This document shows, piece after piece, positions 1 through 64,000 of a stretch of DNA of 64,000 nt. The notes under the pieces were generated by a model that had not been told where the DNA came from, did not search any database, and was given only the letters and a program-made list of their open reading frames with translations. Location of the stretch: positions 96,001 through 160,000 of the IMG/VR virus record IMGVR_UViG_2731957577_000001. One strand, 5' to 3'. Within the stretch, counting starts at the first letter, position 1; the number at the start of each line of letters is the position of its first letter. A program made the translations under genes and the position numbers. Source of the DNA: a virus. Lineage: Duplodnaviria; Caudoviricetes.

Positions 1-25
1 CTTTTTTTATGCCCAGAAAAACACC

Positions 26-275
26 TTCCACGAGAAAAAATACCCCCTCCGTAATACGGACCCTCTATTTTTTCTGGTGTAACCCGTATCTCTTCTGGAG
101 GAACCCCTATTCCGTATCACATAAGGTCCATTTCACCGTGCGGAAGGTAGATTCTTTCTCACAGACGGTGGAATCCGTGAAACGGAAGCATTGGTTCCTT
201 GATGCGGAAGGGCACATTCCACCACAAAGAAACCCACCTTCCGTCACAAGGAAAGCAGGCTTACATACGGCGGAG
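26..275. repeat. Phased array of 12 degenerate palindromes (consensus TTCCGT-N3-ACGGAA), period 21-22 bp
   Basis: Units start at 26, 47, 68, 89, 110, 131, 152, 173, 195, 217, 239 and 261, e.g. CTCCGTAATACGGAC, ATCCGTGAAACGGAA, TTCCTTGATGCGGAA, TTCCGTCACAAGGAA. Confidence 0.7.
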
Positions 276-330
276 ACAAAAGAATAGATCTTTGAATCAG
301 ATCCAATAAACAATTCTCCTCCTACTCCTA

Positions 331-660
331 CTATATAGGGGAGACGGAGCTTTGAACCTGCACATTCTCAGGAAACTCCATCGCGAGGTTCTCGAGTCCA
401 TGAAGAAGACATCGAAGCAGGAGCTGAACCTGATCCGACTGAAGGAGCGGAGGAAGGTCCACCTGAAGATACCCAGGTCTGGACTTCACTCTGATGTCGA
501 CGCCGAGCAATTCCCGGATGGAACTCACCGTGTTCCTCGACAGTACAGACACCGCAGCACACACGATGTCCGTTCCCGGATCGCCAAAATTGGCGTGCCC
601 GTGGATCTCTACCCTTTCGATCTTCCCTGTAAAATCTCTACCCACCACCACCCTAATCAT
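331..660 (-). CDS. prp: Prp/YsxB-family ribosomal-processing cysteine protease
   Basis: 109 aa with the GHA...DIVCAAVS His/Cys catalytic motif. Confidence 0.88.
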   Translation of the reverse strand: MIRVVVGRDFTGKIERVEIHGHANFGDPGTDIVCAAVSVLSRNTVSSIRELLGVDIRVKSRPGYLQVDLPPLLQSDQVQLLLRCLLHGLENLAMEFPENVQVQSSVSPI

Positions 661-1325
661 TGGGCTTTCACCAAGTTGCCGTTTTGCTCTGCCTTTAAGG
701 TCACCGGTTCAGCCACCATTTCCGAGTTGGCCATCTGGAACGCTTTCACCATCAGGTCATACTTTTCCTTGAGTTCGCGATAATCCTTGACGAGCGATTG
801 ATACAAAGGATGATCTTTCACTCCCTCATCGGAAATCTCGCGAGCCTCTGTCTCTAATTCATAGATCCGCTGTGCCTGTGCCTTGATCGTCTCTTCAAGC
901 ACACGCTGCTGTTCAAAGAGTGCCTTTACGTGACGCTCGGATGCCTTATACATTCCCTCGAGCTTTTGATTGCGTTGCTGCAATTTCTTGGTGTCCTGGT
1001 CCACCTGTCGCAGGGCACGAATAATACCGGCCAGATCCATAAACGGGGTTTGTGAAAGATCCTCCGTGGTCTCCTTAGAATCATTCACGACATGGATGGG
1101 CATGACTTCAGCCATCTCGGTCTCTCTGCGCTTCCGACGGCGCCGCATTTGATTGAAGTGCTGACGAATAGAAACCGGTGTGCGCTTGAGCCGCTCACTC
1201 GCCTCCGAGAAGATTTCGGCATCATCGATGCCTAGCAAGCTCTGCTCCTGGACAAACTCCTCCAACCAGCGCTCCTCATCTTCCGTCCAGCGCGCATTCT
1301 TGTTGATGGGATACACGTTCGCCAT
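657..1325 (-). CDS. RsfA-like transcription regulator (Myb-like N-terminus plus coiled coil)
   Basis: WTEDEE...F..AS..LKRT N-terminus, long coiled coil, C-terminal LKAEQNGNL resembling the RsfA family. Confidence 0.65.
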   Translation of the reverse strand: MANVYPINKNARWTEDEERWLEEFVQEQSLLGIDDAEIFSEASERLKRTPVSIRQHFNQMRRRRKRRETEMAEVMPIHVVNDSKETTEDLSQTPFMDLAGIIRALRQVDQDTKKLQQRNQKLEGMYKASERHVKALFEQQRVLEETIKAQAQRIYELETEAREISDEGVKDHPLYQSLVKDYRELKEKYDLMVKAFQMANSEMVAEPVTLKAEQNGNLVKAQ

Positions 1326-1665
1326 GCCTCAATCTCTCCTCTTCTTGCTGAAGATATGAAATCGCAGCATCGAGCCCGCGTTTGTCCGTTTGGGTTTGCC
1401 ACCAGGTGTACAGAGGCATCCAGTCTTCCAAATCCCAGACCAACACCAAATGCTGATAGTGATACAGACTCAACACAGGCTGACTGAGGTATCGGCCAGG
1501 TAACGCCTTCCATTTGCGTTTACGCGGCTCGAACCCTTTGAAGAATCGGTCAATCGCTTCATGCAGCTGTTGCAGTTTTTTCACCGCGGAACACCCCGCA
1601 CAGGTTCCCTCGATTTGACCCTTGCCTCCTGTGCTTTTCACACCCAAGAGCGATGCCCCAAGCAC
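1276..1665 (-). CDS. Hypothetical protein (start and frame uncertain)
   Basis: ORF within the minus-strand operon. Confidence 0.4.
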   Translation of the reverse strand: MLGASLLGVKSTGGKGQIEGTCAGCSAVKKLQQLHEAIDRFFKGFEPRKRKWKALPGRYLSQPVLSLYHYQHLVLVWDLEDWMPLYTWWQTQTDKRGLDAAISYLQQEEERLRHGERVSHQQECALDGR

Positions 1666-1688
1666 AGGAGACAGAGGCCTTCTGTGAG

Positions 1689-1910
1689 TTACCTTGCATC
1701 CACATGCTCCTGGATGAAACGTCGAAAGAGCGGATTTTGAGTCTGAATCAGCCAGCGCACGTACGCAACATTCTCCCGTCCGTAGGCGCCTTTTCGTTCC
1801 CGTGCGGGAACTTCTTGTTCAAATTGCGCCCACAGTTTCCGGTGTTCATCGGGATACGCATCGGCAAAGGCGTTCGTAGCAAAGATGGCCCGTTGGAACT
1901 CTAAATTCAT
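1689..1910 (-). CDS. Hypothetical protein
   Basis: ATGA overlap with the upstream gene, with RBS. Confidence 0.7.
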   Translation of the reverse strand: MNLEFQRAIFATNAFADAYPDEHRKLWAQFEQEVPARERKGAYGRENVAYVRWLIQTQNPLFRRFIQEHVDAR

Positions 1911-2338
1911 GCTGCTGTCTCCTCGCTGTTCGGATCAAAAAGCCAAAGCTGACTCTCGGTTACAGTCGTATTCCATCGGTAAGCCAGCCGGCCGTTTTCC
2001 ACGACGTAGAGCATCGATCCGATCCGGTACTGGCCATCCTCCAATGCCACTTCATCACCAATGAAACACCCCTCAAAATCCACCGGATTGCCGTCCAACC
2101 CCATCGGGGGTTCGTACAAGGGAGTCACCTTCACCTCGTCGACGTCCACCTCGACCCACACAGAAACCCCAATGGTCAACTCGTACGTCTGACCACATCG
2201 AGGGCATTCGTAGCGACGAGAGTCTTTCAAGCTCTCCACGTTGAACTCAGCTTCTTCCACCAGTTCGGACTCAAGATCCGTTTCAATTTCCTCTCCGCAT
2301 GTGCAGACGATCCGCTTCCTATGGTACTGTGCCTCCAT
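1907..2338 (-). CDS. Zn-ribbon protein
   Basis: CxC...CPxCG motifs, GGAGG RBS, QLWLF near the C-terminus. Confidence 0.7.
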   Translation of the reverse strand: MEAQYHRKRIVCTCGEEIETDLESELVEEAEFNVESLKDSRRYECPRCGQTYELTIGVSVWVEVDVDEVKVTPLYEPPMGLDGNPVDFEGCFIGDEVALEDGQYRIGSMLYVVENGRLAYRWNTTVTESQLWLFDPNSEETAA

Positions 2339-2349
2339 GTTTAGTCCTC

Positions 2350-2535
2350 CTAGCCAACGGCAATGACATCAAACGCATCACCGAGTTTCTCTCGAATCTC
2401 ATCAGGAGTCGCTTCGACGACCGCCATCAAATGGTCATTGACCGAGATGACCTCAACCTTTTGTTTCAACGCATCGACCTGAGATGTATCCTCTAACTGA
2501 ATGAAATAGACAGCCACAACATCGACCTCCTTCAA
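2350..2535 (-). CDS. Hypothetical protein
   Basis: Short ORF directly downstream of the promoter at 2570-2598. Confidence 0.55.
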   Translation of the reverse strand: MKEVDVVAVYFIQLEDTSQVDALKQKVEVISVNDHLMAVVEATPDEIREKLGDAFDVIAVG

Positions 2536-2548
2536 GGATCATAGGCCG

Positions 2549-2598
2549 TGTAATGCATTACACAATCAAGTATAATACACAAAACACGGCCTCTCAAT
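2549..2598 (-). promoter_or_regulatory. Sigma-A promoter followed by a perfect palindromic operator TGTAATGCATTACA
   Basis: Minus strand reads TTGAGA-N17-TATACT, then the palindrome at 2549-2562. Confidence 0.7.
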
Positions 2599-2612
2599 GG
2601 AAAAGCTGTGCG

Positions 2613-3971
2613 TTATGCGTTCGTTTCGCCTTCAACCGCTTCAGATTCGCCCGAACCGTTCTCCTGCGCCTGTTCCGCCGCGGCAGCTACATCCTCGGCA
2701 AACGGGTCTACTTCGGCTTCCGGTGGATTGAAGTCCTCGATCACGACACTATCCTTCATGTACGTGGTACGGATCGGGGTCACCAAGTCCAGATCCGACG
2801 AGCTGGTACCGGACACCCGAATCACAAACGGCGTCTTCGGAGACGTGAAGCAAAGCACAACCTGTTCCTCCGGAGAGATGGCGCCAAGCATGTCGAGGAG
2901 ATACGCAACGTTAAAGCTCGTTCCGATGTCCTTGCCCTCGGAAGACAGAGGCCGAATGTCTTCCTGGAACTTGCCATACTGGGTCGGATCGGACAGGAAC
3001 CGAACTTGGCCGTTCTTCGCGTCGACCAAGATATGAGCTGTTGTCACGCCCACATCATTCGCATACAAGGTCGCGCGACTCAGCAACTCCCTCAGCTCGC
3101 CGGCGCGAAACTGAATCTTAGTGCTGAAGTCAGGTGGAATGATCCGGTCGGTATCCGGGTATTGATCGTGCAACGTGCGAGTATAGATCGTGGTGTCGTC
3201 CAACTCATACAACACATAGCTCTTATCGAACCGGATTGTCACCATATCAACGTCCTTCAGGTGTTTCACTACTTCGTTAATGGAATCGGCCGGAATCACA
3301 TGGTTGCCATCCTCCACCTCACCGGTCAGTTGATACGACTGCTGCGCAAGACGGTGAGAATCGCATCCAATGGTCCGGAATATGCCGTCCTTGACGATGT
3401 GGTTCACGCCCGTCAGAACCGGCCGCGTCTCCGATTTGGATGTCGCATAGACAGTGCGGCGATACATCGTTGCCAGAACCGCGGACGGAACGGAGAACGA
3501 TAGCTGTCCATTGACCGACGGCAGCTTGGGATACTGGTCAAGGTGCAGACCCGCCAGAGACATCTTGGCGCCCTTGAACTTGATGAGCGTCTGAAGTTTG
3601 TTGAACTCGATGGTCACATGCTTTCCAGTAACACGGTTCACCAGGTCGACGAACTTACGACCCGGGAAGATAAGGCCGCCACCCTCTCCCTGAACGCGGA
3701 ACGACTCCATATCCGTGATGACGGTCTTCGTATAGAAGTTGCTGTTTCCGCCGATCAGCGTGATCTTGTTGTCCTCAACCTGAAAGTAAATGCCCTGGAG
3801 CGCCTGGGAGGGCGAGTTCTTTGACACCGAGTTTCCGACCTTACGAACCGCCTCACGTAACACTTCGCTCTTGATGGTCAGTGTGAACACCTGATTGGTC
3901 GTAAAGACCTGCTTCTCGGCCTCCTTCTCCAGTTCAACCGCCTTCTTCAGGTCAGCTTCTGCAAGCGCCAT
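2613..3971 (-). CDS. dnaN: DNA polymerase III beta sliding clamp
   Basis: TVYATSKSETRPVLTGV, GCDSHRLA, YPDTDRIIP and FNVAYLLD motifs, with an acidic tail. Confidence 0.93.
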   Translation of the reverse strand: MALAEADLKKAVELEKEAEKQVFTTNQVFTLTIKSEVLREAVRKVGNSVSKNSPSQALQGIYFQVEDNKITLIGGNSNFYTKTVITDMESFRVQGEGGGLIFPGRKFVDLVNRVTGKHVTIEFNKLQTLIKFKGAKMSLAGLHLDQYPKLPSVNGQLSFSVPSAVLATMYRRTVYATSKSETRPVLTGVNHIVKDGIFRTIGCDSHRLAQQSYQLTGEVEDGNHVIPADSINEVVKHLKDVDMVTIRFDKSYVLYELDDTTIYTRTLHDQYPDTDRIIPPDFSTKIQFRAGELRELLSRATLYANDVGVTTAHILVDAKNGQVRFLSDPTQYGKFQEDIRPLSSEGKDIGTSFNVAYLLDMLGAISPEEQVVLCFTSPKTPFVIRVSGTSSSDLDLVTPIRTTYMKDSVVIEDFNPPEAEVDPFAEDVAAAAEQAQENGSGESEAVEGETNA

Positions 3972-3995
3972 GATACATTCCTCCTCTTTTTAATT

Positions 3996-4017
3996 CCCTA
4001 AAATTCGGCGACAGCCG
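3996..4017 (-). promoter_or_regulatory. Hairpin element (candidate phage-RNAP promoter) upstream of dnaN
   Basis: Plus strand: CCCTAAAATT-CGGC-GACA-GCCG. Confidence 0.55.
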
Positions 4018-4020
4018 GCT

Positions 4021-4383
4021 TTAAGCCGTAACGGATTTGCGTTCGAGTTTCTGGATGGCGATGACTAACTGGACATCGAGTTCCTCCATCGTCTCCTCAT
4101 CGTAGATGGGCATACCCAACTTGGAGGCCACAAGGATCTCGAGTCTTGCGCCTTTTGAATCAAGCCAGTTCGGAAGGACCACCACTGCATCGGCATCCAA
4201 CATGGCCTTGATATCCCTACGCAGGTAATCCTCCCACGACCAACCCTCGACATAACCGAGCCGCGCGGGATTGATGACCTCATATCCCTTCTCATTCAGC
4301 CGTTCCTCAGCGGCGAAAAAGGCCTCATAGTTGTAGTTCTCCATTCCAGACATCGGGCCGCTGATGTAAATCTTCGTTGCCAT
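4021..4383 (-). CDS. DUF4406-family nucleoside deoxyribosyltransferase-like protein
   Basis: Start at MATKIYISGPMSG; NPA...W..Y...DI..M..AD...LP.W..SKGA.LE pattern. Confidence 0.82.
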   Translation of the reverse strand: MATKIYISGPMSGMENYNYEAFFAAEERLNEKGYEVINPARLGYVEGWSWEDYLRRDIKAMLDADAVVVLPNWLDSKGARLEILVASKLGMPIYDEETMEELDVQLVIAIQKLERKSVTA

Positions 4384-4409
4384 ACAAATACCCCTCAAGC
4401 AGAAGTTTT

Positions 4410-4697
4410 TTATCTCCAGGGGAGCGCGCCTGAAAGCAAGACGCTTGTCTCCACCTGTCCATCCCATTCTTTCGGGATCGTGACTTGGCCAGACTTCACA
4501 TCCACGATGATCGGATACTGATTGTCGGTGGAGTATGCAAATGTGCGAAGCCGACCTGTCTGCGGATCGTACTCCATCGAGGCCAACATCATGCCATCGA
4601 CCATGATCGCCACACCCGGACAAGGATCATCTGGGTATCTCATGACTTCAATCGTCCCAAGCGGAGTCTTCACCGGCTCCAACATCATCCCTCCCAT
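4410..4697 (-). CDS. Hypothetical protein
   Basis: ORF with RBS within the operon. Confidence 0.65.
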   Translation of the reverse strand: MGGMMLEPVKTPLGTIEVMRYPDDPCPGVAIMVDGMMLASMEYDPQTGRLRTFAYSTDNQYPIIVDVKSGQVTIPKEWDGQVETSVLLSGALPWR

Positions 4698-4700
4698 CCG

Positions 4701-5570
4701 TCAGCTCAAGATCAGCTCAAGCTGGCCTTGGGCTACTTTACGACTGTTGTCCGCAATCTTCATCGGAGGGTCATATGGATCGAACCCACCGAGGCCATCC
4801 GGCATCAAGGCGTACCAGGGCGCATACCAGAACATCTGGATCTTGCAAAGTTTGACCGCGACCAGATTCATGTCCACCGCATAGGCCCGAAGGATGTAAT
4901 TACTCTGCGGAAGAAGCATGGCACCGCACCCTACACTTGGTTCACAGGTAGTCTTTCTCTTGAGTGCCTCCGGGTCTTCCCCGCCCACCAACATCTTTGT
5001 CATCATCACGCACAGATGAAATGGAGTGGGAAAGTACCCGAGGGCGCCCCGGTATCCCCGACCCATTTCGTCACACAAGATTTGACTCATGTAGTCGGTC
5101 GGGTTATCCAGAACCAGAAACAGATCAAACATCCGGTAGTAATGCTCATTCAGTTCAGATGAGATGTCCGGCGGAGAGTTTCTGGCACCAAAACCCCAAA
5201 GCAACCAATCTGCAAACTTCTCAATATTGGACTCCCATCGATAATCCTCTAAGCACTTGGTAAGCATCTTATGGGTGGCGGCCACGCCCGAACTCCCTCG
5301 ATCTGCCCACTGGATTTGAGGAATCGGGCCGCTATCCGCAATCGTGCCTTTGGCTACGATGTCGAGCCACCAATTCCACCGACCCCAGAGCAGCTGGTCA
5401 TACGCAAGCAGGAATGGGAGCAACCAACCCTTCTTCTCGAAGACCTCGTTGGCGTTTTTCGGCGCGCCACCCATTGCGCTGGCACATTCGAAGAACGTGC
5501 TGTGCATCTCCAAGAGCTTTTCAGGATCGAATCGCTCAACGCGGTATAAGCTCGTTGATTTCTTCTTCAT
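4701..5570 (-). CDS. N6-adenine DNA methyltransferase-like protein (SAM-binding half only)
   Basis: GYFPTP and EPSVGCGAML motifs; no NPPY-type motif before the stop. Confidence 0.65.
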   Translation of the reverse strand: MKKKSTSLYRVERFDPEKLLEMHSTFFECASAMGGAPKNANEVFEKKGWLLPFLLAYDQLLWGRWNWWLDIVAKGTIADSGPIPQIQWADRGSSGVAATHKMLTKCLEDYRWESNIEKFADWLLWGFGARNSPPDISSELNEHYYRMFDLFLVLDNPTDYMSQILCDEMGRGYRGALGYFPTPFHLCVMMTKMLVGGEDPEALKRKTTCEPSVGCGAMLLPQSNYILRAYAVDMNLVAVKLCKIQMFWYAPWYALMPDGLGGFDPYDPPMKIADNSRKVAQGQLELILS

Positions 5571-6006
5571 CGTCTTCGTCCTCACCACAATGCACAATGA
5601 ACGAGTCAGGGACATACTCTCCATCGGGAAGCGCGCTCCACTTATACGCCTTCAGAACGGCTTCCTCCAGGCATTCAGCCTCAACCTTAACAACCCCGGA
5701 CATCGTCCAGCTTACAGGCAATCGATATGTCTTAGTGGTCCGATTCCCACGAAAGACCAGGCTCGGAGCGTCCTCTGAACTGCCGGGACGTTCCTCGAAG
5801 TCGGCTTCATTGAAGCTGTAGACTTGAGTGCCGATCCCATCATCCAAGATTTCAAATACGCGCGCGTCGTCCGTCTCGGGATCAAAATCTTTCCAAACCA
5901 CTTGAGCCAATGAGAGTCTTGCTTCCTCAAGGGTCGGCTTGGACCACAAATCCTCCACAATTCCACCGTTGGACACGATGCACACATACCTGGAAACAAT
6001 GTTCAT
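5536..6006 (-). CDS. Acidic hypothetical protein
   Basis: Start MNIVSRY after an AAAGGAG RBS. Confidence 0.6.
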   Translation of the reverse strand: MNIVSRYVCIVSNGGIVEDLWSKPTLEEARLSLAQVVWKDFDPETDDARVFEILDDGIGTQVYSFNEADFEERPGSSEDAPSLVFRGNRTTKTYRLPVSWTMSGVVKVEAECLEEAVLKAYKWSALPDGEYVPDSFIVHCGEDEDDEEEINELIPR

Positions 6007-6413
6007 CGATAAACTCCTTTCCAATAGATCGGATTGGCCAACAGATTCTGTAGGCATGTCGTAAATCCCGTGAAAATAAGTAGCTTTGGAAGAAAATCCA
6101 GTTCATCGAGGTCATACCAATCAAGAACCATCGGAAATACTCCTCTCCCCTCCGTCGATGCGGCGTTTGAGCCAAGAAAACGTGATTTTGAGGCGGCGGA
6201 ACACAAACGCAATCCCTTGAGTGGCCTCACCCCGATGATGAATGATCCCAAACCAATGGATGGCTCGGCCGGTATTGGTACGCCAAGAGTCGCCCTTGTG
6301 TTTCGCCCACGCCACGTATACCCCGTATCCCGCGAAGGCCAATCCACGCGCGGAGTAATCAGGGTCATCATGACGAATCCGAATCAACCATCTCACCACC
6401 AAACCGCCGGCGC

Positions 6414-8693
6414 TCAGAAGAGCGCCAGCTCGTATTGGCCTTCGGCGACAAGCTCTTTCTTGCGCTTGCCCTTGTTGTAAGACGCTGCGTCTTGCACCAG
6501 CGTGAACATCTCCTCGACATGGGCCAGATAATCGGCCAAGTCGAGGGCAGATATCCGGCCGGCGGCCACATCCTCTTGCATCTGCTTGACGATGCCTTGC
6601 TGGATGCGACGGACTTCCTCGATACCCAGCGGGTTCATATCGTACCCGTCATAGCCTTCAAACGTCGCATTCTGCAGCTCCTCATACGTCGCATTGATTC
6701 GCTGCCAGCGGCTCTCGATGGAACTGACATCATCCAGCGTGCCTTCGTTGACGAGTTTCTTGGCCAACGCGGTGATGCCCTCACCACTATCCGCCATCGC
6801 CCGCAAGCCTTCCTCAGAGAACTTGCCTTGCAGCGCCAATGCGGCGTCAATCTTGCGAGCAATGTGTTCCAAAACATTGGCCTGGATAGTATCTCGATAA
6901 ACCATCGTGTAGACCTCGACCGGTTGCGTCTGCTTGATCCGCCAGGAGCGGCGGCTGGACTGCATGTAGTTATAGGTGGAGTAATCCATCTGGTAGTAGA
7001 TGATGGTCGGGAACATGAGCAAGTCGAGACCCACGGACACCAGGCGCGGGTTGGTAATCAGAACATCCCAATCATGCTTCTCCATCATCTCATGCAGCCA
7101 GGCTTCCCGGTCCTCTTGCTTCGGCATCTGGATACCGTCATAGACACCAGAGGCCTTTAGGATCCCGACATTGTATCCATCCGCCTTGAGTTTCTCGTAC
7201 AGGTACGTGTCGACGCCATTGGATCCTGTGAACCGGCAATACACCAACACCTTTCGACCGCGACGGTGAATCTCATCGTCGAGCTTCAAGGTCAACTCAT
7301 GGTACTTGGTCGGAATAAACGTGGACGGATCGAAGTTCGTAGGCACCGTGATCACATGCGTGAGTCCTTCATTATCCTCATACGTGATGGGACCCCAATT
7401 CCACGGTGTATCCGAGTATTGATACAACGTGTTGATGTACGTCGACACATGCCGCATGCCACCGGTCAGGAACAGACTCTGACGCATGATGCTACCGATC
7501 TCGTCTTCCACTTGCTTGTAAGCGGCGAAATGCCTTTCATCCATCTCGACGAAGATGGGCTCTTCTCGATACGGCGGCAAGGCATATCCGAGGTCGGCCA
7601 GTTCCACAAAGGCACAGTTGCTAATCAAGTATCGGGAGAACACATGCGGTGAGACACCCGCACGCTCCCTCATGCCGGACTTCTTTCGGTTCGACAACGG
7701 TCTCCCGTTCCCCAGGTGCTGTTTGTACGAGTGTTCATAGACCCCGTACCGCTCGATGAACAGGGACAAGTCGTTGTAGCTGATGCTCTCCCGAAGCAAA
7801 CGCTTAGGATCCAGACGCGCCAAAAGGTAGAAGATGTCGGACGCCATGCCACCGAGCAACGTCCCGGTCAGCAGGATCTGCTTCTCGGTATGATTGATCA
7901 GCTGGCCAAACGCCTTGGCGCGGTCGGTCTCGCCGCTCTTGTATTCATGAACTTCGTCGGCGATGAGATACTTGAAGAACCCGCGCCGAAGACGCTTATT
8001 GATCATCCATGCCGGAGACACCTTCCGATTCAGGGAGTCTTTCTTGAGGAGCGCAGGCCGCCACAAGACAAACCCACATTCCTGCTCATGTTTCGACGGA
8101 TCCTTGACCATGTGCTTAGGTAAGTCCGCCGTGCGAACCCGATTGCGGCACACATAGTTCTCGGCCTTCATCGTGTTCATCCACTTGCCGTTGCGCTTGG
8201 TTTGGAAGAAGTGCTCATCGGCCGGCTCCTTCTTCCGAGCCATGAGCAGGCCGCCACACTGCGGGCAATGAAACCCGGTATCGGTCGTCACGACGGTCTC
8301 TTCTTCCCGACCGGTATTGATGTTGAAATACGGTTCTCTCCGGAACCGAATCCGAGCCTTTTCCCCATTGGCTTTCCGTTCCTTGGCGTCCGCCGCGTTA
8401 TACCGCCAATCTTGAATCGGCTCCATCGGATACGTCGCCTTTGCCACATCGGAGGACATGACCCAATACTCAATCTCACTGGGCCGATAGGGCATCTTCT
8501 CCATCTTCAAGACGTTTCGCCATGAGGTGATTTCATATACCTTGGCGCCAGGGACACGCTCTTTGATCTCCCGCTTCCACTTCTCGACCATAATACCGGG
8601 AACGAACACCAGCGCCCGGTACGGATCCACCTTGCCCTTTGACATATGCTCGGTGATATAGGGAATGACCGCACCCATCGCGGTCTTGCCTGT
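6414..8693 (-). CDS. SNF2/DEAH-like helicase, exon 2
   Basis: Begins TGKT (second half of Walker A); DEVHE, LLTGT and GLDL...QSSRRSWRI motifs. Confidence 0.9.
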   Translation of the reverse strand, partial: TGKTAMGAVIPYITEHMSKGKVDPYRALVFVPGIMVEKWKREIKERVPGAKVYEITSWRNVLKMEKMPYRPSEIEYWVMSSDVAKATYPMEPIQDWRYNAADAKERKANGEKARIRFRREPYFNINTGREEETVVTTDTGFHCPQCGGLLMARKKEPADEHFFQTKRNGKWMNTMKAENYVCRNRVRTADLPKHMVKDPSKHEQECGFVLWRPALLKKDSLNRKVSPAWMINKRLRRGFFKYLIADEVHEYKSGETDRAKAFGQLINHTEKQILLTGTLLGGMASDIFYLLARLDPKRLLRESISYNDLSLFIERYGVYEHSYKQHLGNGRPLSNRKKSGMRERAGVSPHVFSRYLISNCAFVELADLGYALPPYREEPIFVEMDERHFAAYKQVEDEIGSIMRQSLFLTGGMRHVSTYINTLYQYSDTPWNWGPITYEDNEGLTHVITVPTNFDPSTFIPTKYHELTLKLDDEIHRRGRKVLVYCRFTGSNGVDTYLYEKLKADGYNVGILKASGVYDGIQMPKQEDREAWLHEMMEKHDWDVLITNPRLVSVGLDLLMFPTIIYYQMDYSTYNYMQSSRRSWRIKQTQPVEVYTMVYRDTIQANVLEHIARKIDAALALQGKFSEEGLRAMADSGEGITALAKKLVNEGTLDDVSSIESRWQRINATYEELQNATFEGYDGYDMNPLGIEEVRRIQQGIVKQMQEDVAAGRISALDLADYLAHVEEMFTLVQDAASYNKGKRKKELVAEGQYELALF

Positions 8694-8950
8694 CAGTTGT
8701 GTTACCGTATGGGCTTTTTATCCCATACTTCTAACGGTTCATATTCCCGTTAGCTCAGCATACCTTTTCACCCTCGACTCAACGTTAGGGTGGCGCGGCC
8801 TCGTGGGAGCATTATTCCTGTTACCGGTCAGCTCCTATGCGTTGCCCCTGACTGGGATTTGCCCAGCCTTCGGTTCGGGTCAGCATCTCAGCCTTCCCGC
8901 TTAATTCCGCGCTATTGCCCACTACATTTCTGCAGTGGCGGGCATCATCT
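8694..8950 (-). ncRNA. Group I self-splicing intron (IA-like, 257 nt, no ORF)
   Basis: Removal fuses GEMG|TGKT in frame. The 5' exon ends in U and pairs with intron GCCCG (U-G at the splice site), and the intron ends in G. Helices include P3 GCGCGG/CCGCGC, P7 GCAUA/UAUGC, P8 CACCCU/AGGGUG, plus P9-type hairpins. Confidence 0.9.
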
Positions 8951-9925
8951 ACCCATCTCGCCCACGACGAAGCAATACTTCTCGTCCTTGAGCGTCTTGG
9001 CAACCCCCATCACCACGTCGGCCTGTGGCGGAAAGAGACCCGTGACCCCATTCTTGTTGGCGTGCAGGTTCACGTCATAGAACGCCGGCGAGTGTTTCTC
9101 CTTGGTCGGATCAAATCGAATCTGGCTATTCTCCTGAATCCGATCGCCCAGCGCGCTGGCAAAGTGGCTCAGGTACGTATCGAGAGAGTCGCAATCCTTG
9201 AGAACCGACTGTTCATCAGTCCGGCCATCATCAAGAAGTGCAAAGTCCAGATCCAGAGACTGAATCCCCTCGGTGATGATGTTCTCCAAGTCGCGTTCCG
9301 TAATCTGAAGCAGACCGGCCTTGAGCGGATACTCATTGCCATAGCAATGAACCGTCAGCTTTCGGAAGTAGCCGAGGTCGATGCACTGTTGAACAATGTA
9401 ATCCGCCCACTCTTCCAGCATGGGGGTGTTGTAACGATCATTGAGGATGCGGAAGATCTGCTTCTCAATATCCCCATCCCACGCCAGAATGAGTTCTTCG
9501 GGTGGCCGGCGCGGTTCAAGACCCTGTGCCAATCGCTCATCCTCTTCTCGCTGCCAATCCTGTCGAGCCTTAATGTTCGGCTTGGCACACTTGGCAACGA
9601 CCAACATGTGGGTCAAATCCTCGACCCGAGTTTCAAACACGTCAAACGCATTGCGGTCGGGCATGACGACATCGAAGCAGGTATGGCCCTTTTCGTAGGA
9701 ATTGCCTTCCGCGCGCCGAATTTGGCCGGTCTTAAAGTCGTTCATGAATTCGACGACTTGATGCACCTTGCTGTCGGCACCAATCACGTTGGCTAGATAC
9801 ACAGTGCGATGACGCCGCTGATAATCTACCACGAGCAGATCAATATACGCCTGCGCGCGCTGGTGCCGAGCATACATTTCGAGCAAATAGATCTCGTTGC
9901 TCTGAAAATCCGCCACTTTGAACAC
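8951..9925 (-). CDS. SNF2/DEAH-like helicase, exon 1 (spliced product about 1084 aa)
   Basis: LFPPQ Q-motif and CFVVGEMG (first half of Walker A) at the exon end. Confidence 0.88.
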
Positions 9926-9928
9926 CTC

Positions 9929-11179
9929 TTACATGAGTTTGTGAAATTGCCCGTGACGATCTAAGAACTTCACACCGATGTGGTAATACTCTCGTTCCTT
10001 GATGCGCGTTACACCTTCTTCATCTTCTTCCGTCGTCTCTTGCGACATCTTGACGACGCTCCCCTTGACCAGATGCTGGTCGGGGCCCGTTCCGATGTAT
10101 CCATTCAGATACCCAGACGCCAACATCAAGGCAACGTGACCTTTATGAAGCTGTGTTGGTGGTTTGGGAACCTCGTTATCCAGAACCTGCGAGTACGTCT
10201 GCTGATACGAAGAAACCAGGCTCGACCTGCGGATGAACGACAGCGCTTCTTCCGCGGTTACCGGACCAACTCGAAAGTGCAAAACGTCTTCTTGTCGTTT
10301 CGAAGGAACCTGATACAGCGGTTGCGCTTGAATCGAGATCACCGGAATTTCTTTGTAGGGACGATACTTATACTGCATCAGCTCATACGCATACTCGGGA
10401 TCCCGAATCGCCTTGGGCCGCTTCCGCGCAAAGATAATGCACTTTCTCTGTTCCTCATACTCTGCGTCATCTTGCCGATAGACCCGGATATCGTCGTACT
10501 GATTGGCCAGCTTGAAGCAAATCTGGCTGTCGATGAACTCCTTGGGCGTGACGAAGATGAGGATGCCATTCGGGGCCAGCTTATCCGAAACCAGATTCAG
10601 CAAGAACTTGTCCCAACGGTAGGTCACCATCCGGCGTTCTTGCTCCCGCTGCATCCGGCGGAAGGCAATTTCCCGTTCCTCGATGGTCTTTCTCACCTTG
10701 GCCTCAAACTTCTCCCGACGCTTTTGGATCTCTTCTTCGGTCAACCCCTCGTCACCAAAGTCAATGACGTCCTCATCTTGTGCCTCTTGTGCTTCCAGCA
10801 GCCGGCGGACTTCCGCTTCAAAGTCTGGAATCGTGAAGGGGTCATAGTCCCGGAAGATCTCATCAATCAATCGGCTGTCCACATCCGGGTTCATGACCAC
10901 CAGCGAGAAGGCTTCCGGCGTCACCTTGGACTCATTTTTATACGAGGACGTGCAGACCTTCGTGAACCTTTCCCGCGCGCGATTGGCTTGCCATTGATTT
11001 TCCGTGACCCCATACCGATAGGTCTCCGGGTGCATCCTTGTAATCTCATACAGCACTTCCCCATCGCCGCACCGATAATCCAGAGCGGTGACGGCCTGGC
11101 CCTCTGGGAACTTCAAATACGTGCGAATCACTTGGCACGTAAACTTGCTCAGTGGCTCATTCATCCACCGTGCGTACAT
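9929..11179 (-). CDS. Class I SAM-dependent methyltransferase-like protein (DUF6094-like)
   Basis: LDYRCGDG motif I, MNPDV motif-IV variant, LAPNGILIFV, HVALMLASGYLNG; paired with the helicase. Confidence 0.7.
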   Translation of the reverse strand: MYARWMNEPLSKFTCQVIRTYLKFPEGQAVTALDYRCGDGEVLYEITRMHPETYRYGVTENQWQANRARERFTKVCTSSYKNESKVTPEAFSLVVMNPDVDSRLIDEIFRDYDPFTIPDFEAEVRRLLEAQEAQDEDVIDFGDEGLTEEEIQKRREKFEAKVRKTIEEREIAFRRMQREQERRMVTYRWDKFLLNLVSDKLAPNGILIFVTPKEFIDSQICFKLANQYDDIRVYRQDDAEYEEQRKCIIFARKRPKAIRDPEYAYELMQYKYRPYKEIPVISIQAQPLYQVPSKRQEDVLHFRVGPVTAEEALSFIRRSSLVSSYQQTYSQVLDNEVPKPPTQLHKGHVALMLASGYLNGYIGTGPDQHLVKGSVVKMSQETTEEDEEGVTRIKEREYYHIGVKFLDRHGQFHKLM

Positions 11180-11193
11180 GGCCTCTCTCCTCC

Positions 11194-11688
11194 TCAGATC
11201 GTTTCATCCAAACTGTAAACGTCAAAATCAATGAAATCCTCGTCATCCAACGAGAAAGGATTGCGAACCCGGCGTGTGGACCTTGAGTCTGCATAGTCGA
11301 TACATGCCGTTAAGTCATGAATGACGGCATCGATCAACTCAATGGGGATCCCTCGCTGTAAATACCCAACCGTGCTTCCAACTTGCCGACCATGATGGGC
11401 TGTCTTATCGCGGAAGATCCCACCCTCTGCGAATGTGGTCTCAATGATGGCAAAGGGAACGGGGGATTCGAGTTCGAAGGTGTGATCATCGGTCGCTTTG
11501 AATCGAACCATCACACGATACCATTTGTCCTTGACCTGGAATCGCTTCGAAAACACCTTGACCTTGGCGGTGAAGCGATCCAACAGCCACCCTCTTGCTT
11601 CTGAGGTCATGACGTCAAACGTATCCGGGTGGATGCCGCTCATGCGAATCGGAGTGACATTGTACATGTAAGCCTGAATCAATTCCAT
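11194..11688 (-). CDS. Hypothetical protein (MELIQAY N-terminus)
   Basis: First gene after an extended -10 (TGGTATAAT at 11722-11730). Confidence 0.7.
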   Translation of the reverse strand: MELIQAYMYNVTPIRMSGIHPDTFDVMTSEARGWLLDRFTAKVKVFSKRFQVKDKWYRVMVRFKATDDHTFELESPVPFAIIETTFAEGGIFRDKTAHHGRQVGSTVGYLQRGIPIELIDAVIHDLTACIDYADSRSTRRVRNPFSLDDEDFIDFDVYSLDETI

Positions 11689-11739
11689 GTTTGATGTTCA
11701 CCTTCTTTAACTGACGCGGGTATTATACCATAGTTTATG

Positions 11740-11768
11740 AAAATAGGGCACTACTTGTGTAGTGCCCT
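11740..11768 (-). terminator. Intrinsic terminator-like hairpin
   Basis: AGGGCACTAC/GTAGTGCCCT 10-bp stem followed by ATTTT on the minus strand. Confidence 0.6.
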
Positions 11769-11783
11769 TCATGATTCTCGATC

Positions 11784-12323
11784 TTACTTCAATTTGCTTT
11801 GCAAATACTCACGAAGCGCCTGTGTCGATGGGAATCCAATCGGCTCCAGGCCCATATCGTACTTTACAACGTCGAGGATAATTTCGATGAGTGTGCTTTG
11901 TGTAATCGCGCAGCCGCCATTGAACTGATTCTCTTCGGAAAAATCGCTCGTCCACTTGTAGATCTCCCGGTTGTAGATACCTACCTGTTTCATGACCGGT
12001 TTGTTCGGGCTGTAGAGCTTCGGATCGAGCCCTGGACGATATACATGTCGAGCTTTCCTTGGGACCTCTGGATATTCGGTGTCCGTTTTGGAATCCGGCG
12101 GTGCAGATGGTGATGGAGCAGAAGGTTCTTCTTGGATCGATTTTTGCCGGGTCACGGCAACTTCATCCACAGTTCGAACCGAGGTAGGAGCAGAGGCCGG
12201 CGCGCGACGAACCATCGAAGCCATCGAGAAGGAAGGCTCTTCCCATTCGTCTTCCTGTGCGGCTTGACGGTGCTTACTTTCGCTGGCCAGCCTCTTGAGT
12301 CGGCTCATTGTATCTTCTGCCAT
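11784..12323 (-). CDS. Disordered N-terminus plus putative ribbon-helix-helix protein
   Basis: C-terminal QVGIY...ITQSTLIEIILD pattern; has its own promoter. Confidence 0.5.
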   Translation of the reverse strand: MAEDTMSRLKRLASESKHRQAAQEDEWEEPSFSMASMVRRAPASAPTSVRTVDEVAVTRQKSIQEEPSAPSPSAPPDSKTDTEYPEVPRKARHVYRPGLDPKLYSPNKPVMKQVGIYNREIYKWTSDFSEENQFNGGCAITQSTLIEIILDVVKYDMGLEPIGFPSTQALREYLQSKLK

Positions 12324-12365
12324 GAAACTCTCTTCCCTTCTCAAGACCTCCACATTTCAAGTCCC

Positions 12366-12394
12366 ATTATAGGAAAGAGAGAATTTCTTGGCAA
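12366..12394 (-). promoter_or_regulatory. Sigma-A promoter
   Basis: TTGCCA-N17-TATAAT on the minus strand. Confidence 0.7.
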
Positions 12395-12402
12395 ATATTT
12401 TG

Positions 12403-12666
12403 TTAGGATTTTTGCACCACTTTCGGTTCCTTCTCTTCAATCGAATTCACAAGTTCCTGTACTGCATTGTAGATGTGCTCATCACCCCAATATTGCTCGG
12501 CTTCAATCACATAGATCTCACCAGTTTTAGAATCCGTAACCAAAACTCGAAGTGGCGACCCAATATTAGGGGAATCCCAATAGGAGATCAGCTTGGTATT
12601 TTGATCAAAGTCCACAGACTGATACGCCTCAGATACTACATCCACAGAGTATCGATCCCTAAACAC
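12403..12666 (-). CDS. Hypothetical protein
   Basis: ORF with GGAG RBS. Confidence 0.6.
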   Translation of the reverse strand: MFRDRYSVDVVSEAYQSVDFDQNTKLISYWDSPNIGSPLRVLVTDSKTGEIYVIEAEQYWGDEHIYNAVQELVNSIEEKEPKVVQKS

Positions 12667-12685
12667 GGCAATCTCCCCTTCTTCC

Positions 12686-13336
12686 TTACGCGGCTTTCAC
12701 AATCTCATAGACACGACGCAATTCTTCATCGGTCAGTTCGTTAAAGAACTGGAATGGCTTTACTGCCTTCATACACTCATGGTGCAACAGGTTAATGTCC
12801 ACTCCACGCATCGACAGGTCCATGAGCATCGCATTGATCTCGTTTTCGAGACGTACACGCTCCGGATTTGGCGTCTGCGGCTGGTTGACACCCATCTCAT
12901 CCAGTTCATCACTGCAAATATGATCCGGATCATCGCCCGTTGGAATGGCAAATGCCTGCCGTTGCATGTACTTGTACGCCATCGTCATGGCTTTCGCGAT
13001 GCCCTTATCCTGTGAATCCGAACCCTGACCACCAACATTGATAACCTCGTATTCTCCAGTCTGCACGTCGATGATCTTGTACTTCATGTTCACGGTGGTG
13101 ACCTGGTTGTTGATCTGAAAGTCCATATTCACAGGGAGGATGATCAGGCCAAGATCCAGCAGATGCCGCCGGATTTCTTGGGTCATCTTCTCCTCAGATA
13201 GGTAGCTGTACCGAGTGGATTTGAAGCTGATAAATCCGTCCTTCTTGAGATACTTGACACGACGCATAACCTCAGAGATTTTCTGATACAGATTCAACGT
13301 CTTCTCAGCTTGCGGATCCACCTGATTCTGTTCCAC
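12686..13336 (-). CDS. ERF-family single-strand annealing protein
   Basis: GQGSDSQDKGIAKAMTMAYKY...FAIPTGDDPD; GTG start VEQNQ. Confidence 0.85.
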   Translation of the reverse strand: MEQNQVDPQAEKTLNLYQKISEVMRRVKYLKKDGFISFKSTRYSYLSEEKMTQEIRRHLLDLGLIILPVNMDFQINNQVTTVNMKYKIIDVQTGEYEVINVGGQGSDSQDKGIAKAMTMAYKYMQRQAFAIPTGDDPDHICSDELDEMGVNQPQTPNPERVRLENEINAMLMDLSMRGVDINLLHHECMKAVKPFQFFNELTDEELRRVYEIVKAA

Positions 13337-13529
13337 TGTCCTCGACCTCCAACAGTTGATTGGGATGCATGGAAGTATGCGGACGGAATACCGCGACCTG
13401 ATCCAAAGACTGAAGTTCACGTTTGAGCCGCCGGAGCAACTCAATCACCTCCGGCTTGGTCAGATCACGCTGTGCCTGATGCCTCCCCTGGTTGTCAGTC
13501 CACACGACCGTCCACATGGATGAAATCAC
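13305..13529 (-). CDS. Hypothetical protein
   Basis: Short ORF between the primase and ERF genes. Confidence 0.55.
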   Translation of the reverse strand: MISSMWTVVWTDNQGRHQAQRDLTKPEVIELLRRLKRELQSLDQVAVFRPHTSMHPNQLLEVEDSGTESGGSAS

Positions 13530-13543
13530 CTCATGGTCTCGTT

Positions 13544-14935
13544 TCAGCCTGCAATCAAATGACGCTGGTTGTGCTTGTACGTATCCACCCGCGCCTTGAT
13601 CGACTCATAGCTCACCTCAAAGAGTTCGGATGCTTGCCGGATGTATATGTCCAGTTCAACCGGATCTTCAACCTGGCTCAGAACCTCGATGACTTTTCGC
13701 ATCCGTTCTTGTTGCAATTGTGCAATCTCGGATTGATGATAAAAGATCTGGTCATAGGTCTCACGATGAATCCGTTCCAACCGCCACTGACTTATGGTAC
13801 GCCGATGCTTCTCCATCCAGCGAAGCAGCTGATCAGGTTCATCTTCGAAGTTGTCACAAAGATCACAGGGATCTAGACCCTCTGGCATTGGGATGATAAA
13901 CGTCTGGATACCGTGAGACGTCAGCATCTTGGCATCCCGCTCGATGGCCTTCATGCCGGCTTCATCCCCATCTCGCATCGAGACGACCCGCTTCGCGCCG
14001 GCGCGCACCAAGAGTTTCGTCTGGGCTTCGGTGAGCGCGGTTCCCATCGTGCAGACGGCATTCTGGACACCATATTTGTGGAGCTTGATGACATCCGTCC
14101 AGCCCTCGACAATCACAGCTTCGCCCCACTGGCGAATGAACTCTTTTGCGATGTGCATGCCAAAGAGGTGATTGCCCTTGTCAAACTCCGGATACGGATG
14201 GTCCTTGTAATACGGGTCATCCGGCTTGATAGAGATTCGGTCCAGATACTTCACAATCGGCATCTTGCCTTCGGCCTGCAGTTTCTTGTTCGCCTCGGCC
14301 AACACGTTGGGAGGAAGCATCGTCCGGCCGGTAAAGCTGATGATGTTCCCGTGAAAGTCAAACAGGGTAAAGACGATGCGATCCTTGGTATTCCGAAAAT
14401 CATAGTCCACGTCATCACCAAAGCCGAGCTTCCAAAGCAAAATGTCTTGCATCGTGAACCCGCGCTGATAGAGGTATGCCAGAGCCTCTTTGTTGTTCAT
14501 GAGGTTCTGTTGAAACCGCTCAGCAGCTCGCTCACAATACTCAATCCACTTGGCGCGAAGATCCTGTTTTCGCTTGGCTTCAGGATCCAGAACCGGCAGT
14601 GGCTCACCTAGGAAGTTGGCCAACCACTCAATCGCTTCGCCAAGATTGCATCGTAAAATGCCCTTCAAGAAACCATACACATCACAAGACTGAACGGTGC
14701 TATGGTTTCTGGAACCAGCGCCACAGGCATAACAGCCAAAGGTCTGTTTGTCCGTCCGAACATGGAAACTCGGATTCTTTTCTTCATGAAACGGACAACA
14801 CGCCACATAGTCGCGGCCCATCTTCTTCAGCGGCACAAACTGAGAGATGACCGCCACAATGTCGGCCTTCGACTTCAGATACTCCTTGAATTCATCTGGA
14901 TAGTACGGCACATCGACCCTCCTCTCCTTGATCAA
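13544..14935 (-). CDS. dnaG: DNA primase
   Basis: CHC2 zinc finger CPFHEEKNPSF...CYAC; TOPRIM VEGWTD and DGDEAG. Confidence 0.95.
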   Translation of the reverse strand: MIKERRVDVPYYPDEFKEYLKSKADIVAVISQFVPLKKMGRDYVACCPFHEEKNPSFHVRTDKQTFGCYACGAGSRNHSTVQSCDVYGFLKGILRCNLGEAIEWLANFLGEPLPVLDPEAKRKQDLRAKWIEYCERAAERFQQNLMNNKEALAYLYQRGFTMQDILLWKLGFGDDVDYDFRNTKDRIVFTLFDFHGNIISFTGRTMLPPNVLAEANKKLQAEGKMPIVKYLDRISIKPDDPYYKDHPYPEFDKGNHLFGMHIAKEFIRQWGEAVIVEGWTDVIKLHKYGVQNAVCTMGTALTEAQTKLLVRAGAKRVVSMRDGDEAGMKAIERDAKMLTSHGIQTFIIPMPEGLDPCDLCDNFEDEPDQLLRWMEKHRRTISQWRLERIHRETYDQIFYHQSEIAQLQQERMRKVIEVLSQVEDPVELDIYIRQASELFEVSYESIKARVDTYKHNQRHLIAG

Positions 14936-15420
14936 ACTCCAAAAAGACGCGATAGCGACGATATCTCGACCTCGAAATCAACCTTCTTCACGCGCTTCGG
15001 AATGTAGCAACTGCCGTCTGGATTGTACTTGGCCGGAGATTGCTCCGGGAGGTCAAAAGTCCCATCAAGAGGTGTATGAAAAACATCGGATATAAGCCTT
15101 AGCATTCCAAACGAAGTTACATTCACGAAGCGGATCCGGGTGGCAGAGGGAAAATACTCGTGACAACGACTCTTCAACTCATTGAGCATCCTTCGGGCGA
15201 TCCCTTGTCTTTGATGCGACTTCTTGACCATGACCCAGGTACAGCGGACCACAGAAGGATCGGTGAGGTCTTTGAACACATGTATCTCGCCGATGTCTTT
15301 CCCATATTCAATCTTGAATCCGTAGCCGTCAGGCGCTATCGTAGACCAGGAAAGCGGTCGGGAATCCCTTTCCCGGTTCATCTCATTCCTCTTTGAATTC
15401 GTCCGGATAGTACGCCACAA
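14932..15420 (-). CDS. GNAT-family acetyltransferase-like protein
   Basis: VMVKKSHQRQGIARRML acetyl-CoA motif A. Confidence 0.7.
   Translation of the reverse strand: MWRTIRTNSKRNEMNRERDSRPLSWSTIAPDGYGFKIEYGKDIGEIHVFKDLTDPSVVRCTWVMVKKSHQRQGIARRMLNELKSRCHEYFPSATRIRFVNVTSFGMLRLISDVFHTPLDGTFDLPEQSPAKYNPDGSCYIPKRVKKVDFEVEISSLSRLFGV
14939..14959 (-). promoter_or_regulatory. Hairpin element upstream of the primase
   Basis: Plus strand: CCAAAAAGA-CGC-GATA-GCG. Confidence 0.5.
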
Positions 15421-15444
15421 ACGATCATCCCTCCTTGGATCAAT

Positions 15445-15464
15445 CCCCTAAATGGAGCGATAGC
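15445..15464 (-). promoter_or_regulatory. Hairpin element
   Basis: Plus strand: CCCCTAAATGGA-GC-GATA-GC. Confidence 0.5.
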
Positions 15465-15467
15465 GAC

Positions 15468-15764
15468 TCAGTCATCGTCTTTCATAGTTGGCAGGATGCC
15501 CCGTTCAACATACTTTACGGCGTCCACTTCCTCGCAGACTTCACGGGCATGATCGCGAGCTGGCGCCTCACTGGCGTAGATGTACAGCTCACCCTCGACG
15601 GCCAATTTATCCCCGTCTTTATAGACGTCGAAAAGGCGTTCTCCGTACCAACCACGAAACGGCTCAAGGACAATCCAGTGATTCGGGAAATCCGGATGAT
15701 CCACTGGCCTTACAAACACCTTCTGGTTCGGATCGATACTTTCGACGTAAATGGTCCCCTTCAT
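15468..15764 (-). CDS. Hypothetical protein
   Basis: AGGAGG RBS, overlapping start and stop. Confidence 0.65.
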   Translation of the reverse strand: MKGTIYVESIDPNQKVFVRPVDHPDFPNHWIVLEPFRGWYGERLFDVYKDGDKLAVEGELYIYASEAPARDHAREVCEEVDAVKYVERGILPTMKDDD

Positions 15765-16018
15765 CGATTCTCCTCCTTGAGTTTCTCACGTTCCTGTCGC
15801 GCCCACTCAATCCATGCCTTGAGGGCTGGGTTTGTGACTTCAATCGTTGTTCCTCGCAGTTCAAGAACGTGATGCGCGGCTTCAAGTTCCCGGGCCAACA
15901 TCTCGATGGTTCGTAGTTTCTGGAGGTCCCAGCAAGTACCACAGAGACAAAACGCCTCTTGAATCTCATCGGGAGTTAACGGCTGAGCTTCAATCATCTT
16001 GTTCATCCTCCCAATCAA
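15761..16018 (-). CDS. Hypothetical protein
   Basis: Coupled ORF. Confidence 0.6.
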   Translation of the reverse strand: MIGRMNKMIEAQPLTPDEIQEAFCLCGTCWDLQKLRTIEMLARELEAAHHVLELRGTTIEVTNPALKAWIEWARQEREKLKEENR

Positions 16019-16265
16019 TCCATGCTTTCACGTCTTCAGGAATCGAGTCTAGAGCAGCCTGCGCGATATCAACCGATGCCTTCCCATCGCTGTTAGCGAC
16101 TGTAGACAACGCACCCGCCATGTTCCGCACTGTGTTCGCCAAGACATAAATCGTGTTCATGGCTTCCACATGTTCCGCAGGTCGAACATACATGAGTTCA
16201 GTACCTTCACCGCTCATCTGCCGGAGCAGATCATAGGTCATGTAAAACAATTCAGGTGAAAACAT
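15990..16265 (-). CDS. Hypothetical protein
   Basis: AGGAGG RBS. Confidence 0.6.
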   Translation of the reverse strand: MFSPELFYMTYDLLRQMSGEGTELMYVRPAEHVEAMNTIYVLANTVRNMAGALSTVANSDGKASVDIAQAALDSIPEDVKAWIDWEDEQDD

Positions 16266-16292
16266 GTTCGAACCTCCTATGGACTGGTGATC

Positions 16293-16535
16293 TCAAAGAT
16301 GCCTCGAAATCCCTTCGGAAAGCTCGTGATACCTTCGCTCTCTCTCGACACGGCGCGACAATCGCCGATAGGCTCGCTGGACTTTCCGTTCCAAAGGGAT
16401 GCCCAATAGACGTTCCCACCAGTTGTAGTGGATGACCTGATACTTGTTCCCGCACTCTACTACGAACTCATTCCCTCGAATATGTCGAACTCCCATGATA
16501 ACGTCCTCCGTTCCCTTGGCCTTTTTGTAAATCAT
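16293..16535 (-). CDS. Hypothetical protein
   Basis: ORF within the operon. Confidence 0.5.
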   Translation of the reverse strand: MIYKKAKGTEDVIMGVRHIRGNEFVVECGNKYQVIHYNWWERLLGIPLERKVQRAYRRLSRRVERERRYHELSEGISRHL

Positions 16536-16541
16536 CGGTCC

Positions 16542-16721
16542 CTACACAAGAAGTACACCGAGAACAACCAACGGCCACAAGAGACACGCCAGGGTCCACT
16601 CGGTACGGGTCATACGGCGTGGCGCAAGATCCCCATGCATCTGGGAAGCAATAAATGCGACTGCTACACTAGTGATGAGATACAATCCAATAAACGCGAG
16701 GATTTGCTCAGCAGACGTCAA
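16542..16721 (-). CDS. Small membrane protein (59 aa, not in the ORF track)
   Basis: MTSAEQILAFIGLYLITSVAVAF...WTLACLLWPLVVLGVLLV; fills a gap in the operon. Confidence 0.55.
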   Translation of the reverse strand: MTSAEQILAFIGLYLITSVAVAFIASQMHGDLAPRRMTRTEWTLACLLWPLVVLGVLLV

Positions 16722-17442
16722 TGTTCATAGCGCCTCCTTTTCCGCGCACCTTGTCATAGGCTTCACGGGCTATTTGAACAAAGAAGTCGCCTTGCATCGA
16801 CTGTTTCTCTCTGAAATTGTTGAATACAATCCGCGCCAATGCATCCAGCATGATGGCGTTTTGATTTTCTAACTCAGACAACCCCTTGACCATCTTTTCG
16901 TTGCATTCATGCGCCCGCTTCACTTCCTCATGCAGACGCTTGTTGCGCTCCCGCAACTCCTCAATTTGTTCTCCCCGAACCTTGGCGAGAACCTCACCCG
17001 ACATCGTGTGGACCTCTTGCGCCTCATCACAGAATTCGGTGAGCCTGTGTATCTCCTCCAATTTATCCCGCATGATGGCGTTCTGTTGTTCTAATTCCTT
17101 GATATAGTCCATCATGTGTTGCTTTTGCGCACGAAGAGATGTCACTAAGTCAAAGGCTCCGATCGGACACTCACTATCTATGATTGATTGTAACTTTACG
17201 ATCTTTTGGTCGCGCTCGTCGATTTGTTCAAGGAGGAATCCGATACTTGTGCACCCTGACTTCGGGGAACTAACCGACCACGGATTCTCCAACGCTTCTT
17301 CGTAGCTTCGAGTCTCGGTGTGTCCATCAATAAACGTTGCTACAAACTGCGTGCCGTTTTCGTCTGACCTCACCGTAACAGGATGCTTCATGTCGTGTTC
17401 CCAGGCATCCCTTATCGCCTGTATGCGCTCGTTATCGTCCAT
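16708..17442 (-). CDS. Coiled-coil phage protein with an internal QNAIM repeat
   Basis: Start MDDNER; two LE(Q/N)QNAIM modules. Confidence 0.65.
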   Translation of the reverse strand: MDDNERIQAIRDAWEHDMKHPVTVRSDENGTQFVATFIDGHTETRSYEEALENPWSVSSPKSGCTSIGFLLEQIDERDQKIVKLQSIIDSECPIGAFDLVTSLRAQKQHMMDYIKELEQQNAIMRDKLEEIHRLTEFCDEAQEVHTMSGEVLAKVRGEQIEELRERNKRLHEEVKRAHECNEKMVKGLSELENQNAIMLDALARIVFNNFREKQSMQGDFFVQIAREAYDKVRGKGGAMNIDVC

Positions 17443-17705
17443 CACTCGTCCCCTTCTCCAAACTCGCCGCTCTGGAGTTGGGCTAGTGCTTTGTCGGCAA
17501 TATGTTGACAATCAGCTAAGGCATCAAATGGGCTATACACAGGTACATCTATCCATCCTCCAGCGGATTGCTTGGAGATGTCCTTTAACGCCTTCTGCGT
17601 CACCTTCACCGCCGCAATCAGTTTTGGCCCTACCTCGTATCGCCATCCTGCTTCTGTGATCCGTCCATCTTTCATCGCTTGCTCAATCTCGTTCAGCCAT
17701 TGCAT
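17442..17705 (-). CDS. Hypothetical protein
   Basis: Coupled ORF. Confidence 0.6.
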   Translation of the reverse strand: MQWLNEIEQAMKDGRITEAGWRYEVGPKLIAAVKVTQKALKDISKQSAGGWIDVPVYSPFDALADCQHIADKALAQLQSGEFGEGDE

Positions 17706-17923
17706 TAGGCTTCACCCCGCTTTCTCCAGAGCGCTACCGGAGATGCTACCATACTGCGGGGCAACTTCCGCTCAATGCGTTCAGCCAATGCCTTTCGCTG
17801 ATTGCAGACCTCACATTCCTCCACTTTGCACTCCATGTAGGACGTCTCAAGCGCTCCCAACAGTAATACCAACTCTGTCTGCGTGAAGTCCATCCGACGG
17901 ACCTTGTTCTCGTCCACTACCAA
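17705..17923 (-). CDS. Hypothetical Cys-containing protein
   Basis: Coupled ORF. Confidence 0.55.
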   Translation of the reverse strand: MVVDENKVRRMDFTQTELVLLLGALETSYMECKVEECEVCNQRKALAERIERKLPRSMVASPVALWRKRGEA

Positions 17924-17941
17924 CCTTCACACACCCCTTCC

Positions 17942-18118
17942 TCACTCGGTATGATCCGCATGGCAAAACGGACATCCATCCTTATTCGTCGCCTCAAACC
18001 GGAACAAGTCTGACTCAGAGAGAACAATGTCGCGGACTTTATCGGCATAGCGTCCGCCAATACATCCGCATGGCTCGTTAATGTCCGTAGCAATCACGGT
18101 GTAGTGCTTAGTCGCCAC
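17942..18118 (-). CDS. Small Cys-rich protein (58 aa, not in the ORF track)
   Basis: MATKHY...PCGC...GCPFCH; GGAGG RBS. Confidence 0.6.
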   Translation of the reverse strand: MATKHYTVIATDINEPCGCIGGRYADKVRDIVLSESDLFRFEATNKDGCPFCHADHTE

Positions 18119-18461
18119 GAATTGAACCCTCCTTTTCGGTTGCTATTTGCAACTCACCGGCCGCTTGGCAAATACGCCGGGTCAAATACTCATCCAATCC
18201 TTTGCACGCACGATCGGGATGATGATGGCAGTACCAAGTCTTACGAACTCTCTCCACGACGTCTTGCGGCTGTCGAAGGAGCCTTTCCGCAGAATCTCTA
18301 TAGTATCCTGTGACCATCGCACAGTCGTGACATGGCTTTGGGAGGAGTTCAAGCGGAGGTTGTTCAGCCCACCAGCGCCAATACTCACTTTCATGAACGA
18401 CAACTCGCGGGCGGCGAATTCTAGGCATCCAACTCGTCCCTCTGGACCTGGTGAACTTCAA
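18108..18461 (-). CDS. Hypothetical Cys/His-rich protein
   Basis: CHDCA...CHHHP..AC. Confidence 0.55.
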   Translation of the reverse strand: MKFTRSRGTSWMPRIRRPRVVVHESEYWRWWAEQPPLELLPKPCHDCAMVTGYYRDSAERLLRQPQDVVERVRKTWYCHHHPDRACKGLDEYLTRRICQAAGELQIATEKEGSIRGD

Positions 18462-18681
18462 TCACGACATGCTTTTCATCTTTGACCGGCAGACGAATAA
18501 TCCCTTTTGCAAAGAAGGCCGCCCCAATCAGAAAAGCCACGATCGAGAAGTTATCACAGGCTGCTTCTTGAGCGGATTTCGCCCACAAATGCCACCCGAA
18601 ATACCACGTTTCCAGTGTGTTAAACACCAAGGCCAGTGTGATCAATACAAGACCAATCGCCGTGAATGATTTTGCGGTCAT
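18421..18681 (-). CDS. Small membrane protein
   Basis: Two hydrophobic segments; GGAGG RBS. Confidence 0.65.
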   Translation of the reverse strand: MTAKSFTAIGLVLITLALVFNTLETWYFGWHLWAKSAQEAACDNFSIVAFLIGAAFFAKGIIRLPVKDEKHVVIEVHQVQRDELDA

Positions 18682-18717
18682 GATGGTTCCCTCCGGAAAA
18701 AACGAGGGATGAACGCA

Positions 18718-19704
18718 TCATCCCTCGAGGTTTAGGATGTACCGAACCAGGTCGGTGATTTGCTCGCTCATGTCTTTCCTAAACTCGCGGACGCTCAGCG
18801 CGAGAGCTTGTGGCTTCTGTTCGCAATATCGATCCAGTGTAGCCAGTATATTCTGGTGCATCTTACGGACAACGTCCACGTCGATGGCGAATTTATTTTC
18901 CGCCTGCTCGCTCCGCAAGATCTGCAGTTCCTGGCGAAGCATCTCCAGTTCTTCGCGCATCGATTCCGCCGCTTGAATCTGGCGGTTGCGGTCGTCAATC
19001 ACCTCTTGAACCAGCTTCAGATTCTGAACGGTCGAGAGCTGATCGGACAAAGAACGGAGATAGGACATCGCCTGATGGATCGATTCCGTCAAGACCGCCA
19101 TGATCTCACGGTCATCTTTCTTGAGAATCTCTTGTGCGGTCGGAATCGACTCCATCTGTTCCAGAAACTCGCGGACTCGCTCATCCAGATTGACTGGCCG
19201 CTCTGTTACACCCGAAGTCTGGCCAAAGACGGTTTCATCCGCCAACGCCGTCACAGGCGCTGTAGTCTCCACTTCCTTGGCCGGTTCCGGCGTAGGTTGT
19301 GCAGCTTGAACCGGTACAGACGATTCTTTGGGAACAGACTCTGTCTTTGGCTCCAGTGTCACCAAATCTTTTTGAGGTCGAACGCCGAGCTTTGCAAACA
19401 AATCCGCCAGAGCAGCGTCATCTTCAGGACCAGAAATCTTGATCGATTTCTTCACAAATGGGCTGTTCTCAGGTAGCTTATAGATCTTGCGGTTGTACTG
19501 ACCGCGGCGATCCAACTGAATCAATTCTCCAGCCTCGACCAGCTTCTTGAGATGATAGTCCATCGTCGGCCCTTGAACCCCAAACATGTCTGCCAGTTCC
19601 GTGGACGCAATCTCAATGGTTCCATCCGGAGATTGCTCAATTAAATCAGCCATGTATTGTAAAACTTTATGTCGGTCAACTTTTCGAGCCGTCTGTGCGC
19701 TCAT
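18718..19704 (-). CDS. Winged-helix plus coiled-coil DNA-binding protein
   Basis: STELADMFGVQGPTMDYHLKKLVEAGEL wHTH. Confidence 0.7.
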   Translation of the reverse strand: MSAQTARKVDRHKVLQYMADLIEQSPDGTIEIASTELADMFGVQGPTMDYHLKKLVEAGELIQLDRRGQYNRKIYKLPENSPFVKKSIKISGPEDDAALADLFAKLGVRPQKDLVTLEPKTESVPKESSVPVQAAQPTPEPAKEVETTAPVTALADETVFGQTSGVTERPVNLDERVREFLEQMESIPTAQEILKKDDREIMAVLTESIHQAMSYLRSLSDQLSTVQNLKLVQEVIDDRNRQIQAAESMREELEMLRQELQILRSEQAENKFAIDVDVVRKMHQNILATLDRYCEQKPQALALSVREFRKDMSEQITDLVRYILNLEG

Positions 19705-19796
19705 GAGAAAGCCCCTCTCACTTTGGCCTTATACGCTTATAATCGTCTTCTTGAGACCATTATAAACGATAAGTTCAAGAAAAGTACAGACGGCGA

Positions 19797-21746
19797 TCAA
19801 GATAGCTTCACTTTTTGCAGAATTTCTTCGGGAAGTTCGTCCAAGAACCGAGATGGCTTGACAGAAATCAGGCCGCGAGGCCCTTGCCGCATCGTAGTGT
19901 ATGTCAAGAAAAGACGTTTTTCTGCTCGGGTAATGCCGACATACGCAAGCCGACGTTCTTCCTCCAACTCATGCGCTTCCTTGCTACGCCAAGACGGAAA
20001 GACGCCTTCATTCATGCCGATGATAAAGACCACCGGAAACTCCAGGCCTTTACTGGAGTGCATGGTCATCAGCCGTACCGCGTTTTGGCCCTTTTCCTCC
20101 ACATCCGTGAGCAGCGAGATTTCCTGCAGAAAGTCTCCGAGTGTCTTGTCTGGATGGTCTTCTTGATACTGATGTACCAGTCGAAGAAACTCCTCCAGGT
20201 TATCCAGCTTGTCCTGGGCTTCTTTATTCTTGGTGTTCTGCCACATGGCCACGTAGCCCGTCTTATCTAAGACATACTTCACGAACTTCTCGAGATCGCG
20301 AGTCTGGTGGGCGCGCAGATCTTCCAGCAAAGACAAGAACACTTTTACCTTACCGTTGGTCGCTTTCTTGATCTGTTTGATGTCGTCAATGCTCCGCAAC
20401 GCCCGATGAATGCTGACTTTGTAGTCATTGGCGTACTTAATGATATGTTCTTCAGACGACTTCCCTATGCCGCGCGCGGGCTTATTCAGAATGCGAAGCA
20501 TCGCGGCATCATCCTTGGGGTTATGGATCACGCGAAGATACGAAACCGTGTCCTTGATCTCCTCCCGTTCAAAGAACGCAGACCCACCCACGACCTTATA
20601 CGGAATGAAGTTCGGCACAAAGAGTTGCTCTAGGGCCAGAGATTGTGCATTGTTCCGGTAGAGCACGGCGAAGTCTGACCACGCATACCCTTCTTCCATG
20701 ACCATCTTCTTGATCTTTGAAGCCACGTATGCCGATTCCTTGCGCTCATCGGACAGCTCGATGACCTGGATGGCATGGCCGCCTTTCTTGTCCGTGAAGA
20801 GGTTCTTCTCTTTCTGGTTTGGATTGTGTTTCATGATCATGTTTCCGGCATGGACAATGACCTCGGTGGACCGGTAGTTCTGGTCCAGATAAATCGTCGT
20901 GCAAGGGAAGAACTTGCGCTCGAAGGACAGAATGTTCGAGATGTCGGATCCGCGGAAACCATAGATGGACTGATAGTCATCGCCCACGACAAATAGATTG
21001 TTCTGTGGCCAAGCCAGGTACGACAGAAGCATGAACTGCGCATGATTGACGTCCTGATACTCGTCCGCAAAGACGAACTTAAAACGGTTCTGCCAATACT
21101 CGCGGGCACCTGGAAAGTCGTTCAGGATCTGAACGGTGTTCATGATAAGGTCGCCAAAATCCATCGCATTGGCTTCCTTCATGAACTCTTGATACTTGGC
21201 ATAGACCTGGGCCATGACCTCATATGTGGGCGAATCCGCGAGATTATACAGACACCAATCGGGAGTATGCAGAAGGTTCTTGGCTTGATCAATGTAATGC
21301 AATGCCAGACCTTCTTTATAGTCCTCCTCAATGCCCATCATCTTGTAGATGCGTTCAAGAAGTTTGAGCTGGTCGCTAGTGTCATAGATGACAAAATTGC
21401 GTTCATAGCCGAGAAGATGTGCGTATTTGCGGAGAATGCGGACACAAAGGGAGTGAAAGGTCCCCATCCAGATTTGCGCCGCCTTCTCTTCACCGATCAC
21501 CTTCGTGATGCGCTCTTTCATCTCGCGCGCGGCCTTGTTGGTGAAGGTGGCGACAAACATCTCACTGGGCTGAACGCCATGATTCGCAATCATGTTGGCG
21601 ATGCGAACGGTCATCGTGCGCGTCTTACCCGAACCGGCGCCAGCCAACACGAGGACGGGCCCATAAATCGTTTCGGCCGCCTGCCGTTGATTCGGATTGA
21701 GTTCGGACAGCATCTGCTCAATTGGGGTGGTTGTTATTGTGGTCAT
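19797..21746 (-). CDS. pcrA: PcrA/UvrD superfamily 1 helicase
   Basis: AGAGSGKT, DEYQD, VGDDYQSIYGFRG, TMHSSKGLEF, ERRLAYVGITRA. Confidence 0.95.
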   Translation of the reverse strand: MTTITTTPIEQMLSELNPNQRQAAETIYGPVLVLAGAGSGKTRTMTVRIANMIANHGVQPSEMFVATFTNKAAREMKERITKVIGEEKAAQIWMGTFHSLCVRILRKYAHLLGYERNFVIYDTSDQLKLLERIYKMMGIEEDYKEGLALHYIDQAKNLLHTPDWCLYNLADSPTYEVMAQVYAKYQEFMKEANAMDFGDLIMNTVQILNDFPGAREYWQNRFKFVFADEYQDVNHAQFMLLSYLAWPQNNLFVVGDDYQSIYGFRGSDISNILSFERKFFPCTTIYLDQNYRSTEVIVHAGNMIMKHNPNQKEKNLFTDKKGGHAIQVIELSDERKESAYVASKIKKMVMEEGYAWSDFAVLYRNNAQSLALEQLFVPNFIPYKVVGGSAFFEREEIKDTVSYLRVIHNPKDDAAMLRILNKPARGIGKSSEEHIIKYANDYKVSIHRALRSIDDIKQIKKATNGKVKVFLSLLEDLRAHQTRDLEKFVKYVLDKTGYVAMWQNTKNKEAQDKLDNLEEFLRLVHQYQEDHPDKTLGDFLQEISLLTDVEEKGQNAVRLMTMHSSKGLEFPVVFIIGMNEGVFPSWRSKEAHELEEERRLAYVGITRAEKRLFLTYTTMRQGPRGLISVKPSRFLDELPEEILQKVKLS

Positions 21747-21783
21747 GATTCGCCTCCACAGTGAATCTCATTCAGGCCGTGAC

Positions 21784-21975
21784 TCATTGATCACGATGAT
21801 CCTTGTTCAACTCCTCGCATTTGACCATCGCTCTGCGAGCAATCTCAGCCAATTCGGTCGCAAACCCGCCAATGCCTATACCCACTAAACGCCAAGAACG
21901 TTCCGCATAATCGATACGCTTTAAGGCGTCCCACATGATGGCGTTTTGTTGTTGCAACGTATCCATCGCAATCAC
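21784..21975 (-). CDS. Hypothetical protein (QNAIM module)
   Basis: LQQQNAIMWDALKRI is shared with 16708-17442. Confidence 0.55.
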   Translation of the reverse strand: MIAMDTLQQQNAIMWDALKRIDYAERSWRLVGIGIGGFATELAEIARRAMVKCEELNKDHRDQ

Positions 21976-21984
21976 TCCTTTCTA

Positions 21985-22003
21985 CAAAATGGAGCGATAG
22001 CTC
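21985..22003 (-). promoter_or_regulatory. Hairpin element
   Basis: Plus strand: CAAAATG-GAGC-GATA-GCTC. Confidence 0.55.
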
Positions 22004-22519
22004 TTATCCAACCTGAATATCCTGATAAAGCTCACGCAGGCGCTTGATCCCGTTTTGATAATGGTACTGGACGGTTCCTGGATGAACACCACACAACTTG
22101 GCGATGTCGGTGAACATCCAACCCTCCACGTCATGAAAGAAGATGGCTTCCGCCTGTGCCTTGGTCAGCACGTTGGTTCGAATCCAGTAACGCAATGCGC
22201 GTAACACACGGTCATACGTTTTGTCCTCTTGGTAGACGGGAGCGGGAATGCGCACAATGAATTCCCGAATCTCTGGGTCCGGCGAGGTATCGATGCTCAT
22301 CTTGTTGTTCACGCGTTGGTAGTTGATGCGCTTTGCCAAACGCGACTTGGCGTGGGTCCCTTGAATCCGCCACAGTGCGTACTCTTGGAGAACATCATCC
22401 TTGGTCATGCCGCGCTTTCTAGCCAGCGCCGCCAGCGATTTCGGGCTGACCTGAAGGTGAGGGTTGATGCCTTCCAGCGCACGCTCAATGTCCTTATAGT
22501 CCAGAATAAGTGCAGTCAT
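22004..22519 (-). CDS. Sigma-70 region-4 HTH protein (sigma-like regulator)
   Basis: LTKAQAEAI...EGWMFTDIAKLCGVHPGTVQYHYQNGIKRLR. Confidence 0.7.
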   Translation of the reverse strand: MTALILDYKDIERALEGINPHLQVSPKSLAALARKRGMTKDDVLQEYALWRIQGTHAKSRLAKRINYQRVNNKMSIDTSPDPEIREFIVRIPAPVYQEDKTYDRVLRALRYWIRTNVLTKAQAEAIFFHDVEGWMFTDIAKLCGVHPGTVQYHYQNGIKRLRELYQDIQVG

Positions 22520-22565
22520 ACCAACCAGACTCCTTATGTAACCAAAGGGGCCAAGGGCCCCCGTT

Positions 22566-24137
22566 TCATCGTCTCTTGGCGAGGGAAATCAGGGTCGGGT
22601 GAACCTCAAGCAACTGTTGATACAACGACTCAAAGGTCTCGCGAATATCCCACTGCGCTTGTTCGCTCGTGCGCAGATTGATGAGATGATACGCTTCCCA
22701 CAAGTTAAAGTGGGCCACGATTCTGCGCCGATGACAGTTGAGAACGCAATACTCGCGATAGCCGAGCTCTAATATATCGTATAGGGCTTTGGCTTTCTCT
22801 GCGACCTCATAGACGATATCCTCAAGTCCTGCTTCCTGAATGCGCGGTGGTACGGTAATGCCAAGGTTTGCGCTCGGCCGGCTGAACACAAAGTTCGTTT
22901 TCCGGTTGTGACGAAGCAGCTGGTGCCAACTGGCTTCCGAAATCAGCAGTTCCGCTTGGTAATCCACCTGCTTGAACATCTCGGGCGGAACATCATGCGT
23001 CCCCATTTCCCACAAGAGATCTTGGATGGACTCAACCAGATACGATTCACTCATCGTCCGCGCGCGGGCCAGCGCCTCCCGGAATCGAAGGCCCTGCTCC
23101 TGAACCAGGACTTGCGCGATGATGTTCACCATTGCGTGACGTTCCGAAGGTGCCTTCTGAAGGCCCACGTAACTTACTTCGGGAAAATCGGGGAAGTATT
23201 CCGTCGTAAACCGATGTTTGATCCGTGCCTTACTCTTCGCCATATATTCAGAAGGCTCGGCATGCTTGAGCAGTGTCGGCAAGATCTTGGAGATCTCCTG
23301 CTTGAGATTGTCGGCGAGCTGATGAACCTCGGCAAAGTCTGAGTTGTACAGTTTGACAATGCCATCTCGCCAGGCGCGGCCGTTGGCTGTCATGCCAAGA
23401 TTCGTGAACATGGCCAGTGGCAACACGTAGCGCGCGTCTTCAAAGGCGAGCTTACGCAAAGCGACATCTCGCTTGGTTGATTCGCTAAGACTTGCCGGCA
23501 ACAGTGCGTCCTTGTCTTTGTCCTTCAGATGGTTGTACACGCCCTCAATCAACTGTTCAAAGGCGTCGTAGCACTCGTTCATCAGCAATTCAAAGCGCTC
23601 GTGGCGCGGATCGTCTTTCGGAATCGGGTTGTACCAGTCGCCGCGCTTTGGCTGCTGATACCGCTGGCTGTACTCGGTGATCGAGAGAAACTCATTCGAG
23701 AGTTCCAATTCGGCCGAAGCGAGTCGAGACACCTTTTCAATTCCCACATGCGCTACGGCGTGTTCGGCCACGGAACTGTGCCCGTAATTCACGGTCCATT
23801 TTTCATGGAACTGGGCAGCTCGCTCGGACAAAGGCTTGAGATCCAGTGTCCGTCCATCGACTTCAACATGCCCCTTCTCCAGGGCTTCACGGAGGAGTTC
23901 CTTAAAGGACTTGGGGCTTCGAGAAACCCATGCAAACAAAACCGCAACGAATTCTTCGGGCAAGTTGGTTACGCCATAGACATTCCCATCCAGATTCGTG
24001 ATGAACGGAGATAAGTCCACGGCTTCACGGGGCTTTTCCGTCGGCCGGGAAGCTCGGCTCTTGTTCTTCTTTTGCTCCTGGGTGTGTGCCAACCATCGCA
24101 CCTCCAAAAAGATGAGGAGAACGTCTGTCCTCCTCAT
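22566..24137 (-). CDS. thyX: FAD-dependent thymidylate synthase (tandem-domain ThyX)
   Basis: YGHSSVAEHA, EYSQRY, ARYVLP, QLLRH, LRTSEQAQWDIR. Confidence 0.88.
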   Translation of the reverse strand: MRRTDVLLIFLEVRWLAHTQEQKKNKSRASRPTEKPREAVDLSPFITNLDGNVYGVTNLPEEFVAVLFAWVSRSPKSFKELLREALEKGHVEVDGRTLDLKPLSERAAQFHEKWTVNYGHSSVAEHAVAHVGIEKVSRLASAELELSNEFLSITEYSQRYQQPKRGDWYNPIPKDDPRHERFELLMNECYDAFEQLIEGVYNHLKDKDKDALLPASLSESTKRDVALRKLAFEDARYVLPLAMFTNLGMTANGRAWRDGIVKLYNSDFAEVHQLADNLKQEISKILPTLLKHAEPSEYMAKSKARIKHRFTTEYFPDFPEVSYVGLQKAPSERHAMVNIIAQVLVQEQGLRFREALARARTMSESYLVESIQDLLWEMGTHDVPPEMFKQVDYQAELLISEASWHQLLRHNRKTNFVFSRPSANLGITVPPRIQEAGLEDIVYEVAEKAKALYDILELGYREYCVLNCHRRRIVAHFNLWEAYHLINLRTSEQAQWDIRETFESLYQQLLEVHPTLISLAKRR

Positions 24138-24155
24138 TGGGTCTCAGTCTGCTCT

Positions 24156-24464
24156 TTAGGTCACGATGCGGACAGGGATCGGAATGAAGTTGTATCCGCC
24201 AAGACCCAGGCTCCTTGCAATGGAACTCGCATGCTCCATCTGACCCAACGCAACCTTGCTCTGGATCCCCAGATCCCGCGGCAGGCCTTTGAGCAGCGAG
24301 GCCTCCGATTGAAACTTCATGGGTTTGACCCCGGTTTTGATGTGCCCCTTGGACGCTGGTCGCGACGCAGTCATTCCGTTCATCTGACGAAACCGACCTT
24401 CGGAGATGAATTGAATGGCCTCTCTCGCATCGGCTCCATAGTGAAACAACGCCACAACCATCAC
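24156..24464 (-). CDS. Hypothetical protein
   Basis: AAGGAGG RBS. Confidence 0.65.
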   Translation of the reverse strand: MMVVALFHYGADAREAIQFISEGRFRQMNGMTASRPASKGHIKTGVKPMKFQSEASLLKGLPRDLGIQSKVALGQMEHASSIARSLGLGGYNFIPIPVRIVT

Positions 24465-24480
24465 CTCCTTTCAGGAGGCG

Positions 24481-24696
24481 TTAGTTCAAGTCGTTAAACA
24501 CCGAAACGCTCGGGCCATCATCGTAATACTCCGGTTTCTTACCGGCCTCGACGAGCTGGCCGCCAGCCTGAGACAGGTGCAGTTCAATGTCCCGAGTCAC
24601 TTCTGTACAACTCGTGCCCTGTCCACCAATGACTTCGAACTTCACGCCGCCGCCTTTCGGAATCGTAAACTTCACCTTGTGCTCCTGCATGATCAT
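24481..24696 (-). CDS. DUF2997-family protein
   Basis: F.I...G.V..EV.G..G.SC..T..IE..L...KPEYY pattern. Confidence 0.8.
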   Translation of the reverse strand: MIMQEHKVKFTIPKGGGVKFEVIGGQGTSCTEVTRDIELHLSQAGGQLVEAGKKPEYYDDGPSVSVFNDLN

Positions 24697-24717
24697 GATC
24701 CTCCTCTATAGCTCCAT

Positions 24718-24915
24718 TCATGCTACGGCCACACGCAGCCGGTATCCTTGACTACGAAGCGCAGACACGGTTTTGACAACGTCCTGAAGGAAGCTGCATT
24801 CAATCACGGCATCCAGAGAACCGTCGAGATACGTGGCCACACGATAGCCCGAGAGAAACGGACTCCCGTGTGGCGTAATCACGCAGTATTCCTTGAGTTC
24901 TTCAAAGGCGAGCAT
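24718..24915 (-). CDS. Hypothetical protein
   Basis: Directly follows the DUF1257 gene. Confidence 0.6.
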   Translation of the reverse strand: MLAFEELKEYCVITPHGSPFLSGYRVATYLDGSLDAVIECSFLQDVVKTVSALRSQGYRLRVAVA

Positions 24916-25302
24916 TTATGCCCACTGCGTAGCTAGAATTTCAATCTCGCCGTTCTCGTTGACCGTGATGTCTTCCTCCCGTACGTTCCAACGGTTCTGT
25001 TCGCAAATGTCCAAGACTCGATACTTGTCATGAAGCTGAGCGACCGTGCCGGTGAACGCCTTCTCACCCCACGGCATCCGGAACCAGTCGGCAATCAGTT
25101 CATACTCCCCGGATTCTTTCTTGTTGAACCCAATGGGAAGCAGTTTTCCGTTACGAACAACGGCCAGTTCTACACGCCGACGGTCGCCATACCCGGTATC
25201 GATGACCTGATCCTTTCTGAGTCCCAGACCCATCTCTTCCAGCGCTTTGGTCAGATACGCCTCATTGTTCACCGGACAGGCATAGGTCGCAAAATGACTC
25301 AT
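24916..25302 (-). CDS. DUF1257 (Ycf35-like) protein
   Basis: MSHF...L.KAL..MG...IGF...YELIADW pattern. Confidence 0.82.
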   Translation of the reverse strand: MSHFATYACPVNNEAYLTKALEEMGLGLRKDQVIDTGYGDRRRVELAVVRNGKLLPIGFNKKESGEYELIADWFRMPWGEKAFTGTVAQLHDKYRVLDICEQNRWNVREEDITVNENGEIEILATQWA

Positions 25303-25375
25303 AGAAAACCCCTCTTTTCATGTATGGATTTTGCCCCACGAGATCGAAAAGAACTGCTGGGTTTATTGTAGGGCA

Positions 25376-25762
25376 TTACAATCGGCCTGTAAAGTACGTT
25401 TTTGCAATGTTTCTGAGTAATTCCACGCGTTTTTTCTGGATTTCAACGACTTGGTTATAGACACTCTCGGGCATCTGATCGAGTTCCTCTTGGGTATAGT
25501 TCTTCTCGATCAAGGTCCGGAGACTCTTGAGACTGTGCTGCATGAACTCTTCAAAGTGCGGCGCCAAGATGAGGCGATACACATGAAGATGTCCCACGCG
25601 TTTCTTGAAGTCCTCCAGCAGTTGCTCAAACTCAGCCACCTCATCCATCGCGAAGTCGATGGCTCGCTGGAACTTTTGCTTCTTGTCCAGATCCTCCTCG
25701 AGTTGAAGGTTCTTGGACACAAAGGCATAGGCTTTTTGTCGCTCGACCTCTTTGTCGTACAT
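25376..25762 (-). CDS. Hypothetical helical protein
   Basis: AGGAGG RBS. Confidence 0.65.
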   Translation of the reverse strand: MYDKEVERQKAYAFVSKNLQLEEDLDKKQKFQRAIDFAMDEVAEFEQLLEDFKKRVGHLHVYRLILAPHFEEFMQHSLKSLRTLIEKNYTQEELDQMPESVYNQVVEIQKKRVELLRNIAKTYFTGRL

Positions 25763-25772
25763 GAGTTACCTC

Positions 25773-27395
25773 CTAGTCTGCGATGTCCAAATCTCCCAGG
25801 TCGATCACGCGCAGCCGCGGCTTGCTCCCTCCCTTGTACTCTCCATGAAGGAGTCGATGTTCATGACTGGAAGCGCACTTGGCGCTCGTCTTGGCCCATT
25901 CACGAAGATCCGACAAGAGCTGCGGATTGCGCTTGGCCAGCGGAACGGTCTTCTGGATTTGTTCGCGGATGTCCTCTATGAGGATGTGGTGAGATGGGCG
26001 TTCTCCCTTTCGGAAAGACGCATAGGCCCTTCGGCCGGCTTCGGAGACTACCGATTCAATTTCAGCACCGGAGAAGTCCTCCATTTCCTTCGCCAGCTTG
26101 TCGATGGTTTCCTCATCGAATACACCCGGCTCCGCCGTATCACCGACCTGATAACCTCGCTTGATCAAATGAATCTTGAGGATCTCCTTGCGTTCATCCA
26201 GATGTGGCAAGGATACAAAGAAGACCTCATCAAATCGGCCGGCACGGGTGAGTTCCGGCGGCAGCTTTGTGACGTCATTCGCAGTGGCGATGACAAAGAC
26301 GGGCGCCGTCTTTTCCGAGAGCCAAGTCAAGATGGACTGAACCACGCGGGAAAGTGTACCGGAGTCGGAACGATCCGAGCTTCCCATACCGGCCAATCCC
26401 TTTTCCATCTCGTCAATCCAAAGCACACATGGGCTGACATCCTCCGCCAGCTTCAAGGCACGGTCAATGTTCTTTTCAGACTGACCGACGCGAGAATCCA
26501 TGATGGAACCCATGTTCATCTTCAAGAGAGGCAAGTTCCACATGTGTGCGACGGAACGAGCGGCCAGCGATTTACCGGTACCCGGAAAGCCGACCATGAT
26601 GCAGCCACGAACCGGATCCACGTTGTAGTTGCGGGCTTCGGGATCAAACGAATAGTACGCGTCCCGGAACCAATCCTTGACGATGTCCATCCCACCCACT
26701 TGATCCATATCGCCGAGCTTGGTGATGTATTCAAGCAAACCCGTCTTGCGGATGACCTGTTCCTTTTCGGCCACGATCTCCGAGAGGACAATCCGCTTAT
26801 TCTTCGCAACGGACTTCTTCAAGACATTCGTGATCTCCATCTCGGTCATCCCGACCAAGGAGTGAATCAGCGCTTCCCGTTCACGCCCTTCTGGTACCGG
26901 AAGCTCGCGCATCCGGAGATAATTCTCCATCGCTTCCAGTTGCTCAATCACTTGCTCTCGGGTCGGCAACTCGTATTTGACTACCGTCACCAGTTTCTCC
27001 AACTCCATTGGGATGTTATAGGAGTTGGGAGCGGTCACGATGATGGGCTTGTACACTTTATCGGGCAACTCCAGAACGTCTCGAAACTTGCGTTTGACCT
27101 GTGGATTGCTCCACAGATCATGAAAGTCCTTGAGGATATAAACGGCTTGCTCGGTAGAATTTTGAATCCGGTCCAGGATCAGAACGGGGTCAAACATCTT
27201 TTCGGCTTGCTCCCCGGTAATCAGATCCACAAGGCCTGCGGTTATCGTCCAGTAGTACCCTTGATAGGACTTGAGTTCGATGAGCGACTTCATATCCTGC
27301 TGAAACCGATCTTCCTCATAAGTCGTCACCAGGATCATGCGGCGCCGGCTGTTCATCAGCATACTGATTTCCTGCATCCCTGTCAGTTGACTCAT
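25773..27395 (-). CDS. Ycf46-like AAA+ ATPase
   Basis: T.EEDR N-domain, LKDFH, GFPGTGKS, WIDEMEK, RAGRFD, FSGAEIE. Confidence 0.9.
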   Translation of the reverse strand: MSQLTGMQEISMLMNSRRRMILVTTYEEDRFQQDMKSLIELKSYQGYYWTITAGLVDLITGEQAEKMFDPVLILDRIQNSTEQAVYILKDFHDLWSNPQVKRKFRDVLELPDKVYKPIIVTAPNSYNIPMELEKLVTVVKYELPTREQVIEQLEAMENYLRMRELPVPEGREREALIHSLVGMTEMEITNVLKKSVAKNKRIVLSEIVAEKEQVIRKTGLLEYITKLGDMDQVGGMDIVKDWFRDAYYSFDPEARNYNVDPVRGCIMVGFPGTGKSLAARSVAHMWNLPLLKMNMGSIMDSRVGQSEKNIDRALKLAEDVSPCVLWIDEMEKGLAGMGSSDRSDSGTLSRVVQSILTWLSEKTAPVFVIATANDVTKLPPELTRAGRFDEVFFVSLPHLDERKEILKIHLIKRGYQVGDTAEPGVFDEETIDKLAKEMEDFSGAEIESVVSEAGRRAYASFRKGERPSHHILIEDIREQIQKTVPLAKRNPQLLSDLREWAKTSAKCASSHEHRLLHGEYKGGSKPRLRVIDLGDLDIAD

Positions 27396-27682
27396 CCGTT
27401 TCTACGCCCCCAGTCGTACGTAATGTTGGTCGCGCCAATGGCTGCAAGTTTGTCGCGGATTTCCCGGACAAACGGCTCCCAAGAACCACAACCCGGCCAG
27501 CGGCTTAATGGCGGCATGGCATACCACACGCCTTTATACTGAAAGACAAACTTCGCACCCGTTACATAAGCGCCTACGTCGCCATACGCATTGGCTTTTC
27601 GGGCCCACTCACTCTGGATGGCCTTCAGTTCAACCGGCACATCGGCGTGTGGACCCATGTAGATCGCGTTGACAGTTGGCAT
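27392..27682 (-). CDS. Hypothetical protein
   Basis: ATGA overlap with the AAA gene. Confidence 0.65.
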   Translation of the reverse strand: MPTVNAIYMGPHADVPVELKAIQSEWARKANAYGDVGAYVTGAKFVFQYKGVWYAMPPLSRWPGCGSWEPFVREIRDKLAAIGATNITYDWGRRNG

Positions 27683-27703
27683 CGTACCCCTCCATGAAGC
27701 CAG

Positions 27704-28648
27704 TCACAGATCCAAATCGATGTCGGCAAACTTGCTGACCAGCGCCGCCTTCTTGGCTTGCTCGGCACTCTCCTTGAGGATATCCTGGCGGCTCGCTGTA
27801 AACCGAGTGAGATATTCACTGTACATGAAATCATTTTTCGACACGGAGAGCAATTCGGACTTAATGTTGTCCGCCTGAACCGCAACCGAATAGCGGTCAT
27901 GATTCTCGTCCCACGGTTCCGGCTTGATGGTGAACTGTTCCATCCGTAAATGGGTCAATCCCAAATCCGATGTGCTTGTCTTCGCATTCTCCATTAACTC
28001 CATGCGATAAATCATCATGTCCTCCAACGAGTAGAACACAAATTCAAAGCGTTGTGGCTTCAACAGGTCGGAGACCGAACGAACCGTGAGGTTGATGTCG
28101 AGTATATCCAGATAAGTGTTCGATTTCACCACCCAGTCTATGTGGTACTCAAGACCCTCAAAGGTACCGACATTCTGGTTGGCCTTCATGTCCGTAATGA
28201 TGCCGATTCCCTTTGTTCTCCGATACGTCACCCCGACTCGAGCCGGGTACCGGCCCTGTTGCCAGCAGTTCGACACATAGGTGTCCAGAAGAGTATCGAC
28301 CGCTTGACGGTACTCCGACGTGGATTCCAGGCGCTCATTCTTACCCTCATAGTGAAGGCGCGCCATAATCTGTTCGAACTCTTCCAGTTCAAACGTATGG
28401 TCAAGCACGTCATCCTGGACCTTCGCGCGGAGAACCACAGTCTGCTCATCATACTTCTCGGGATCCGTGAGAAGCTGCATCGGAATCGAGAGATACTCAA
28501 TGGGATTTAAGATCACCAGTGACTCATTCTCCAGCTTGATCTTCGGTAACAACGACAGGTCAACATAGTCCATCTCGCCTGGATTCGTCGGGTTCGGGAT
28601 GGGCATCTCACTCAAGCCTCCTTGTGTCAAAGTCAAGATGAGCGTCAT
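27704..28648 (-). CDS. Hypothetical protein (about 300 aa)
   Basis: Long ORF; likely start MPIPNP. Confidence 0.7.
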   Translation of the reverse strand: MTLILTLTQGGLSEMPIPNPTNPGEMDYVDLSLLPKIKLENESLVILNPIEYLSIPMQLLTDPEKYDEQTVVLRAKVQDDVLDHTFELEEFEQIMARLHYEGKNERLESTSEYRQAVDTLLDTYVSNCWQQGRYPARVGVTYRRTKGIGIITDMKANQNVGTFEGLEYHIDWVVKSNTYLDILDINLTVRSVSDLLKPQRFEFVFYSLEDMMIYRMELMENAKTSTSDLGLTHLRMEQFTIKPEPWDENHDRYSVAVQADNIKSELLSVSKNDFMYSEYLTRFTASRQDILKESAEQAKKAALVSKFADIDLDL

Positions 28649-28881
28649 TCGTTGATCGTTGCGAGCATTTCCTTGAGCCGATGGATGTACGCCTCAAGGG
28701 CATCGATGCACTCAAGCGGAATGGTGATCCCAGTGCCCTGGTATCCGCCTCGGGGACCAATCTTCTCGATTTCGAGCCAAAGACCTTCCCCCTCATCAAA
28801 CTGCATGACGAAACGCTCCGAGTTTGCGGCACCGGGTGAACCTTTGAGCTGGACGCATTCCCGATACGACAGAAAAGACAT
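28645..28881 (-). CDS. Hypothetical protein
   Basis: Coupled ORF. Confidence 0.6.
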   Translation of the reverse strand: MSFLSYRECVQLKGSPGAANSERFVMQFDEGEGLWLEIEKIGPRGGYQGTGITIPLECIDALEAYIHRLKEMLATINE

Positions 28882-29723
28882 TATGCACCTCCAAAGATCT
28901 TCATGTACTCGTCTCGTTCCACAAAGCGCTGTTCACAATCCTCATCACAAAAGTGCATAGAGTCATCCAGAAGCGCATGGCCACAACAACGGCACGTCTT
29001 TTGGCAGGCCATCCTGCGGTTGTATTCATCGGCATAGAGCATCTCAAAGTGCTGACCGCTTGGGTCACGACGCAGGCTCTCGGCCGCATAGATGACTCGC
29101 TGATTGGCGGAGCCAATGAACATGCCTTCATCCATCGTCGGGGACACCGGAAGGCGCTTGTCATGTTGATAGTCCCCATCCACCAGCATGTCTACGTACT
29201 TGAGCAGTTCAAGAATCTCATCAGGTGTGGCGATTTGATACCGCGATCTGTCCTCTGTCCAACTGCTGCTGTACACCTGGAGTGCTTCATGAACCTCTGG
29301 TCCGTCACACGCGCGAGGAACGAAGACAATGCCATTGCGCAAGAGATTCTCCAGCACATACGCGGTATAGATGACGATATGAAACTTCGGATCAAGTTCC
29401 TTCAGCCGCCTGCAGACCTTGATGAGATTGCGCGTCTGAAGCAGGGGCTCTCCACCGCAGAACGTCACCTGACGATTCCATGCATCCCGAACGATGAAGT
29501 CCACTACTTCATCCACCGTCATTTCGCGTCTCGGGCCGCCAAACTCCCACGTGGTCGGGTTAAAGCAGCCTTGGCACGGATTGACGATGCCCCGGATGCA
29601 GCCTTTCAGGAAAAGCTCCAGACGCTTGCCTGGGCCCGCGGTCCTTGCATCTTTGGTGATGCCAATGAACCACAATCGATCACGGTCTGTCATGCACATC
29701 ACCACTAGGCATTCTTTTTCCAC
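28881..29723 (-). CDS. NrdG-like radical SAM (4Fe-4S single-cluster) protein
   Basis: GPG.R..LFLKGC(x6)CQGCFNPTTW, TFCGGEP, DMLVDG.Y, GSANQR. Confidence 0.85.
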   Translation of the reverse strand: MEKECLVVMCMTDRDRLWFIGITKDARTAGPGKRLELFLKGCIRGIVNPCQGCFNPTTWEFGGPRREMTVDEVVDFIVRDAWNRQVTFCGGEPLLQTRNLIKVCRRLKELDPKFHIVIYTAYVLENLLRNGIVFVPRACDGPEVHEALQVYSSSWTEDRSRYQIATPDEILELLKYVDMLVDGDYQHDKRLPVSPTMDEGMFIGSANQRVIYAAESLRRDPSGQHFEMLYADEYNRRMACQKTCRCCGHALLDDSMHFCDEDCEQRFVERDEYMKIFGGA

Positions 29724-30295
29724 TCCAACAGGTCGGTTCTGTAATCAACACTGTTGCACAAGATCAAGCACACCATACGCAACTGATCCTGAAGGTGCCT
29801 CACATCATTTGTCGCGTCTATGATTTCCGCCTGGATCAGATCCCTCTTGTGCCTGAGCATATCAAGCTGGCGTTCGAGGATAACAATCTGTTCATCAAGC
29901 GTCGACATTTGGGTCTTCAGACGGTCCACGGTTATCTTGGACTTGGCTTCGGCGCGTTCCAACTGGGCGTTGAGCTTGTCTACCTCGCGCAACAGTCCCT
30001 TGATGGTCTGCCGATTCACCGGCTCTGGAAAACCAAGGTCGCATTTGAACACGGTAATAAAACACGTGTTGTCAACATCCGTCACGATGATGATGTTGTC
30101 GCGGATGTAGTAATTACGTGTCATGTTGTCGCCAATCTGCCCGCGCCAAAGGAAGCGTGCATGCTCAAACAATTGATGAACATGTCTGTTGATTTGTTCC
30201 TCGTGCGCGATTATGTAATGCTGGCGCTCAGGAACTGTGGTGATGCCTACAATCCGCTCGACATAGCGTTGCTTAAAGTGCTTGGTCAGGTTCAC
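29705..30295 (-). CDS. Hypothetical protein with a coiled-coil C-terminus
   Basis: LTKHFKQRYVERI N-terminus; GGAGG RBS. Confidence 0.7.
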   Translation of the reverse strand: MNLTKHFKQRYVERIVGITTVPERQHYIIAHEEQINRHVHQLFEHARFLWRGQIGDNMTRNYYIRDNIIIVTDVDNTCFITVFKCDLGFPEPVNRQTIKGLLREVDKLNAQLERAEAKSKITVDRLKTQMSTLDEQIVILERQLDMLRHKRDLIQAEIIDATNDVRHLQDQLRMVCLILCNSVDYRTDLLEWKKNA

Positions 30296-30329
30296 AACTT
30301 CACCTCCCGCTCGAATTCTACTCAGAGCA

Positions 30330-30377
30330 TGTAATGCGTTACAACAAGTATAGTACAGAAAGGTACAGAAACACAAC
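30330..30377 (-). promoter_or_regulatory. Sigma-A promoter plus operator TGTAATGCGTTACA
   Basis: TTGTGT-N18-TATACT, followed by a near-perfect palindrome at 30330-30343. Confidence 0.6.
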
Positions 30378-30449
30378 GAAAACCGGGCTTACACGAAAGA
30401 AATTTTCGTTAAGCCCGGTTATTCTTCAGCAGATCGATCTCACACGGTA

Positions 30450-30674
30450 TCAAGATGAAGCCAATCTGTATGTTTTGAGCCATGCAGGATCAACTTGCCA
30501 ATACTTCGCCGCCTGCATAACAGCTTCATCCTCGGTGCCCTGGAAGACGCCAATGACTAAATCCGTTGGGTCAATGTCCTGGAATTCCGGATACCCGGTT
30601 TCGTCGTAGTTCCCGGTTTGGATCTCGAGAGACCCCGCGTATTCCGAATCCAGCACCACCAGATAGTCAGACAT
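30450..30674 (-). CDS. Hypothetical protein
   Basis: GGAGG RBS. Confidence 0.65.
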   Translation of the reverse strand: MSDYLVVLDSEYAGSLEIQTGNYDETGYPEFQDIDPTDLVIGVFQGTEDEAVMQAAKYWQVDPAWLKTYRLASS

Positions 30675-30876
30675 TCGCTTTGCCTCCCTTCAAGGCCAAC
30701 CAGGGGCTTCTCCTTCGACGCGTCTTCCGGGCCATCGTTCCACAGAGGACAAAGAACAGGAACTTGACCAACAGCCACATCAGCTGCAACAACATCAGGA
30801 CACACTCAATCAGCAAGTCCCAAAGAGTCCGGCGCACCACAGGATGGCGTAGAATCGAGCGCAGAATTTTGGTCAT
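30667..30876 (-). CDS. Small membrane protein
   Basis: Hydrophobic core flanked by basic residues; AGGAGG RBS. Confidence 0.6.
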   Translation of the reverse strand: MTKILRSILRHPVVRRTLWDLLIECVLMLLQLMWLLVKFLFFVLCGTMARKTRRRRSPWLALKGGKANV

Positions 30877-30887
30877 GAGAGACCTCC

Positions 30888-31445
30888 TTAGACGTTCATC
30901 CGAATCGAAATCGTCTTATCCGTCTCTTGATACTCCACACAGTCGGGCAGATGCTCTTTGAGTGCAGGATTCTCCTCGATCTTCTGCAGGAGATAGTTCT
31001 TTGCCTTTGTGGCATCGAGCTGCGGTTCTTTCAGGAACTGATCCCGTACCCCATTGGCGGCCAGAAACCCTTCAAAGGCCACGGGATCTTTGATGACCAG
31101 GTTGTGATTGACCTTGCGCGGGGAGATCGTCGCCACATCCAGTTTGAGGGCCTTACCGCCGTTGACGTTCATGATGTAATGCTTGACAAGACCATCAATG
31201 TCCTCGATCTGTTCCACCACGCGTTGAATCTTCTTGTCCCACTCCTGCTTGACCGCATCCCGCAAGGCTTTGAGACGGTCGACTTCTTCCCGCAGAATCT
31301 TGCGTTTGATAATGAGCTTTCGAACCATCAGCTCATCGAGCATGAAGGTCTGGCCACCGTTTTCCTCATAGGCTTCCAGCATCTCTTCAATGCCCGCCAG
31401 ATCCTCTTCCAAAATCGCTTCTTCGAACGTTGCTGCAACCGCCAT
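30888..31445 (-). CDS. Mu Gam/Gp157-like DNA end-protection protein
   Basis: Coiled coil followed by K.LKLDVATIS.RK...F..K..LD...K pattern. Confidence 0.6.
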   Translation of the reverse strand: MAVAATFEEAILEEDLAGIEEMLEAYEENGGQTFMLDELMVRKLIIKRKILREEVDRLKALRDAVKQEWDKKIQRVVEQIEDIDGLVKHYIMNVNGGKALKLDVATISPRKVNHNLVIKDPVAFEGFLAANGVRDQFLKEPQLDATKAKNYLLQKIEENPALKEHLPDCVEYQETDKTISIRMNV

Positions 31446-31461
31446 GACAAGATCCCTCCTG

Positions 31462-31890
31462 TTAATCGAGTTTGTAGCCCTCGATCGGTTCCTTGCAGTT
31501 CGGGCACACATAGGTCTCGTCGTCAGAGTTTACCTCATCGAGCGGAACGGCCTTTCTCTCAAGGACCTTCTCACTGATGTGGTACCAGGCGGAAACCGTG
31601 GAAACCTCTTCGCAGTATGGACAGGTGCGAACCACGTCCACGACACGGACCCCGAAGCCGCCCTCTCCCACCAACTCAAGGCTTGTCGGCATCCAACGGG
31701 GACCTCTTGCAACTGCATAGGGCTCATCCCAGTCAACGATCACAAGACCATCCTCGATGGAGGACACAGTACCTGTAGCCTTGTGATCGGGATCCAAAGA
31801 CCGTCGTTTTACGCGGTCGCCAGGGGTAAAATCAAACTCCACCAATTCGTTGTCGATCACGACTTTGTGGATAACACGTCCCACACCCAT
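31462..31890 (-). CDS. Zn-finger hypothetical protein
   Basis: CPYC...CPNC. Confidence 0.65.
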   Translation of the reverse strand: MGVGRVIHKVVIDNELVEFDFTPGDRVKRRSLDPDHKATGTVSSIEDGLVIVDWDEPYAVARGPRWMPTSLELVGEGGFGVRVVDVVRTCPYCEEVSTVSAWYHISEKVLERKAVPLDEVNSDDETYVCPNCKEPIEGYKLD

Positions 31891-31895
31891 ACCTC

Positions 31896-31916
31896 CTGAA
31901 AATCCGGCGATAGCCG
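31896..31916 (-). promoter_or_regulatory. Hairpin element
   Basis: Plus strand: CTGAAAATC-CGGC-GATA-GCCG. Confidence 0.55.
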
Positions 31917-31920
31917 TGGA

Positions 31921-32304
31921 TTATGCGACCGCGTTCGTCGAGGGGCTCTTTTGAATCAGCTCGTCGACGTAATGCAACAACACATCCAGAGAAGCTGTAT
32001 CATTGATGCCCTGCAGTTCTTCAAGTTCATCGCGGGTCAGGCCCAATGCTTCAAGGGTTTCGACATAGTCACATCCCGACTCGCCGTCTCTCTCATAGGC
32101 CTCATAGAAGTCGCAGGCATCCGACCCATACTCCATCTGAAGGCCGTAGATATCCGAATCACTAAGCCCCGCGATTTTCAGCAAATGACCCACCGAGCAG
32201 TAATGACAAACGCCATTGTCGTCCCGTACAATCAGACTTCCAAACGCCCTTCCTTGCTCCTCTAAACGCGTCCTGAGTGCTTGTAAGGCCTCTACACGAG
32301 TCAT
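31921..32304 (-). CDS. Hypothetical protein
   Basis: C.VG...LQ.IND pattern; RBS. Confidence 0.65.
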   Translation of the reverse strand: MTRVEALQALRTRLEEQGRAFGSLIVRDDNGVCHYCSVGHLLKIAGLSDSDIYGLQMEYGSDACDFYEAYERDGESGCDYVETLEALGLTRDELEELQGINDTASLDVLLHYVDELIQKSPSTNAVA

Positions 32305-32319
32305 ACATCGTCCCTCCTA

Positions 32320-32490
32320 TCAAAATAGCGACAGCTGGCCATGGACGGCCTTTTGTGTGGAATCCACTTCTTGCATTACACCAGGGCGTTTACCGGGGAT
32401 ACACGGATGAGAGATGACCACAGCGCCCTTGATGACGGTGATCTCATACCCGCACTTGGGGCACCGCAACAACACCATTTCTTTGGTCAC
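32320..32490 (-). CDS. 56-aa Zn-ribbon peptide ending in the clamp-binding motif QLSLF (not in the ORF track)
   Basis: MTKEMVLLRCPKCG...GQLSLF*; GTGA overlap with the upstream gene. Confidence 0.6.
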   Translation of the reverse strand: MTKEMVLLRCPKCGYEITVIKGAVVISHPCIPGKRPGVMQEVDSTQKAVHGQLSLF

Positions 32491-33041
32491 TCAGGGTCGC
32501 CACCTATTTGCTTGTTCAAGAGCCGAATCTGCTCCAAGAGAGCTTGGATCGTCTGCACATAGGACAAGAGGATGTTGTAATCCATGACAACATACTGCTT
32601 GTCGTCACCTTTGAACCGAAAGGGGAGAAAGTAATACTCCCGGTTCATCTCGCGCGCTTCCTTGGCGAGTTTCTCGAGCCACTCTCGTTTGATGACAATC
32701 TGTTTTTCGCCCCGGCTATCGAGACTGCCTCGCTCTTTGTACTCTGCGAGTGCAGCGGTCAGTTTTTCCTCAGTAATCATGTCACCGAGGGCGAATGATA
32801 AAGAACCGGAGGCAAGTTGCCGGCGTGCCACATCTTTGGCTTTGGACACCGCCCGGTTGTATCGGTGGGTGCCGTCTTGTTCAAAGTCCATACCTGCCTT
32901 TGTCTGCTTACGAGCCACGGATCGAGGCCGAAGCCCCTTTCGCTCTTTTGGCGGTCGATACAAACTCAAGTCAAAGCAACGAGAACACGCCTTTCCGACA
33001 TTTGCGCACTCATCAGCTAGTCGGCAATCTCCACTGTTCAT
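32487..33041 (-). CDS. Holliday junction resolvase-like PD-(D/E)xK nuclease
   Basis: G.DFE...SG...GD...AEYKE...I.IKREWLEKL pattern. Confidence 0.65.
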   Translation of the reverse strand: MNSGDCRLADECANVGKACSRCFDLSLYRPPKERKGLRPRSVARKQTKAGMDFEQDGTHRYNRAVSKAKDVARRQLASGSLSFALGDMITEEKLTAALAEYKERGSLDSRGEKQIVIKREWLEKLAKEAREMNREYYFLPFRFKGDDKQYVVMDYNILLSYVQTIQALLEQIRLLNKQIGGDPE

Positions 33042-33505
33042 ACAAGTTGCTTCTCCAATCGAAGAATGGAGTTATTCGTGATCTTCGACTCCGCCTTCAT
33101 CTTGAGCGTCGCAATCGTTGCGTCCAGCAAGTAATAATACTTGTTCCAGATATCCTCGATCTCGAACAAATTGACCTTGGGAAAGGGCCAAAATTCAGGA
33201 GCCGGATACTCCCTCGCAAACTGGATCCCGCCCGCTCGCCGCGCGTCTGGATTCGGCCCGGAATAGTAATCCTTGAGAACGCTTTCGAGGAACCTTTGTA
33301 TGGCGTCTCGGTTGCGCTTGGCACGCGCAAAATCGTAGTAAACTTGGGTATACAATTCGGATAACTGAATGTTAAATATATGCAGGGTCTCGGTGGTGTT
33401 CTCCATGGGGACAACAAGTTTGCGATTCCGTTCCTCGTAGTCAGCGACGAGCTTGTCCCACGCGTGCAAATCTTCCATCAAAAGACGTTCTAACACCCGA
33501 CTCAT
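33038..33505 (-). CDS. Hypothetical protein
   Basis: AGGAGG RBS; coupled ORF. Confidence 0.7.
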   Translation of the reverse strand: MSRVLERLLMEDLHAWDKLVADYEERNRKLVVPMENTTETLHIFNIQLSELYTQVYYDFARAKRNRDAIQRFLESVLKDYYSGPNPDARRAGGIQFAREYPAPEFWPFPKVNLFEIEDIWNKYYYLLDATIATLKMKAESKITNNSILRLEKQLV

Positions 33506-33520
33506 GACAATTCCTCCTGG

Positions 33521-33910
33521 TCATGAAAACAGGCCAAACAGATTGACTAAGCCATCCTGCATGTAATCCATAAACATGAAGATACTCAGTGCGCCAAGGG
33601 TCTCGGTCGTCCGCGAGGCGATCCGATCAACCTGCTGGGCGGGTGGGTCATACGCATCCAGAATATTCTTGATCCGCTCACTGAAGCGATGAATGAGGCT
33701 GGATTTGATGTGACCCGCGGCTTGTGGGTATCTCTCGATCACAAGCCGCGCGGTCGAAGTGGGCAGGTCCAAGGATACTTCGGTTCCGGTCGCGTTGGCA
33801 ATGTCAACGCGCTCCATAATCACAGAAGCCACCACATCAGAAATCGCGGAGATCGTAGTTTCATCCGTATCTCCAGACCGATGGACAATGTACTCGCGTC
33901 TAGCCGGCAT
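33521..33910 (-). CDS. Hypothetical protein
   Basis: ORF with RBS. Confidence 0.6.
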   Translation of the reverse strand: MPARREYIVHRSGDTDETTISAISDVVASVIMERVDIANATGTEVSLDLPTSTARLVIERYPQAAGHIKSSLIHRFSERIKNILDAYDPPAQQVDRIASRTTETLGALSIFMFMDYMQDGLVNLFGLFS

Positions 33911-33955
33911 GTCCTTCTTCCCTTCCCCATGTGTGTTTCATTCTCAGGACGCTAT

Positions 33956-34525
33956 TCACATCATGGACTGCTCTGAGTTTACGCGCAGGATGACAGCGAT
34001 TCGGCCATCCTCCAGCTTGTGTGCAGATTCAATGGCCAGGTTCTGAACGTGTTCGAATTCACCCTTCACCATTTCTTGCATCGACTGTACAAACGATTGG
34101 ATCCACGGTTCCGTGGCACTCATCGACTCACGAGCTTTTGCTGCCTCAAGTTCCAAGCGAAGCCGTTCCACTTCTTGCTCCTTCTTCGCAAGGATTTGCT
34201 GAAAACGGCTTGTGTGTTGATTGAGCATGTTGACCATGTCAATGATATGATTAACCTCTTGCTCTGCGTCCGGGATTCCGTAGTAAATGATTTCGTTGGG
34301 ATCCGCTTTTTCCTTACTCGCAATGATCCCGATAATCCCCTCCTTGTACAGCTTGCGAACAGCACGATGCACTGTGGCTTCGCTGACTTTCTCCCCTGTT
34401 TCCTCCCCGATCGCCTTACCGATATCCTCCATGGACATCTTCAAGCGTTTATGCCGCTTGAGGAACTCATACACTTTTTGCTCCCCGGCACTGAGCAGCT
34501 CGAGGATAACGGACTCAGATGACAC
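33956..34525 (-). CDS. Winged-HTH transcription regulator with coiled coil
   Basis: SMEDIGKAIG...VSEATVHRAVRKLYKEGII; operator copies cluster upstream. Confidence 0.7.
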   Translation of the reverse strand: MSSESVILELLSAGEQKVYEFLKRHKRLKMSMEDIGKAIGEETGEKVSEATVHRAVRKLYKEGIIGIIASKEKADPNEIIYYGIPDAEQEVNHIIDMVNMLNQHTSRFQQILAKKEQEVERLRLELEAAKARESMSATEPWIQSFVQSMQEMVKGEFEHVQNLAIESAHKLEDGRIAVILRVNSEQSMM

Positions 34526-34717
34526 TCGCCTAACCTCCTCTGGAAAACCAGTCACAGTCGTATTACATTATACCGCAATATACCACGGTATAAAAGAAGT
34601 GCATTACAAATCACATCACTGCATTACATAATGCGGCCAGTTTTCCGCAGAGGCTGCGTTTTGCACCGAGTTCCTCTGACTTAGCGCTCAGTGAAAGGCC
34701 GGCTCATCGCACCGACC

Positions 34718-34948
34718 TTATCGGACCGTCTGACGCAGCTTTTGCTCTATGGCAGAGTTGACTTCGGCTTCATAGATACCTCGGCTGCGTGCAATCTCTC
34801 GTATCTCCTCGGGACTGTACACTCGGTACCGATTCCCTTTATTTCGGCGTGCCGGTGGGATGAGCCCATTCTCTTCCCAATACTTGATGGTGTCTTTGTG
34901 TACCCCAAGAATCTCGGCGGCATCTTTTACCGTGAATTCTTTTCTCAT
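34718..34948 (-). CDS. MerR-family HTH protein
   Basis: VKDAAEILGVHKDTIKYWEENGLIPPARRN..NRYRVY. Confidence 0.85.
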   Translation of the reverse strand: MRKEFTVKDAAEILGVHKDTIKYWEENGLIPPARRNKGNRYRVYSPEEIREIARSRGIYEAEVNSAIEQKLRQTVR

Positions 34949-35538
34949 GCTGACTTCACCACCTGAAGTTGCGACTGGATATACGAGAACTGCTGATGTA
35001 AGACGGCAAGCGTCTGGTCATTGGCATCCACGAAGGAGTATGTCGTCAACACCGTCGTGGACGGAAGAATCGGCACAAACTGGCCTACTTCGGGCGCGTC
35101 CACAAATGCGAGGGAGGGATTGTACCCAAGACAAATGGCAATGACAGGCCGAACCACCATTACCTCAGCGACTAGGTGATGGACACACCGAGCATACTCC
35201 TTAGAGCCCACGCACTTGACCAACGATGTCAGGTACAGATCCTGAAAATCGTACCCACAATCCTTGAGGCACTGCGCCAATTGGTGGCCTTGCGGAGAAT
35301 CAAACAAGACATCCTCTGGGGTTTCGCCAATGATCATGACTCGTGCCTCTGGATGGGTCAGTGGCAGTGGTTTCTCATACTTAGACAAGACACATGCGTG
35401 ACAAGCTAACACGTCCTGGCGAAGATGCCCGTGGGCCAGACCCCTCATACAGAGGTCTGGCACTGTCGGCTGAACTTCGTCATAGAAGATCTGGGTTTCG
35501 ATTCCCTGCCCAGCAGTGATTGACGTCAAGATCATCAC
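34945..35538 (-). CDS. Uracil-DNA glycosylase family-4-like protein (degenerate)
   Basis: C..C.L, VMIIGETP, LYLTSLVKC, VRP..ICLG; the HP motif is absent. Confidence 0.65.
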   Translation of the reverse strand: MMILTSITAGQGIETQIFYDEVQPTVPDLCMRGLAHGHLRQDVLACHACVLSKYEKPLPLTHPEARVMIIGETPEDVLFDSPQGHQLAQCLKDCGYDFQDLYLTSLVKCVGSKEYARCVHHLVAEVMVVRPVIAICLGYNPSLAFVDAPEVGQFVPILPSTTVLTTYSFVDANDQTLAVLHQQFSYIQSQLQVVKSA

Positions 35539-36675
35539 CTACACCAGCGTATCGGCCACCAGTTCCGAATCGGCCGACTCCGCCCCGTCATCGGTTTCCT
35601 CGACAAACTGTGTTCCTTTCGGGATATGTCCCAAGACAATGCCATTGATGTACTCATAGAGAGCCGGGCTGACACGAAGTGCAGCAATCAGATTTTCTTT
35701 GCCCTGCCATTTCAACTGGTTGCCATGACTATCGCACGAAGGATTCTTAGCATCTTCGCCTATGAAATAGTACGCACCGGCGCGATTGATGACCCCGGTA
35801 TCAATGGCCACGTCAACAATCGATTTGAGCACATCAATTCCCGTGTCAAAGTAATAGTCATACTCCGCCACGGTAAACGGACGCGCCACTTTATTCTTGA
35901 TGAACTTGACCGTCGTTGCCTGACCGATGTGGACGTCGCCCTTCTTGATTTCCTTGCGGCGAATCTCAATTCGCATGGTGGCATAGAATTTCAACGCCCG
36001 ACCCCCGGTTGTGGTCTCGGGGTTTCCGTACATCACACCGACTTTTTCCCGGATTTGATTGATAAACATGCACAGAGTATCGGATTCATACGCCACGCCT
36101 TTGATCTTGCTGAGCCCCTGCGACATCATGCGGGCCTGGAGTCCCACGTGATTGGCGTCCATGCCTTCTTCGATGATCTTTCGTGGCGTAAAGGCAGCGA
36201 CCGAATCTCCGATGATGAGCGCAAACTGTTTCGAGCGGCAGGCCGCTTCAATAAGGTCAAAGGCCTGCTCTCCCGTTTCCGGCTGAGTGACCACAAGCTC
36301 CGAGAGATTCACACCGAGCGCCTGAGCATGAATGGGATCCAAGGCATGTTCAGCATCGACGAACAGCACCTTTTTTCCATAGAGACGATGCTCGGGTTCT
36401 CTCGCGAGCTTTTGAACCTGCGCGGCCACCATTAGGCAGAAGGTCGTCTTGCCGGCCGACTCCGGCCCATACACTTCGACAATCCGCCCGAGCGGCATAC
36501 CGCCGATTCCCGAGGCATAATCGACACTGGGGATCCCGGTCGGAACCGGAAAGACAGAGGCCCGTTCCGTGCTATCCAGTGTAAAGAACGTGCCTTCCCC
36601 AAACCGCTTATTAAAGTCTGCAACCACATCATAACCGCGAGATGGAGTGTCTTTATCCGTTGCTGCCTTCGTCAT
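35539..36675 (-). CDS. recA: Recombinase RecA
   Basis: GRIVEVYGPESAGKTT, DAEHALD, DSVAA, FINQIREKVGVMYGNPETTTGGRALKFYA. Confidence 0.97.
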   Translation of the reverse strand: MTKAATDKDTPSRGYDVVADFNKRFGEGTFFTLDSTERASVFPVPTGIPSVDYASGIGGMPLGRIVEVYGPESAGKTTFCLMVAAQVQKLAREPEHRLYGKKVLFVDAEHALDPIHAQALGVNLSELVVTQPETGEQAFDLIEAACRSKQFALIIGDSVAAFTPRKIIEEGMDANHVGLQARMMSQGLSKIKGVAYESDTLCMFINQIREKVGVMYGNPETTTGGRALKFYATMRIEIRRKEIKKGDVHIGQATTVKFIKNKVARPFTVAEYDYYFDTGIDVLKSIVDVAIDTGVINRAGAYYFIGEDAKNPSCDSHGNQLKWQGKENLIAALRVSPALYEYINGIVLGHIPKGTQFVEETDDGAESADSELVADTLV

Positions 36676-37039
36676 GTCCCTCGACTCCTTTGTACGATGA
36701 AATAAACTCATCGACCGCATCCTTGGCCGCCTTAATCTGCCGAAGCAACGTACGCGCCGACTCGAGCGCCTTTTCATCGGTCACATTCTGAAACTGTTTC
36801 GTCAAGGCAACGCCGCGATGATTGAGCGCGCGCGAAGCAAACTGCATGGCGATGACGAGCGCATGATCGGGGATGTCTTGTTCCTGCTTGAGGAACTTAT
36901 AAATCGTATCGAGCGACTCGTCATACATTCGGGCTTTCGCCGTTCTCATCGGCATGCCTTTATCGTGATAGTGCTCGAACAGCGCGTGGACGAAGCGGCC
37001 AAGGGCAAGGGCTGGTTTCGCATTGGCCCTAGCTGACAT
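36653..37039 (-). CDS. Hypothetical protein
   Basis: Lies between ssb and recA. Confidence 0.65.
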   Translation of the reverse strand: MSARANAKPALALGRFVHALFEHYHDKGMPMRTAKARMYDESLDTIYKFLKQEQDIPDHALVIAMQFASRALNHRGVALTKQFQNVTDEKALESARTLLRQIKAAKDAVDEFISSYKGVEGHDEGSNG

Positions 37040-37091
37040 GCCACCAAAGCCCCCTTGGGGCCGGGGAAGCCACGACCTCCCCGGACATCAA

Positions 37092-37823
37092 TTAGCGTTG
37101 ATACGTGCCAACGGGTGCGCCAAATCCCTGTGGCGCGCCAAACCCGCCGGGTTGCGGGCCGCCTTGAGGTCCTTGTGGGCCACCGAATCCAGGCTGGGCA
37201 AAGCCGCCTTGTCCACCCTGCGGGGCACCAAACTGGGACTGATTGAAACCGCCTTGCGGCTGACCGAATCCTCCCTGTGGAGCCCCCTGGAATCCACCCT
37301 GTGGCTGGCCAAAGCCGCCCTGCTGGGGCGCTTGCGGCTGCCCAAAACCACCTTGCTGCGGATAGCCGCCTTGTTGTGGCGCAAAACCACCTTGATTTTG
37401 CGGCGCAGGCGCCTGCTGGCCTTGCTGCTGGTTGTGCGTCGAAGCCGGCTCACCAAAGCCTCGGAGATAATTCACCCGAATGGTCGGATAGATCCGTCCG
37501 TCCTGACCCTTATTGAGAACCGGCGTCCCTTTGACGAACAAGGCGCGCCCCTTATAGCAATGATCCATCAAAAAGTTGTGCATGGACGCGCGATCCGGAG
37601 ACGACGCATAGACTTCGAGCTTCCAGTAATCCGGATCCTCCTTGTTCGCCACATTCACCGCAAGGTTCGCATTGGCAACCTTGGCCCCGTTGTTCAGGGG
37701 CACCGAGTAGGCATGCACGCGCTCCCCGGTGTTGGGATCTTTGATCGTCGAGAGATTGCCAAACACCTCGATCTCTGCGTAATCGGAACGCCCACCGGAG
37801 TTGTTTCCATTCTGATTGGCCAT
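37092..37823 (-). CDS. Divergent single-stranded DNA-binding protein with a G/Q/F/P-rich repeat tail
   Basis: OB-fold N-terminus (GNL...VAN.NLAVN...KG..LFV.G); (GGFGQPQ)n tail. Confidence 0.75.
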   Translation of the reverse strand: MANQNGNNSGGRSDYAEIEVFGNLSTIKDPNTGERVHAYSVPLNNGAKVANANLAVNVANKEDPDYWKLEVYASSPDRASMHNFLMDHCYKGRALFVKGTPVLNKGQDGRIYPTIRVNYLRGFGEPASTHNQQQGQQAPAPQNQGGFAPQQGGYPQQGGFGQPQAPQQGGFGQPQGGFQGAPQGGFGQPQGGFNQSQFGAPQGGQGGFAQPGFGGPQGPQGGPQPGGFGAPQGFGAPVGTYQR

Positions 37824-37855
37824 GATAACCTCTCCCTTTTTGTTTGGATTTCCAT

Positions 37856-37875
37856 CCCCAAAATGAAGCGATAGC
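37856..37875 (-). promoter_or_regulatory. Hairpin element upstream of ssb-recA
   Basis: Plus strand: CCCCAAAATGAA-GC-GATA-GC. Confidence 0.5.
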
Positions 37876-37877
37876 GG

Positions 37878-38057
37878 CTAATAGGACAGCTTGTAGAGAA
37901 TCTTCCGGTCCTCCCGGATGATCTCGGTGACATGGAGAATGTGGACCGAACCATCCGCCATCTCCACTTGGAGCGGGGTTCCGACTTCCACATCTCGATT
38001 GGCGGGATACATGAAATCCTGCTCCTTTCCATCCGGGAAAACGAGCACGTTTCGCAT
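37878..38057 (-). CDS. Hypothetical protein
   Basis: Start MRNVLVFPDG. Confidence 0.6.
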   Translation of the reverse strand: MRNVLVFPDGKEQDFMYPANRDVEVGTPLQVEMADGSVHILHVTEIIREDRKILYKLSY

Positions 38058-38073
38058 AGGGATCACCCGCCTT

Positions 38074-38403
38074 TCACAAGGGCCGTAACTCAAAGGCCAC
38101 AATGGAATGCTGCTGTTCCATTTTGTCACCACGATTGAGCGTGACCACATTCACAAATCCGCGGACGACGACGAAGTTGCCGATGACCAAGAGGTCCTTG
38201 AAATGCTCCGCCATCTCCGTGGACATGTAGACGCGCATGGCGCCGACAAAATCGTCAATGGTGATGACGTGTAAATCCTGATCTAGAGAAAACGACTCCG
38301 TGATCTTCCCTGCGACCGTCACCTCATCCCGAGGTTGAGCGCGCAGGCGAATCTCCTCGGTGAAATGCGTGACATGAGCCCGAATGTCCGCAATCGACGG
38401 CAT
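38074..38403 (-). CDS. Stand-alone OB-fold protein (similar to the DnaE C-terminal OB domain)
   Basis: VTVAGKI...ITIDDFVG.M.V...LVIGNFVVVRG.V. Confidence 0.65.
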   Translation of the reverse strand: MPSIADIRAHVTHFTEEIRLRAQPRDEVTVAGKITESFSLDQDLHVITIDDFVGAMRVYMSTEMAEHFKDLLVIGNFVVVRGFVNVVTLNRGDKMEQQHSIVAFELRPL

Positions 38404-38637
38404 TTACCCCTGACCTCTTTTCGTCTGTTGGTACTCAATGGCCAACTCCTCAATCAGTTGATTGACCTCGTGTTCATGGATAATGCCCTTGCGAAGCAAT
38501 AACTGAAAAAGGGCGTTGACTAAAAGGTACGATGTGACGACTTCATCATTCCGGGTCACCCCTTGTGGAGTGTCCGCCAAGGAACGACGTTGCGGGATCA
38601 TGTCCTCAAACAGGTCAAACTCTTGATCTTCGTTCAT
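38404..38637 (-). CDS. Hypothetical protein
   Basis: Start MNEDQEFDLF. Confidence 0.6.
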   Translation of the reverse strand: MNEDQEFDLFEDMIPQRRSLADTPQGVTRNDEVVTSYLLVNALFQLLLRKGIIHEHEVNQLIEELAIEYQQTKRGQG

Positions 38638-38677
38638 GAGTCTTCCTCTCCCCTCTTTGCATGCCGTGGTTATCATG

Positions 38678-39364
38678 TCAGTGCCCGGATTTGAGGATCC
38701 TGAGCATGACTTTCGTTACGCCATAGCTTCGGTTTGCCAGGGGCACATAGATGTCGATATGGCGCCCCTTGATCGCGCCGCCTACATCGTCAGCCCTTCG
38801 CACCTCCGTATGACCATCGGGAAACTTCAGTTCCACGACACTCCCAAGGGGAATGACCTTGGGATCCACAGCGATCGTGACCCCAGCTTGTACGTGCCGG
38901 CCCGAAGCCGTCACGCCAAAGCCAGGGTCTCCCGGCCGCTTGCCCGTGGACTGCTCATAGGCGTCGTAATACGTGGCCTTAAAGGGCAGCCATGGATGGG
39001 CGGTGGATAGGGACTCAAGCTGTTGCAGCTTTTTCGTCGTCTGGTCAAGTTCTTGCTTCAGCTTGGCATTCTCTTGAGAGAGCTGTTGGTTCTCTTGAGA
39101 GAGATGCTGGTTTTGCTCAGAGAGTTGATGATCCTTCTCTGAGAGACGTTGGTTGTCATCTTGGAGTGCATTTTCCTTACGCTGAAGCTGCTTCATCTGA
39201 ACACCTTGCGAATCGTATTCATGACGAAGCGTGCGAAGTTGAGAGCTGAAAGTGATGTGTTGGGCGATGGCAGACGCAATGAGCAGGCAAACGCCAAGCC
39301 AATACGCCATCTGTCTTCGCTTTTCCACATCAAACCTCCAGTTTTTAAGACCTTTCCCCTTCAT
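38678..39364 (-). CDS. Membrane-anchored coiled-coil 3D-domain protein (lytic transglycosylase/Sps-like)
   Basis: ATYY...TASG...IAVDPKVIPLGS...ADDVGGAIKGRHIDIY. Confidence 0.85.
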   Translation of the reverse strand: MKGKGLKNWRFDVEKRRQMAYWLGVCLLIASAIAQHITFSSQLRTLRHEYDSQGVQMKQLQRKENALQDDNQRLSEKDHQLSEQNQHLSQENQQLSQENAKLKQELDQTTKKLQQLESLSTAHPWLPFKATYYDAYEQSTGKRPGDPGFGVTASGRHVQAGVTIAVDPKVIPLGSVVELKFPDGHTEVRRADDVGGAIKGRHIDIYVPLANRSYGVTKVMLRILKSGH

Positions 39365-39456
39365 TATATACGTTTCCACAGGTCTATGCAATGTATTACA
39401 AGAACACAAAAGCTCTATCCCAAAAGGACAGAGCCTTCGTTTCAAACCTGGGGTTG

Positions 39457-39735
39457 CTACATCATGGGGACTTGTCGGACCTGAGTTTCGGCTTCGTCCC
39501 GAATCGGGGCAGCCAGAGGCCGGGAAACGAGCCGTGTCGATTTCGGGGTCGGATCGCTATCCCCTGCGTTGACCGTCACCTGATCCAAGGTGATGTAGTC
39601 ATTCGGGTCTGCGTACATGTGATAATACTGGTGCTGACGATCGACTTCGGCGATGGCTTTGTTCTGATCGTCATAGACAATCACATTGTCGACCGACCCG
39701 CTTCGCAGCAACGTGACGACAAATACGTCAGCCAT
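39457..39735 (-). CDS. Hypothetical protein (paralogue of 39750-40007)
   Basis: Shared D.(F/Y).VT...GS..D...Y...D.VT pattern. Confidence 0.65.
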   Translation of the reverse strand: MADVFVVTLLRSGSVDNVIVYDDQNKAIAEVDRQHQYYHMYADPNDYITLDQVTVNAGDSDPTPKSTRLVSRPLAAPIRDEAETQVRQVPMM

Positions 39736-39749
39736 GCATCATCCCTCCT

Positions 39750-40007
39750 TTAGAACTGCTGCCAGTTGTTGAACTCACAGGCCATGCGAGCAATACGCTC
39801 CGTCTGAACCGCGCCGTTCTGTCCACTAGACAGTGTGACATGGTCAATGGCTACATAGCCATCAATCTGGCCTTTGTGCCGCCAACGAAGCTCGATGGCC
39901 TTTTGACGAGCCGTGTCTTCGTCGGTCGCCACATACATGTCGCCCAGAGAACCGCATGAATACGTGACAATGTACAGGTCGCCCATGACTATCCCTCCTT
40001 TGGGCAT
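39750..40007 (-). CDS. Hypothetical protein
   Basis: AAAGGAGG RBS before MGDLY. Confidence 0.65.
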   Translation of the reverse strand: MPKGGIVMGDLYIVTYSCGSLGDMYVATDEDTARQKAIELRWRHKGQIDGYVAIDHVTLSSGQNGAVQTERIARMACEFNNWQQF

Positions 40008-40062
40008 AAAAAGTCCATGATGGGATAATCATAACACTCGGTGAAAGGCATTACAATACAAC

Positions 40063-40082
40063 CGCAAAACCGGCGATAGCCG
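40063..40082 (-). promoter_or_regulatory. Hairpin element, with an operator copy at 40042-40055
   Basis: Plus strand: CGCAAAAC-CGGC-GATA-GCCG. Confidence 0.5.
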
Positions 40083-40931
40083 TCAATGCAACACCCGAGT
40101 GGATTCCTGGATCACATCCTCGGGGAGATACACGGGGCGGGAAAGTGCCGTTCGGGCATTGAAGTTCGTATAGTGAGAGACGACTTCCCCACTAGAGAGA
40201 ATCGTATTGAGATACGAGGCAGCGATGAGCGCAGCCATTTCATTGGTCTGCATGCGCTGTGGCGCGTCCACCACCGTTTGGCCACAGGACTGCGTCGGAA
40301 GCCGGGAATCCTTATCCTCAAGGATATCCGGATACACCTCACCGACAGGCCCTAGAACGGTCTTCCCATGGATTTTGACACCACAGACGACATGTCCACC
40401 ATACCCGCTTTCTGCAATCTCTTCCTCGCTGCCTTCGGTCAACACAGCCTCGACACCGGTATCGATGTAGACCACCGTACCTTTGGATCCTTCAAACCAA
40501 GCATGCATCACTTGGCGAGAGGCATGATTGTCCACACAGCCAATGAGAATCCGAATGAGACGCCGGTATGCTGGAAAGACACCAAAACACGATTCAACGT
40601 CCTCAGGCGTCTCCACATACGACTCCTTATAGAACACCGGGATGTCGTAGACGGTACCATAACGCTCCGCGAGGACCTTAGACTTGGGGAGTCCAAGGTC
40701 CTCCGCGATGCAAGGCTGACGGAGAAGGTTCTTGGATTCGAACCGGTCTCCGTCGACGATGCAATAGCGAAAGCTGTCCAATGTACCTGCGGCATGGAAA
40801 GCATACAACATCTTGGCCAGTCTCTGGGTCAGGTATCCGCCATTTCCACCCGCACCTACCTGCACGATGTCAAAATGAAAATGGTGGGGCGTCCGATGAC
40901 GTGGCCAGACCCGAAGCACGGGATGAAACAT
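40083..40931 (-). CDS. ThiF/E1-like ubiquitin-activating enzyme (PRTRC-type)
   Basis: VGAGGNGG, VDGDRFE.KNL.RQ, K..VLAERY, GCVDN..SR, SC...Q...TN..AA. Confidence 0.9.
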   Translation of the reverse strand: MFHPVLRVWPRHRTPHHFHFDIVQVGAGGNGGYLTQRLAKMLYAFHAAGTLDSFRYCIVDGDRFESKNLLRQPCIAEDLGLPKSKVLAERYGTVYDIPVFYKESYVETPEDVESCFGVFPAYRRLIRILIGCVDNHASRQVMHAWFEGSKGTVVYIDTGVEAVLTEGSEEEIAESGYGGHVVCGVKIHGKTVLGPVGEVYPDILEDKDSRLPTQSCGQTVVDAPQRMQTNEMAALIAASYLNTILSSGEVVSHYTNFNARTALSRPVYLPEDVIQESTRVLH

Positions 40932-41034
40932 ATCCTCCCTCCCGTTATGTGGAAAGTATCGCGGCAAAGCGCGGCAGAAGCAGTTGATCCTGTCGACTCA
41001 ATGCCGTGTCTAGATACCGACACACTTCATAGAT

Positions 41035-41439
41035 TCAACCTTTCTTGGCTCCCTTAACGACCGGAACGATCTGTTTCTTCTCGGCATCAACCAGCATCTC
41101 GGTGCGCTCTTTTGACAGCTCAGGATAATCCGCCTCGAGCATCTGCCGGACTTCTTCCACCGTCATCTCATCCCGCGGCACGGGGATCTGATAGCCGGCA
41201 TAGTACACCATATAGTCTGTGCCAACCTTCTCAGGCGTCTTGGTGACGGTCTTCTTGACTGTGGTATTCTTCGACGACCGTTTCTGCGGCTTCGATGTTT
41301 CTGGCTCCTCAATCTCACCAAAGAGGTTGGTTACCGGTTCGTCGTCCTCTGGTTGCGGAGCGGCCGCTTCTGGTTGGTATCGATTCAATTCCTCGTTCGT
41401 GGTCACCTGATCCTCACGTTCCAGTTCCAAATCTGCCAT
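41035..41439 (-). CDS. Prokaryotic ubiquitin-like protein (PRTRC protein C-like) with an acidic disordered N-terminus
   Basis: MTVEEVRQMLEADYPELS...KGAKKG* ending in Gly. Confidence 0.75.
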   Translation of the reverse strand: MADLELEREDQVTTNEELNRYQPEAAAPQPEDDEPVTNLFGEIEEPETSKPQKRSSKNTTVKKTVTKTPEKVGTDYMVYYAGYQIPVPRDEMTVEEVRQMLEADYPELSKERTEMLVDAEKKQIVPVVKGAKKG

Positions 41440-41454
41440 GGGTCCTCTCTCCTC

Positions 41455-41628
41455 TCAGTCCAAGGAATCATAGAATTTTCGAATCATCGAGCCGATGATT
41501 TTCCATCCGATGTACACCACGAGAGCAAAAATCACGATGGGTGCAAGGAACATCAACACATGAAAGGCAATGTAGAGCACCAGCAAAATCAGGGCAATGA
41601 GACACAGAAATCGAAGCACAGGATTCAC
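41455..41628 (-). CDS. 57-aa membrane protein inside the E2-Ubl-E1 operon (not in the ORF track)
   Basis: MNPVLRFLCLIALILLVLYIAFHVLMFLAPIVIFALVVYIGWK... Confidence 0.55.
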   Translation of the reverse strand: MNPVLRFLCLIALILLVLYIAFHVLMFLAPIVIFALVVYIGWKIIGSMIRKFYDSLD

Positions 41629-41641
41629 CTCATATTCTTGA

Positions 41642-42322
41642 TCACCGCCGAATGGTTTTCTCGGCCCATTCGGAGAAGGTGAGGTTCAGCGGTGTCAAAA
41701 TGTCATTGTCAAACTCACCTCCCTGAAAGGTATCAAAAACTTGGCGCAGGGGCCAACCGGTCTGATTCGACCGTCCTTGAATGTAGAGGTGGTCATTATT
41801 CGGGGTTTGTACCCACCGATATGGAAACGTCTGTAGCTGAGTCAGAGACTTGACTTTCTCGTTGTCAAAGTAACAAAGCATCCCTCCGTGGTGGACGTTT
41901 GAATAGGGAAACTGATAGACTGGTGAATCGTCTTTCAGGAACTGGTCGGTATAACAGCACACAGCCGCATGGACCAGGCGCTCCCCTTTCACCCGGAAAG
42001 CAAAAACCATTTTGGGATAGGGCACTTGGTGAAAGGTATCCGTGTGGTACACGACGTCAAACTGTCCGCCTTCCCAGGTCAAAAAGACCCACTCCGACTC
42101 ATCCCCCATCTTGGCGTATTTGACCGTCCCGGGCGGCAGGGTCGGTGACGCAGCAACGAGCTCATATTGCTGGGCGGATGATTCCGAAGGCTCAATGGAC
42201 GAGAGTTCAATATAGTGCAACAAGCGATCGGTGGTGATATGAAACGAGCGCTTGACCCCGTCGTCATCAAACTCAATCAGGGGCAAGTGCTCATCATCCA
42301 ACGTGATTACAACGGCAGCCAT
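41642..42322 (-). CDS. Prokaryotic E2 family D protein (PRTRC protein B-like)
   Basis: VPYPKMVF...YQFPYSNV..GG.LC...NDHL. Confidence 0.8.
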   Translation of the reverse strand: MAAVVITLDDEHLPLIEFDDDGVKRSFHITTDRLLHYIELSSIEPSESSAQQYELVAASPTLPPGTVKYAKMGDESEWVFLTWEGGQFDVVYHTDTFHQVPYPKMVFAFRVKGERLVHAAVCCYTDQFLKDDSPVYQFPYSNVHHGGMLCYFDNEKVKSLTQLQTFPYRWVQTPNNDHLYIQGRSNQTGWPLRQVFDTFQGGEFDNDILTPLNLTFSEWAEKTIRR

Positions 42323-42957
42323 AACTGTTCGTACACCTCTTCCGGAACCGGAGATACACGGCTTTTACGTTTCTGAAAGAACTCATCCCATTCCCTCCAC
42401 GACGAGATGAATTCCTCAAGGGCTGAACTCATGATATTCCAGCCTTCCGCACTCACACAAAGAATTGGGGATTCTTCATCCAGCCAACCAGCATACAGCC
42501 AATAGCCGTCATACGTTTCTCCAAAACAGGCCGCAATGCTGCGTCGAAGGTCCTGGTACCGCTCGACTTCCCAATCGAACAGCCAGAAGTTCTCCATGTC
42601 ATGAAAGACGAGACGAAAGAGCAAATTCTCTCCGGGAATGCTGTCATAATCCGTGGCTTGTGGATCCTCCACGGAAACTCGGTCACCCGTAATCACCTTC
42701 AACATATCCAGAAACATGTTGGTGGTATCGCAATAGGGGTCATACCCTTCATCAAAGACGAGCAACTTTTCCTCGAGCGGATACCCGTTCATTTGCATGA
42801 GCTTCATCATGCGAAGCCGGTCAAGACACGCCAGATAATGGACGACGGTTTCATAGTCCGGGAGCATCGAACCACTCTCCCCTAAAAGAATGTGACAGAC
42901 CGCTTGGCGGCTGGCAACATGGAAAAGCCATAGATCAAATCCTTCATACGAATCCAC
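42307..42957 (-). CDS. Acidic hypothetical protein
   Basis: Overlaps the E2 start; ends EQLWLPL. Confidence 0.6.
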   Translation of the reverse strand: MDSYEGFDLWLFHVASRQAVCHILLGESGSMLPDYETVVHYLACLDRLRMMKLMQMNGYPLEEKLLVFDEGYDPYCDTTNMFLDMLKVITGDRVSVEDPQATDYDSIPGENLLFRLVFHDMENFWLFDWEVERYQDLRRSIAACFGETYDGYWLYAGWLDEESPILCVSAEGWNIMSSALEEFISSWREWDEFFQKRKSRVSPVPEEVYEQLWLPL

Positions 42958-43217
42958 TCATAGACGGGATGACCTTGGGCATCCTCCAGATTGTCGGCCT
43001 CAGCTGTCGGACAATACGCCATCGAATCCATGGCAAAGTCAATGCTCTGCAGGTCGATCTGTTTCAACTCCTCAAGGGTGACACGATCCCGATTGTGAAT
43101 CAGGTCAAAAAGCGGGAACTGAACCTCGGTCTGGCGAACCTCCGACTCTGGCAATGACGCCGTTGTAAGGAGAAGCTGCTTGAACTTATCGGTGTAGATC
43201 CTTGGCACGGCGCTCAT
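42882..43217 (-). CDS. Hypothetical protein, first gene of the Ubl operon
   Basis: GGAGGAG RBS. Confidence 0.6.
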   Translation of the reverse strand: MSAVPRIYTDKFKQLLLTTASLPESEVRQTEVQFPLFDLIHNRDRVTLEELKQIDLQSIDFAMDSMAYCPTAEADNLEDAQGHPVYEWIRMKDLIYGFSMLPAAKRSVTFF

Positions 43218-43279
43218 ACTCCTCCTCCCCCCCCTTGTTCTTCAACGGCTGAATACACCATCTACCCTATGTTTCCCCA

Positions 43280-43322
43280 TGTAATGCACTTCAAGTATGA
43301 AAAGGATTACAAGGAAGATCAA
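43280..43322 (-). promoter_or_regulatory. Sigma-A-like promoter plus operator copy
   Basis: TTGATC-N17-CATACT directly followed by TGAAGTGCATTACA (43280-43293). Confidence 0.55.
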
Positions 43323-43373
43323 CTACGGGAAAGAAAAAGCCCAGATCACGAAGTGACCCGGGCCAAAGGCGGC

Positions 43374-45236
43374 TCAGCCAGCCGCTTGCCGTCGCTCTCG
43401 GTTTTTGAGCATCCACTCGACTGCAAGTTTCGTGACATCCACCTTTCTCGCAGCCTTGCCACTCTCAAGAATCTGATCGGCCAGCTCCGCCTTGCGCTGG
43501 ATAATCTCTAGGATCTGCTCATCAAACGAATTGCTCATCACGTAGTAATAGATCGTAATGTTCTTGGCACGGTTTCCGGTACGGTCAATTCGACCAATTC
43601 GTTGTTCAAGGAGCGTGTGATCCCAAGGCAAATCGATCATGACCATATAGTTCGCGACCTGCAGATTCAAGCCAGTAGAGGCCGCATCGGTGGCCACGAA
43701 CGCCTTGACGCTTGGATCCTCGACAAAGCGACGAACCGCTTCCTCCTTCTCAGAGGTCGGTAGCTGACCGTGATACAAGACACTGTTGGGAAGCTCGCGA
43801 TGAATGATTTCGGCCATGCGAGCAAACCGCGTAAAGATCACGACCTTGGATTCAGGTTCATCATAGGTCATGCTCTTATAGAATTCCTTGAGCTGCTCAA
43901 TCTTTGGAGACTTAAAGTCCTTATCTGTAATGGCCAGTTCTTTGACGATCTGGTCGGCCATCGTGGAGCCCGACATGTGAAATAGCTCAAGGGTATCACA
44001 CGCACCCACAAGGAAGTTGTAATACCCCTGGACGCGCGCGTCGATGGCATCCAGCGCTTCCTCGGTCGAGACCAGCTGACCATGCAGGAACTGAAACGAC
44101 TTTCCGGACGAGCGGAGTTTGCTGGACTCCTCCCTCGCCTCTGCGATTTTCTCCAGGATCGCATCATGAACTTGTGCCTGTTTCGGCGTCATGTCAAGGA
44201 ACAGGTGGCTATGCTGCACCTCCGGAAGCTGTTGCTGAATCTCCGGCATGTCCTTCGTCCGCCGGATGAAATGCGGCGCAATCCGGTAATGCAACTCACC
44301 CATGTTCTGATACCCATTGATCCCGTACCGTGGATGATACTTGCAGTAACGCTCACGGAAGCGCTCCCACGGCCCCAGAATGTTCTCATCCAGAAAGTAG
44401 AACAGACTCCAAATCTCCTCGGCCTTGCCCACAACCGGGGTTGCCGTAGCGAGAAAGCGATATGGGATATGACGAAGCTGATGCACCGCCGCCGCATTTT
44501 GGGACGGCTTGAGCCGCAACATCTTGTCGGTCACACCGGTCTTGATCTTTTGGGCCTCATCGAGAGCCACAATGTCAAGCGGTAGTTTCTTGATCCGCTC
44601 CAGATAGTCCTTGGTCCGAAAGGTTTCATAGTTGACGATCAAGAAACGGACATCGCTGTTCTCGAATTTCTCAATGGCGCCAATGCGCTGCGCCGGCGTG
44701 CCGGCCACGACGATGGCGTCCTCTCCGGTAAACTTGTCAATCTCTCGCGCCCACTGACGCTTGAGGGAATTCAGGGTCACAATCAATGCCCGACGGGCCT
44801 TCCCACGCTCAAAAAGGCGCATACAGGCACCAATGAGCTGCGGGGTTTTACCTAGGCCACAGCCGTCAAATGTGGCAGCACAACCTCGGTCGACCAGGAA
44901 GTTGGCACCGACTTTTTGATATGGATACAGTGGGACCTTGAACGACGGAAAATCCGTGTCCTGCTCCCACTGGAGATGTCTCTGAACCAATTCATCTTCA
45001 ATCGGGAGGCCCTCCGCCTCAACAATTTCGCGAAGCGGCGTCATCCAAATGATCTGATTTGGGAACAGCACAAGTAGACGTGAGACCTGTTCGCGGCCAC
45101 ACATCCATTCCCCCGTTTTCAAGTTGAAACTCCGGCCTGGAATGGTGCGGATCTTCTCGAGGGTAAAATCAAACGTCTCTTGGGAATCAAGAATCTTCAT
45201 GTAGAGGTTCCCAAATTGCATTCGTACCTGGATCAT
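43374..45236 (-). CDS. SNF2-family helicase with a HARP-like N-terminus
   Basis: LYPYQ, DGCGLGKT, DEAQKIK, TATP, GLNLQ, QRIGRIDRTG. Confidence 0.92.
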   Translation of the reverse strand: MIQVRMQFGNLYMKILDSQETFDFTLEKIRTIPGRSFNLKTGEWMCGREQVSRLLVLFPNQIIWMTPLREIVEAEGLPIEDELVQRHLQWEQDTDFPSFKVPLYPYQKVGANFLVDRGCAATFDGCGLGKTPQLIGACMRLFERGKARRALIVTLNSLKRQWAREIDKFTGEDAIVVAGTPAQRIGAIEKFENSDVRFLIVNYETFRTKDYLERIKKLPLDIVALDEAQKIKTGVTDKMLRLKPSQNAAAVHQLRHIPYRFLATATPVVGKAEEIWSLFYFLDENILGPWERFRERYCKYHPRYGINGYQNMGELHYRIAPHFIRRTKDMPEIQQQLPEVQHSHLFLDMTPKQAQVHDAILEKIAEAREESSKLRSSGKSFQFLHGQLVSTEEALDAIDARVQGYYNFLVGACDTLELFHMSGSTMADQIVKELAITDKDFKSPKIEQLKEFYKSMTYDEPESKVVIFTRFARMAEIIHRELPNSVLYHGQLPTSEKEEAVRRFVEDPSVKAFVATDAASTGLNLQVANYMVMIDLPWDHTLLEQRIGRIDRTGNRAKNITIYYYVMSNSFDEQILEIIQRKAELADQILESGKAARKVDVTKLAVEWMLKNRERRQAAG

Positions 45237-45391
45237 GTGCAGACCTCCCTTCTCGCTCGAATAACAAGACTCCTACTTTGCATTATAGCACAATGGGAAT
45301 GCCCGCAGTATCAAGCCTTGGATTTCACCGGTTTTCGCGGCCTTTTTCTAAAAATCGAGTGGATGTCGGTCCGGAAGGGCCTCGGTTTTTA

Positions 45392-45420
45392 GAAAAAGAC
45401 GGGGAGCATGAACGCTCCCC
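45392..45420 (-). terminator. Intrinsic terminator
   Basis: GGGGAGC/GCTCCCC stem followed by GTCTTTTT. Confidence 0.65.
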
Positions 45421-45427
45421 TGCCCTC

Positions 45428-46414
45428 TCACTTTGTTCCGACGAGTGTACCCCAAGCCGGCTTGTTCAGTGCGCCCCAAGTTGTCGCTTGCGAGGACGGG
45501 GTCTGGGGCGCACCAAACGAAGCATTGGGTTGGCCTTGGCCGGAAGACGCCGCAGCAAATGGATTGTTCCCGGTTCCATTGGGAACCATACCGGCAAACA
45601 GCGGTGACGGCTGACTCTGAGGCTGTGTATTCGCTTGGGCCGGCGGTTGGACAGCCTGCGCTTGTAGCTGTTTGAGAGCTTCCGCCAACGCGTGTTCCAG
45701 AATCTCTTGCTCCACGATATATGCCATCGCCGCATACTTACTGGAGATGGGCTGTAGGTATACAATCTCCGCGTTTTCCGTGGAGATGAGCGCGCCTTGC
45801 TCACTCATGCCAGTCACCAACGCACGAATCTTCGGCTGGTCCTCCCGGCTCTCCTGGTGGATGCGGAGGAAACGCGCCTTGGAGGGGGCAAACTGAGCAT
45901 TATGCTCCACAAACGTATCGGTGTTTGCATCCCACTGCGCATCCGAACCAATCAAGTGACGCTGACCCGGAGCTGACTTGGAATCCGTGACCTTGAAGTT
46001 GATCATCAGCATGTAGAACGGACTGCGTTCGTCCGTAATGACCATGTTCACGCTGACACTGTTCTGGTTCTGACGAACGCTAAACCGCGCCACACCCGGA
46101 TACTCATACACCGCATAGGCACCGCGTTGACTCTGCTGGACTCCATCGCCGGCCCGGAATCGCTGATCCAGCGACAGCACCTCGTTATACACGGGAGTGA
46201 AGTTCGCAATCCGAAGGGCGCTGAACGTCTCCTTGCCGTCATACAGGCGCGGGTTGCCCTGCGTGTACAGACGCGGATAGTACGTCAGGCTCCAGCCCTT
46301 TGTAATGGACTCCGAGGCATCGGTGACGATGACCGGATAGGCTCCGTTTGGCGTCTGTGCCTTCACTTCGACCTTGGTGTTGGCCTTGATGATCTCCGCA
46401 ATCCGATTGAACAT
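45428..46414 (-). CDS. Hypothetical protein with a Q/P-rich tail
   Basis: Start MFNRIAE after AAAGGAG. Confidence 0.75.
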   Translation of the reverse strand: MFNRIAEIIKANTKVEVKAQTPNGAYPVIVTDASESITKGWSLTYYPRLYTQGNPRLYDGKETFSALRIANFTPVYNEVLSLDQRFRAGDGVQQSQRGAYAVYEYPGVARFSVRQNQNSVSVNMVITDERSPFYMLMINFKVTDSKSAPGQRHLIGSDAQWDANTDTFVEHNAQFAPSKARFLRIHQESREDQPKIRALVTGMSEQGALISTENAEIVYLQPISSKYAAMAYIVEQEILEHALAEALKQLQAQAVQPPAQANTQPQSQPSPLFAGMVPNGTGNNPFAAASSGQGQPNASFGAPQTPSSQATTWGALNKPAWGTLVGTK

Positions 46415-46436
46415 GCAAAACCACTCCTTTGAAGGG

Positions 46437-46547
46437 TTAATGGACTTTCTTTGCAAGCGCCCAGAGGGCGAGAATCATAAGCCAAAAGGGCAGATATTCG
46501 AGTTGACCTGTAATGACGAGCAAGATGAACGACAGCACCCAAAACAC
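46437..46547 (-). CDS. 36-aa hydrophobic peptide (not in the ORF track)
   Basis: MFWVLSFILLVITGQLEYLPFWLMILALWALAKKVH. Confidence 0.4.
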   Translation of the reverse strand: MFWVLSFILLVITGQLEYLPFWLMILALWALAKKVH

Positions 46548-46580
46548 CGGTTTGTATCAACCCCCTGCCCTGTCGGCTTT

Positions 46581-46604
46581 CCCCTAAATGCGGTGATAAC
46601 CGCA
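46581..46604 (-). promoter_or_regulatory. Hairpin element
   Basis: Plus strand: CCCCTAAA-TGCGGT-GATA-ACCGCA. Confidence 0.6.
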
Positions 46605-46613
46605 ACAAAGAGG

Positions 46614-47123
46614 CTACGCATAGCTCACTTCGAGGAGACGACGTTTCGCTCGTTGAGCATACTCAGAGGCAGTATGAGCGACGAGGATGTTGTTGTCAGG
46701 AATCGGAGAATCCTTCTGGTACATGACCTTGTAGTTCAACACTCTGTGTTCTGGCCCCGCCAGCAACTCATAGAGTTGCATCCATAGGTCACGGTTATGA
46801 AGGTCCTCCCCATCCCTCCGCTTGAAGTCATTGCGTGCCCATTCATGGAGGTACTTATTGATGCCCGTACTGACCTGCGGTTGCGTCGTATAGATGGTCA
46901 AAAAGCACTGGTTCCGAAGGGTCTTCACCCCTTCCACGACAGCCTTCAGCGCCATACGGGTCTGTGTGGTCTCTAACGCATAGCCAGCCAGTGTCTTTGT
47001 CACATGGCGACCTAGGAGATAGGAGTGAAGGTGTGCAGCCCACCCTCCTGCCCCATCCGAGCCGACCGATCCCGCGATCCACATCTCAACCTTGAGCCGG
47101 TCCCACACCAGCTTATTGGACAT
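46614..47123 (-). CDS. RNase HI-fold protein lacking catalytic carboxylates
   Basis: WIAGS/TTQTRMAL/YTTQ/NRDLW align to TDG/TTNNRMEL/SDS/N..W. Confidence 0.75.
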   Translation of the reverse strand: MSNKLVWDRLKVEMWIAGSVGSDGAGGWAAHLHSYLLGRHVTKTLAGYALETTQTRMALKAVVEGVKTLRNQCFLTIYTTQPQVSTGINKYLHEWARNDFKRRDGEDLHNRDLWMQLYELLAGPEHRVLNYKVMYQKDSPIPDNNILVAHTASEYAQRAKRRLLEVSYA

Positions 47124-47163
47124 GCCTCTCCCCTCCCCTTGAGCTTTCTCATAGGCGGTGTGC

Positions 47164-47196
47164 AAAACAAAAAAGCCCCTAGAGAACCAGGAGCTT
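47164..47196 (-). terminator. Intrinsic terminator
   Basis: AAGCTCCTGG...CTAGGGGCTTTTTTGTTTT. Confidence 0.6.
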
Positions 47197-47271
47197 GGGT
47201 TGCCGTGGGTAATTCCCCAAAAGGCGCCGAAAGGCGCAGGAAAAAGATTGTCAGAATCATGATCCAATCGA

Positions 47272-47817
47272 TCAAGGAACAAAGATCCGCTTTTCGTTAG
47301 GATGAAATGCAATCACCGGCACACCTCGTTCCTTCGCATAGGAAACGATCATCCCTGTCCCGCTTGGCGTCCCATCCCATACGGCAATGAGCCCATCGGA
47401 TCGATCCACCATGTACCGGTTCCTCCGCATCAAGCACTCGGGGCCGTCATATGGCCCCTGTGTGACAAAGTTCACGAAATCCGCAGATTGCATGTGTGCA
47501 TGGAGTTTTCTCCGGTCCTCCTCCCTCCAATTCCTCCCGTGATCCGTTGACGGAAGACAAAGCACCAGATGGATGTTGTACTTTCCGTGCCCCTCTGCCC
47601 TCCTCTTCGCTTCGAGGACTAAATCGGCAGCCCAGGTATCGACGCCTAATGCACCTCCGGTGACGAAGCCAACGGTTTTGTACTTGTAGACAACGCGATG
47701 AATCATTTGTCGCAGGAATTGAATGACAGAACGCCGGATGGGATTGTCTTTATACCCTCCTAACCGTCCCGGCCGATGGCCGGTAAACGCATAGATTGGC
47801 ATCTTGTTCACCTCCAA
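47272..47817 (-). CDS. SLOG-superfamily (YpsA/DUF1273-like) protein
   Basis: FTGHRP, TGGALGVD.WAA, RNRYMVD.SD.LIAVWDG..SGT. Confidence 0.85.
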   Translation of the reverse strand: MEVNKMPIYAFTGHRPGRLGGYKDNPIRRSVIQFLRQMIHRVVYKYKTVGFVTGGALGVDTWAADLVLEAKRRAEGHGKYNIHLVLCLPSTDHGRNWREEDRRKLHAHMQSADFVNFVTQGPYDGPECLMRRNRYMVDRSDGLIAVWDGTPSGTGMIVSYAKERGVPVIAFHPNEKRIFVP

Positions 47818-47846
47818 GATAGCTCAGATAGACTCGGTAAGTGTCT

Positions 47847-48280
47847 ACCTATGACACTTCATGGCGAGCGAGTGATAAATGAACTATGACATAGATTATG
47901 AGATACGACGACCTATGAGACTTGAGGGCGAGCGAGTTATAAATGATCGAGTGAGATTTGATATCTATGATAACTCGACAAATTACATAAGGAGCTATCT
48001 ATGAACTTGCAAGACGGGCGACATGGATTCAATAGACGCACCTATGAATTCTGGAGATAGTCGATATATCTATGAATGAAATATCTATGAGATATGAAAC
48101 GGAGCGGGTTATCAATGATAGATATCGATATGACATATGGAGATTGGCGAGATATACGATAGAAGCTACGATATGAGACGTGAGAGATGTCTGGGAAAAA
48201 CTATCGAAACCTAGCTATGAGATGTGATGGCGGGCGGGATATATGTCGAAGGGGAGGTGGTGACATTTCGCGACGGGCGG
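47847..48280. repeat. Non-coding CTATGA / GGCGAGCGAG repeat region (centromere- or origin-like)
   Basis: Nine exact CTATGA plus variants; near-identical 36-bp direct repeat at 47847 and 47911. Confidence 0.7.
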
Positions 48281-48360
48281 GTTCTGGCAAAGGGTCTGGA
48301 ACAAATCATATCGATGAGATTGCAAGATGAGCGAGATGGATACGAGCTATTCCAGAGCCT

Positions 48361-48389
48361 TTGACATGGCTCGAAAGGTGGGGTACAAC
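48361..48389 (+). promoter_or_regulatory. Sigma-A promoter
   Basis: TTGACA-N17-TACAAC. Confidence 0.6.
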
Positions 48390-48428
48390 GGAGGAAAGAG
48401 GGCAGGCCATGAAAGGTGAGATAGCTAT

Positions 48429-49016
48429 ATGGTAGAGTGGCCAGAGCTTGAATATGTCACGTTGGGTGACGCAGCCGAGATTCTCAAGGTGCCTGCGCCA
48501 ACTCTTCGAGGTTGGGCAGACAAACTGGAGGAACTCGGGGTACATATGCTCCAAAGAAATCATCGGAAAGAACGAATATTCACAAAACAAGATCTGGAGA
48601 TCTTCGAGTTTATCAAGCAACAAAAGGATCTGTATGGCCGGAAGACCACAACGGTTGACTTGGCCATGATGGTGAAGAATCGGTTTGAGTGTCGGAGTGT
48701 AGAGTTGCATCCGGAACTCACGGAGTATCAGCCAAGACCGGATTTCACGCCGGCCACCGCGAAGGCCATCTTGGAACACGAGGGATTCCAGCAGCTCATG
48801 AATGCGATGGTCAACGCTGCGGCGGAAAAGGCGGTAGAGACGGTGAGAGAGGAAATGGAGGAGGAGAGACGCAAGTTCTGGGACGAGTATCAACGCCAGA
48901 GGGCAGAGGACACAGACTTTCTGCTGAACAAGATCAAAGAGAACAAGGAGCTGTACCAAGAGATCATTCGACTACAAAAGAGACCACTGTGGAAGCGGCT
49001 CTTCGGAAAAGAATAG
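48429..49016 (+). CDS. MerR-like HTH plus coiled coil plus amphipathic tail (RacA/TubY/pSK1-Par-like)
   Basis: GDAAEILKVPAPTLRGW...R....ERIF; C-terminus KRPLWKRLFGKE. Confidence 0.75.
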   Translation: MVEWPELEYVTLGDAAEILKVPAPTLRGWADKLEELGVHMLQRNHRKERIFTKQDLEIFEFIKQQKDLYGRKTTTVDLAMMVKNRFECRSVELHPELTEYQPRPDFTPATAKAILEHEGFQQLMNAMVNAAAEKAVETVREEMEEERRKFWDEYQRQRAEDTDFLLNKIKENKELYQEIIRLQKRPLWKRLFGKE

Positions 49017-49018
49017 GG

Positions 49019-49046
49019 GAGGGGCAGAAACGCGCCCCTCTTTTTT
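49019..49046 (+). terminator. Intrinsic terminator
   Basis: GAGGGGC/GCCCCTC stem plus T6. Confidence 0.7.
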
Positions 49047-49130
49047 ATGGATGAATGATAAAAAGATTCATTGGATAAGAGAATCATGATTATGGGATAC
49101 CAATGAAAAAGATTCTATGAAAAAATATGC

Positions 49131-49391
49131 TCAGCGAATCGGTGAAGTAGGGAAGGGATTTGGTGGGGGAGGATAGCTGCCCGCGTGTGACTCTTCGTCG
49201 AGAAAGATGACACGATAGAGCTGGCCAAAGCCCTGCATGACATCCACCACAGCGCTTGCATACTCCTTCATCTGAAGGTCGGATACCTCAATCGTCAACT
49301 CATCAATCTTGACGGTGGACGGATTCTGGCTGAGGACGGAAACGCGAGGGAGGTCAATGTGAAGTCCTTTGAGAGTAAACTTAGTGTTCAT
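49131..49391 (-). CDS. Hypothetical protein
   Basis: ATGA overlap; RBS. Confidence 0.55.
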   Translation of the reverse strand: MNTKFTLKGLHIDLPRVSVLSQNPSTVKIDELTIEVSDLQMKEYASAVVDVMQGFGQLYRVIFLDEESHAGSYPPPPNPFPTSPIR

Positions 49392-49669
49392 TGAGGGTCA
49401 CGCTCCTTCTGAGGTCTGTGAGAGGTCGTGTTTGACCTACGAATTTCGTCTTGGTTCTGAGATAGAACGTCATTGTAATACCGATACCCAGTGCGGGTGG
49501 CCTTAATCAGCAATTCCGAGCTCGTTCGCATCGTTATGACGTATCCTCGATCCTCAAGTAGCATCACCTGTGGGAGAGTTAGGCCATACTTGGCCAAAAG
49601 GCTCAAGGAAACCCAATGGTTCCGTTGCTTGGCATAGACCAGAACAAGCGCGAGATCCCGAAGGTTCAA
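49388..49669 (-). CDS. Small winged-helix-like protein
   Basis: LEDRGYV...I.AT..GY pattern; similar to 63146-63358. Confidence 0.5.
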   Translation of the reverse strand: MNLRDLALVLVYAKQRNHWVSLSLLAKYGLTLPQVMLLEDRGYVITMRTSSELLIKATRTGYRYYNDVLSQNQDEIRRSNTTSHRPQKERDPQ

Positions 49670-49675
49670 CAGATG

Positions 49676-50047
49676 TCACCTCCCGGATCCCTTCACCACG
49701 GGAATCTCTAGCTGCTGTCCAGGATGTAGGACCGAGGGGATATGTTGATGCTTCTCGGTGAGATAGATGAGATAGTTCAAGTCCGCGTTGTGATTATGTG
49801 CTGAAATGAGACCATAGAGGGTATCGCCGGGCTGAACCGTCACCGTCGTCCAGGTAACGTGGCTGGCCGACACTGGGGGACGAAGCCACGCCCACGCAAA
49901 TACGAGGACGAACCCTACGAACAGGGCAAGGGAGAGCGCCAGACCCGAGTAGCGGCGCTCCTTACGCGGTGTGGACAGTGGAATCCGACGCGTCTGCGGC
50001 AAGTACCTCGCGTACCCGCGATTCAAGCTGAGTGCGGTCTTTGACAT
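49676..50047 (-). CDS. Membrane-anchored LysM protein (YneA-like)
   Basis: TM segment, then VTVQPGDTLY...LHPGQQLEIP. Confidence 0.8.
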   Translation of the reverse strand: MSKTALSLNRGYARYLPQTRRIPLSTPRKERRYSGLALSLALFVGFVLVFAWAWLRPPVSASHVTWTTVTVQPGDTLYGLISAHNHNADLNYLIYLTEKHQHIPSVLHPGQQLEIPVVKGSGR

Positions 50048-50174
50048 AGTACAGAAACCTCGCTTTCACATAGGGTAAAGCTCCAGATTCCACGATGAGT
50101 TCCTGGTTATTCGAAAGAACGGCGACTACGCAGAAGCCATTGGTTTGCTTGCGAATGAAGAACCGCTTGACCAT
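49962..50174 (-). CDS. Hypothetical protein
   Basis: TAAGGAGG RBS. Confidence 0.5.
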   Translation of the reverse strand: MVKRFFIRKQTNGFCVVAVLSNNQELIVESGALPYVKARFLYYVKDRTQLESRVREVLAADASDSTVHTA

Positions 50175-50197
50175 ATGCGACCCTCCTTAGTGACATT

Positions 50198-50223
50198 CCC
50201 CAAAATCCGCTGATAAGCGGATT
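50198..50223 (-). promoter_or_regulatory. Hairpin element
   Basis: Plus strand: CCCCAA-AATCCGCT-GATA-AGCGGATT. Confidence 0.6.
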
Positions 50224-51083
50224 CTTAAAGCCGGACATTGACATACGAACCTTTGACCTCCCGCAGAGGCGACACATAGGCCTGACAGACGGAAGAAGGC
50301 AGGGGACAAAGTGGCTGAGAAGGAATCGGGATCACAACGAGCATGGTGGGAACCAAGGGTAGGGGAGGGGGCAAGGCTGGCGTCGATTCCTCGGATTCCC
50401 GAAGGGCCTCCTGCAAGATGCGTTCAAATTCACTGGTCATGCATTTCAACTCCAAGAGGGGTCAAGAGTCGGGGAGGAGCAACCAAGAACTGACAACTAA
50501 AAAGCGAACAAACCGGGGTGAAAATACGAACATCATGTGAACTTTTTAAGAAGGAAATATCTAGGGTTCATTTTCCATAGGTTTGACCGGTCTTAATGGT
50601 TTATAGAGAGGCTTCGAACAGGGAGGGAGATGACGAACCGTGAGTTCCATGAAACCCGAGTTCAAAGAGAAAAAGAACGTCATCCCCCAAAACCCCAGTG
50701 ACCTTGAGGAACACCCGATCCAAGCCAAAAGCAGGAGATGAGACCATGAGAACCCGAGGACCATGAAGCACAAACGCATGAAACCTCCAGGCCGGGGCCA
50801 TCGTATGCCCTTTTCCAGGGCGGAGGCATTGGGCTATACATTGGGGTGGGCTGACAGGAAGGATGGAGGCTTCATTCTCAACATGTCGCTGAATGAACTC
50901 AGAATATCCGCCGCGCGCACCGCCGGGCCGCCCTTGCAAATGGGGTTCAGCTGAATACATTTAAGAGATAGCCGGACCTGCTAGAACCATCACAAGTACC
51001 AGTCACAGTCAATACAGTCACCTCCAATTGGAAAGGTGGGTCCGGCTTTCTCCCAAAAACACGCGTACATAATTGGTCCATCG

Positions 51084-51575
51084 TCACACCATTTCCGATT
51101 CTAACAAGCGAGAAACCGCCTGGTTAGCCAGTTCATCGCAGCGTTCATTGTATTGATTTCCCGCGTGGCCTTTGACCCAAACAAAGCTCACATCATGCCC
51201 GCCATCTTCGACGAGGGACACAAGTTCTTGCCAGCACTCGGCATTGGCTACAGGCTTCTTGCTGGCGGTTCTCCAGCCATGCTTGCGCCAACTGGCCAGC
51301 CAGCCGCGGTTGAAGGCAGAACAGACGTATTCAGAATCGGAATACAGCGTGACCTGACATGGCTTGCGGAGCGATTTTAGACTCTCGATCACCGCACGCA
51401 GTTCCATACGGTTATTCGTGGTCTCTTTCTCCGCACCGCACTTCTCCAATGTCTTACCCGTAACTTCATCCTCAATGACGAATGCCCATCCTCCCGGACC
51501 AGGATTGCCTTTACAGGCTCCATCGGTCCAAATGTTTACACGACGCAAGAAAACGCCTCCTTTGGTTAAGATCAA
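51084..51575 (-). CDS. rnhA: Ribonuclease HI
   Basis: TDGACKGNPGPGGW, TTNNRMEL, SDSEY, WVKGHAG, NERCDELA. Confidence 0.95.
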   Translation of the reverse strand: MILTKGGVFLRRVNIWTDGACKGNPGPGGWAFVIEDEVTGKTLEKCGAEKETTNNRMELRAVIESLKSLRKPCQVTLYSDSEYVCSAFNRGWLASWRKHGWRTASKKPVANAECWQELVSLVEDGGHDVSFVWVKGHAGNQYNERCDELANQAVSRLLESEMV

Positions 51576-51626
51576 GAATGCGGGACCAAAGGCCCCGCAT
51601 TATGTTTCAAGGTCAAAACGATAAGT

Positions 51627-52073
51627 TCAATTCTCAGTACCCTGCCGAGCCGAAATTAGCTGTTTTTCTAGCCATTGCACATAGGACATAGGCGGGGTGC
51701 CTTTCGATGAACCCCGAGACTCCAAGAACTCGTCAAAGAGACGCATCGAATCGTCCTTCAGGACTTCAAACAGATGATCATTCTCCTCCGAGTATGAGAG
51801 ATACAAGCTATCCTCATAGGATTCGGGATAGTAGGGTGTTTCACTGCACCGAAGGGTCGGATTTTTATTCCGATCGAAGTACACAGGCTTCTCAAGGCTC
51901 TTGTTGTACTCTACAAACTCTTTGAAGCTAAACACCACATAGACGGAGTCTTCGATGCCCAGAGCTTCACTGGCCTCGATGACACGCGCCAGCATTCCCT
52001 CCTCGAAGTAGATGTCAAACTGCTCGATGCCTTCCTTGAAACGCACGATAGGATGGACACCAGACCGAACCAT
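51627..52073 (-). CDS. Hypothetical protein
   Basis: Likely start MVRSGVHP. Confidence 0.6.
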   Translation of the reverse strand: MVRSGVHPIVRFKEGIEQFDIYFEEGMLARVIEASEALGIEDSVYVVFSFKEFVEYNKSLEKPVYFDRNKNPTLRCSETPYYPESYEDSLYLSYSEENDHLFEVLKDDSMRLFDEFLESRGSSKGTPPMSYVQWLEKQLISARQGTEN

Positions 52074-52276
52074 GTCTAGGAGTTCTAAGCCCCGCACGAA
52101 ACACCACCTCGTAGCCAATTCGCATTGGGCGGACTGAAATTGCTTGTTCTCATGGTCAAAGGCAACGGAAAAGAACCCTCTCGATTCAGGAAGGGGGAGA
52201 GGACTACAACTAGCAAATAAGACCAAAAGTACAAGAATAGAATAAAGCATCACAAGTATACATGAATCCCATCCGT

Positions 52277-52402
52277 TCAGAAAGGCAAATCGTCCTCGGT
52301 ATAGTCCTCCGATGTGACGGGCGGGTCCGAAAACAATTCTTGAAGGATACGTACCCGCTCGTCGTCATCAAACAGCTCAGGATCCTGGAACCGCGCCGAC
52401 AT
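52277..52402 (-). CDS. 41-aa acidic peptide ending in the SSB-tail motif DDLPF
   Basis: MSARFQDPELFDDDERVRILQELFSDPPVTSEDYTEDDLPF; TGATG overlap with a small upstream ORF. Confidence 0.55.
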   Translation of the reverse strand: MSARFQDPELFDDDERVRILQELFSDPPVTSEDYTEDDLPF

Positions 52403-52582
52403 CAAATCATCCCTTTGAAATGCACTGCATACATGCGGATATAACAAAGAATAGGGTAGGGGAGCACAAGCAATACGCCAGAGCACCAACCAAAGTGACG
52501 AAATCCAAAGAAACGGTACGTTCTCTTTCTACGACTCATTTGCAAACCCCCTTCCCCATGAAGCCATGCAATCTAAGATGGA

Positions 52583-52999
52583 TTAACCCCAAGTGTTGTT
52601 GGGTACGAAACCAAAGGGCGGATATGACTGCGCTCCCGATGCCACTGGCTGATTCGATGAATCTGTAGGATTCGAAGTCTCTGCGCGGTCCAGGAACCGC
52701 ACATTCTCAGCAATGACCTCTGTGACACGCACACGCTGGCCCTCTCGATTCTCATAGCTACGCACCTGGATCCGGCCATCGACGGCGGCTAGACGGCCTT
52801 TACGCAGGTACTGAGCGCAATTCTCGGCCATCTTGGACCACACAACGATCGGGATGAAGTCCGTCTCCGTCTCTCCGTTTTGATTCGTGCGGGGACGGTC
52901 GACGGCCAGTGTGAAAGACGCGACAGCCGTCCCGCTGTTCGTGTAACGCAATTCAGGATCGGCGGTCAGACGACCAATCAAGACAACACGATTCAACAC
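52583..52999 (-). CDS. ssb: Single-stranded DNA-binding protein (no DDLPF tail)
   Basis: [32 protein letters not shown]. Confidence 0.95.
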
Positions 53000-53044
53000 G
53001 ATCTCATCATCTCCTCTGTTACTACTAAGACGGAAAACTATTCA

Positions 53045-53064
53045 CCAAAAATGCCGATAGGCAT
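53045..53064 (-). promoter_or_regulatory. Hairpin element directly after a terminator, upstream of ssb
   Basis: Plus strand: CCAAAA-ATGCC-GATA-GGCAT; terminator GCGGC-TTCG-GCCGC-TCTTTTTT at 53065-53086. Confidence 0.6.
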
Positions 53065-53112
53065 AAAAAAGAGCGGCCGAAGCCGCATATAGGGAAGGAG
53101 ATAATGAACTGC

Positions 53113-53538
53113 TCACGGGTTGTCATCCCATACGGCACCGCCGGAAATAGAAGAGTCATACGAGTACGATGGGGCCGAGCTGCTGCCTCCCGAGTGAGAG
53201 GCCCACACAGCGAATCCAATCACGATGCCCAGACAGATGAAGAAGACCATGACACAAACCCAACCTAATGCCTTAACACTCGGCGGTGCATTCTTATACT
53301 CATTGTGGCGAAAGACGAAAAAGAACATCGTGATAATGGCTACAGCAATCATCTCCGGAGCAGTCATATTTGTGAGATGCATGCCATTTTGTCGCCGATC
53401 CCGAAGGCGCTCCTTCTCCCGTTGAATCTTGCGCTGACGACTCGCGCGCATCGCTCGACGAACCACATAATGCCGAAAACCATAATAACCAGGCCCGTGG
53501 CGGCTCACCCAAACCCCTCCCAAAATGGAAATCCCCAC
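53113..53538 (-). CDS. Membrane protein
   Basis: Two hydrophobic segments. Confidence 0.5.
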   Translation of the reverse strand: MGISILGGVWVSRHGPGYYGFRHYVVRRAMRASRQRKIQREKERLRDRRQNGMHLTNMTAPEMIAVAIITMFFFVFRHNEYKNAPPSVKALGWVCVMVFFICLGIVIGFAVWASHSGGSSSAPSYSYDSSISGGAVWDDNP

Positions 53539-53775
53539 TCATCGTACATTGTATACGACCAGGAACGAGCGCGACAAGAAACATGCTATAGATTCGCCAT
53601 TGTCCGAGTGATTTATAGTAACGAAAAACTCTCCTTACAACCCGATCTTGGCAATCTGCCTGAGTTCATCAAGACGATGGACCCTACCTGGTTCACCCCG
53701 AAAACCACTGAGGATCAAGAGCAGGCTATCCAAGAGGACATATCGGATGGATCCGGTCAATCCAATCCCTGATCT

Positions 53776-54408
53776 TCACGATGGCACCTCCACACACTGT
53801 CGATTCATGAGTGGCTCTACACACACCAAAGGAACGGGGCAGGCGGAGACAAACGCATCAAACCGTGCATCCAACCAAGGAGGCGTCCAAGGGGATGAGC
53901 GGCATACAAACACCCGGTCAAAGACCACAGGGACCTTCAATCCATCGTCATACTGCCGATCCATCTTCACGGCAGGCTCTTTATTCTCTGGAATCACTTC
54001 TCTCCACTTTGGGTATCGCATATGGACTTTGGCCAGTGGATAACCAATGAGCCAATCATCACAGTTGAAGAATCCGCGGAAGCAGGCCTCCCACACATCC
54101 CCTTGATAGCCGCCATCATGATGGGCGTCAAAGAGCCAAATCTCATCGACAAGATCCACCCAATCTTCGCGATAGGCATACCGGTTGCTGTCTGCATAGT
54201 AGCCGGAGGCGGCGGGAGAGAACGTAAACCGATCCCAAAACCCAATCTCCATATCCAGAGTATCTGGGAGTCTCCCAAACCACTCCATCAACTCAGGTTT
54301 GCGCTTCTCCCAATAGTCCACCATGAACTCCTTGGTCTCTCGCCGGCCTGTGCTACACCGGGGATCCATGAAGAAGTAGTCCCAGTCAACGACCAATAGC
54401 TTCAACAC
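53776..54408 (-). CDS. Arginase-fold/UPF0489-like metal-binding protein
   Basis: VDWDYFF, FDAHHD, C..W, FVCRSSPWTPP. Confidence 0.6.
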   Translation of the reverse strand: MLKLLVVDWDYFFMDPRCSTGRRETKEFMVDYWEKRKPELMEWFGRLPDTLDMEIGFWDRFTFSPAASGYYADSNRYAYREDWVDLVDEIWLFDAHHDGGYQGDVWEACFRGFFNCDDWLIGYPLAKVHMRYPKWREVIPENKEPAVKMDRQYDDGLKVPVVFDRVFVCRSSPWTPPWLDARFDAFVSACPVPLVCVEPLMNRQCVEVPS

Positions 54409-54766
54409 ATTCGCCTCCACAAGGGAACGCCAGATTGACGCCGCGGATCGTGATTCCGTCGTCATTCAACGTGAAGCGGAAGTCTCCGAACAAAGACCGA
54501 TACACATACACATCGTCATCCATGTGCGAAAAACGGAGACTGAATATCGCGTACAAATCGTGTTCATCAGTGCTGCGAACCGAGAACTTAAACGGCCAAT
54601 TGCGAAGCACAGACTGCATCAAATACTCTCGCGCTTCGTCCTGGGACGTGATCACATCACCAAGAACCACAAACTCATCGTTACCCTTCGCTTGAACCTG
54701 AAATAGCATGCGTTTCACCTCAGAAAGAAAGAGGGTAGTATCGATATACGACCGCAATAGCTCCAT
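54386..54766 (-). CDS. Hypothetical protein (MELLRSY N-terminus)
   Basis: GAGG RBS. Confidence 0.6.
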   Translation of the reverse strand: MELLRSYIDTTLFLSEVKRMLFQVQAKGNDEFVVLGDVITSQDEAREYLMQSVLRNWPFKFSVRSTDEHDLYAIFSLRFSHMDDDVYVYRSLFGDFRFTLNDDGITIRGVNLAFPCGGECVEAIGR

Positions 54767-54776
54767 GAAATGCACC

Positions 54777-55022
54777 TCATGGACGGCGGGGATAGGCCCA
54801 CACAAAACGGATTTCATCAAGAGGGAAATACATACGTGTATTGTCCTCCACCCGAATCCCGATCTCCCGCCTTGAGAACCAAAACAAATCTCCTCGATAC
54901 CGCCGACCATAATGAACAAATACGATCCGATCTCCTTGTCGTAATCGACACCCGCTAATCTCTATAAAATCGGGCGGGAGAGCCTCTGCCAGATAGGGCT
55001 GAATCAACTCCGTAACCATCAC
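54777..55022 (-). CDS. Small SH3/Sm-like barrel protein, MEL-family
   Basis: TELIQPY...GDRI...Y.G.L...I...FPL..I. Confidence 0.6.
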   Translation of the reverse strand: MMVTELIQPYLAEALPPDFIEISGCRLRQGDRIVFVHYGRRYRGDLFWFSRREIGIRVEDNTRMYFPLDEIRFVWAYPRRP

Positions 55023-55024
55023 CC

Positions 55025-55267
55025 CTAATCAATCAACAACCGACCATCCTCACTAACCCACCCAAGGCGGAGGGCGAAGGCAAAAGCCACAGATCCATTC
55101 CCATATAACACCGCGGTACCATCTCGAAAATGCTCCATCATGTCAGGATATACTAACTTGAATAACTCCGTAGGAGACAGGTTCATCACGTCTTTCCGCT
55201 TGTACCCGAGGTAGGTCACCAAGTGCGCGCGGCAACACCGGGCCAGATGCCTCTCCAGTTCCTCCAC
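55025..55267 (-). CDS. Hypothetical protein
   Basis: AGGAGG RBS before GTG; the longer track start lies inside the IS. Confidence 0.55.
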   Translation of the reverse strand: MEELERHLARCCRAHLVTYLGYKRKDVMNLSPTELFKLVYPDMMEHFRDGTAVLYGNGSVAFAFALRLGWVSEDGRLLID

Positions 55268-55350
55268 AATGCCACCTCCTATCCTGAAGACTAAAGTCTC
55301 TCGATCCACAAAATATAATGGCCTTAAGAATTTAGACACGAAAAAAGGAT

Positions 55351-55665
55351 GTGTTAAGTTGTATGTCAGCGATACGAAGGAACCATCCTCCGGAATTCAA
55401 GGCCAAGGTTGTACTGGAAATTTTGCGAGAAGAAAAATCGATTTCCGAGCTGGCTTCCGAGCATGGGATTCACCCCAATGTCCTTCAGCGGTGGAAAAAT
55501 GATGTCGTTCAAAATCTGGCGCAACTTTTTGTCGATGATCGCAAGGGCATTACGAAAATGAAAAACGAATACGAACAGAAAATCAACCAACTCTATGCGG
55601 AGGTGGGAAAACTTACGACACAGAACGCATGGCTCAAAAAAAAATCTGGCCTCCCGATTGACTAG
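55351..55665 (+). CDS. IS3 transposase OrfA
   Basis: EFKAKVVLE...SELASEHGIHP HTH; ends at an A9 slippery site (WLKKKSG). Confidence 0.9.
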   Translation: MLSCMSAIRRNHPPEFKAKVVLEILREEKSISELASEHGIHPNVLQRWKNDVVQNLAQLFVDDRKGITKMKNEYEQKINQLYAEVGKLTTQNAWLKKKSGLPID

Positions 55666-56521
55666 ACAAGAGCGTTTGGCATTGCTGGATTGGGATTGTA
55701 CCGAACTGCCGCTCAGTCAACAAGCAGAGCTTCTCAGTCTCAATCGATCCAGTTTGTATTACCAGCCAAGACCGCCGTCGCCGGAAGAAGTGGCCATCAA
55801 ACATGCCATCGATCGGATCTATACCCAATACCCGATGTTCGGTTCAAGGCGCATCACTGCGATTCTCAGACGGGATGAAGGCTTCCGTGTTCACCGCAGC
55901 ACGATTCAGCGTTATATGCAGGAGATGGGAATATCCGCCATCTATCCCGGTCCCAATCTCAGCAAGCGTCATTTGCAACATCGCATTTATCCGTATTTGC
56001 TCCGCGGTCTGGACATCGTCCGACCGAATCAGGTGTGGGGCATTGATCTGACTTACATCCGATTGCAGCGCGGCTGGATGTATCTGGTCGCCGTCCTGGA
56101 TTGGTATTCCCGGTATGTCGTCGCCTGGCAGCTGGATCAGAGCCTGGAGATCGATTTCGTCCTGGAAACGGTGAAAACCGCTTTGGCTGTGAACAAGCCT
56201 GAAATATGGAACAGCGATCAGGGCAGCCATTTTACCAGTCCACAGTACATCGAACTGTTGAAAGCCGAACAAATCCGCATCAGCATGGATGGGAAAGGAC
56301 GGGCTGTGGACAACATTTTCACCGAACGGTTTTGGCGCAGTCTCAAATACGAGGAAGTCTATCTTCACGATTACGCCAATCCGCGAGAAGCTCGAAAAGG
56401 CATTACCCGGTACATCGAACTCTACAATCATTACCGGCCTCATCAATCCTTGAACAATCATACGCCGGCATCGATCTACTGGGGAAACGTGCAACTGCCC
56501 GATCTGGTTATCCACAGGTAA
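55595..56521 (+). CDS. IS3 transposase OrfB (DDE), expressed by -1 frameshift
   Basis: W..DLTYI, NSDQGSHF, DNIFTERFWRSLKYE. Confidence 0.93.
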   Translation: MRRWENLRHRTHGSKKNLASRLTRQERLALLDWDCTELPLSQQAELLSLNRSSLYYQPRPPSPEEVAIKHAIDRIYTQYPMFGSRRITAILRRDEGFRVHRSTIQRYMQEMGISAIYPGPNLSKRHLQHRIYPYLLRGLDIVRPNQVWGIDLTYIRLQRGWMYLVAVLDWYSRYVVAWQLDQSLEIDFVLETVKTALAVNKPEIWNSDQGSHFTSPQYIELLKAEQIRISMDGKGRAVDNIFTERFWRSLKYEEVYLHDYANPREARKGITRYIELYNHYRPHQSLNNHTPASIYWGNVQLPDLVIHR

Positions 56522-56711
56522 GCCTGAATACAAGGCGGGCTCCCGCGCTTCGCTTGGGCTATGTCCGCCACCAGTGGACAGTCTCACTATCCATCATATT
56601 CCAATTATGGAATCCGAGAATGGGGGTAAGATAAACAAAACAAAAGACTTTGTGAAAATATTCACCCCTTAATTTTTTTGAAAATCTGTCTTGACAAATA
56701 GGGCCACCTTA

Positions 56712-56916
56712 AAACGAGGTCGCGGGGAATGCCATATATCCAAGGACGCTCTTTCTGAACCTCAATCTCAAAAAGCTCTTGGTTATACGAGAGCAACTTC
56801 CCCTTTAACACTTTGACCTTCGCATCCCTGATATAGCCGTCTATATACTCAACACGAACCATATCTCCAACCTCAAAGGTGCGCCTGCATTCAAGATACT
56901 CTTGAACCAACTCCAT
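56712..56916 (-). pseudogene. MEL-family barrel gene interrupted near its 3' end by IS3
   Basis: Removing the IS restores IPRDLVL-WIERL* (stop at 55291-55293). Confidence 0.75.
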
Positions 56917-56953
56917 ACACATTTCTCCTTCACAAATCCCGAAGGGCATTACA

Positions 56954-57202
56954 TCACCAAGGCTTATCCAGCTTCTCTATCGAGAGAAGAAGGGCGCGGG
57001 GAAGGGCATACATGCAATGATACTTATTCCTCACATGAATCGTTTGATCATCATAGTCCACCAACTCACCCCGGCATACGTTCACCTTGGATAAACCCCG
57101 AAACACTTCTATGTACGCTACACGAACCATGTCTCCAACCCTAAAGTACCGGTCACACAGGATACACCCATCCCGTTGAAGATACTCACTGACTAGTTCC
57201 AC
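56954..57202 (-). CDS. MEL-family SH3/Sm-like small protein
   Basis: MELVSEY...F.VGDMVRV.Y...G.LV.YD...LPR.LL.SIEKL. Confidence 0.7.
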   Translation of the reverse strand: MELVSEYLQRDGCILCDRYFRVGDMVRVAYIEVFRGLSKVNVCRGELVDYDDQTIHVRNKYHCMYALPRALLLSIEKLDKPW

Positions 57203-57440
57203 ACGTCATCACCTTACTCACAGACACCAAAAGCCTTATCGGAATCCTCCTTGCCGTATCTTTACCCTCCAGCCATATATCCTCCTCATCAAACTCCACT
57301 AGCTTGCCCCGAAACACACGCTGTTTAATACCGTGCGGGGATAAATCAAAGTACACCACACCCACGGTCTCACCACGCTGAACATAGCAACCATTTAGGA
57401 CAAAGCTCTTGTCCCTTATGTATTCACGAACTAGTTCCAT
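57186..57440 (-). CDS. MEL-family SH3/Sm-like small protein
   Basis: MELVREY...GETV.V.Y...GKLVEFD...IPIRLL.SV.K. Confidence 0.7.
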   Translation of the reverse strand: MELVREYIRDKSFVLNGCYVQRGETVGVVYFDLSPHGIKQRVFRGKLVEFDEEDIWLEGKDTARRIPIRLLVSVSKVMTCGTSQ

Positions 57441-57441
57441 A

Positions 57442-57675
57442 TCACCACCCCATATGCACTTCAATATACTCAATGCTCCGGATCGACATCGTAATCCAAG
57501 AGCCACTCCTGGTCTCAATGGCGACTTGTTCCTCTGAAAGCCACACTACACGTCCATCATAGTCGGTGCCACGATAGCGAAGAGATACTACGTCGCCAAC
57601 ACATACTTCGATACCACGAATGAGCACGGACTGTGGATTCAATCGACCACTGTATGCTTTGATCAACTCCATCAT
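57442..57675 (-). CDS. MEL-family SH3/Sm-like small protein
   Basis: MELIKAY...VGDVV...Y.GRVV...I..IE.I. Confidence 0.65.
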   Translation of the reverse strand: MMELIKAYSGRLNPQSVLIRGIEVCVGDVVSLRYRGTDYDGRVVWLSEEQVAIETRSGSWITMSIRSIEYIEVHMGW

Positions 57676-57989
57676 ATAACCCCCAAGGTGGCGCATCCAT
57701 TCTCCAAGATGAGCCGACAGGATTCTTGGGTAAGGAAAGGACGGCGGGGAAGATGAAGCCGCCCTAACACCCAATGTACTCTGCAATATAGTCCGTAATC
57801 ACACCCTCATCCTCTGGTTCATATCCATGCCGTTCACAATACCGACGATAATGCAGGCTGTTTCCATCACTTGTCACCCATGCACGTAACTCTTTATCAT
57901 ACCAGTACAAAGTCACTGAATTCTGCATAAACAACACTCCTTTCCGAGCTTCATGAACAAGTCACAGCACATTCATCACAAATCGCTCT

Positions 57990-58023
57990 CCTAAATCAGC
58001 CGATAGGCTTGAAGGGCATTACA
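57990..58023 (-). promoter_or_regulatory. Hairpin element abutting an operator copy
   Basis: Plus strand: CCTAAATC-AGCC-GATA-GGCT, then TGAAGGGCATTACA. Confidence 0.6.
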
Positions 58024-58116
58024 CAACCAGAAACACAGTATACCCTAACTTACCACCACTTTGAACATCCCGTAGGGGACATGAAACACCATACACATGA
58101 CACATGGATGACCATT

Positions 58117-58283
58117 AGATGAACCTTGTATGACTGAAAAGAAACTTGTGAGATATGTCCTTGAAACACCGAAAAGACCCTCGTGTAATATGCTCTTGAA
58201 ACAACCAAAAGACCATTTCGAGATATGCACTTGAAACCTCGAAAAGCCCCTTTTTGTGTGGGCTTGAAACACCAAAAAGACCC
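58117..58283. repeat. About 35-bp direct repeats (4 good plus 1 degenerate)
   Basis: CTTGAAAC-N3-4-AAAAGACC core at 58160, 58195, 58230 and 58263; degenerate copy at 58125. Confidence 0.75.
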
Positions 58284-58519
58284 TGCCAAACCCCGCACGA
58301 GGCACCGCCAAGGACCTGCACACGATAATGCCGGATTACCACAAGTTGATGATGTATCGGCTTGCATCGAGTCATGGACATGGGGCACAGAGAGAGAAGC
58401 AGAGAGGGGAGGATGGGAGTGTGCATGTGGGGTAGGGGAGAGACATGCGTACATCCGCATCCCGGAGGGTTGGGACAGGGGCTGCATCGTTCCAGCCCCC
58501 ATCCCGGTCTGCGTGATGC

Positions 58520-61500
58520 TTACTCGTAGACACAGAAGCCCACAATGGCAAACTTCACAGTATGCTTGCCATTGAACTCGGCTTCCTCGACGTCGGCCAC
58601 AAAGGCCTTGTGTCCGCTGAAGAAGGGATAGGCAGAGGCATAGAGACGGCCAACCTTGAGACCATTGAAATAGACAAAGGCTACAAGGTTGCCGGTGAGT
58701 TTCTCTTCTTCATAGCGGATGCCGATGATGCCACCATTCTTGAGGGCGGCTTCGACTTTCTCACCAGAGATGCCACGCAACACACTCATGGAGACGTTGA
58801 AGTGGCTTGGCGCGACTGCCTCAATGGTGTTCGGTGTCTTGGTACCAGAGACGACCATGCAAGCCGCCAACAGTTGACGCTTGGCCGCCACCCACGGGAA
58901 GGCATGGGCTTCACTCTTGGATTCGGCATAGGTCATGTGATAGGCGACATAGCCAATCTCTTCAGGAGCAAAACCAGCTTCGAGAGCGGCGATGGCTCGT
59001 TGAGCCTTCTCGACGATGGCACCGATCTTGTTCTTGCGTTCTTCCTCGATGCGATTCTTGCCGGTCACATAGAGCGGCGATTTATCGTCTCCATCGACCG
59101 CAGCCAGCAGGTTCTCGAGTTGCTTCTCGGAATACTCGAACGCCTGGGAGATCGCATAGCCATATTCCCGCTTGATCGGCGCGATATGCTTCTTCAACGC
59201 CTCGAAGCGCGCGGGATCCATGACGATGCAGGAGCTGAGTTCACCAAGGATGTTACAGCTCATGTCCTCCTTGTTCATGGACTCGACCACATCGAGGATG
59301 TTGGCCTCGAGATAGTCCTGAACATGCTTGCGGACCTGAGACAACACACTTCCAGTGAAGCGCCCTTCACGACCACGACGAGCGGCCATCCAGTCTGGAT
59401 TGAACCAGACGCGACGACCGAGTTTCTCGTTCCACACCGAGACAAACTCAGGTGGATTGCCGATGAAGGACAGCTCATCCTTCAGATGCTCTTCATACGC
59501 GCCACCATGCTTCGGACGGTCAATCTCCCAACCTTGGCACAGACGCAGGAGTTCGATCCAACGTTCATACCGCTCGATCTCCGCCAGCAGGTCTTCCTTA
59601 TTGCCGACGCCCATCGCCACCATATAGCCAAGGCGGCGGACGGCATCGGCCAAACGAGTCGCATAGTTCGTCAGCTGGCCGATCTTATTCGGCACGAGCT
59701 TGCGAACCACCCAAGCCTTGGACATGTCATGAATGGCCTGAATCAGTTCATGACCATACAACGTATCCTCGAACTTGAGTGTCCAACCATCCTGCTCCAC
59801 GTCATCAAAGGCAATGGCCTGAGCTTCGCCCCAATCCATCGCCCACGGGCAACCTTCGACCCACTCATAGTTGCCATCCTCCAGACGGCGGAAGGATTTA
59901 TCGAGGATGGCGGGATAGGACTTCTTCTTCAGAACCTCGACGATCTCCGCCTGTGTCGTCGCCAGAGTGGTATCACCATCATTATCGGCGCCACCCTGCT
60001 GAACAGTGGCAAAGTCATGGACACTCATGACACACAGGTTCTCAAAGCCACCCTTGGCCGCGGCACGCACATAGTTCTGCGGCGCCACGCATTTAACCAG
60101 AGCGGCTTCACCCTTGGCAATCGCGGGATTACGCATAAGCGCCACTTCCCGAGTCTCAATGCTGCGGCTGTCGTCGGACACCATGAAGACGGTGTTCGGA
60201 CGCAGACCGATGTGTTCCGGCACGATGACTTCGCCTTCTGGGCAGAGCCGGTGCGCTTCCAGAATCGCATACGGATCTTGCACCATCCAGCGATAGTGAC
60301 CTTCGACCGGAATCATGCCCTTGGTCCACATGTCCGCGATGTTCATCAGGATGTCCCGAGCGTACTTCTTCATCTGCAAGTCTTTCAGGGTGAAAGGCGC
60401 TGCAAACAAGAAGTGGGTGAAGGTCGATACCAGTGTCTTGTTCAGCACCTCTTCGGCTTCTTCGTCCTCCAGGCTCAGGATCTCCTCTTGAGACGGAAGT
60501 CCGACATACTCAGAGATCAACTCGGGATCATGCAGCATGTCGACCAGACGATCCAGATGCCGTGTGACAATCTTCTTCGCCGTCTCCGCGCCCATGCTCA
60601 TGATGTGCATGAACTGATACGGAAGCAGCGTGAACTTCTTGCAGTTACGCGCCTGCTTGTTGAACAAGGCAATGCGCAGGGTGATGGTATGCTTCATCAG
60701 GTCGATATTGCGATAATCGCCCTTGACAGCGCCCTCCATCGCCACAATGTCTTCCTCGAAATACTTCTCAAGGCCTGGGACATAGACCATCAGACCCTTG
60801 GTGAAGGGAGTAATGCGAATCTGGAACGCCGAGCTGCGGACATCAAATTCCTTGCAGAGCGTCTTCCAGACCCGAGCATTGCAGAACACCAGGCCATCAC
60901 CCACCGCAAACTTCTGCGGGAACTTCGCGGCATCAAAGACCTCGAACTGCTTGGTCTCCATGTTGAAGGCCTTGAACTTTCCGGTCTTCACAATGGCATG
61001 GGCCTGACGCGCCACACGCATGGTAAACTTGCCGCCGACGATGGAATACTCACCATTGGCATGCTCCACAATCTCCGTGCCAAACGTAATCGCCCGGCTC
61101 GGGATGGTGTTGGTGGACGCCAAGCCAAAGCGCTTCATGCCCTTGGTGATGTCCAGCACCCATTTGCCGTCCTTCTTCTTGGCAAAGGCGCGGAAGTCCA
61201 TGCCGATTGCCTCAAAGACTTTCGGCACCGACAGATCGACCAGGAACACACCTTGCAGCGTGCGGTCCTGAGATGGAGAGGCCATGAAATACTCAGCCTT
61301 GTGAACCCTGTTGCCACCCTTGATGAAGAAGCCGTTGTGAACGACATGTTCACGCATCGCTTCGCTCTCCGGCTCCATGTTCTTGAGGTTCAGGTTCACA
61401 TAGCATAGAACCGGAAGCACACGCACACCATTGACCTCGACGACCTTGTGAAGCAGAGCGTCCGTCAAAGCGCTCTGATTCTGACGCTGATACCCTGAGC

Positions 61501-61687
61501 GTGGATCCTCATCGACCAAGACGCGGGGATCCGCATAGTTGAGCGTGGAGACATAGCCATTGAGTTCTGCATCCCAAACCATTGCATTGACGTCGGCGCG
61601 AAGGACGGTGATGCCATAACGCTTCTTGCTGCTCTTCATGATGATCTCCTCCTGGATGTGGTTGTTGATGAGGGTGGTGTGGTTCAT
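58520..61687 (-). CDS. YonO/QDE-1-like single-subunit double-psi-barrel RNA polymerase
   Basis: GDG, AFQIR...KG, RNP and catalytic GGADNDGD (DxDGD) motifs; about 1050 aa; start could be 61687 or 61639. Confidence 0.88.
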   Translation of the reverse strand: MNHTTLINNHIQEEIIMKSSKKRYGITVLRADVNAMVWDAELNGYVSTLNYADPRVLVDEDPRSGYQRQNQSALTDALLHKVVEVNGVRVLPVLCYVNLNLKNMEPESEAMREHVVHNGFFIKGGNRVHKAEYFMASPSQDRTLQGVFLVDLSVPKVFEAIGMDFRAFAKKKDGKWVLDITKGMKRFGLASTNTIPSRAITFGTEIVEHANGEYSIVGGKFTMRVARQAHAIVKTGKFKAFNMETKQFEVFDAAKFPQKFAVGDGLVFCNARVWKTLCKEFDVRSSAFQIRITPFTKGLMVYVPGLEKYFEEDIVAMEGAVKGDYRNIDLMKHTITLRIALFNKQARNCKKFTLLPYQFMHIMSMGAETAKKIVTRHLDRLVDMLHDPELISEYVGLPSQEEILSLEDEEAEEVLNKTLVSTFTHFLFAAPFTLKDLQMKKYARDILMNIADMWTKGMIPVEGHYRWMVQDPYAILEAHRLCPEGEVIVPEHIGLRPNTVFMVSDDSRSIETREVALMRNPAIAKGEAALVKCVAPQNYVRAAAKGGFENLCVMSVHDFATVQQGGADNDGDTTLATTQAEIVEVLKKKSYPAILDKSFRRLEDGNYEWVEGCPWAMDWGEAQAIAFDDVEQDGWTLKFEDTLYGHELIQAIHDMSKAWVVRKLVPNKIGQLTNYATRLADAVRRLGYMVAMGVGNKEDLLAEIERYERWIELLRLCQGWEIDRPKHGGAYEEHLKDELSFIGNPPEFVSVWNEKLGRRVWFNPDWMAARRGREGRFTGSVLSQVRKHVQDYLEANILDVVESMNKEDMSCNILGELSSCIVMDPARFEALKKHIAPIKREYGYAISQAFEYSEKQLENLLAAVDGDDKSPLYVTGKNRIEEERKNKIGAIVEKAQRAIAALEAGFAPEEIGYVAYHMTYAESKSEAHAFPWVAAKRQLLAACMVVSGTKTPNTIEAVAPSHFNVSMSVLRGISGEKVEAALKNGGIIGIRYEEEKLTGNLVAFVYFNGLKVGRLYASAYPFFSGHKAFVADVEEAEFNGKHTVKFAIVGFCVYE

Positions 61688-61755
61688 GAACATTTCCTCC
61701 TTGGAATTCATAAGATTCTGATATTGATAGGCATTGAAAGGCACTTCATGATTCA

Positions 61756-62181
61756 TCACAGATCCAGCTCCTTGTTCTCGTATTTGTCGACCCATTCCCA
61801 GTAGAGGTCGAATGCAGACTCCACACTGGCTTTGTCGATGAGTTTGACCAAGGTGTGTTGGAGGCCATATCGCCCTTTGAAGGAGAATGAAATGCCAAAC
61901 ACAATGACGGGCTGCGGAAACACCTCATGGCGATTGCGCCACCTTGCCCCAACCGCGATACTATAGACGCCAAGCACATCGACTTGGCCCAAGAAGAACG
62001 TATGGTCCTTCTTGTCAAAGGCGGTGGTGAAGTCGACGGGAACCCCATAGAGATACCCATCGGCTCCATAGAGTCGGTCCTCCACTTGCGTGGAGACGCG
62101 GAAGTCGCGTCCGAAGACCTGCTCAAAGTGCAAAATGAGCATGTCCTCGATCCGTTGACCATAGCTTTGACGAATCCACAT
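61756..62181 (-). CDS. Hypothetical protein (possible PD-(D/E)xK-like)
   Basis: EDRLYGADGY...PVDFT; AGGAGG RBS. Confidence 0.65.
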   Translation of the reverse strand: MWIRQSYGQRIEDMLILHFEQVFGRDFRVSTQVEDRLYGADGYLYGVPVDFTTAFDKKDHTFFLGQVDVLGVYSIAVGARWRNRHEVFPQPVIVFGISFSFKGRYGLQHTLVKLIDKASVESAFDLYWEWVDKYENKELDL

Positions 62182-62515
62182 AGGGAACTCCTCCTTCGAG
62201 CGTTTTTGAGAAAAAAGAAAAAGCCTCATGTAGGGACAATGACGAACTCATCCCTACAAAAGGCGGGGAATCAAGAATTCTCTCCATGCTTGGATAGGGT
62301 TTCTATCGTGCGACAAGCATGGCGTCTTTGTCCTTGTACCCTGTGTGCTATGGACAAAGACACAGCATCACACACAGGGAGCGTGTGGTGTTTCACGGAT
62401 CGAATGCAGCCACGCTTCCTGCATTCGACCGGACCACGGCATCCTCTGAATCACCTGTCGTCATCACAGGACTGCAGATCCAGAGAACCCATGATCATCT
62501 GCTCGTCTGAGCCAA

Positions 62516-63040
62516 TCAGACGAACAGCGTCAGCACAATGAACTCCACAGCTTGCCAAGCGATGAAGAAGGGCCAGAACAATCCCATCGTCGCCAGGATC
62601 ACGAGACCCGCAAACCACAAGCTGCCATACGAAAGACCATCTAAGAGATTGCCAAATGTCAATTGGCGACCTAATAGATAACGCTTAATCAACCAAATCA
62701 ATGCGGTGACAAAGAACACCACAGCAAATCCCGTCAACAAGGCACCCGTGATGGTGGAGCAACCCCAACTCGCCAGAACCGCAGCACTCGCCACGGTCAC
62801 ATGGCTGGTGTGCTTGCGAATCATCGCCTCCAACTTCCGAGCTCCAGCCTGGATCTTCTCCCACACCTTGCCGCCAATCGTCTTAAAGAAGCATTTTGCT
62901 TTGTCCACAAAGCCCATCTTCTCTTCCTCCTTCTTCTCTTCGTTCACAATCTCTGCATCAATCACCAACGACGTCTTTGTGTCCTTCGCCTCAGCACCCA
63001 CACGACCAAACCCACCAAACAACAGCTCATGCAACGTCAT
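62516..63040 (-). CDS. Multi-pass membrane protein
   Basis: Hydrophobic C-terminal half; AAGGAGG RBS. Confidence 0.7.
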   Translation of the reverse strand: MTLHELLFGGFGRVGAEAKDTKTSLVIDAEIVNEEKKEEEKMGFVDKAKCFFKTIGGKVWEKIQAGARKLEAMIRKHTSHVTVASAAVLASWGCSTITGALLTGFAVVFFVTALIWLIKRYLLGRQLTFGNLLDGLSYGSLWFAGLVILATMGLFWPFFIAWQAVEFIVLTLFV

Positions 63041-63145
63041 GACAACATTCCTCCTTGCGTACCATGCTCGCCAGCAGATTGGTTTTGGTGTACCGAGTAC
63101 ACCATGAGACCCACCTCATCAGAGGTGAGTCCGAGCTGTACTCGG

Positions 63146-63358
63146 TCAGGACGCCAAGTGCGCATACATCTTGTATCCCTTCAGCGTCAGGTTCACGGCA
63201 AAGCCCTCTTGCTTCGTGTGCCAAACATGAACAATGCCCTCGTCTTCGAGGGCACGGAAGTTTTCCAAGTGTAGTCCATACGGCACCAGCGTCTTCACCA
63301 GCACAAACTTGTTTTGGCGACGTGCATCTACGAGAATCCTTGCGAGGCTTTCCGACAT
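63146..63358 (-). CDS. Small winged-helix-like protein
   Basis: Start MSESL; LEDEGIV...LT.KGY. Confidence 0.55.
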   Translation of the reverse strand: MSESLARILVDARRQNKFVLVKTLVPYGLHLENFRALEDEGIVHVWHTKQEGFAVNLTLKGYKMYAHLAS

Positions 63359-63763
63359 GAAGTTCACCCTCCTGCAGATGTTTTTGGGCATGAAAAGGGG
63401 GTGGGGCATCGAACGCCGCCACCCACATGCCAACAATTCAACCTATCACCCCGCGCAATTTTTTATATTTTGTGGCCCCTATATGGCGTTTCCTTTTCCT
63501 GTAAACTATGGAGGGAGAGAAAAAGGGAGAGGGGAAGAGAGGAAATCGGTGCAGTGTACAATAAAGGTGTTCTATGAATTACCCCACCGGGGACAAGCCC
63601 ATATGACTGGCTATGACCCCTGGCCGTGGCCACGCGCAGTCAGGTATCGTTTTATGTTCTGAGGCGTCTTGGCCAAAAATTTTTTTATACTACCTGTAGG
63701 TCTCTATAGCGAAATTTCGTATAATGGGAATGATGAAAGGCATTACAGAGGGGAGAGGGGATC

Positions 63764-64000
63764 ATGCTGCTCTTTATCGACACAGAAACCGGAGGACTGA
63801 ATCCAGACAAACATTCCTTGTTGCAAGTTGCGATGCAACTGTATGACGGAGAGAACGAGCATGAACCGTTCACCCTCTTTATCAAGCATGAGGAGTATGT
63901 CGTGACAGAAGAAGCCATGCGGATCAATGGTCTCAGCCTTAGCGACATCAACAAGTACGGCTTCACGCCAACGGAAGCTGTCAGTCAAATCCTGTCCTGG
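63764..64000 (+). CDS. DEDDh 3'-5' exonuclease (DnaQ-like), truncated by the window end (not in the ORF track)
   Basis: MLLFIDTETGGLNP...LLQVA...EAMRINGL; RBS and TATAAT (63720-63725) upstream. Confidence 0.85.
   Translation, partial: MLLFIDTETGGLNPDKHSLLQVAMQLYDGENEHEPFTLFIKHEEYVVTEEAMRINGLSLSDINKYGFTPTEAVSQILSW

Follow-up and report, generated by a model that had tools for sequence, protein, structure and literature searches.

Covarying template-strand hairpins as candidate promoters downstream of a YonO-like RNA polymerase gene in a phage-like element

Which signals switch on the genes of a large phage-like element that encodes its own single-chain RNA polymerase? The window analysed here (64,000 nt) belongs to a 198-kb phage-like element, best explained as a jumbo phage or phage-plasmid of the 0305phi8-36 type with an Alicyclobacillaceae host. 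It contains the gene of a YonO/QDE-1-like two-barrel RNA polymerase (58520..61795, minus strand; Pfam RdRP PF05183, intact GGADNDGD), the only PF05183 gene in the genome. Downstream of this gene, and only there, small hairpins precede early and replication genes. Each has a covarying stem of 2–8 bp, a G-N-N-A loop on the template strand and a tail at a set distance from the loop. A preliminary description had listed eleven copies and proposed that they are promoters; we added two (loops 32330 and 47229), giving thirteen, all on one strand. The eleven original loop starts (4010, 14951, 15459, 21996, 31909, 37870, 40075, 46595, 50212, 53056 and 58002) read GATA on the plus strand, or GACA at 4010. 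Complementary arms and a preceding A-run are found at 11 of 11 sites, the stems have the described lengths (4–8 bp; just 2–3 bp at 14951, 15459 and 37870), and the base 11 nt from the loop is a purine in the RNA sense at nine of the eleven, as had been claimed.

Read away from the polymerase gene, the series (all minus strand) begins at 57988..58014 (loop 58002-58005, 4-bp stem; E 1.5e-3 with covariance model R1), ahead of small genes. The second copy, 53042..53068 (loop 53056-53059, 5-bp stem), precedes ssb and has directly upstream of it a canonical intrinsic terminator (53065..53090, minus strand; 5-bp GC stem, TTCG loop, T-run), which confirms the terminator noted earlier at this position. 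The third, 50198..50224 (loop 50212-50215), has an 8-bp stem abutted by the upstream stop codon and a ribosome-binding site 13 nt past its tail. One of the added copies, 47215..47241 (template loop GAAA 47229-47232, 5-bp stem, same tail; E 0.04), follows a YpsA-like gene, and the best R1 match (E 1.5e-4) lies at 46581..46607 (loop 46595-46598, 6-bp stem, T-A closing pair). The copy at 40061..40087 (loop 40075-40078, 4-bp stem) overlaps the stop codon of a ThiF/E1-like gene and is the only one in the window with a good sigma-A-like promoter match after it. At 37856..37882 (loop 37870-37873) only 2 bp are perfect. The 243-aa gene directly after this copy (37092-37823) is of unknown family and has no SSB signature in Pfam or PHROGs, with RecA further downstream; the ssb assigned to this position was not confirmed, whereas DnaN, DnaG, PcrA/UvrD, RecA and SSB as such are confirmed by Pfam. 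The other added copy, 32318..32342 (template loop GACA 32330-32333, 3-bp stem), has its tail 2 nt closer, a start codon 26 nt ahead and the previous gene ∼ 150 nt behind. At 31895..31921 (loop 31909-31912, 4-bp stem) the ribosome-binding site adjoins the T-run. The copy at 21982..22008 (loop 21996-21999, 4-bp stem) overlaps the stop of a sigma-like gene (Sigma70_r4-like, 22004-22519) and precedes a small gene and then PcrA/UvrD. Those at 15445..15471 (loop 15459-15462, 2 bp perfect) and 14937..14963 (loop 14951-14954, 3-bp stem) precede a truncated paralogue of the DnaG N-terminus and the DnaG primase, respectively, and the last, 3996..4022 (template loop GACA 4010-4013, 4-bp stem), precedes the DnaN sliding clamp. 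Spacing is irregular (0.4 to 11 kb), and all thirteen copies lie outside coding sequence or overlap at most the last few codons of the upstream ORF.

Hairpins with a GA[TC]A loop, a stem of at least 4 bp and an A-run number ten on the plus strand of the window and one on the minus strand. The pattern TATC-N5-WTTTW has nine matches, all on the minus strand, against 1.06 expected; nine or more were seen in 0 of 100 shuffles. The window stems covary (81.8% paired cells versus 57% when shuffled, 0/500), with double changes at all five pairs, and sliding destroys the register. R1 detects 12 copies on one strand, from C7:99990 to 154017, across the 54 kb downstream of the polymerase gene (C7:154523-157795). 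It finds none in the remaining 140 kb of the contig and just one further match (E=2.1) in the rest of the Alicyclobacillaceae genome of 3.6 Mb. Thirty related genomes, all of which lack the polymerase, gave no match at E ≤ 0.05. The single orientation reported earlier therefore holds, and the copies are confined to one strand and to the region downstream of the polymerase gene.

Elements that do carry the polymerase have hairpins of their own. Ten of ten related elements of ∼ 155–230 kb (polymerase identity 23–47%), the cultured Bacillus phage 0305phi8-36 included, each contain at least two GC-clamped tetraloop hairpins on the polymerase strand downstream of the gene. Loop and tail are lineage-specific among these relatives with the same polymerase family, and the more distant ones have template-strand loops other than G..A (ATCC, T[GC]AT). 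A genome scan of 0305phi8-36 found 19 exact copies of its hairpin core, all on the gene strand; the stems of 6–8 bp together with the mostly T-rich tail look terminator-like. The relatives are syntenic, and co-occurrence with the polymerase is not independent of the other genes that they share.

The hairpin structure itself appears to be under selection. When 54 sites of six elements are pooled, the paired fraction is 86% of cells compared with 50% when shuffled (0/500), compensatory changes occur at every pair, and the four inner positions hold 209 pairs of the Watson-Crick type and not one G-U. At either end of the loop the base is invariant in this set, G..A on the template strand, and the loop itself is thus probably read; the closing pair is C-G in 34 of 54 sites. 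These loops fall mostly into the d(cGNNAg) class of stable DNA tetraloops (Nakano 2002, as cited in PMC10085684), in agreement with the unusual stability that had been proposed for them. Three window copies have a perfect stem of just 2–3 bp, and their predicted DNA hairpins are weak, the weakest at −0.8 kcal/mol. The geometry is set by the loop and not by the stem base: in the window the tail begins 5 nt past the loop for stems from 2 to 8 bp, in 0305phi8-36 GTA stands at +13 for stems of 6, 7 and 8 bp, and in a Paenibacillus plasmid 4-bp and 5-bp stems alike have G at +16. No one loop distance carries a purine across lineages (+11 in the window, +13 in 0305phi8-36, +16 in the Paenibacillus clade).

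The position of the copies relative to genes is compatible with more than one reading. Of 68 sites, 47 are followed by an ORF of at least 30 aa that has a ribosome-binding site and start codon and begins 20–80 nt past the loop, compared with 17% of random positions. However, 36 of the 68 lie within ∼ 25 nt of an upstream ORF end (12% of controls), so that position alone would fit a gene-end signal nearly as well. In the long gaps after the polymerase gene the hairpin adjoins the downstream gene. For at least 8 of the 13 window copies the next ribosome-binding site follows the tail by less than 25 nt, and there is usually no room for another promoter in between. The 53056 copy, 16 nt after the canonical terminator, shows the classic terminator-promoter order; nine other predicted terminators in the window have no motif after them, and the motif therefore cannot be the sole promoter type. 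Gaps that bear the motif have poor sigma-A box scores, with the one exception at 40061..40087, and the motif itself lacks a −35/−10 layout.

We suggest, with a probability of about one half, that early and replication genes are transcribed from the 13 elements as phage-specific promoters, or that these at least signal transcript starts; the reader would most likely be the element's own two-barrel polymerase (58520..61795). Confinement to the polymerase-bearing element, strand and region, the versions in relatives, the G..A loop and the N4-like layout partly support this reading of the preliminary description; initiation, the DNA rather than RNA form of the hairpin and the identity of the reader we infer. 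Another promoter would drive the polymerase gene itself, ahead of the rest. The short inverted repeat would then be extruded under negative supercoiling, its template-strand arm folding into a mini-hairpin capped by the G-N-N-A tetraloop. The polymerase may recognize the loop and its closing pair and, at a set distance across the A-rich part of the template, start at the template C-run; the first RNA nucleotide would be a G ∼ 11 nt past the loop and 5–30 nt ahead of the ribosome-binding site. The hairpin promoters would in this way turn on the 54 kb of genes behind the polymerase gene. Except for two upstream copies in 0305phi8-36, the array of the window and of each relative starts only after the YonO-like gene, and this arrangement fits a cascade in which that gene is expressed first.

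Alternatively, the hairpins could act in RNA, with a phage or host endoribonuclease cutting polycistronic transcripts at a set distance from hairpin and fixed tail, which would leave upstream messages with a 3′ hairpin cap and give downstream genes their own 5′ ends. RNase III sites lie between T7 genes, a siting similar to that of the hairpin elements. The short spacers after stop codons (36/68) and before ribosome-binding sites (47/68) suit such processing, a ruler-type nuclease is also compatible with loop-anchored geometry, and the differences in loop and tail between lineages suggest that the reader is encoded by the phage and co-evolves with them. We nevertheless regard processing or stabilizing sites as unlikely. 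The absence of G-U among 209 inner pairs is unusual for an RNA helix family, and U-N-N-C, the loop in the RNA sense, is not among the known classes of stable RNA tetraloop, whereas the complementary strand gives a known stable DNA loop. Stems of 2–5 bp are far shorter than RNase III substrates, and several overlap the upstream stop codon, so that terminating ribosomes would hold an RNA hairpin open. Neither an Rfam match nor a candidate nuclease was identified.

Weak or polymerase-specific terminators, attenuators or pause sites at gene ends are a more doubtful explanation still. They would account for the T-run behind the hairpin, seen in the window (ATTTT) and in 0305phi8-36, and for the roughly half of copies near upstream stop codons; a hairpin and oligo-T after orf81 of 0305phi8-36 was called a terminator by Hardies et al. 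(PMC2147016), and a motif copy lies 11 nt past orf81. However, the tail distance counts from the loop and not from the stem base, and both the Paenibacillus clades (CATTC...) and the 0305phi8-36 copy ahead of its polymerase gene lack a U-rich tail. Intrinsic termination needs no conserved loop bases, and the RNA hairpins (−0.6 to −9.6 kcal/mol) are far weaker than canonical terminators of the same window (−14 to −18 kcal/mol). Given the short gap from tail to ribosome-binding site, an efficient terminator would leave dnaN, dnaG, ssb and others promoterless, and one copy sits directly behind a real terminator.

Just as doubtful, in our view, is that the elements are promoters read by another enzyme, either a second, β/β′-like polymerase encoded next to the tail genes and possibly injected, as in Thermus phage P23-45, or the host polymerase with a phage sigma-like protein. 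The contig has an ORF of at least 1844 aa with a weak RNA_pol_Rpb1_2 match, followed by a gene for a 2091-aa protein with a glucosaminidase domain. P23-45 has virion and non-virion two-barrel polymerases with different promoter motifs, N4 hairpin promoters are read by an injected polymerase (PMC13492108), and the Sigma70_r4-like gene would offer the sigma-like protein. Yet the Rpb1 match is under the Pfam cut-off, the −35/−10 layout is missing and sigma-A scores are poor with one exception, the motif is present in 0305phi8-36, in which Hardies et al. (2007) detected no sigma factor (PMC2147016), and apart from the two upstream copies of that phage the array starts only downstream of the YonO-like gene. 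A T7-like polymerase was not found in this genome, in a search whose positive control likewise gave no match.

DNA-level signals unrelated to transcription, such as single-strand initiation sites for priming one template strand, or marks for recombination or packaging, are very improbable: the single strand of the replication-gene region, the primase, SSB and recombinases encoded by the element and the strict Watson-Crick pairing would suit them, but the tight, non-random spacing to downstream ribosome-binding sites and start codons, the non-coding position of the window copies (one 0305phi8-36 copy may lie inside annotated gp47), the irregular intervals and the absence of copies from the other 140 kb of the contig all stand against them.

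Compared with known systems, the elements resemble intrinsic terminators in having a GC-rich hairpin followed by T residues after stop codons, but differ in their much weaker stems, conserved loop and loop-anchored tail, which is not U-rich in sister lineages and leaves no space for a downstream promoter. A close counterpart comes from 0305phi8-36, in which a 21-bp motif, present in 14 copies, was put forward by Hardies et al. (2007) as a set of promoters for the RdRP-like gp99 (PMC2147016). This motif is most likely the hairpin element, and the earlier statement that nothing of the kind had been described was too strong. The element of the window and 0305phi8-36 belong to the same phage lineage, with a shared order of polymerase, small genes, YpsA/DUF1273, helicases, UDG and clamp and the same kind of polymerase (23% identity, E 6e-14), and in both the repeated motif lies on the gene strand, in short gaps between coding regions of the same arm, and is absent from the host. 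The published form is a proposal given as a sequence logo and does not mention a hairpin, covariation or a template-strand G-N-N-A loop; in the gene-strand sense, loop and tail read TATC and ATTTW-GGGG in the window versus TCGC and T-rich-TGTA in 0305phi8-36.

The early promoters of the N4 virion RNA polymerase (Dai & Rothman-Denes 1997/1998; Gleghorn et al. 2008; summarized in PMC13492108) are similar in layout, as had been pointed out: template C-run, A-run, 5-nt arm and purine-rich loop mirror the N4 P2 oligonucleotide (PMC13492108). The two share a small template-strand DNA hairpin (stem 5–7 bp in N4, 2–8 bp here), a purine-rich loop with a GC closing pair, an A-run between hairpin and start C, a fixed loop-to-start geometry, a phage-encoded single-chain polymerase and an SSB gene at hand. 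They differ in that the N4 enzyme is T7-like whereas the candidate reader here is of the two-barrel YonO/QDE-1-like kind, in loop size (three nucleotides in N4, four, G-N-N-A, here) and in number, three at one genome end against 13 over 54 kb of early and replication genes; the promoter role here is a prediction from sequence.

YonO, encoded by the Bacillus prophage SPbeta, a large temperate phage, is likewise a DNA-dependent RNA polymerase made of one chain with two barrels, but transcribes late genes from one start, as opposed to early genes from many here, and is very distant from the window polymerase (no match by tblastn against phage records). The sequence of its single mapped promoter, P-yonO, was explicitly left undefined (Forrest et al. 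2017, PMC5467207). Its start was mapped with a forward primer that spans a 6-bp hairpin with a T-N-N-C loop on the gene strand, and the hairpin potential at this spot is kept in divergent SPbeta-like phages with differing stem sequences. We treat this resemblance as a lead only. If the promoter reading is correct, the elements described here would provide a concrete, testable promoter for a class of enzyme whose promoters are still undefined.

All eleven hairpin sites of the preliminary description are present in the window as described there, and two further copies, at 32330-32333 (gene-strand loop TGTC) and 47229-47232 (gene-strand loop TTTC, same tail), raise the number to 13. Read on the minus strand, which is the gene strand, the motif is a hairpin with the loop TATC (TGTC at 4010) between complementary stem arms, and a tail, (A/T)TTT(T/A), that begins exactly five bases past the loop (+6) across stems of 2-8 bp and is followed by G-rich sequence; a ribosome-binding site lies 1-30 nt beyond the tail. 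The template strand reads C-run, AAAAT, five-base arm and a GATA, GACA or GAAA loop. Strict hairpins number 10 on the plus strand versus 1 on the minus strand, and the loop-tail pattern has 9 matches, all on one strand, versus 1.06 expected. Stem cells are paired in 81.8% of cases versus 57% after shuffling, compensatory change occurs in every pair, and the register collapses on sliding. A search of the window against Rfam at the gathering score gave no match. A tandem duplication covers roughly the first 160 codons of the DnaG primase gene (window 14932-15420 versus 13544-14935, region 13544-15474); both duplicates open with V-x-Y-Y-P-D-E-F-K-E and each has its own hairpin ahead. Because the duplication is in tandem with one motif per copy, these two hairpins are not independent.

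The contig that carries the motif, C7, is 198 kb long with 52% G+C, in an assembly of 3.6 Mb and 60% G+C whose host RpoB is 92-96% identical to Alicyclobacillus sequences; the window corresponds to C7:96001-160000. The genes of the window are nearly all on the minus strand and together form an early and replication module (DnaN, DnaG, ERF, PcrA/UvrD, ThyX, RecA, UDG, SSB, two SNF2 helicases, two RNase H, a YpsA-like gene, an E1/E2 pair and a sigma-region-4-like gene). At its head stands the 1091-aa YonO/QDE-1-like two-barrel RNA polymerase (58520..61795, minus strand), which matches Pfam RdRP (PF05183), has an intact GGADNDGD motif and is encoded by the only PF05183 gene in the genome. The E1/E2 pair (40083-42322, minus strand), a ubiquitin-like conjugation pair within a phage replication module, comprises a ThiF/E1-like gene and a prokaryotic E2 family D gene two genes apart, separated by one 134-aa and one 57-aa ORF.

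Run over the whole genome, a covariance model built from the eleven sites detects 12 copies. Every one lies on the C7 minus strand (99990-154017), beginning ~500 bp downstream of the polymerase gene; the sole other match in the genome has E=2.1. The motif is confined to the polymerase-bearing element. Thirty related genomes gave no match at E<=0.05, and the polymerase was absent from all 60 relatives in which it was looked for. In the window, as in the cultured jumbo Bacillus phage 0305phi8-36, the motif occupies short non-coding gaps on the gene strand and is absent from the host chromosome.

Contigs of about 155-230 kb, derived from Paenibacillus, Virgibacillus, Oceanobacillus, Bacillus haynesii and metagenomes, encode polymerase homologues with 31-47% identity. 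The surroundings of the gene are common to them: terminase and a ParM-like gene lie upstream on the opposite strand, and small genes, YAcAr/YpsA and RNase H lie downstream. In the precomputed Pfam annotation, homologues P0019 and P0034 contain Rho_N (PF07498, SAP-like nucleic-acid-binding), possibly an appended DNA- or RNA-binding module. The window gene order matches the right arm of 0305phi8-36, whose gp99 is 23% identical to the window polymerase (E 6e-14, pairwise); a tblastn search of 50,697 phage records with the window polymerase gave no match, although gp99 aligns pairwise.

Each related element examined carries a hairpin family of its own, which lies downstream of the polymerase gene and on the same strand as that gene. 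In gene-strand sense, the Paenibacillus rhizovicinus plasmid has 11 copies with a 3-5 bp stem, a T(A/G)TC loop, CATTC, four bases and (T/C)GA, a hairpin type shared by a metagenomic relative, and Paenibacillus sp. UNC496MF has 6 copies with the loop TGAC and a similar tail. Oceanobacillus profundus and a near-identical metagenome contig have TGCC-TATC-GGCA; Virgibacillus and two further metagenome elements have loops TGTC/TATC or TAAC/TAAT; two more distant elements have loops ATCC and T(G/C)AT. In 0305phi8-36 there are 19 exact cores CGT-TCGC-ACG on the gene strand and 0 on the other; the outer stems covary, and the spacer, rich in T, ends in TGTA. A tandem pair of these cores lies ~70 bp inside the inner boundary of the terminal repeat (NC_009760, 71-110 and 212540-212579), which makes the left copy point towards the physical end of the genome. 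The covariance model is only weak on the Paenibacillus plasmid because the tail differs; that family was recovered by hairpin scanning.

When 54 sites from six elements were aligned on the loop, its first and last bases were invariant and pairing was 86% versus 50% shuffled (0/500). The four inner pairs comprise 209 Watson-Crick and zero G-U. Beyond the perfect stem, the first non-Watson-Crick pair is a gene-strand G-T at 16/52 sites and A-C at 4, an excess due to the T-rich tail; within the first five stem positions the two wobbles are counted 3 versus 3. In 0305phi8-36, GTA stands at +13 from the loop for stems of 6, 7 and 8 bp, and in the Paenibacillus plasmid G stands at +16 for stems of 4 and 5 bp; no purine at one loop distance is common to all lineages. 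Both ends of the loop are conserved whereas the stem sequence varies freely, the distance of the tail from the loop is fixed whatever the stem length, and loop and tail differ between lineages, which together argue for recognition by a protein that would read the loop and measure along the strand.

By position, the motif fits a start signal. A ribosome-binding site, start codon and ORF of at least 30 codons follow at 20-80 nt in 47/68 sites, as compared with 17% of random positions; two Paenibacillus sites counted among the 47 front ORFs missed by annotation. Where relatives have a long ORF-poor gap behind the polymerase gene, the hairpin is 0.5-1.2 kb away from the polymerase stop and 45-65 nt ahead of the next gene. 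Position alone also fits a gene-end or intercistronic processing signal, since about half of the copies (36/68) lie within about 25 nt of the upstream ORF end versus 12% of controls.

Almost all genes are co-oriented, and the few opposite-strand insertions in relatives carry MerR-type or other promoters; a search for divergent or convergent junctions at which a promoter could be told from a terminator yielded no clear example. One copy in locus L044 follows two small opposite-strand ORFs, which are possibly spurious. A GCCCC-ATCC-GGGGC-type hairpin at 18158 (+) of locus L042 is on the polymerase strand between two opposite-strand genes, in a block that includes a PemK toxin, and either was orphaned by an insertion or signals in both directions. 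An ORF-poor gap of 0.4-1.2 kb follows the polymerase gene in most relatives (loci L017, L018, L020, L041, L042, L043 and L044); a non-coding RNA may be encoded there, like the one reported for SPbeta upstream of yonK.

C7 also holds other candidate readers for a promoter. One is the sigma-like gene of the window (22004-22519, minus strand), whose 171-aa product matches Sigma70 region 4 (Pfam 1.2e-8) and PHROG sigma factor families and is possibly a phage sigma factor or a regulator of the anti-sigma type; the gene ends in a stop codon that overlaps the 21996 hairpin stem. The other lies outside the window (C7:8001-19823; 2-11823 of locus L035), where an ORF of at least 1844 aa, cut off by the start of the locus, shows a weak match to RNA_pol_Rpb1_2 (E 5.6e-4, below threshold) and precedes a 2091-aa tail-lysin-like protein with a C-terminal glucosaminidase domain. 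This ORF is possibly a second, tail-associated RNA polymerase like P23-45 gp96, and the two polymerase candidates of C7 recall the virion and non-virion pair of that Thermus phage.

Intrinsic termination, for which our yardstick was a stable GC-rich stem (typically -8 kcal/mol or better) with a U-tract directly after it, would be best represented by the 0305phi8-36 version, with its longer stems and T-rich spacer. The RNA hairpins of the motif average -5.5 kcal/mol (range -0.6 to -9.6) and canonical terminators in the window -14 to -18 kcal/mol; strong ones are found at about 11745, 18703, 24112, 30383, 39412, 43339, 45399 and 51578, and one motif copy lies 16 nt after a canonical terminator. 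The tail lacks U-richness in the Paenibacillus clades, and the geometry is tied to the loop, not to the stem base. At least eight window copies have <25 nt between tail and next ribosome-binding site, so an efficient stop would leave dnaN, dnaG, ssb and others promoterless. Given the weak stems, the loop-anchored tail and the non-U tails in sister clades, we regard termination as unlikely. A sigma-dependent promoter is improbable too, the motif having no -35/-10 hexamers 16-18 bp apart and motif-bearing gaps scoring 5-8 of 13 on a simple sigma scan (exception 40075, score 10).

Motif-free gaps often have good sigma-A-like boxes and several hold TATAAT; the region 11688-12402 has one TATAAT box after the terminator at about 11745 and a sigma-A-type match (TTGCCA-17-TATAAT) at 12353-12402. 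Host-type promoter and terminator signals are interleaved with the hairpin motif. This pattern suggests two promoter classes side by side; two were already inferred for 0305phi8-36 by Hardies et al. (2007; PMC2147016).

The best-supported reading is that the motif is a promoter read by the YonO-like polymerase, to which we assign a probability of about one half; that it is a promoter of one or another phage-directed polymerase we consider probable. Extruded template-strand G-N-N-A mini-hairpins would then be promoters for a two-barrel polymerase, whose fold is unrelated to that of the T7-like N4 enzyme and which would have evolved hairpin-promoter recognition independently. In hosts related to Bacillus, a whole lineage of phages and phage-plasmids of ~200 kb would run its early and replication programme through them. 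Such an independent origin and lineage-wide control, taken jointly, is a tentative proposal, and we lean slightly against it.

Promoters of the single-chain two-barrel phage polymerases (YonO, gp99 and relatives) have so far been undefined, and the motif makes the question testable. The 13 window sites and dozens in relatives supply natural compensatory stems and lineage-specific loops and tails, and 0305phi8-36, on Bacillus thuringiensis, is a culturable relative with the motif. If true, the promoter reading would establish the second known promoter recognition via an extruded DNA hairpin, by an unrelated polymerase fold, and offer synthetic biology in Gram-positive bacteria a source of orthogonal polymerase-promoter pairs. 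Should the motif instead mark processing or pausing, it would still be a regulatory element conserved in a jumbo-phage lineage about which little is known.

Forrest et al. (2017; PMC5467207) left the YonO promoter undefined and placed the SPbeta YonO start at genome position 2225998. A 6-bp hairpin with the loop T-N-N-C lies under the primer used in their mapping; its resemblance to the window motif we treat as a lead only. The potential to form a hairpin at this position persists in SPbeta-like phages despite sequence turnover. In the region of that mapping, the SPbeta yonN-yonK interval (locus L021, about 20540-20640), an 8-bp hairpin is conserved in sequence; a second hairpin, ~70 nt downstream of it, keeps a complementary stem although the stem sequence changes among divergent SPbeta-like phages (TGGAGA/TCTCCA, GGGG/CCCC, GGC/GCC; alignment A3). 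We found no later work on, or tests of, promoters for these two-barrel phage polymerases in the literature searched.

N4 hairpin promoters are read by a T7-like virion RNA polymerase; transcription starts ~11 nt from the loop centre, supercoiling and SSB are needed, and relaxed duplex is inactive. A search of the genome for a T7-like polymerase (PF00940) gave no match, a weak result because control genomes gave none either; the dedicated polymerases seen in the genome are two-barrel types only. The N4-like template-strand layout claimed in the preliminary description holds, with a loop of 4 nt instead of 3: N4 and the window share a short GC-clamped template-strand hairpin, a purine-rich loop, an A-run and, at a fixed distance, a C, which is the start in N4 and the putative start in the window. 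The N4 P2 promoter oligonucleotide consists of the start C, AAAA, a five-base arm and a GGA loop (PMC13492108), and the window template strand (C-run, AAAAT, five-base arm, GATA) is closely alike. Template-strand loops across the families are GATA, GACA, GAAA, GTCA and GCGA, mostly closed by C-G; 0305phi8-36 and two window copies have a T-A closing pair. We know of no stable RNA class with the RNA-sense U-N-N-C loops. C-G-closed G-N-N-A loops, d(cGNNAg), are unusually stable DNA tetraloops according to Nakano et al. (2002), as cited in PMC10085684.

For 0305phi8-36, Hardies et al. (2007; PMC2147016) proposed 14 copies of a 21-bp motif as gp99 middle promoters, without a test and without mention of a hairpin, covariation or a template-strand loop; it is very probably the hairpin family seen in that genome. 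The features of those candidates, a ~21-bp gene-strand repeat that occupies short non-coding gaps within the non-structural arm and has no host copies, recur in the window, as do the PF05183 polymerase heading that arm and the common gene order. The window motif is akin to the N4 hairpin promoters and to the 0305phi8-36 promoter candidates, as a variant.

Follow-up and report, generated by a model that had tools for sequence, protein, structure and literature searches.

The window analysed here, a 64,000-nt stretch of DNA, carries at positions 8694-8950 of its minus strand a 257-nt element which is very probably a phage-type group I intron of subgroup IA (IA2-like), inserted in phase 0 in the P-loop (G-E-M-G|T-G-K-T) of a SNF2-type helicase gene borne by a phage-like extrachromosomal element of about 200 kb. 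From its sequence, this intron is predicted to splice and is most likely the passively inherited remnant of a homing event. What is new is a member of an established phage intron family, while knowledge of the group I mechanism is left unchanged. An earlier note on this DNA had proposed a compact, ORF-less group I intron within the helicase Walker A motif; its coordinates and sequence have been borne out, and the identification is strongly supported.

Regarding the host gene, the minus-strand ORFs 8945-9925 and 6414-8678 are the two parts of a single SNF2-type helicase gene interrupted by the insert, as the earlier note had recognized. Exon 1 (8951-9925, minus strand; GTG start codon at 9925 or 9916) encodes an N-terminal domain of unknown family, for which Pfam and PHROG searches gave no family match, followed by the first half of motif I. 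Its ORF (9925-8945) translates to an end in C-F-V-V-G-E-M-G-R-stop, the last exon codons being GAG ATG GGT, ending at 8951 (GGU in the RNA). Exon 2 (6414-8693, minus strand) begins with ACA GGC AAG ACC at 8693 and is read T-G-K-T-A-M-G down to 6414; it supplies the rest of motif I, a SNF2-related domain, a Zn-ribbon insert and a Helicase_C domain. The junction itself lacks a start codon, and the gene call begins at an internal Met five residues later. Joining the exons (predicted spliced junction GAGAUGGGU|ACAGGCAAG, or GAGATGGGT|ACAGGCAAG) gives a protein of 325 + 759 aa (1084 aa), in which VGEMG is followed by TGKT and motif I is intact. By alignment, this product is colinear with the intronless homologue P0004 (1085 aa, AEMGTGKTP at the junction), with zero residues gained or lost, and with intronless homologues of 1072-1100 aa, exon 1 corresponding to their residues 1 to about 325. 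Moreover, a search with the exon 2 protein retrieved about fifty relatives (40-71% identity; 1057-1233 aa) in which both parts form one protein, most of them from contigs of about 190-230 kb. The search for intronless homologues suggested in the earlier note thus returned orthologues of 57-71% identity that are continuous across the junction, and tblastn on fetched DNA found the junction uninterrupted in L002, L070, L071 and nine IMG/VR loci. A megablast of the helicase gene against phages gave zero matches. Excision of the 257 nt restores a continuous and conserved reading frame, as is demanded of a group I intron. For annotation, it follows that the helicase should be joined, as gene calls split it into two unrelated proteins both here and in 12 or more further assemblies.

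The insert runs from 8950 (first bases AGAUGA) to 8694 (last bases CUG), intron position p being window coordinate 8951 - p, and all features below are on the minus strand. In P1 (8940-8954), the exon bases GGGU (8954-8951) and intron A1 pair with the guide UGCCC (8944-8940) across a 5-nt loop, with a U.G wobble at the splice site; this helix is short (4-5 bp), and the pairing of GGGU|A with UGCCC is the minimum free energy structure of a 46-nt segment. It is followed by the P2 hairpin CCACUGCA-GAAA-UGUAGUGG (8919-8938), capped by a GAAA loop, and by the 5' strand of P3 (GCGCGG, 8907-8912). The next domain comprises P4 (CGGG/CCCG), J4/5 (AA), P5 (GGC/GCU) and J5/4 (GA) at 8876-8899, and then P6 (CC/GG) with the P6a hairpin (GGCUGGG/CCCAGUC) at 8845-8873. 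The 5' strand of P7 (8836-8842) consists of an A, a bulged C and GCAUA, and its 3' strand UAUGCU (8757-8762) crosses P3 to form a pseudoknot. Between the two lie the P7.1 hairpin (GGAGC/GCUCC, 8806-8835), the 3' strand of P3 (CCGCGC, 8793-8798), the P8 hairpin (CACCCU/AGGGUG, 8769-8792) and J8/7 (AAAAGG, 8763-8768). The P9 (CUAACGG/CCGUUAG, 8731-8753) and P9.1 (GUAUGGG/CCCAUAC, 8707-8728) hairpins, an arrangement also found in Twort, lead to the terminal omega G at 8694, which marks the 3' splice site and is likewise a G in L072, L073, L186 and L153. The helix order P3-P4-P5-P6-P7-P8-P9 is therefore complete, including the P3/P7 pseudoknot, and is backed by covariation. The U-G pair at the 5' splice site, the terminal G and the P3, P7 (GCAUA/UAUGC), P7.1, P8 and P9 helices drawn in the earlier note are all present, and the helices covary in relatives.

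An additional P7.1 helix between P7 and the 3' strand of P3 is a mark of subgroup IA, and such a helix is found in the window intron. Within subgroup IA we tentatively place the intron, from its sequence and predicted fold, as IA2-like, its nearest characterized relatives being those of Twort (IA2) and of the Bacillus tape measure protein (TMP) genes (IA1 or IA2), with the proviso that the IA2 subgroup is itself heterogeneous (PMC11878797). J8/7 reads AAAA followed by two nucleotides in 20 of the 22 family members aligned there, the window intron included, L158 having AAUAUG and L160 being gapped. In P7, the pair 178-374 is G-C in 22/22 sequences, beside a bulged C or A at intron position 110, and P7 would accordingly form the guanosine-binding site next to the A-rich J8/7. 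The folding of the 257-nt RNA beats that of all 200 shuffles (z = -4.5), and that of the P1-P2 segment is likewise better than in shuffles (z = -3.9). No sense-strand ORF of endonuclease size is present within the 257 nt.

Two metagenome contigs, L072 and L073, provide a first comparison. Their helicase is only 55% identical and carries at the identical point a homologous insert of 310 nt, bounded as GAAATGGGT|...CTG|GTAGGAAAA, which aligns to the window intron over its full length, invariant core stretches alternating with helix changes on both sides. Indeed, P2 is CUAUCAUA-GAAA-UAUGAUAG in L072/L073 versus CCACUGCA/UGUAGUGG in the window, so that five of eight pairs differ in both bases and a sixth in one base, with pairing kept throughout. 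Likewise, P3 is GCGCGG/CCGCGC in the window and GUGCGG/CCGCAC in L072/L073, P7 is GCAUA/UAUGC versus GCGUA/UACGC and P7.1 GGAGC/GCUCC versus GCAGU/ACUGC, while P5, P6a and P9 show double-sided changes too.

Across a wider alignment of 23 sequences (A7), 97.4% of 1131 cells are standard pairs versus 72.8% in shuffles, and 48 of the 56 pairs in 11 helices show double changes (6/6 pairs in P3, 5/5 in P7.1), counts which are inflated since A7 was fitted to the structure of covariance model R1, described below, with P7 added by hand. None of 500 shuffles reaches any of the five measures, and shifting the 3' partners by 1-3 columns lowers pairing to 35-42%. Because a model-fitted alignment leans to its structure, P7 and an unfitted run serve as controls. 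P7, which is absent from R1, reaches 100% pairing, and two of its pairs covary (GC 13 / AU 9 and AU 17 / GC 5). An unfitted MAFFT alignment of 13 sequences submitted to RNAalifold recovers P3 (both strands), P4, P6a, P7.1, P8, P9 and P9.1, compensatory changes being seen in 34 of 42 pairs; these helices, together with P5 and P6, are also among those counted in A7.

The break at GEMG| is recurrent in this helicase family, since many N-terminal and C-terminal fragments end or start there. Another twelve N-terminal fragments share 43-57% identity with exon 1 and fall each into a 90% cluster of its own; read here as protein ends, they terminate in GEMG plus 0-1 residue, one of them extending nine residues further. 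On the other side, at least seven C-terminal fragments begin within four residues of the junction; P0024 and P0027 are called 17 residues in, yet their DNA (L072 and L073) breaks exactly at the junction. A further orthologue, L186 (IMG/VR UViG_3300018891_000001, a genome of 215,870 bp), has at the same helicase point an insert of 1096 nt (L186:1405-2500) with a double-motif LAGLIDADG ORF (Pfam PF14528, E 1e-6) inside the P1 loop, and its ribozyme scores 97.5 bits with the Rfam group I model RF00028 and only 43 bits with R1. It resembles the window intron in its identical insertion point (GAAATGGGT|ACAGGT), its U at -1, its terminal G and its GCCC guide, and differs from it in length, in the LAGLIDADG ORF and in a Twort-like, RF00028-positive core that makes it only distant kin. 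As the two cores differ, this one site is used by two distinct group I introns, of which only the L186 intron encodes a homing endonuclease. Hence, the statement of the earlier note that no homing endonuclease is present holds for the window copy but does not extend to the site, which offers a natural case of repeated invasion, being held either by an ORF-less intron or by a LAGLIDADG intron with another fold. The last Gly codon before the junction is GGT in 4/4 same-site intron-bearing loci, a small sample amounting to three independent intron lineages, and is GGG (3), GGC (3), GGA (2) or GGT (4) in 12 intronless loci. The GGT codon therefore supplies the U that is obligatory at the 5' splice site.

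With respect to known RNA families, RF00028 gives no match to the window at its gathering score, nor at E <= 10 on a 551-nt slice, and no hits at E <= 1 in six related loci (L150-L153, L072 and L073). However, it does find the introns of T4, Twort, SPO1 and SPbeta, and it has been described as incomplete for phage introns, which it under-represents (PMC11878797). This miss reflects a blind spot of the model and is not evidence against the intron, which is linked to RF00028 indirectly, through the match of R1 to Twort and that of RF00028 to the same-site L186 intron. R1 is a covariance model built solely from three same-site introns (window, L072 and L073); it covers P3-P9.1 with 50 pairs, P7 being left out because it is knotted. 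Over its full length, it matches 20 further genes that are split in phages and phage-like plasmids (E 1e-18 to 1e-59), among them the DNA polymerase gene of Alicyclobacillus phage MMB025, with an endonuclease ORF inside the intron, a DnaB-type helicase gene of Bacillus phage KLEB27-3, tape measure genes of the Bacillus cereus group, terminase genes, an RNA polymerase gene of an Aeromonas jumbo phage, a gyrA gene, YomI of Clostridium phage c-st and a SNF2/DEAD helicase gene of B. cereus pG9842_140. Checking against covariance models, as the earlier note had advised, therefore yields nothing with RF00028 but ties the intron, through R1, to Twort and to these 20 loci. A whole phage intron sub-family thus escapes RF00028, while a custom model of three sequences recovers more than 20 members.

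Short-word blastn also relates parts of the intron to the intergenic gaps of genes that are split in many phages and phage-like plasmids, the best match among phage records being the Alicyclobacillus phage DNA polymerase intron (78.6% over 150 nt, E 3e-26). Of note, this match corresponds to the 3' half of that endonuclease-bearing intron (L150:1540-2649; MMB025, PV686781.1). Scanning genome contigs and viral contigs for the exact P8-J8/7-P7 pattern returned 0 hits in either set, and the core is therefore not conserved letter for letter.

On four whole phage genomes, R1 matched Twort at 17016-17234 (E 7e-10), 17438-17543 and 59579-59735 and left the introns of T4, SPO1 and SPbeta unmatched, which places the R1 clade nearer to Twort than to these three. 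The first two of these matches fall in the orf142 intron cluster of Twort, where RF00028 scores 97 and 101 bits, above its cut-off, at 16973-17197 and 17248-17506, as opposed to nothing in the window. The Twort orf142 introns (IA2) share with the window intron the helix order from P3 to P9.1, the P7.1 extension, compactness and the absence of an ORF. Their 3' tail (..UAACAUAAUUG) is similar to that of the window intron (..UAACACAACUG), both following the pattern UAACA.AA.UG, and P9/P9.1 are similar as well. In contrast, J8/7 and P7 are different (GAUAUAGUCU in Twort, AAAAGGUAUGCU in the window), sequence similarity to R1 is low (36 bits), and the host gene is a tail tube gene instead of a helicase. 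The ribozyme structure 1Y0Q presumably derives from the second of these introns, orf142-I2. Self-splicing of the Twort orf142 introns is described in the literature that two publications cite (PMC11878797; PMC5526547).

Much closer than Twort are the TMP introns of the Bacillus cereus group, which reach 124-143 bits with R1 over their full length. Like the window intron they lack an ORF; they measure about 210-250 nt and reside on phage-like plasmids, and they differ from it by their tape measure host gene, a shorter P5 and P8 and different guides. Tourasse and Kolsto (2008) assigned the TMP introns of B. cereus-group prophages to IA1 or IA2 and related them to the introns of Twort and SPbeta (PMC2504315); the TMP loci matched by R1 are likened to these introns as a group, and not one-to-one with named introns. 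The same ORF-less IA1/IA2 introns of Bacillus prophages reach new sites through changes in P1 and the guide, while their core is kept (PMC2504315).

The best R1 match outside the orthologous site (188 bits) is L153, from B. cereus G9842 pG9842_140 (NC_011774.1). As in the window, this ORF-less intron lies in motif I of a SNF2-type helicase, after GGU. However, it is inserted two codons downstream (DGVGLG|KT versus GEMG|TGKT), in a different and shorter helicase, and its guide is GCCG instead of GCCC, having changed with the exon so that UGGU pairs with GCCG. About 285 nt separate its 5' splice site from the guide, a region without any ORF of 50 aa or more. At this locus (L153:2131-2675), the helicase is annotated, as far as visible, only as two ORFs.

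The earlier note had considered a helicase P-loop an unusual site for a phage group I intron, a view that the comparison does not sustain. Indeed, group I introns are known in helicase genes of Staphylococcus phages (PMC5526547), related introns lie in the SNF2 helicase of pG9842_140 and the DnaB-type helicase of KLEB27-3, and at least 12 other lineages of the same helicase break at GEMG|. More generally, phage introns are well known to favor genes of DNA metabolism and their most conserved motifs (PMC11878797; PMC2504315). In open-access text, we found no published description of an intron in this helicase family or in any SNF2 P-loop.

Members of the clade, which number 20 or more, occupy tape measure, terminase, polymerase, RNA polymerase, gyrase and helicase genes, in Bacillota and in some Gram-negative jumbo phages. 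A broader and rather doubtful reading, which we put forward tentatively, would place the intron in a large phage intron clade, compact, endonuclease-free and unseen by RF00028, whose members spread to unrelated genes when P1 and the guide are retargeted, with reverse splicing or borrowed endonucleases as the means, the P-loop being a hotspot at which two introns replace one another. As a further and rarer addition, conditional splicing may time helicase production.

If the window intron is catalytic and splices in vivo, as its structure would predict, P1 would form in the pre-mRNA between the terminal exon bases GGGU and the guide GCCC, its U.G wobble lying at the splice site, and folding of the P3-P9 core would include the P3/P7 pseudoknot. 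An external guanosine held in P7 would then attack the 5' splice site, and the released exon 1 would in turn attack on the 3' side of the terminal G, so that GGU is ligated to ACA. The 1084-aa helicase with its intact P-loop would come from the spliced mRNA alone, whereas unspliced RNA would give a 326-aa fragment ending at a UGA stop two codons into the intron. Regarding mobility, no second intron copy was found in the genome to which the window belongs, and the L186 protein used as query found no LAGLIDADG homologue elsewhere in it. Being endonuclease-free and the sole copy in its genome, the window copy is most likely a passively inherited remnant of homing at a repeatedly invaded site; as it has no ORF and its genome no LAGLIDADG homologue of the L186 type, its mobility has probably been lost or is helper-dependent.

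The early stop in unspliced RNA could also be read as regulation: the intron would be real, and its splicing, conditional on temperature, growth phase, translation coupling or a ligand, would act as a switch for helicase production. Environment-dependent splicing efficiency is indeed reported for phage group I introns in work cited by one publication (PMC10914365). This reading is nevertheless improbable, since Rfam reveals neither a riboswitch nor any other known regulatory RNA within the intron or beside it at the gathering score or at E <= 10, most helicase orthologues are intronless, and the same family sits in TMP, terminase and polymerase genes, a distribution that a selfish element fits better than a dedicated regulator. 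The proposal of the earlier note that splicing gates the ATPase activity of the helicase is correct only in the trivial sense in which it applies to any intron within a coding region, no regulatory element having been found by Rfam.

Still less probable is a decayed intron that no longer splices and leaves the helicase a pseudogene. The absence of an endonuclease, the single copy in the genome and the lack of recognition by RF00028 would all agree with decay, but RF00028 equally misses related introns in otherwise intact split genes. Moreover, the window intron carries the consensus base at 38/38 columns whose conservation across 19 introns of other genes is 90% or higher, all its helices are intact, both exons are full-length open frames, and in twelve other lineages, too, the two halves flanking this break remain open.

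That the helicase is naturally made of two polypeptides, the 257 nt being a structured spacer or a MITE, group II intron or IStron, has a negligible probability: gene callers do list two proteins (P0003 and P0123), but the break falls inside the eight-residue P-loop and leaves GEMG and TGKT on separate pieces, exon 2 lacks a start codon at this point, and the RNA has a group I core, with no transposase and no terminal inverted repeats noted. Of the other candidates, a group II intron is excluded by the short length and the wrong structure, an IStron by the missing IS part, an intein by the stop codons, the element acting at the RNA level, programmed bypassing or frameshifting by the 257-nt length and the conserved ribozyme fold, and an assembly artefact by the same architecture in independent assemblies.

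Finally, the window is part of contig C7 in a bacterial assembly of 3.6 Mb, within the phage-like element of about 200 kb. The helicase belongs to a replication module with ThyX, UvrD, a DnaG-type primase, an ERF recombinase, a DUF6094 methyltransferase and DnaN, and this module shows synteny with a linear 'plasmid' of Paenibacillus rhizovicinus (228 kb), a record that IMG/VR classes, like several relatives of about 190-230 kb, as a viral genome. Directly upstream of the helicase gene (6414-9925, minus strand) stands the DUF6094 methyltransferase-like gene (9929-11179, minus strand), a conserved gene pair also present in the P. rhizovicinus plasmid (L178:6749-11316). Among the 45 genomes of the host's own family (44 besides the host), no close helicase orthologue was found, only paralogues of 28-31% identity, and a helicase profile search of genome contigs returned one close intronless locus and many distant Dehalococcoidia paralogues. 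These distant relatives (L003-L055, about 30% identity) lie on MAG chromosomes of Dehalococcoidia/Chloroflexota in many copies per chromosome, for instance with seven loci in OY760135.1 and six each in OZ219805.1 and OZ219765.1, which suggests a multi-copy mobile element. Elsewhere in the window, a ThyX-like ORF (22566-24137, minus strand) is, with 523 aa, about twice the usual length and has two stretches matching Pfam Thy1, so that it could represent a duplication, a fusion or an insertion.

Follow-up and report, generated by a model that had tools for sequence, protein, structure and literature searches.

A two-barrel RNA polymerase of the gp99 clade encoded at the head of the replication arm of a 198-kb phage-plasmid

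What is the large protein encoded at the head of the replication region of this element, to which known polymerases is it related, and which genes would it transcribe? The window, a stretch of 64,000 nucleotides (64 kb) analysed as a whole, is part of a contig of 198 kb with a GC content of 52%, compared with about 60% in the host. The contig carries TerL, portal, major capsid protein, a sheath related to that of phage 0305phi8-36 and a ParM-like partition protein; the element is a myovirus-type phage of ~198 kb maintained as a plasmid (phage-plasmid). Its relatives are "plasmids" of 190-260 kb from Paenibacillus and Bacillus, with terminase and ParM genes, together with phage 0305phi8-36, and the presence of the polymerase gene alone is expected in this phage lineage. 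Sigma-70 region 2 and region 4 domains had no match anywhere on the contig, and the element encodes no sigma factor.

The polymerase gene and its neighbourhood

The gene and its immediate flanks are as follows.

58520-61756, minus strand: RNA polymerase gene of the gp99/YonO type, assigned from the open reading frame and its translation, PF05183 (47.8 bits), the AF2 model and Foldseek; the frame is open to 61795
61756-62181, minus strand: 141-aa gene directly upstream, read from the sequence, its stop overlapping the M14 start of the polymerase
58153-58284, no strand: 35-bp tandem repeat, 3.8 copies, in the gap just past the polymerase stop

The open frame at 58520-61795 on the minus strand comprises 1091 codons counted from the first ATG, and the length of the protein (~1040-1078 aa) is set by the choice of start. 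Three in-frame starts with a Shine-Dalgarno sequence were found: M14 (61756), the ATG of which shares bases with the TGA of the upstream gene (TGATG), yielding 1078 aa; M37 (61687), yielding 1055 aa and the same end coordinate as in the preliminary description; and M53 (61639), yielding 1039 aa. With the M37 start, the ORF of roughly 1050 aa described earlier was recovered, and its GGADNDGD, RNP and FQIR..KG motifs were all located as claimed. An antisense ORF of 948 aa (58562-61408, plus strand) had no Pfam match and was rejected as a gene, being the shadow of a strong codon bias. TTA, TCA and CTA codons made up 2 of the 1092 codons of the polymerase gene, none of the 932 of the sheath gene and none in the AAA gene, and the same depletion was seen in the polymerase genes of the relatives.

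The position at the head of the replication region was borne out, as the genes for SSB, RNase H, SNF2 helicases, RecA, ThyX, UvrD, DnaG primase and the DnaN clamp follow downstream on the same strand, those for RNase H and SSB at 6-7 kb. The order of divergence point, few small genes, polymerase, small genes and replication genes was conserved in the relatives examined, with ParM and terminase on the opposite arm, and in every one of them the polymerase heads the co-oriented non-structural arm. The nearest flanks were less constant. A conserved small partner protein upstream was rejected, given that a homologue of the 141-aa gene (36% identical) adjoins the polymerase on its upstream side in one of three relatives (L020; not so in L018 and L002). 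This gene had no match in Pfam or PHROG; a PD-(D/E)XK nuclease fold is possible, with an Atlas lead to PDDEXK_14 at 0.93 and TM values of 0.42-0.49 to restriction-endonuclease-like models. Similarly, a conserved downstream repeat array was rejected, the 35-bp array having no counterpart after the polymerase in L002, L018 or L020.

Family, fold and active site

The polymerase matched the Pfam RdRP family PF05183 with 47.8 bits, membership being defined by the curated Pfam gathering threshold of 23.8 bits, and residues 298-806 were aligned on model positions 162-559 of 582; a match to phrog_8308 was also obtained. In Foldseek searches, the AF2 model (pLDDT 86.6, pTM 0.81) matched QDE-1 (E 7e-21) and RDR2 (E about 1e-16) with a probability of 1.00, and the crAss-like virion RNAP 6vr4 weakly (E 6.4e-4). 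By hhalign, the polymerase profile was aligned with YonO over 206 columns including DNDGD (94.7% probability, E 5.7e-8), and the clade profile matched yonO in the SPbeta record (E 1.5e-6). Against NC_009760, the clade profile matched gp99 at positions 77-690 (E 4.7e-21) and 757-1056 (E 6.3e-12) of 1157, within one frame of 1246 codons. Pairwise BLASTP of the polymerase with YonO gave no significant match (identity ~17%), phmmer of the single polymerase sequence against the PDB gave none, and tblastn at E 1e-5 with the polymerase and a distant 840-aa relative gave zero matches in the phage collection, from which gp99 surfaced by profile only. The polymerase profile matched nothing in Moorella phage MTATph1, which has a related sheath, and the polymerase was not found in 60 related genomes searched. 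The comparison with YonO and QDE-1 that the preliminary description had called for was favourable on both sides, to YonO by profile and to QDE-1 by fold.

The sites on which the assignment depends are listed below, in residue numbers of the 1091-codon count.

60896-60898, minus strand: fourth catalytic Asp, D300, invariant in 42 members
60794-60826, minus strand: FQIRITPFTKG (aa 324-334), with the first-barrel basic residues R327 and K333
60125-60133, minus strand: RNP (aa 555-557; R555, P557), the invariant R-x-P of two-barrel polymerases, aligning with KNP of RDR2
59972-59995, minus strand: GGADNDGD (aa 601-608), the Mg-binding DxDGD loop of the second double-psi beta-barrel (D604, D606, D608)
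58529-58801, minus strand: C-terminal beta-rich domain of ~90 aa, kept in the close clade (domain model pLDDT 91)

Two-barrel polymerases have eight invariant residues, namely the three Asp of DxDxD, a fourth Asp, an Arg and a Lys of the first barrel and R-x-P (PMC2919709). All eight were found in the polymerase (D300, R327, K333, R555, P557, D604, D606 and D608; the first three correspond to D287, R314 and K320 in the 1078-aa numbering), and all were invariant across 42 diverse members including YonO and gp99. Additionally, GGADNDGD did not vary among 30 close or 42 diverse homologues, and aligned with SGGDLDGD of Arabidopsis RDR2 and DNDGD of YonO. Since the PF05183 score lies above the cut-off and the residues are invariant in 42 members, the motifs are not a product of chance. 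The agreement of Pfam, profile comparison, fold and active-site residues upheld the earlier identification as a YonO/QDE-1-like single-subunit RNA polymerase. Sequence and model support a gene predicted to encode an intact single-chain two-barrel RNA polymerase of the gp99 clade, a distant sister of SPbeta YonO, and by analogy with the latter the enzyme would be DNA-dependent.

The same comparisons also bear on a true RNA-dependent RNA polymerase, which would copy phage or host transcripts, e.g., into antisense RNA or dsRNA. A direct match to the eukaryotic RdRP model is obtained with the clade and not with YonO, QDE-1 and RDR2 are the best structural matches, and a C-terminal Y..TY...FPW head motif is common to the polymerase and RDR2. 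However, such an activity has no known role in a dsDNA phage, as also pointed out in PMC2147016, YonO is DNA-dependent and QDE-1 takes DNA templates as well, so that this reading appears extremely improbable.

Searched on its own with Foldseek, the C-terminal domain retrieved nothing below E 0.03; its best match was VIA (Z 6.5), the HIRAN domains (Z 5.2-5.4) scored too low to point beyond a common arrangement, and the domain received no fold assignment. A weak HIRAN likeness (Z 5.4), the 35-bp iteron-like array directly downstream, the nearby RNase H and SSB genes and the use of ssDNA templates by QDE-1 (according to PDB entry titles) would be compatible with a replication helper that synthesises RNA for primers or R-loops at an origin close to the polymerase gene, or starts on ssDNA ends like QDE-1. 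This is considered very unlikely, given that the array is not kept beside the polymerase in relatives, that the element has its own DnaG primase, that the HIRAN resemblance stays below the level beyond common arrangement and that YonO is a true transcriptase.

The element may hold a second polymerase core, to judge from the motif NxRYPTFH...ADADGD in a giant tail-module protein of 2260 aa encoded at contig C7:6754-13536. The profile of this protein had no match among PDB sequences, and hhalign with the host beta-prime aligned the right motifs at 0.8% probability. A programme of three polymerases can be imagined, in which the host sigma-A enzyme would act at ~28 operator-gated promoters, the 2260-aa beta-prime-like protein would be delivered with the DNA, and the gp99-type enzyme, not recognising a duplex promoter, would use its C-terminal HIRAN-like barrel to start, as QDE-1 does, on DNA that is single-stranded or 3'-ended, coupling transcription to the replication intermediates of its arm; it is regarded as highly speculative.

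Operator, promoters and the genes served

The control elements around the polymerase operon are the following.

63734-63747, no strand: nearest upstream operator copy, in the divergent control region between the arms, 8 nt past the TATAAT of the rightward promoter
62185-62520, minus strand: structured non-coding leader ending in a terminator-like hairpin and U-tract, immediately 5' of the polymerase operon
58010-58065, minus strand: sigma-A-type promoter (TTCAAA, 17 nt, TATACT), heading the small-gene array downstream of the polymerase

The operator is a 14-bp palindrome, TGTAATGCATTACA, with nine matches at ≤2 mismatches in the window against 0.09 expected. Some 28 intergenic copies lie on the contig, at sigma-A-type promoters of both arms, including the replication operons; with such promoters and operators in both arms, transcription of most of the element by the host polymerase would be possible in principle. 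An identity with the SPbeta repeated element bound by MrpR was rejected, the element derived from MrpR-bound promoters being AAAAAATATGTATATA-like, and homologues of YopR, YopS, YopO and YonR were found nowhere on the contig. The 14-bp operator did not occur in the stretch of 0305phi8-36 examined. The operator copy reported upstream of the polymerase does exist (63734-63747), although it lies ~1.95 kb away; none was found within the leader (62182-62515), and the copy at 58010-58023, with three mismatches, is downstream of the gene.

The leader has a minimum free energy of -137.6 kcal/mol (z -6.4), and none of 100 shuffles was equally stable. An Rfam scan of the window found no family, leader included, and a conserved leader RNA upstream was rejected, as the leader is not kept in the relatives. 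A simple promoter and terminator scan around the polymerase gene gave counts at chance level. Likewise, k-mer counts for a polymerase-specific promoter recovered the operator alone, and EM motif discovery in 96 upstream regions, with the operator masked or unmasked, returned only the operator and GGGCC-TTTTT terminator tails. The intergenic hairpin survey of the contig yielded 59 hairpins and no conserved loop family. The preliminary description had argued from gene position and hairpin distribution for a replication (middle) gene role; of the two, only position suggests such a role, and it does not show it.

Within the leftward arm, the polymerase gene is among the first, preceded by the divergent control region with its operator and by the structured leader with its terminator. 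After derepression or infection, it would be transcribed by the host sigma-A polymerase; since the polymerase operon itself yielded no convincing sigma-A promoter, this early expression is only inferred. The product, on this view a processive DNA-dependent RNA polymerase, would next assume the transcription of a later class of genes of the element, and because the element encodes no sigma factor, it is the likely means of switching transcription class. In the 0305phi8-36 record, notes of virion mass spectrometry accompany the structural proteins but not gp99. It is probable, on the whole, that the element encodes an intact non-virion polymerase of the gp99 clade, transcribed by the host and then serving a later gene class. 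As to the targets, late, or middle plus late, long operons are a serious candidate, a little short of probable, and are favoured over the replication arm only, which is rather doubtful.

A role for the enzyme as a late-gene polymerase in the manner of YonO, transcribing the structural and lysis block of the opposite arm (~85 kb, genes up to 8.5 kb), agrees with YonO, the sole tested relative, being a pause-resistant and processive enzyme that transcribes late genes. The structural block is also sparse in operator/sigma-A sites (four in ~85 kb, compared with ~10 in the 64-kb window), and no sigma factor of the element is available to turn on late genes. Nevertheless, the polymerase gene and the structural arm point in opposite directions, which is not the case in SPbeta; operator-bearing sigma-A-type promoters stand before the portal gene and some genes of the tail module, and no late promoter motif was found. 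A dedicated late role is a tentative proposal, somewhat on the unlikely side.

A middle-gene role, which is not new, having been proposed for gp99 in 2007 (PMC2147016), would instead confine the enzyme to the co-oriented non-structural arm, i.e., the small-gene array and then the replication and recombination genes, with the late structural genes served otherwise. The gene is found at the head of that arm here and in all the relatives examined, and in SPbeta the operon that YonO transcribes begins shortly after yonO, in the same orientation. A phage-specific motif of 21 bp with a 'middle' distribution was described in the same arm of 0305phi8-36 (PMC2147016), where 16 co-oriented copies of a hairpin with the core CGTTCGCACG were re-found. 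The contig, however, has no comparable motif; that of 0305phi8-36 stands ahead of gp99 itself and of the earliest small genes as well, and looks terminator-like. Moreover, the replication-arm operons of the element have TATAAT-type boxes with the operator (~9-10 sites in the 64-kb window), which points to the host polymerase, and the known targets of YonO are late genes. Restriction of the enzyme to this arm is accordingly judged unlikely.

Comparison with known systems

The closest known system is gp99 (ORF099) of the Bacillus thuringiensis jumbo myovirus 0305phi8-36 (NC_009760, 208026-211682), annotated in 2007 as a putative RNA polymerase, entered in its record as a putative DNA-directed RNAP, and the protein for which Hardies et al. 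proposed the middle promoter role (PMC2147016). It is of the same family and architecture as the polymerase, with near full-length profile homology and ~21% identity, and is placed in the same way, leading a long non-structural arm with small genes and then replication genes. The enzyme of the element therefore belongs to an already known type. The two genomes are of the same type, with sheath, TerL and other structural genes of one lineage, and neither has a recognised sigma factor. On the other hand, 0305phi8-36 is known as a virion with terminal repeats of 6.5 kb, whereas the element and its closest relatives are seen as plasmids that carry a ParM-like gene, and the co-oriented CGTTCGCACG hairpin motif of 0305phi8-36 has no counterpart in the element, which has the 14-bp palindromic operator. 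The element adds an intact example of the gp99 clade in a clear setting: the phage-plasmid lacks a sigma factor, carries an operator regulon and may encode a second polymerase. It is a reasonable subject for asking what such polymerases transcribe and how start sites are found.

YonO of the Bacillus subtilis prophage SPbeta is a processive DNA-dependent RNAP that transcribes late genes (PMC5467207), and the SPbeta master repressor binds yonP, the promoter of its operon. It shares with the polymerase of the element the single-chain two-barrel build and the catalytic residues. SPbeta, too, is a large temperate phage of Bacillota, in which the gene likewise heads a long co-oriented block beside the lysogeny control region. 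In contrast, YonO is ~17% identical to the polymerase, with homology seen by profile only (~206 columns), and with 839 aa it lacks the N- and C-terminal regions common to eukaryotic RdRPs. It has no PF05183 match, the gp99 clade being nearer to those enzymes than YonO is. The block headed by yonO is a late structural operon, whereas the one headed by the polymerase of the element is the replication arm.

The best structural matches were QDE-1 of Neurospora (2J7N, 7Y7T) and plant RDR2 (7ROZ, 7EU0), with about 1050 columns aligned, TM values of 0.41-0.52 and identities of 11-14%; DxDGD, (R/K)NP and the C-terminal Y..TY...FPW are common to them and the polymerase. The latter differs in being encoded by a phage-plasmid, in its extra C-terminal beta domain and in its presumed function, which by analogy would be DNA-dependent transcription and not RNA silencing. 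Among prokaryotic groups, the gp99 clade gives the most complete alignment with the eukaryotic RNAi polymerases, and thus bears on the origin of those enzymes. Finally, gp66 of the crAss-like phage phi14:2 (6VR4) is also a two-barrel phage RNA polymerase related to RdRPs, but it is an injected virion protein of 2166 aa, whereas the polymerase is about half as large and encoded in the early/non-structural arm; the better analogue of gp66 on the element may be the 2260-aa tail-module protein.

Family, fold and gene boundaries of the polymerase

The large polymerase gene named in the preliminary description was found as a single long frame on the minus strand, and the three motifs reported for it were all located. 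Residues are numbered from the first ATG; the 1078-aa form starts at M14.

Polymerase frame, candidate starts and motifs
58520–61795, minus: open frame, 1091 codons from the first ATG
61756, minus: candidate start with Shine-Dalgarno, its ATG overlapping the TGA of the upstream gene (1078-aa form)
61687, minus: candidate start with Shine-Dalgarno, the boundary first proposed (1055 aa)
61639, minus: candidate start with Shine-Dalgarno, in-frame ATG
Residues 324–334: FQIRITPFTKG
Residues 555–557: RNP
Residues 601–608: GGADNDGD

Several starts are retained as candidates, since the AlphaFold2 model has low confidence in the opening 42 residues of the 1078-aa form and homologue alignments begin at about residue 57. 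A 948-aa antisense ORF (58562–61408, plus) was rejected as a gene, being a codon-bias shadow inside the polymerase gene; TTA, CTA and TCA codons are nearly absent from the sense gene (2 of 1092), a depletion common to the sheath, AAA and RecA genes and to the polymerase genes of relatives.

The polymerase passed the Pfam RdRP family (PF05183) with 47.8 bits against a cut-off of 23.8, and matched phrog_8308. The AlphaFold2 model, built with an alignment of 30 homologues, was confident (pLDDT 86.6, pTM 0.81), and its top matches among solved structures were the eukaryotic RdRPs QDE-1 (E 7e-21) and then plant RDR2; the crAss-like virion polymerase matched at 6e-4, and multisubunit polymerases fell below significance. 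When the clade profile was compared with RDR2, RNP corresponded to KNP and GGADNDGD to SGGDLDGD, and a C-terminal Y..TY...FPW motif was also aligned. Across 42 aligned, diverse members of the family, SPbeta YonO and 0305phi8-36 gp99 among them, 13 residues were invariant; they include D300, R327, K333, R555, P557, D604, D606 and D608, the same eight that are listed by Ruprich-Robert and Thuriaux (PMC2919709) as invariant in all two-barrel polymerases, so that the active site is complete. The Pfam and fold matches, the eight residues and a profile match to YonO support the YonO/QDE-1-like identity originally proposed. The C-terminal beta domain of about 90 aa also folds confidently (pLDDT 91); no fold was assigned to it, HIRAN-like matches (Z 5.2–5.4) being below the meaningful range.

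The C7 element and its two arms

The contig containing the window, C7 (198 kb), has 52% GC throughout, against about 60% in the other large contigs of the 3.6-Mb genome. It encodes a large terminase, portal, protease or scaffold, major capsid protein, tail sheath and ParM-like partition protein, together with Pol III alpha, ribonucleotide reductase and a DnaQ-like exonuclease, and in the window a DnaN clamp, DnaG primase, UvrD, two SNF2 helicases, ThyX, RecA, AAA ATPase, SSB and RNase H. Homologues of the polymerase sit on contigs or plasmids of 190–260 kb from Paenibacillus and Bacillus, on which terminase and ParM/ALP genes are also present; the polymerase was not found in the 60 related genomes searched, and the C7 sheath has relatives in phage 0305phi8-36 and Moorella phage MTATph1. 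On these grounds, C7 is a jumbo myovirus of the 0305phi8-36-like type, which is most likely maintained as a plasmid.

The gene map consists of two long divergent arms meeting at 63359–63763. The leftward arm begins with two small genes, a 336-nt structured leader, a 141-aa gene and the polymerase, followed by a 480-nt gap, a sigma-A-type promoter with an operator, a small-gene array and then genes for replication and recombination. In the rightward arm, the first genes are those of the DnaQ-like exonuclease and of a phosphatase; the ParM-like gene, terminase and structural genes come later. This order is repeated in a Paenibacillus rhizovicinus plasmid, two metagenomic contigs and 0305phi8-36. 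The polymerase was correctly placed at the head of the replication region, a position that is conserved.

Elements of the leftward arm
62185–62520, minus: structured non-coding leader, very stable (z -6.4), with a terminator at its end, just ahead of the polymerase operon
61756–62181, minus: 141-aa gene, its stop overlapping the first polymerase start backed by a Shine-Dalgarno
58153–58284: 35-bp tandem repeat, 3.8 copies, the unit ending GGTGTTTCAAG on the gene strand, in the gap after the polymerase stop
55558–56521, plus: IS3-family transposase (rve, HTH_21), interrupting the small-gene array on the opposite strand
47847–48250: array of diverged repeats, each of about 36 nt (ACCTATGA...GCGAGCGAGT...ATAAATGA), adjoining a plus-strand gene (48429–49016) inside the minus-strand arm

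The leader had no Rfam match, and its structure was not found in the corresponding gaps of relatives; similarly, the 35-bp repeat was not found beside the polymerase in three relatives. On this comparison, both elements are specific to C7. The 35-bp repeat has an iteron-like look, and the array at 47847–48250 may be a centromere or origin. The 141-aa gene gave a weak PD-(D/E)XK nuclease lead, and of three relatives only one has a homologue of it beside the polymerase (L020, same position, 36% identical).

Operator sites, promoters and a candidate second polymerase

The dominant intergenic motif of C7 is a 14-bp palindrome, TGTAATGCATTACA, with 9 matches in the window at up to two mismatches (0.09 expected) and about 28 intergenic copies on C7, none being found elsewhere in the genome.

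Palindrome sites
2549, 25367, 30330, 39387, 40042, 43280, 58010 and 63734 in the window; about 20 more on C7

Copies of the palindrome follow TATAAT or TATACT boxes at 5–8 nt, matching the orientation of the gene downstream, and one covers a -35 position; host-type promoters controlled by a repressor operator have this geometry. Both arms contain the palindrome, with copies ahead of replication operons, ribonucleotide reductase, the portal and ParM-like genes and genes of the tail module, as would be the case in an operator regulon, and it is repeated in two relatives (L002 and L018). An exact copy precedes yopM in SPbeta (L003:37857), where the record labels it 'palindrome'. Identity with the MrpR-bound repeated element of SPbeta was rejected; an MrpR homologue is also absent from C7. 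No polymerase promoter was recovered from C7, motif discovery with the operator masked giving terminator tails only; the hairpin survey of C7 found no conserved family, and no sigma-70-type gene is present on it.

Outside the window, a giant tail-module protein carries motifs of a possible second polymerase core.

6754–13536 of C7, plus: 2260-aa tail-module protein

Its beta-prime-like NxRYPTFH (NRYPTFH) and ADADGD (KADADGDE) motifs are 38 residues apart and invariant in 11 homologues, which come from related elements. The Pfam RNA_pol_Rpb1_2 match was borderline (20.2 bits in one search and 24.5–25.3 in another; cut-off 25.3), and hhalign against the host beta-prime aligned exactly NRAPTLH and NADFDGD, with negligible probability. 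PDB sequence searches gave no match. As a lead, this protein may represent a second RNA polymerase, delivered by the virion; if so, immediate-early genes would fall to this virion enzyme, and the gp99-type one would be the non-virion, later polymerase. The gene that follows encodes 2091 aa with a glucosaminidase domain.

Target genes and comparison with YonO and gp99

The position of the polymerase favours transcription of the downstream arm, as proposed in the preliminary description, and SPbeta offers a parallel, yonO lying just upstream of its target operon, with its promoter yonP under the master repressor. Host-type promoters are numerous in the replication arm, which makes a phage enzyme less necessary there. 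Precedent would favour late genes instead, YonO being the sole experimental case and pointing to them. Homology to YonO is distant: pairwise BLASTP was not significant, profile comparison gave 94.7% probability over 206 columns and, unlike the polymerase, YonO has no Pfam match at all.

In 0305phi8-36, the orthologue gp99 was found by the clade profile (E 4.7e-21), and its record reads 'hypothetical DNA-directed RNA polymerase; similar to Pfam05183'. Within positions 170001–218948 of that phage, 16 co-oriented hairpins share an invariant core, CGTTCGCACG, with variable covarying stems and a TTTTGTA tail; one copy precedes gp99 by about 100 nt, and another lies in the terminal repeat. This hairpin, without counterpart on C7, looks as terminator-like as promoter-like and probably corresponds to the 21-bp motif that Hardies, Thomas and Serwer reported (2007, PMC2147016). 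They described gp99 with an end-to-end alignment to the RdRP family, its DNA-dependence being an assumption, and considered the phage-specific, promoter-like motif 'appropriately distributed to be a middle expression promoter' and, sigma factors being lacking, the target of the polymerase. The middle-gene idea is therefore not original, being the hypothesis already published for gp99. gp99 was also listed as YonO-like by Iyer et al. (2021, PMC7824862). The C7 polymerase is a further member of an already known clade of putative phage RNA polymerases, that of gp99.
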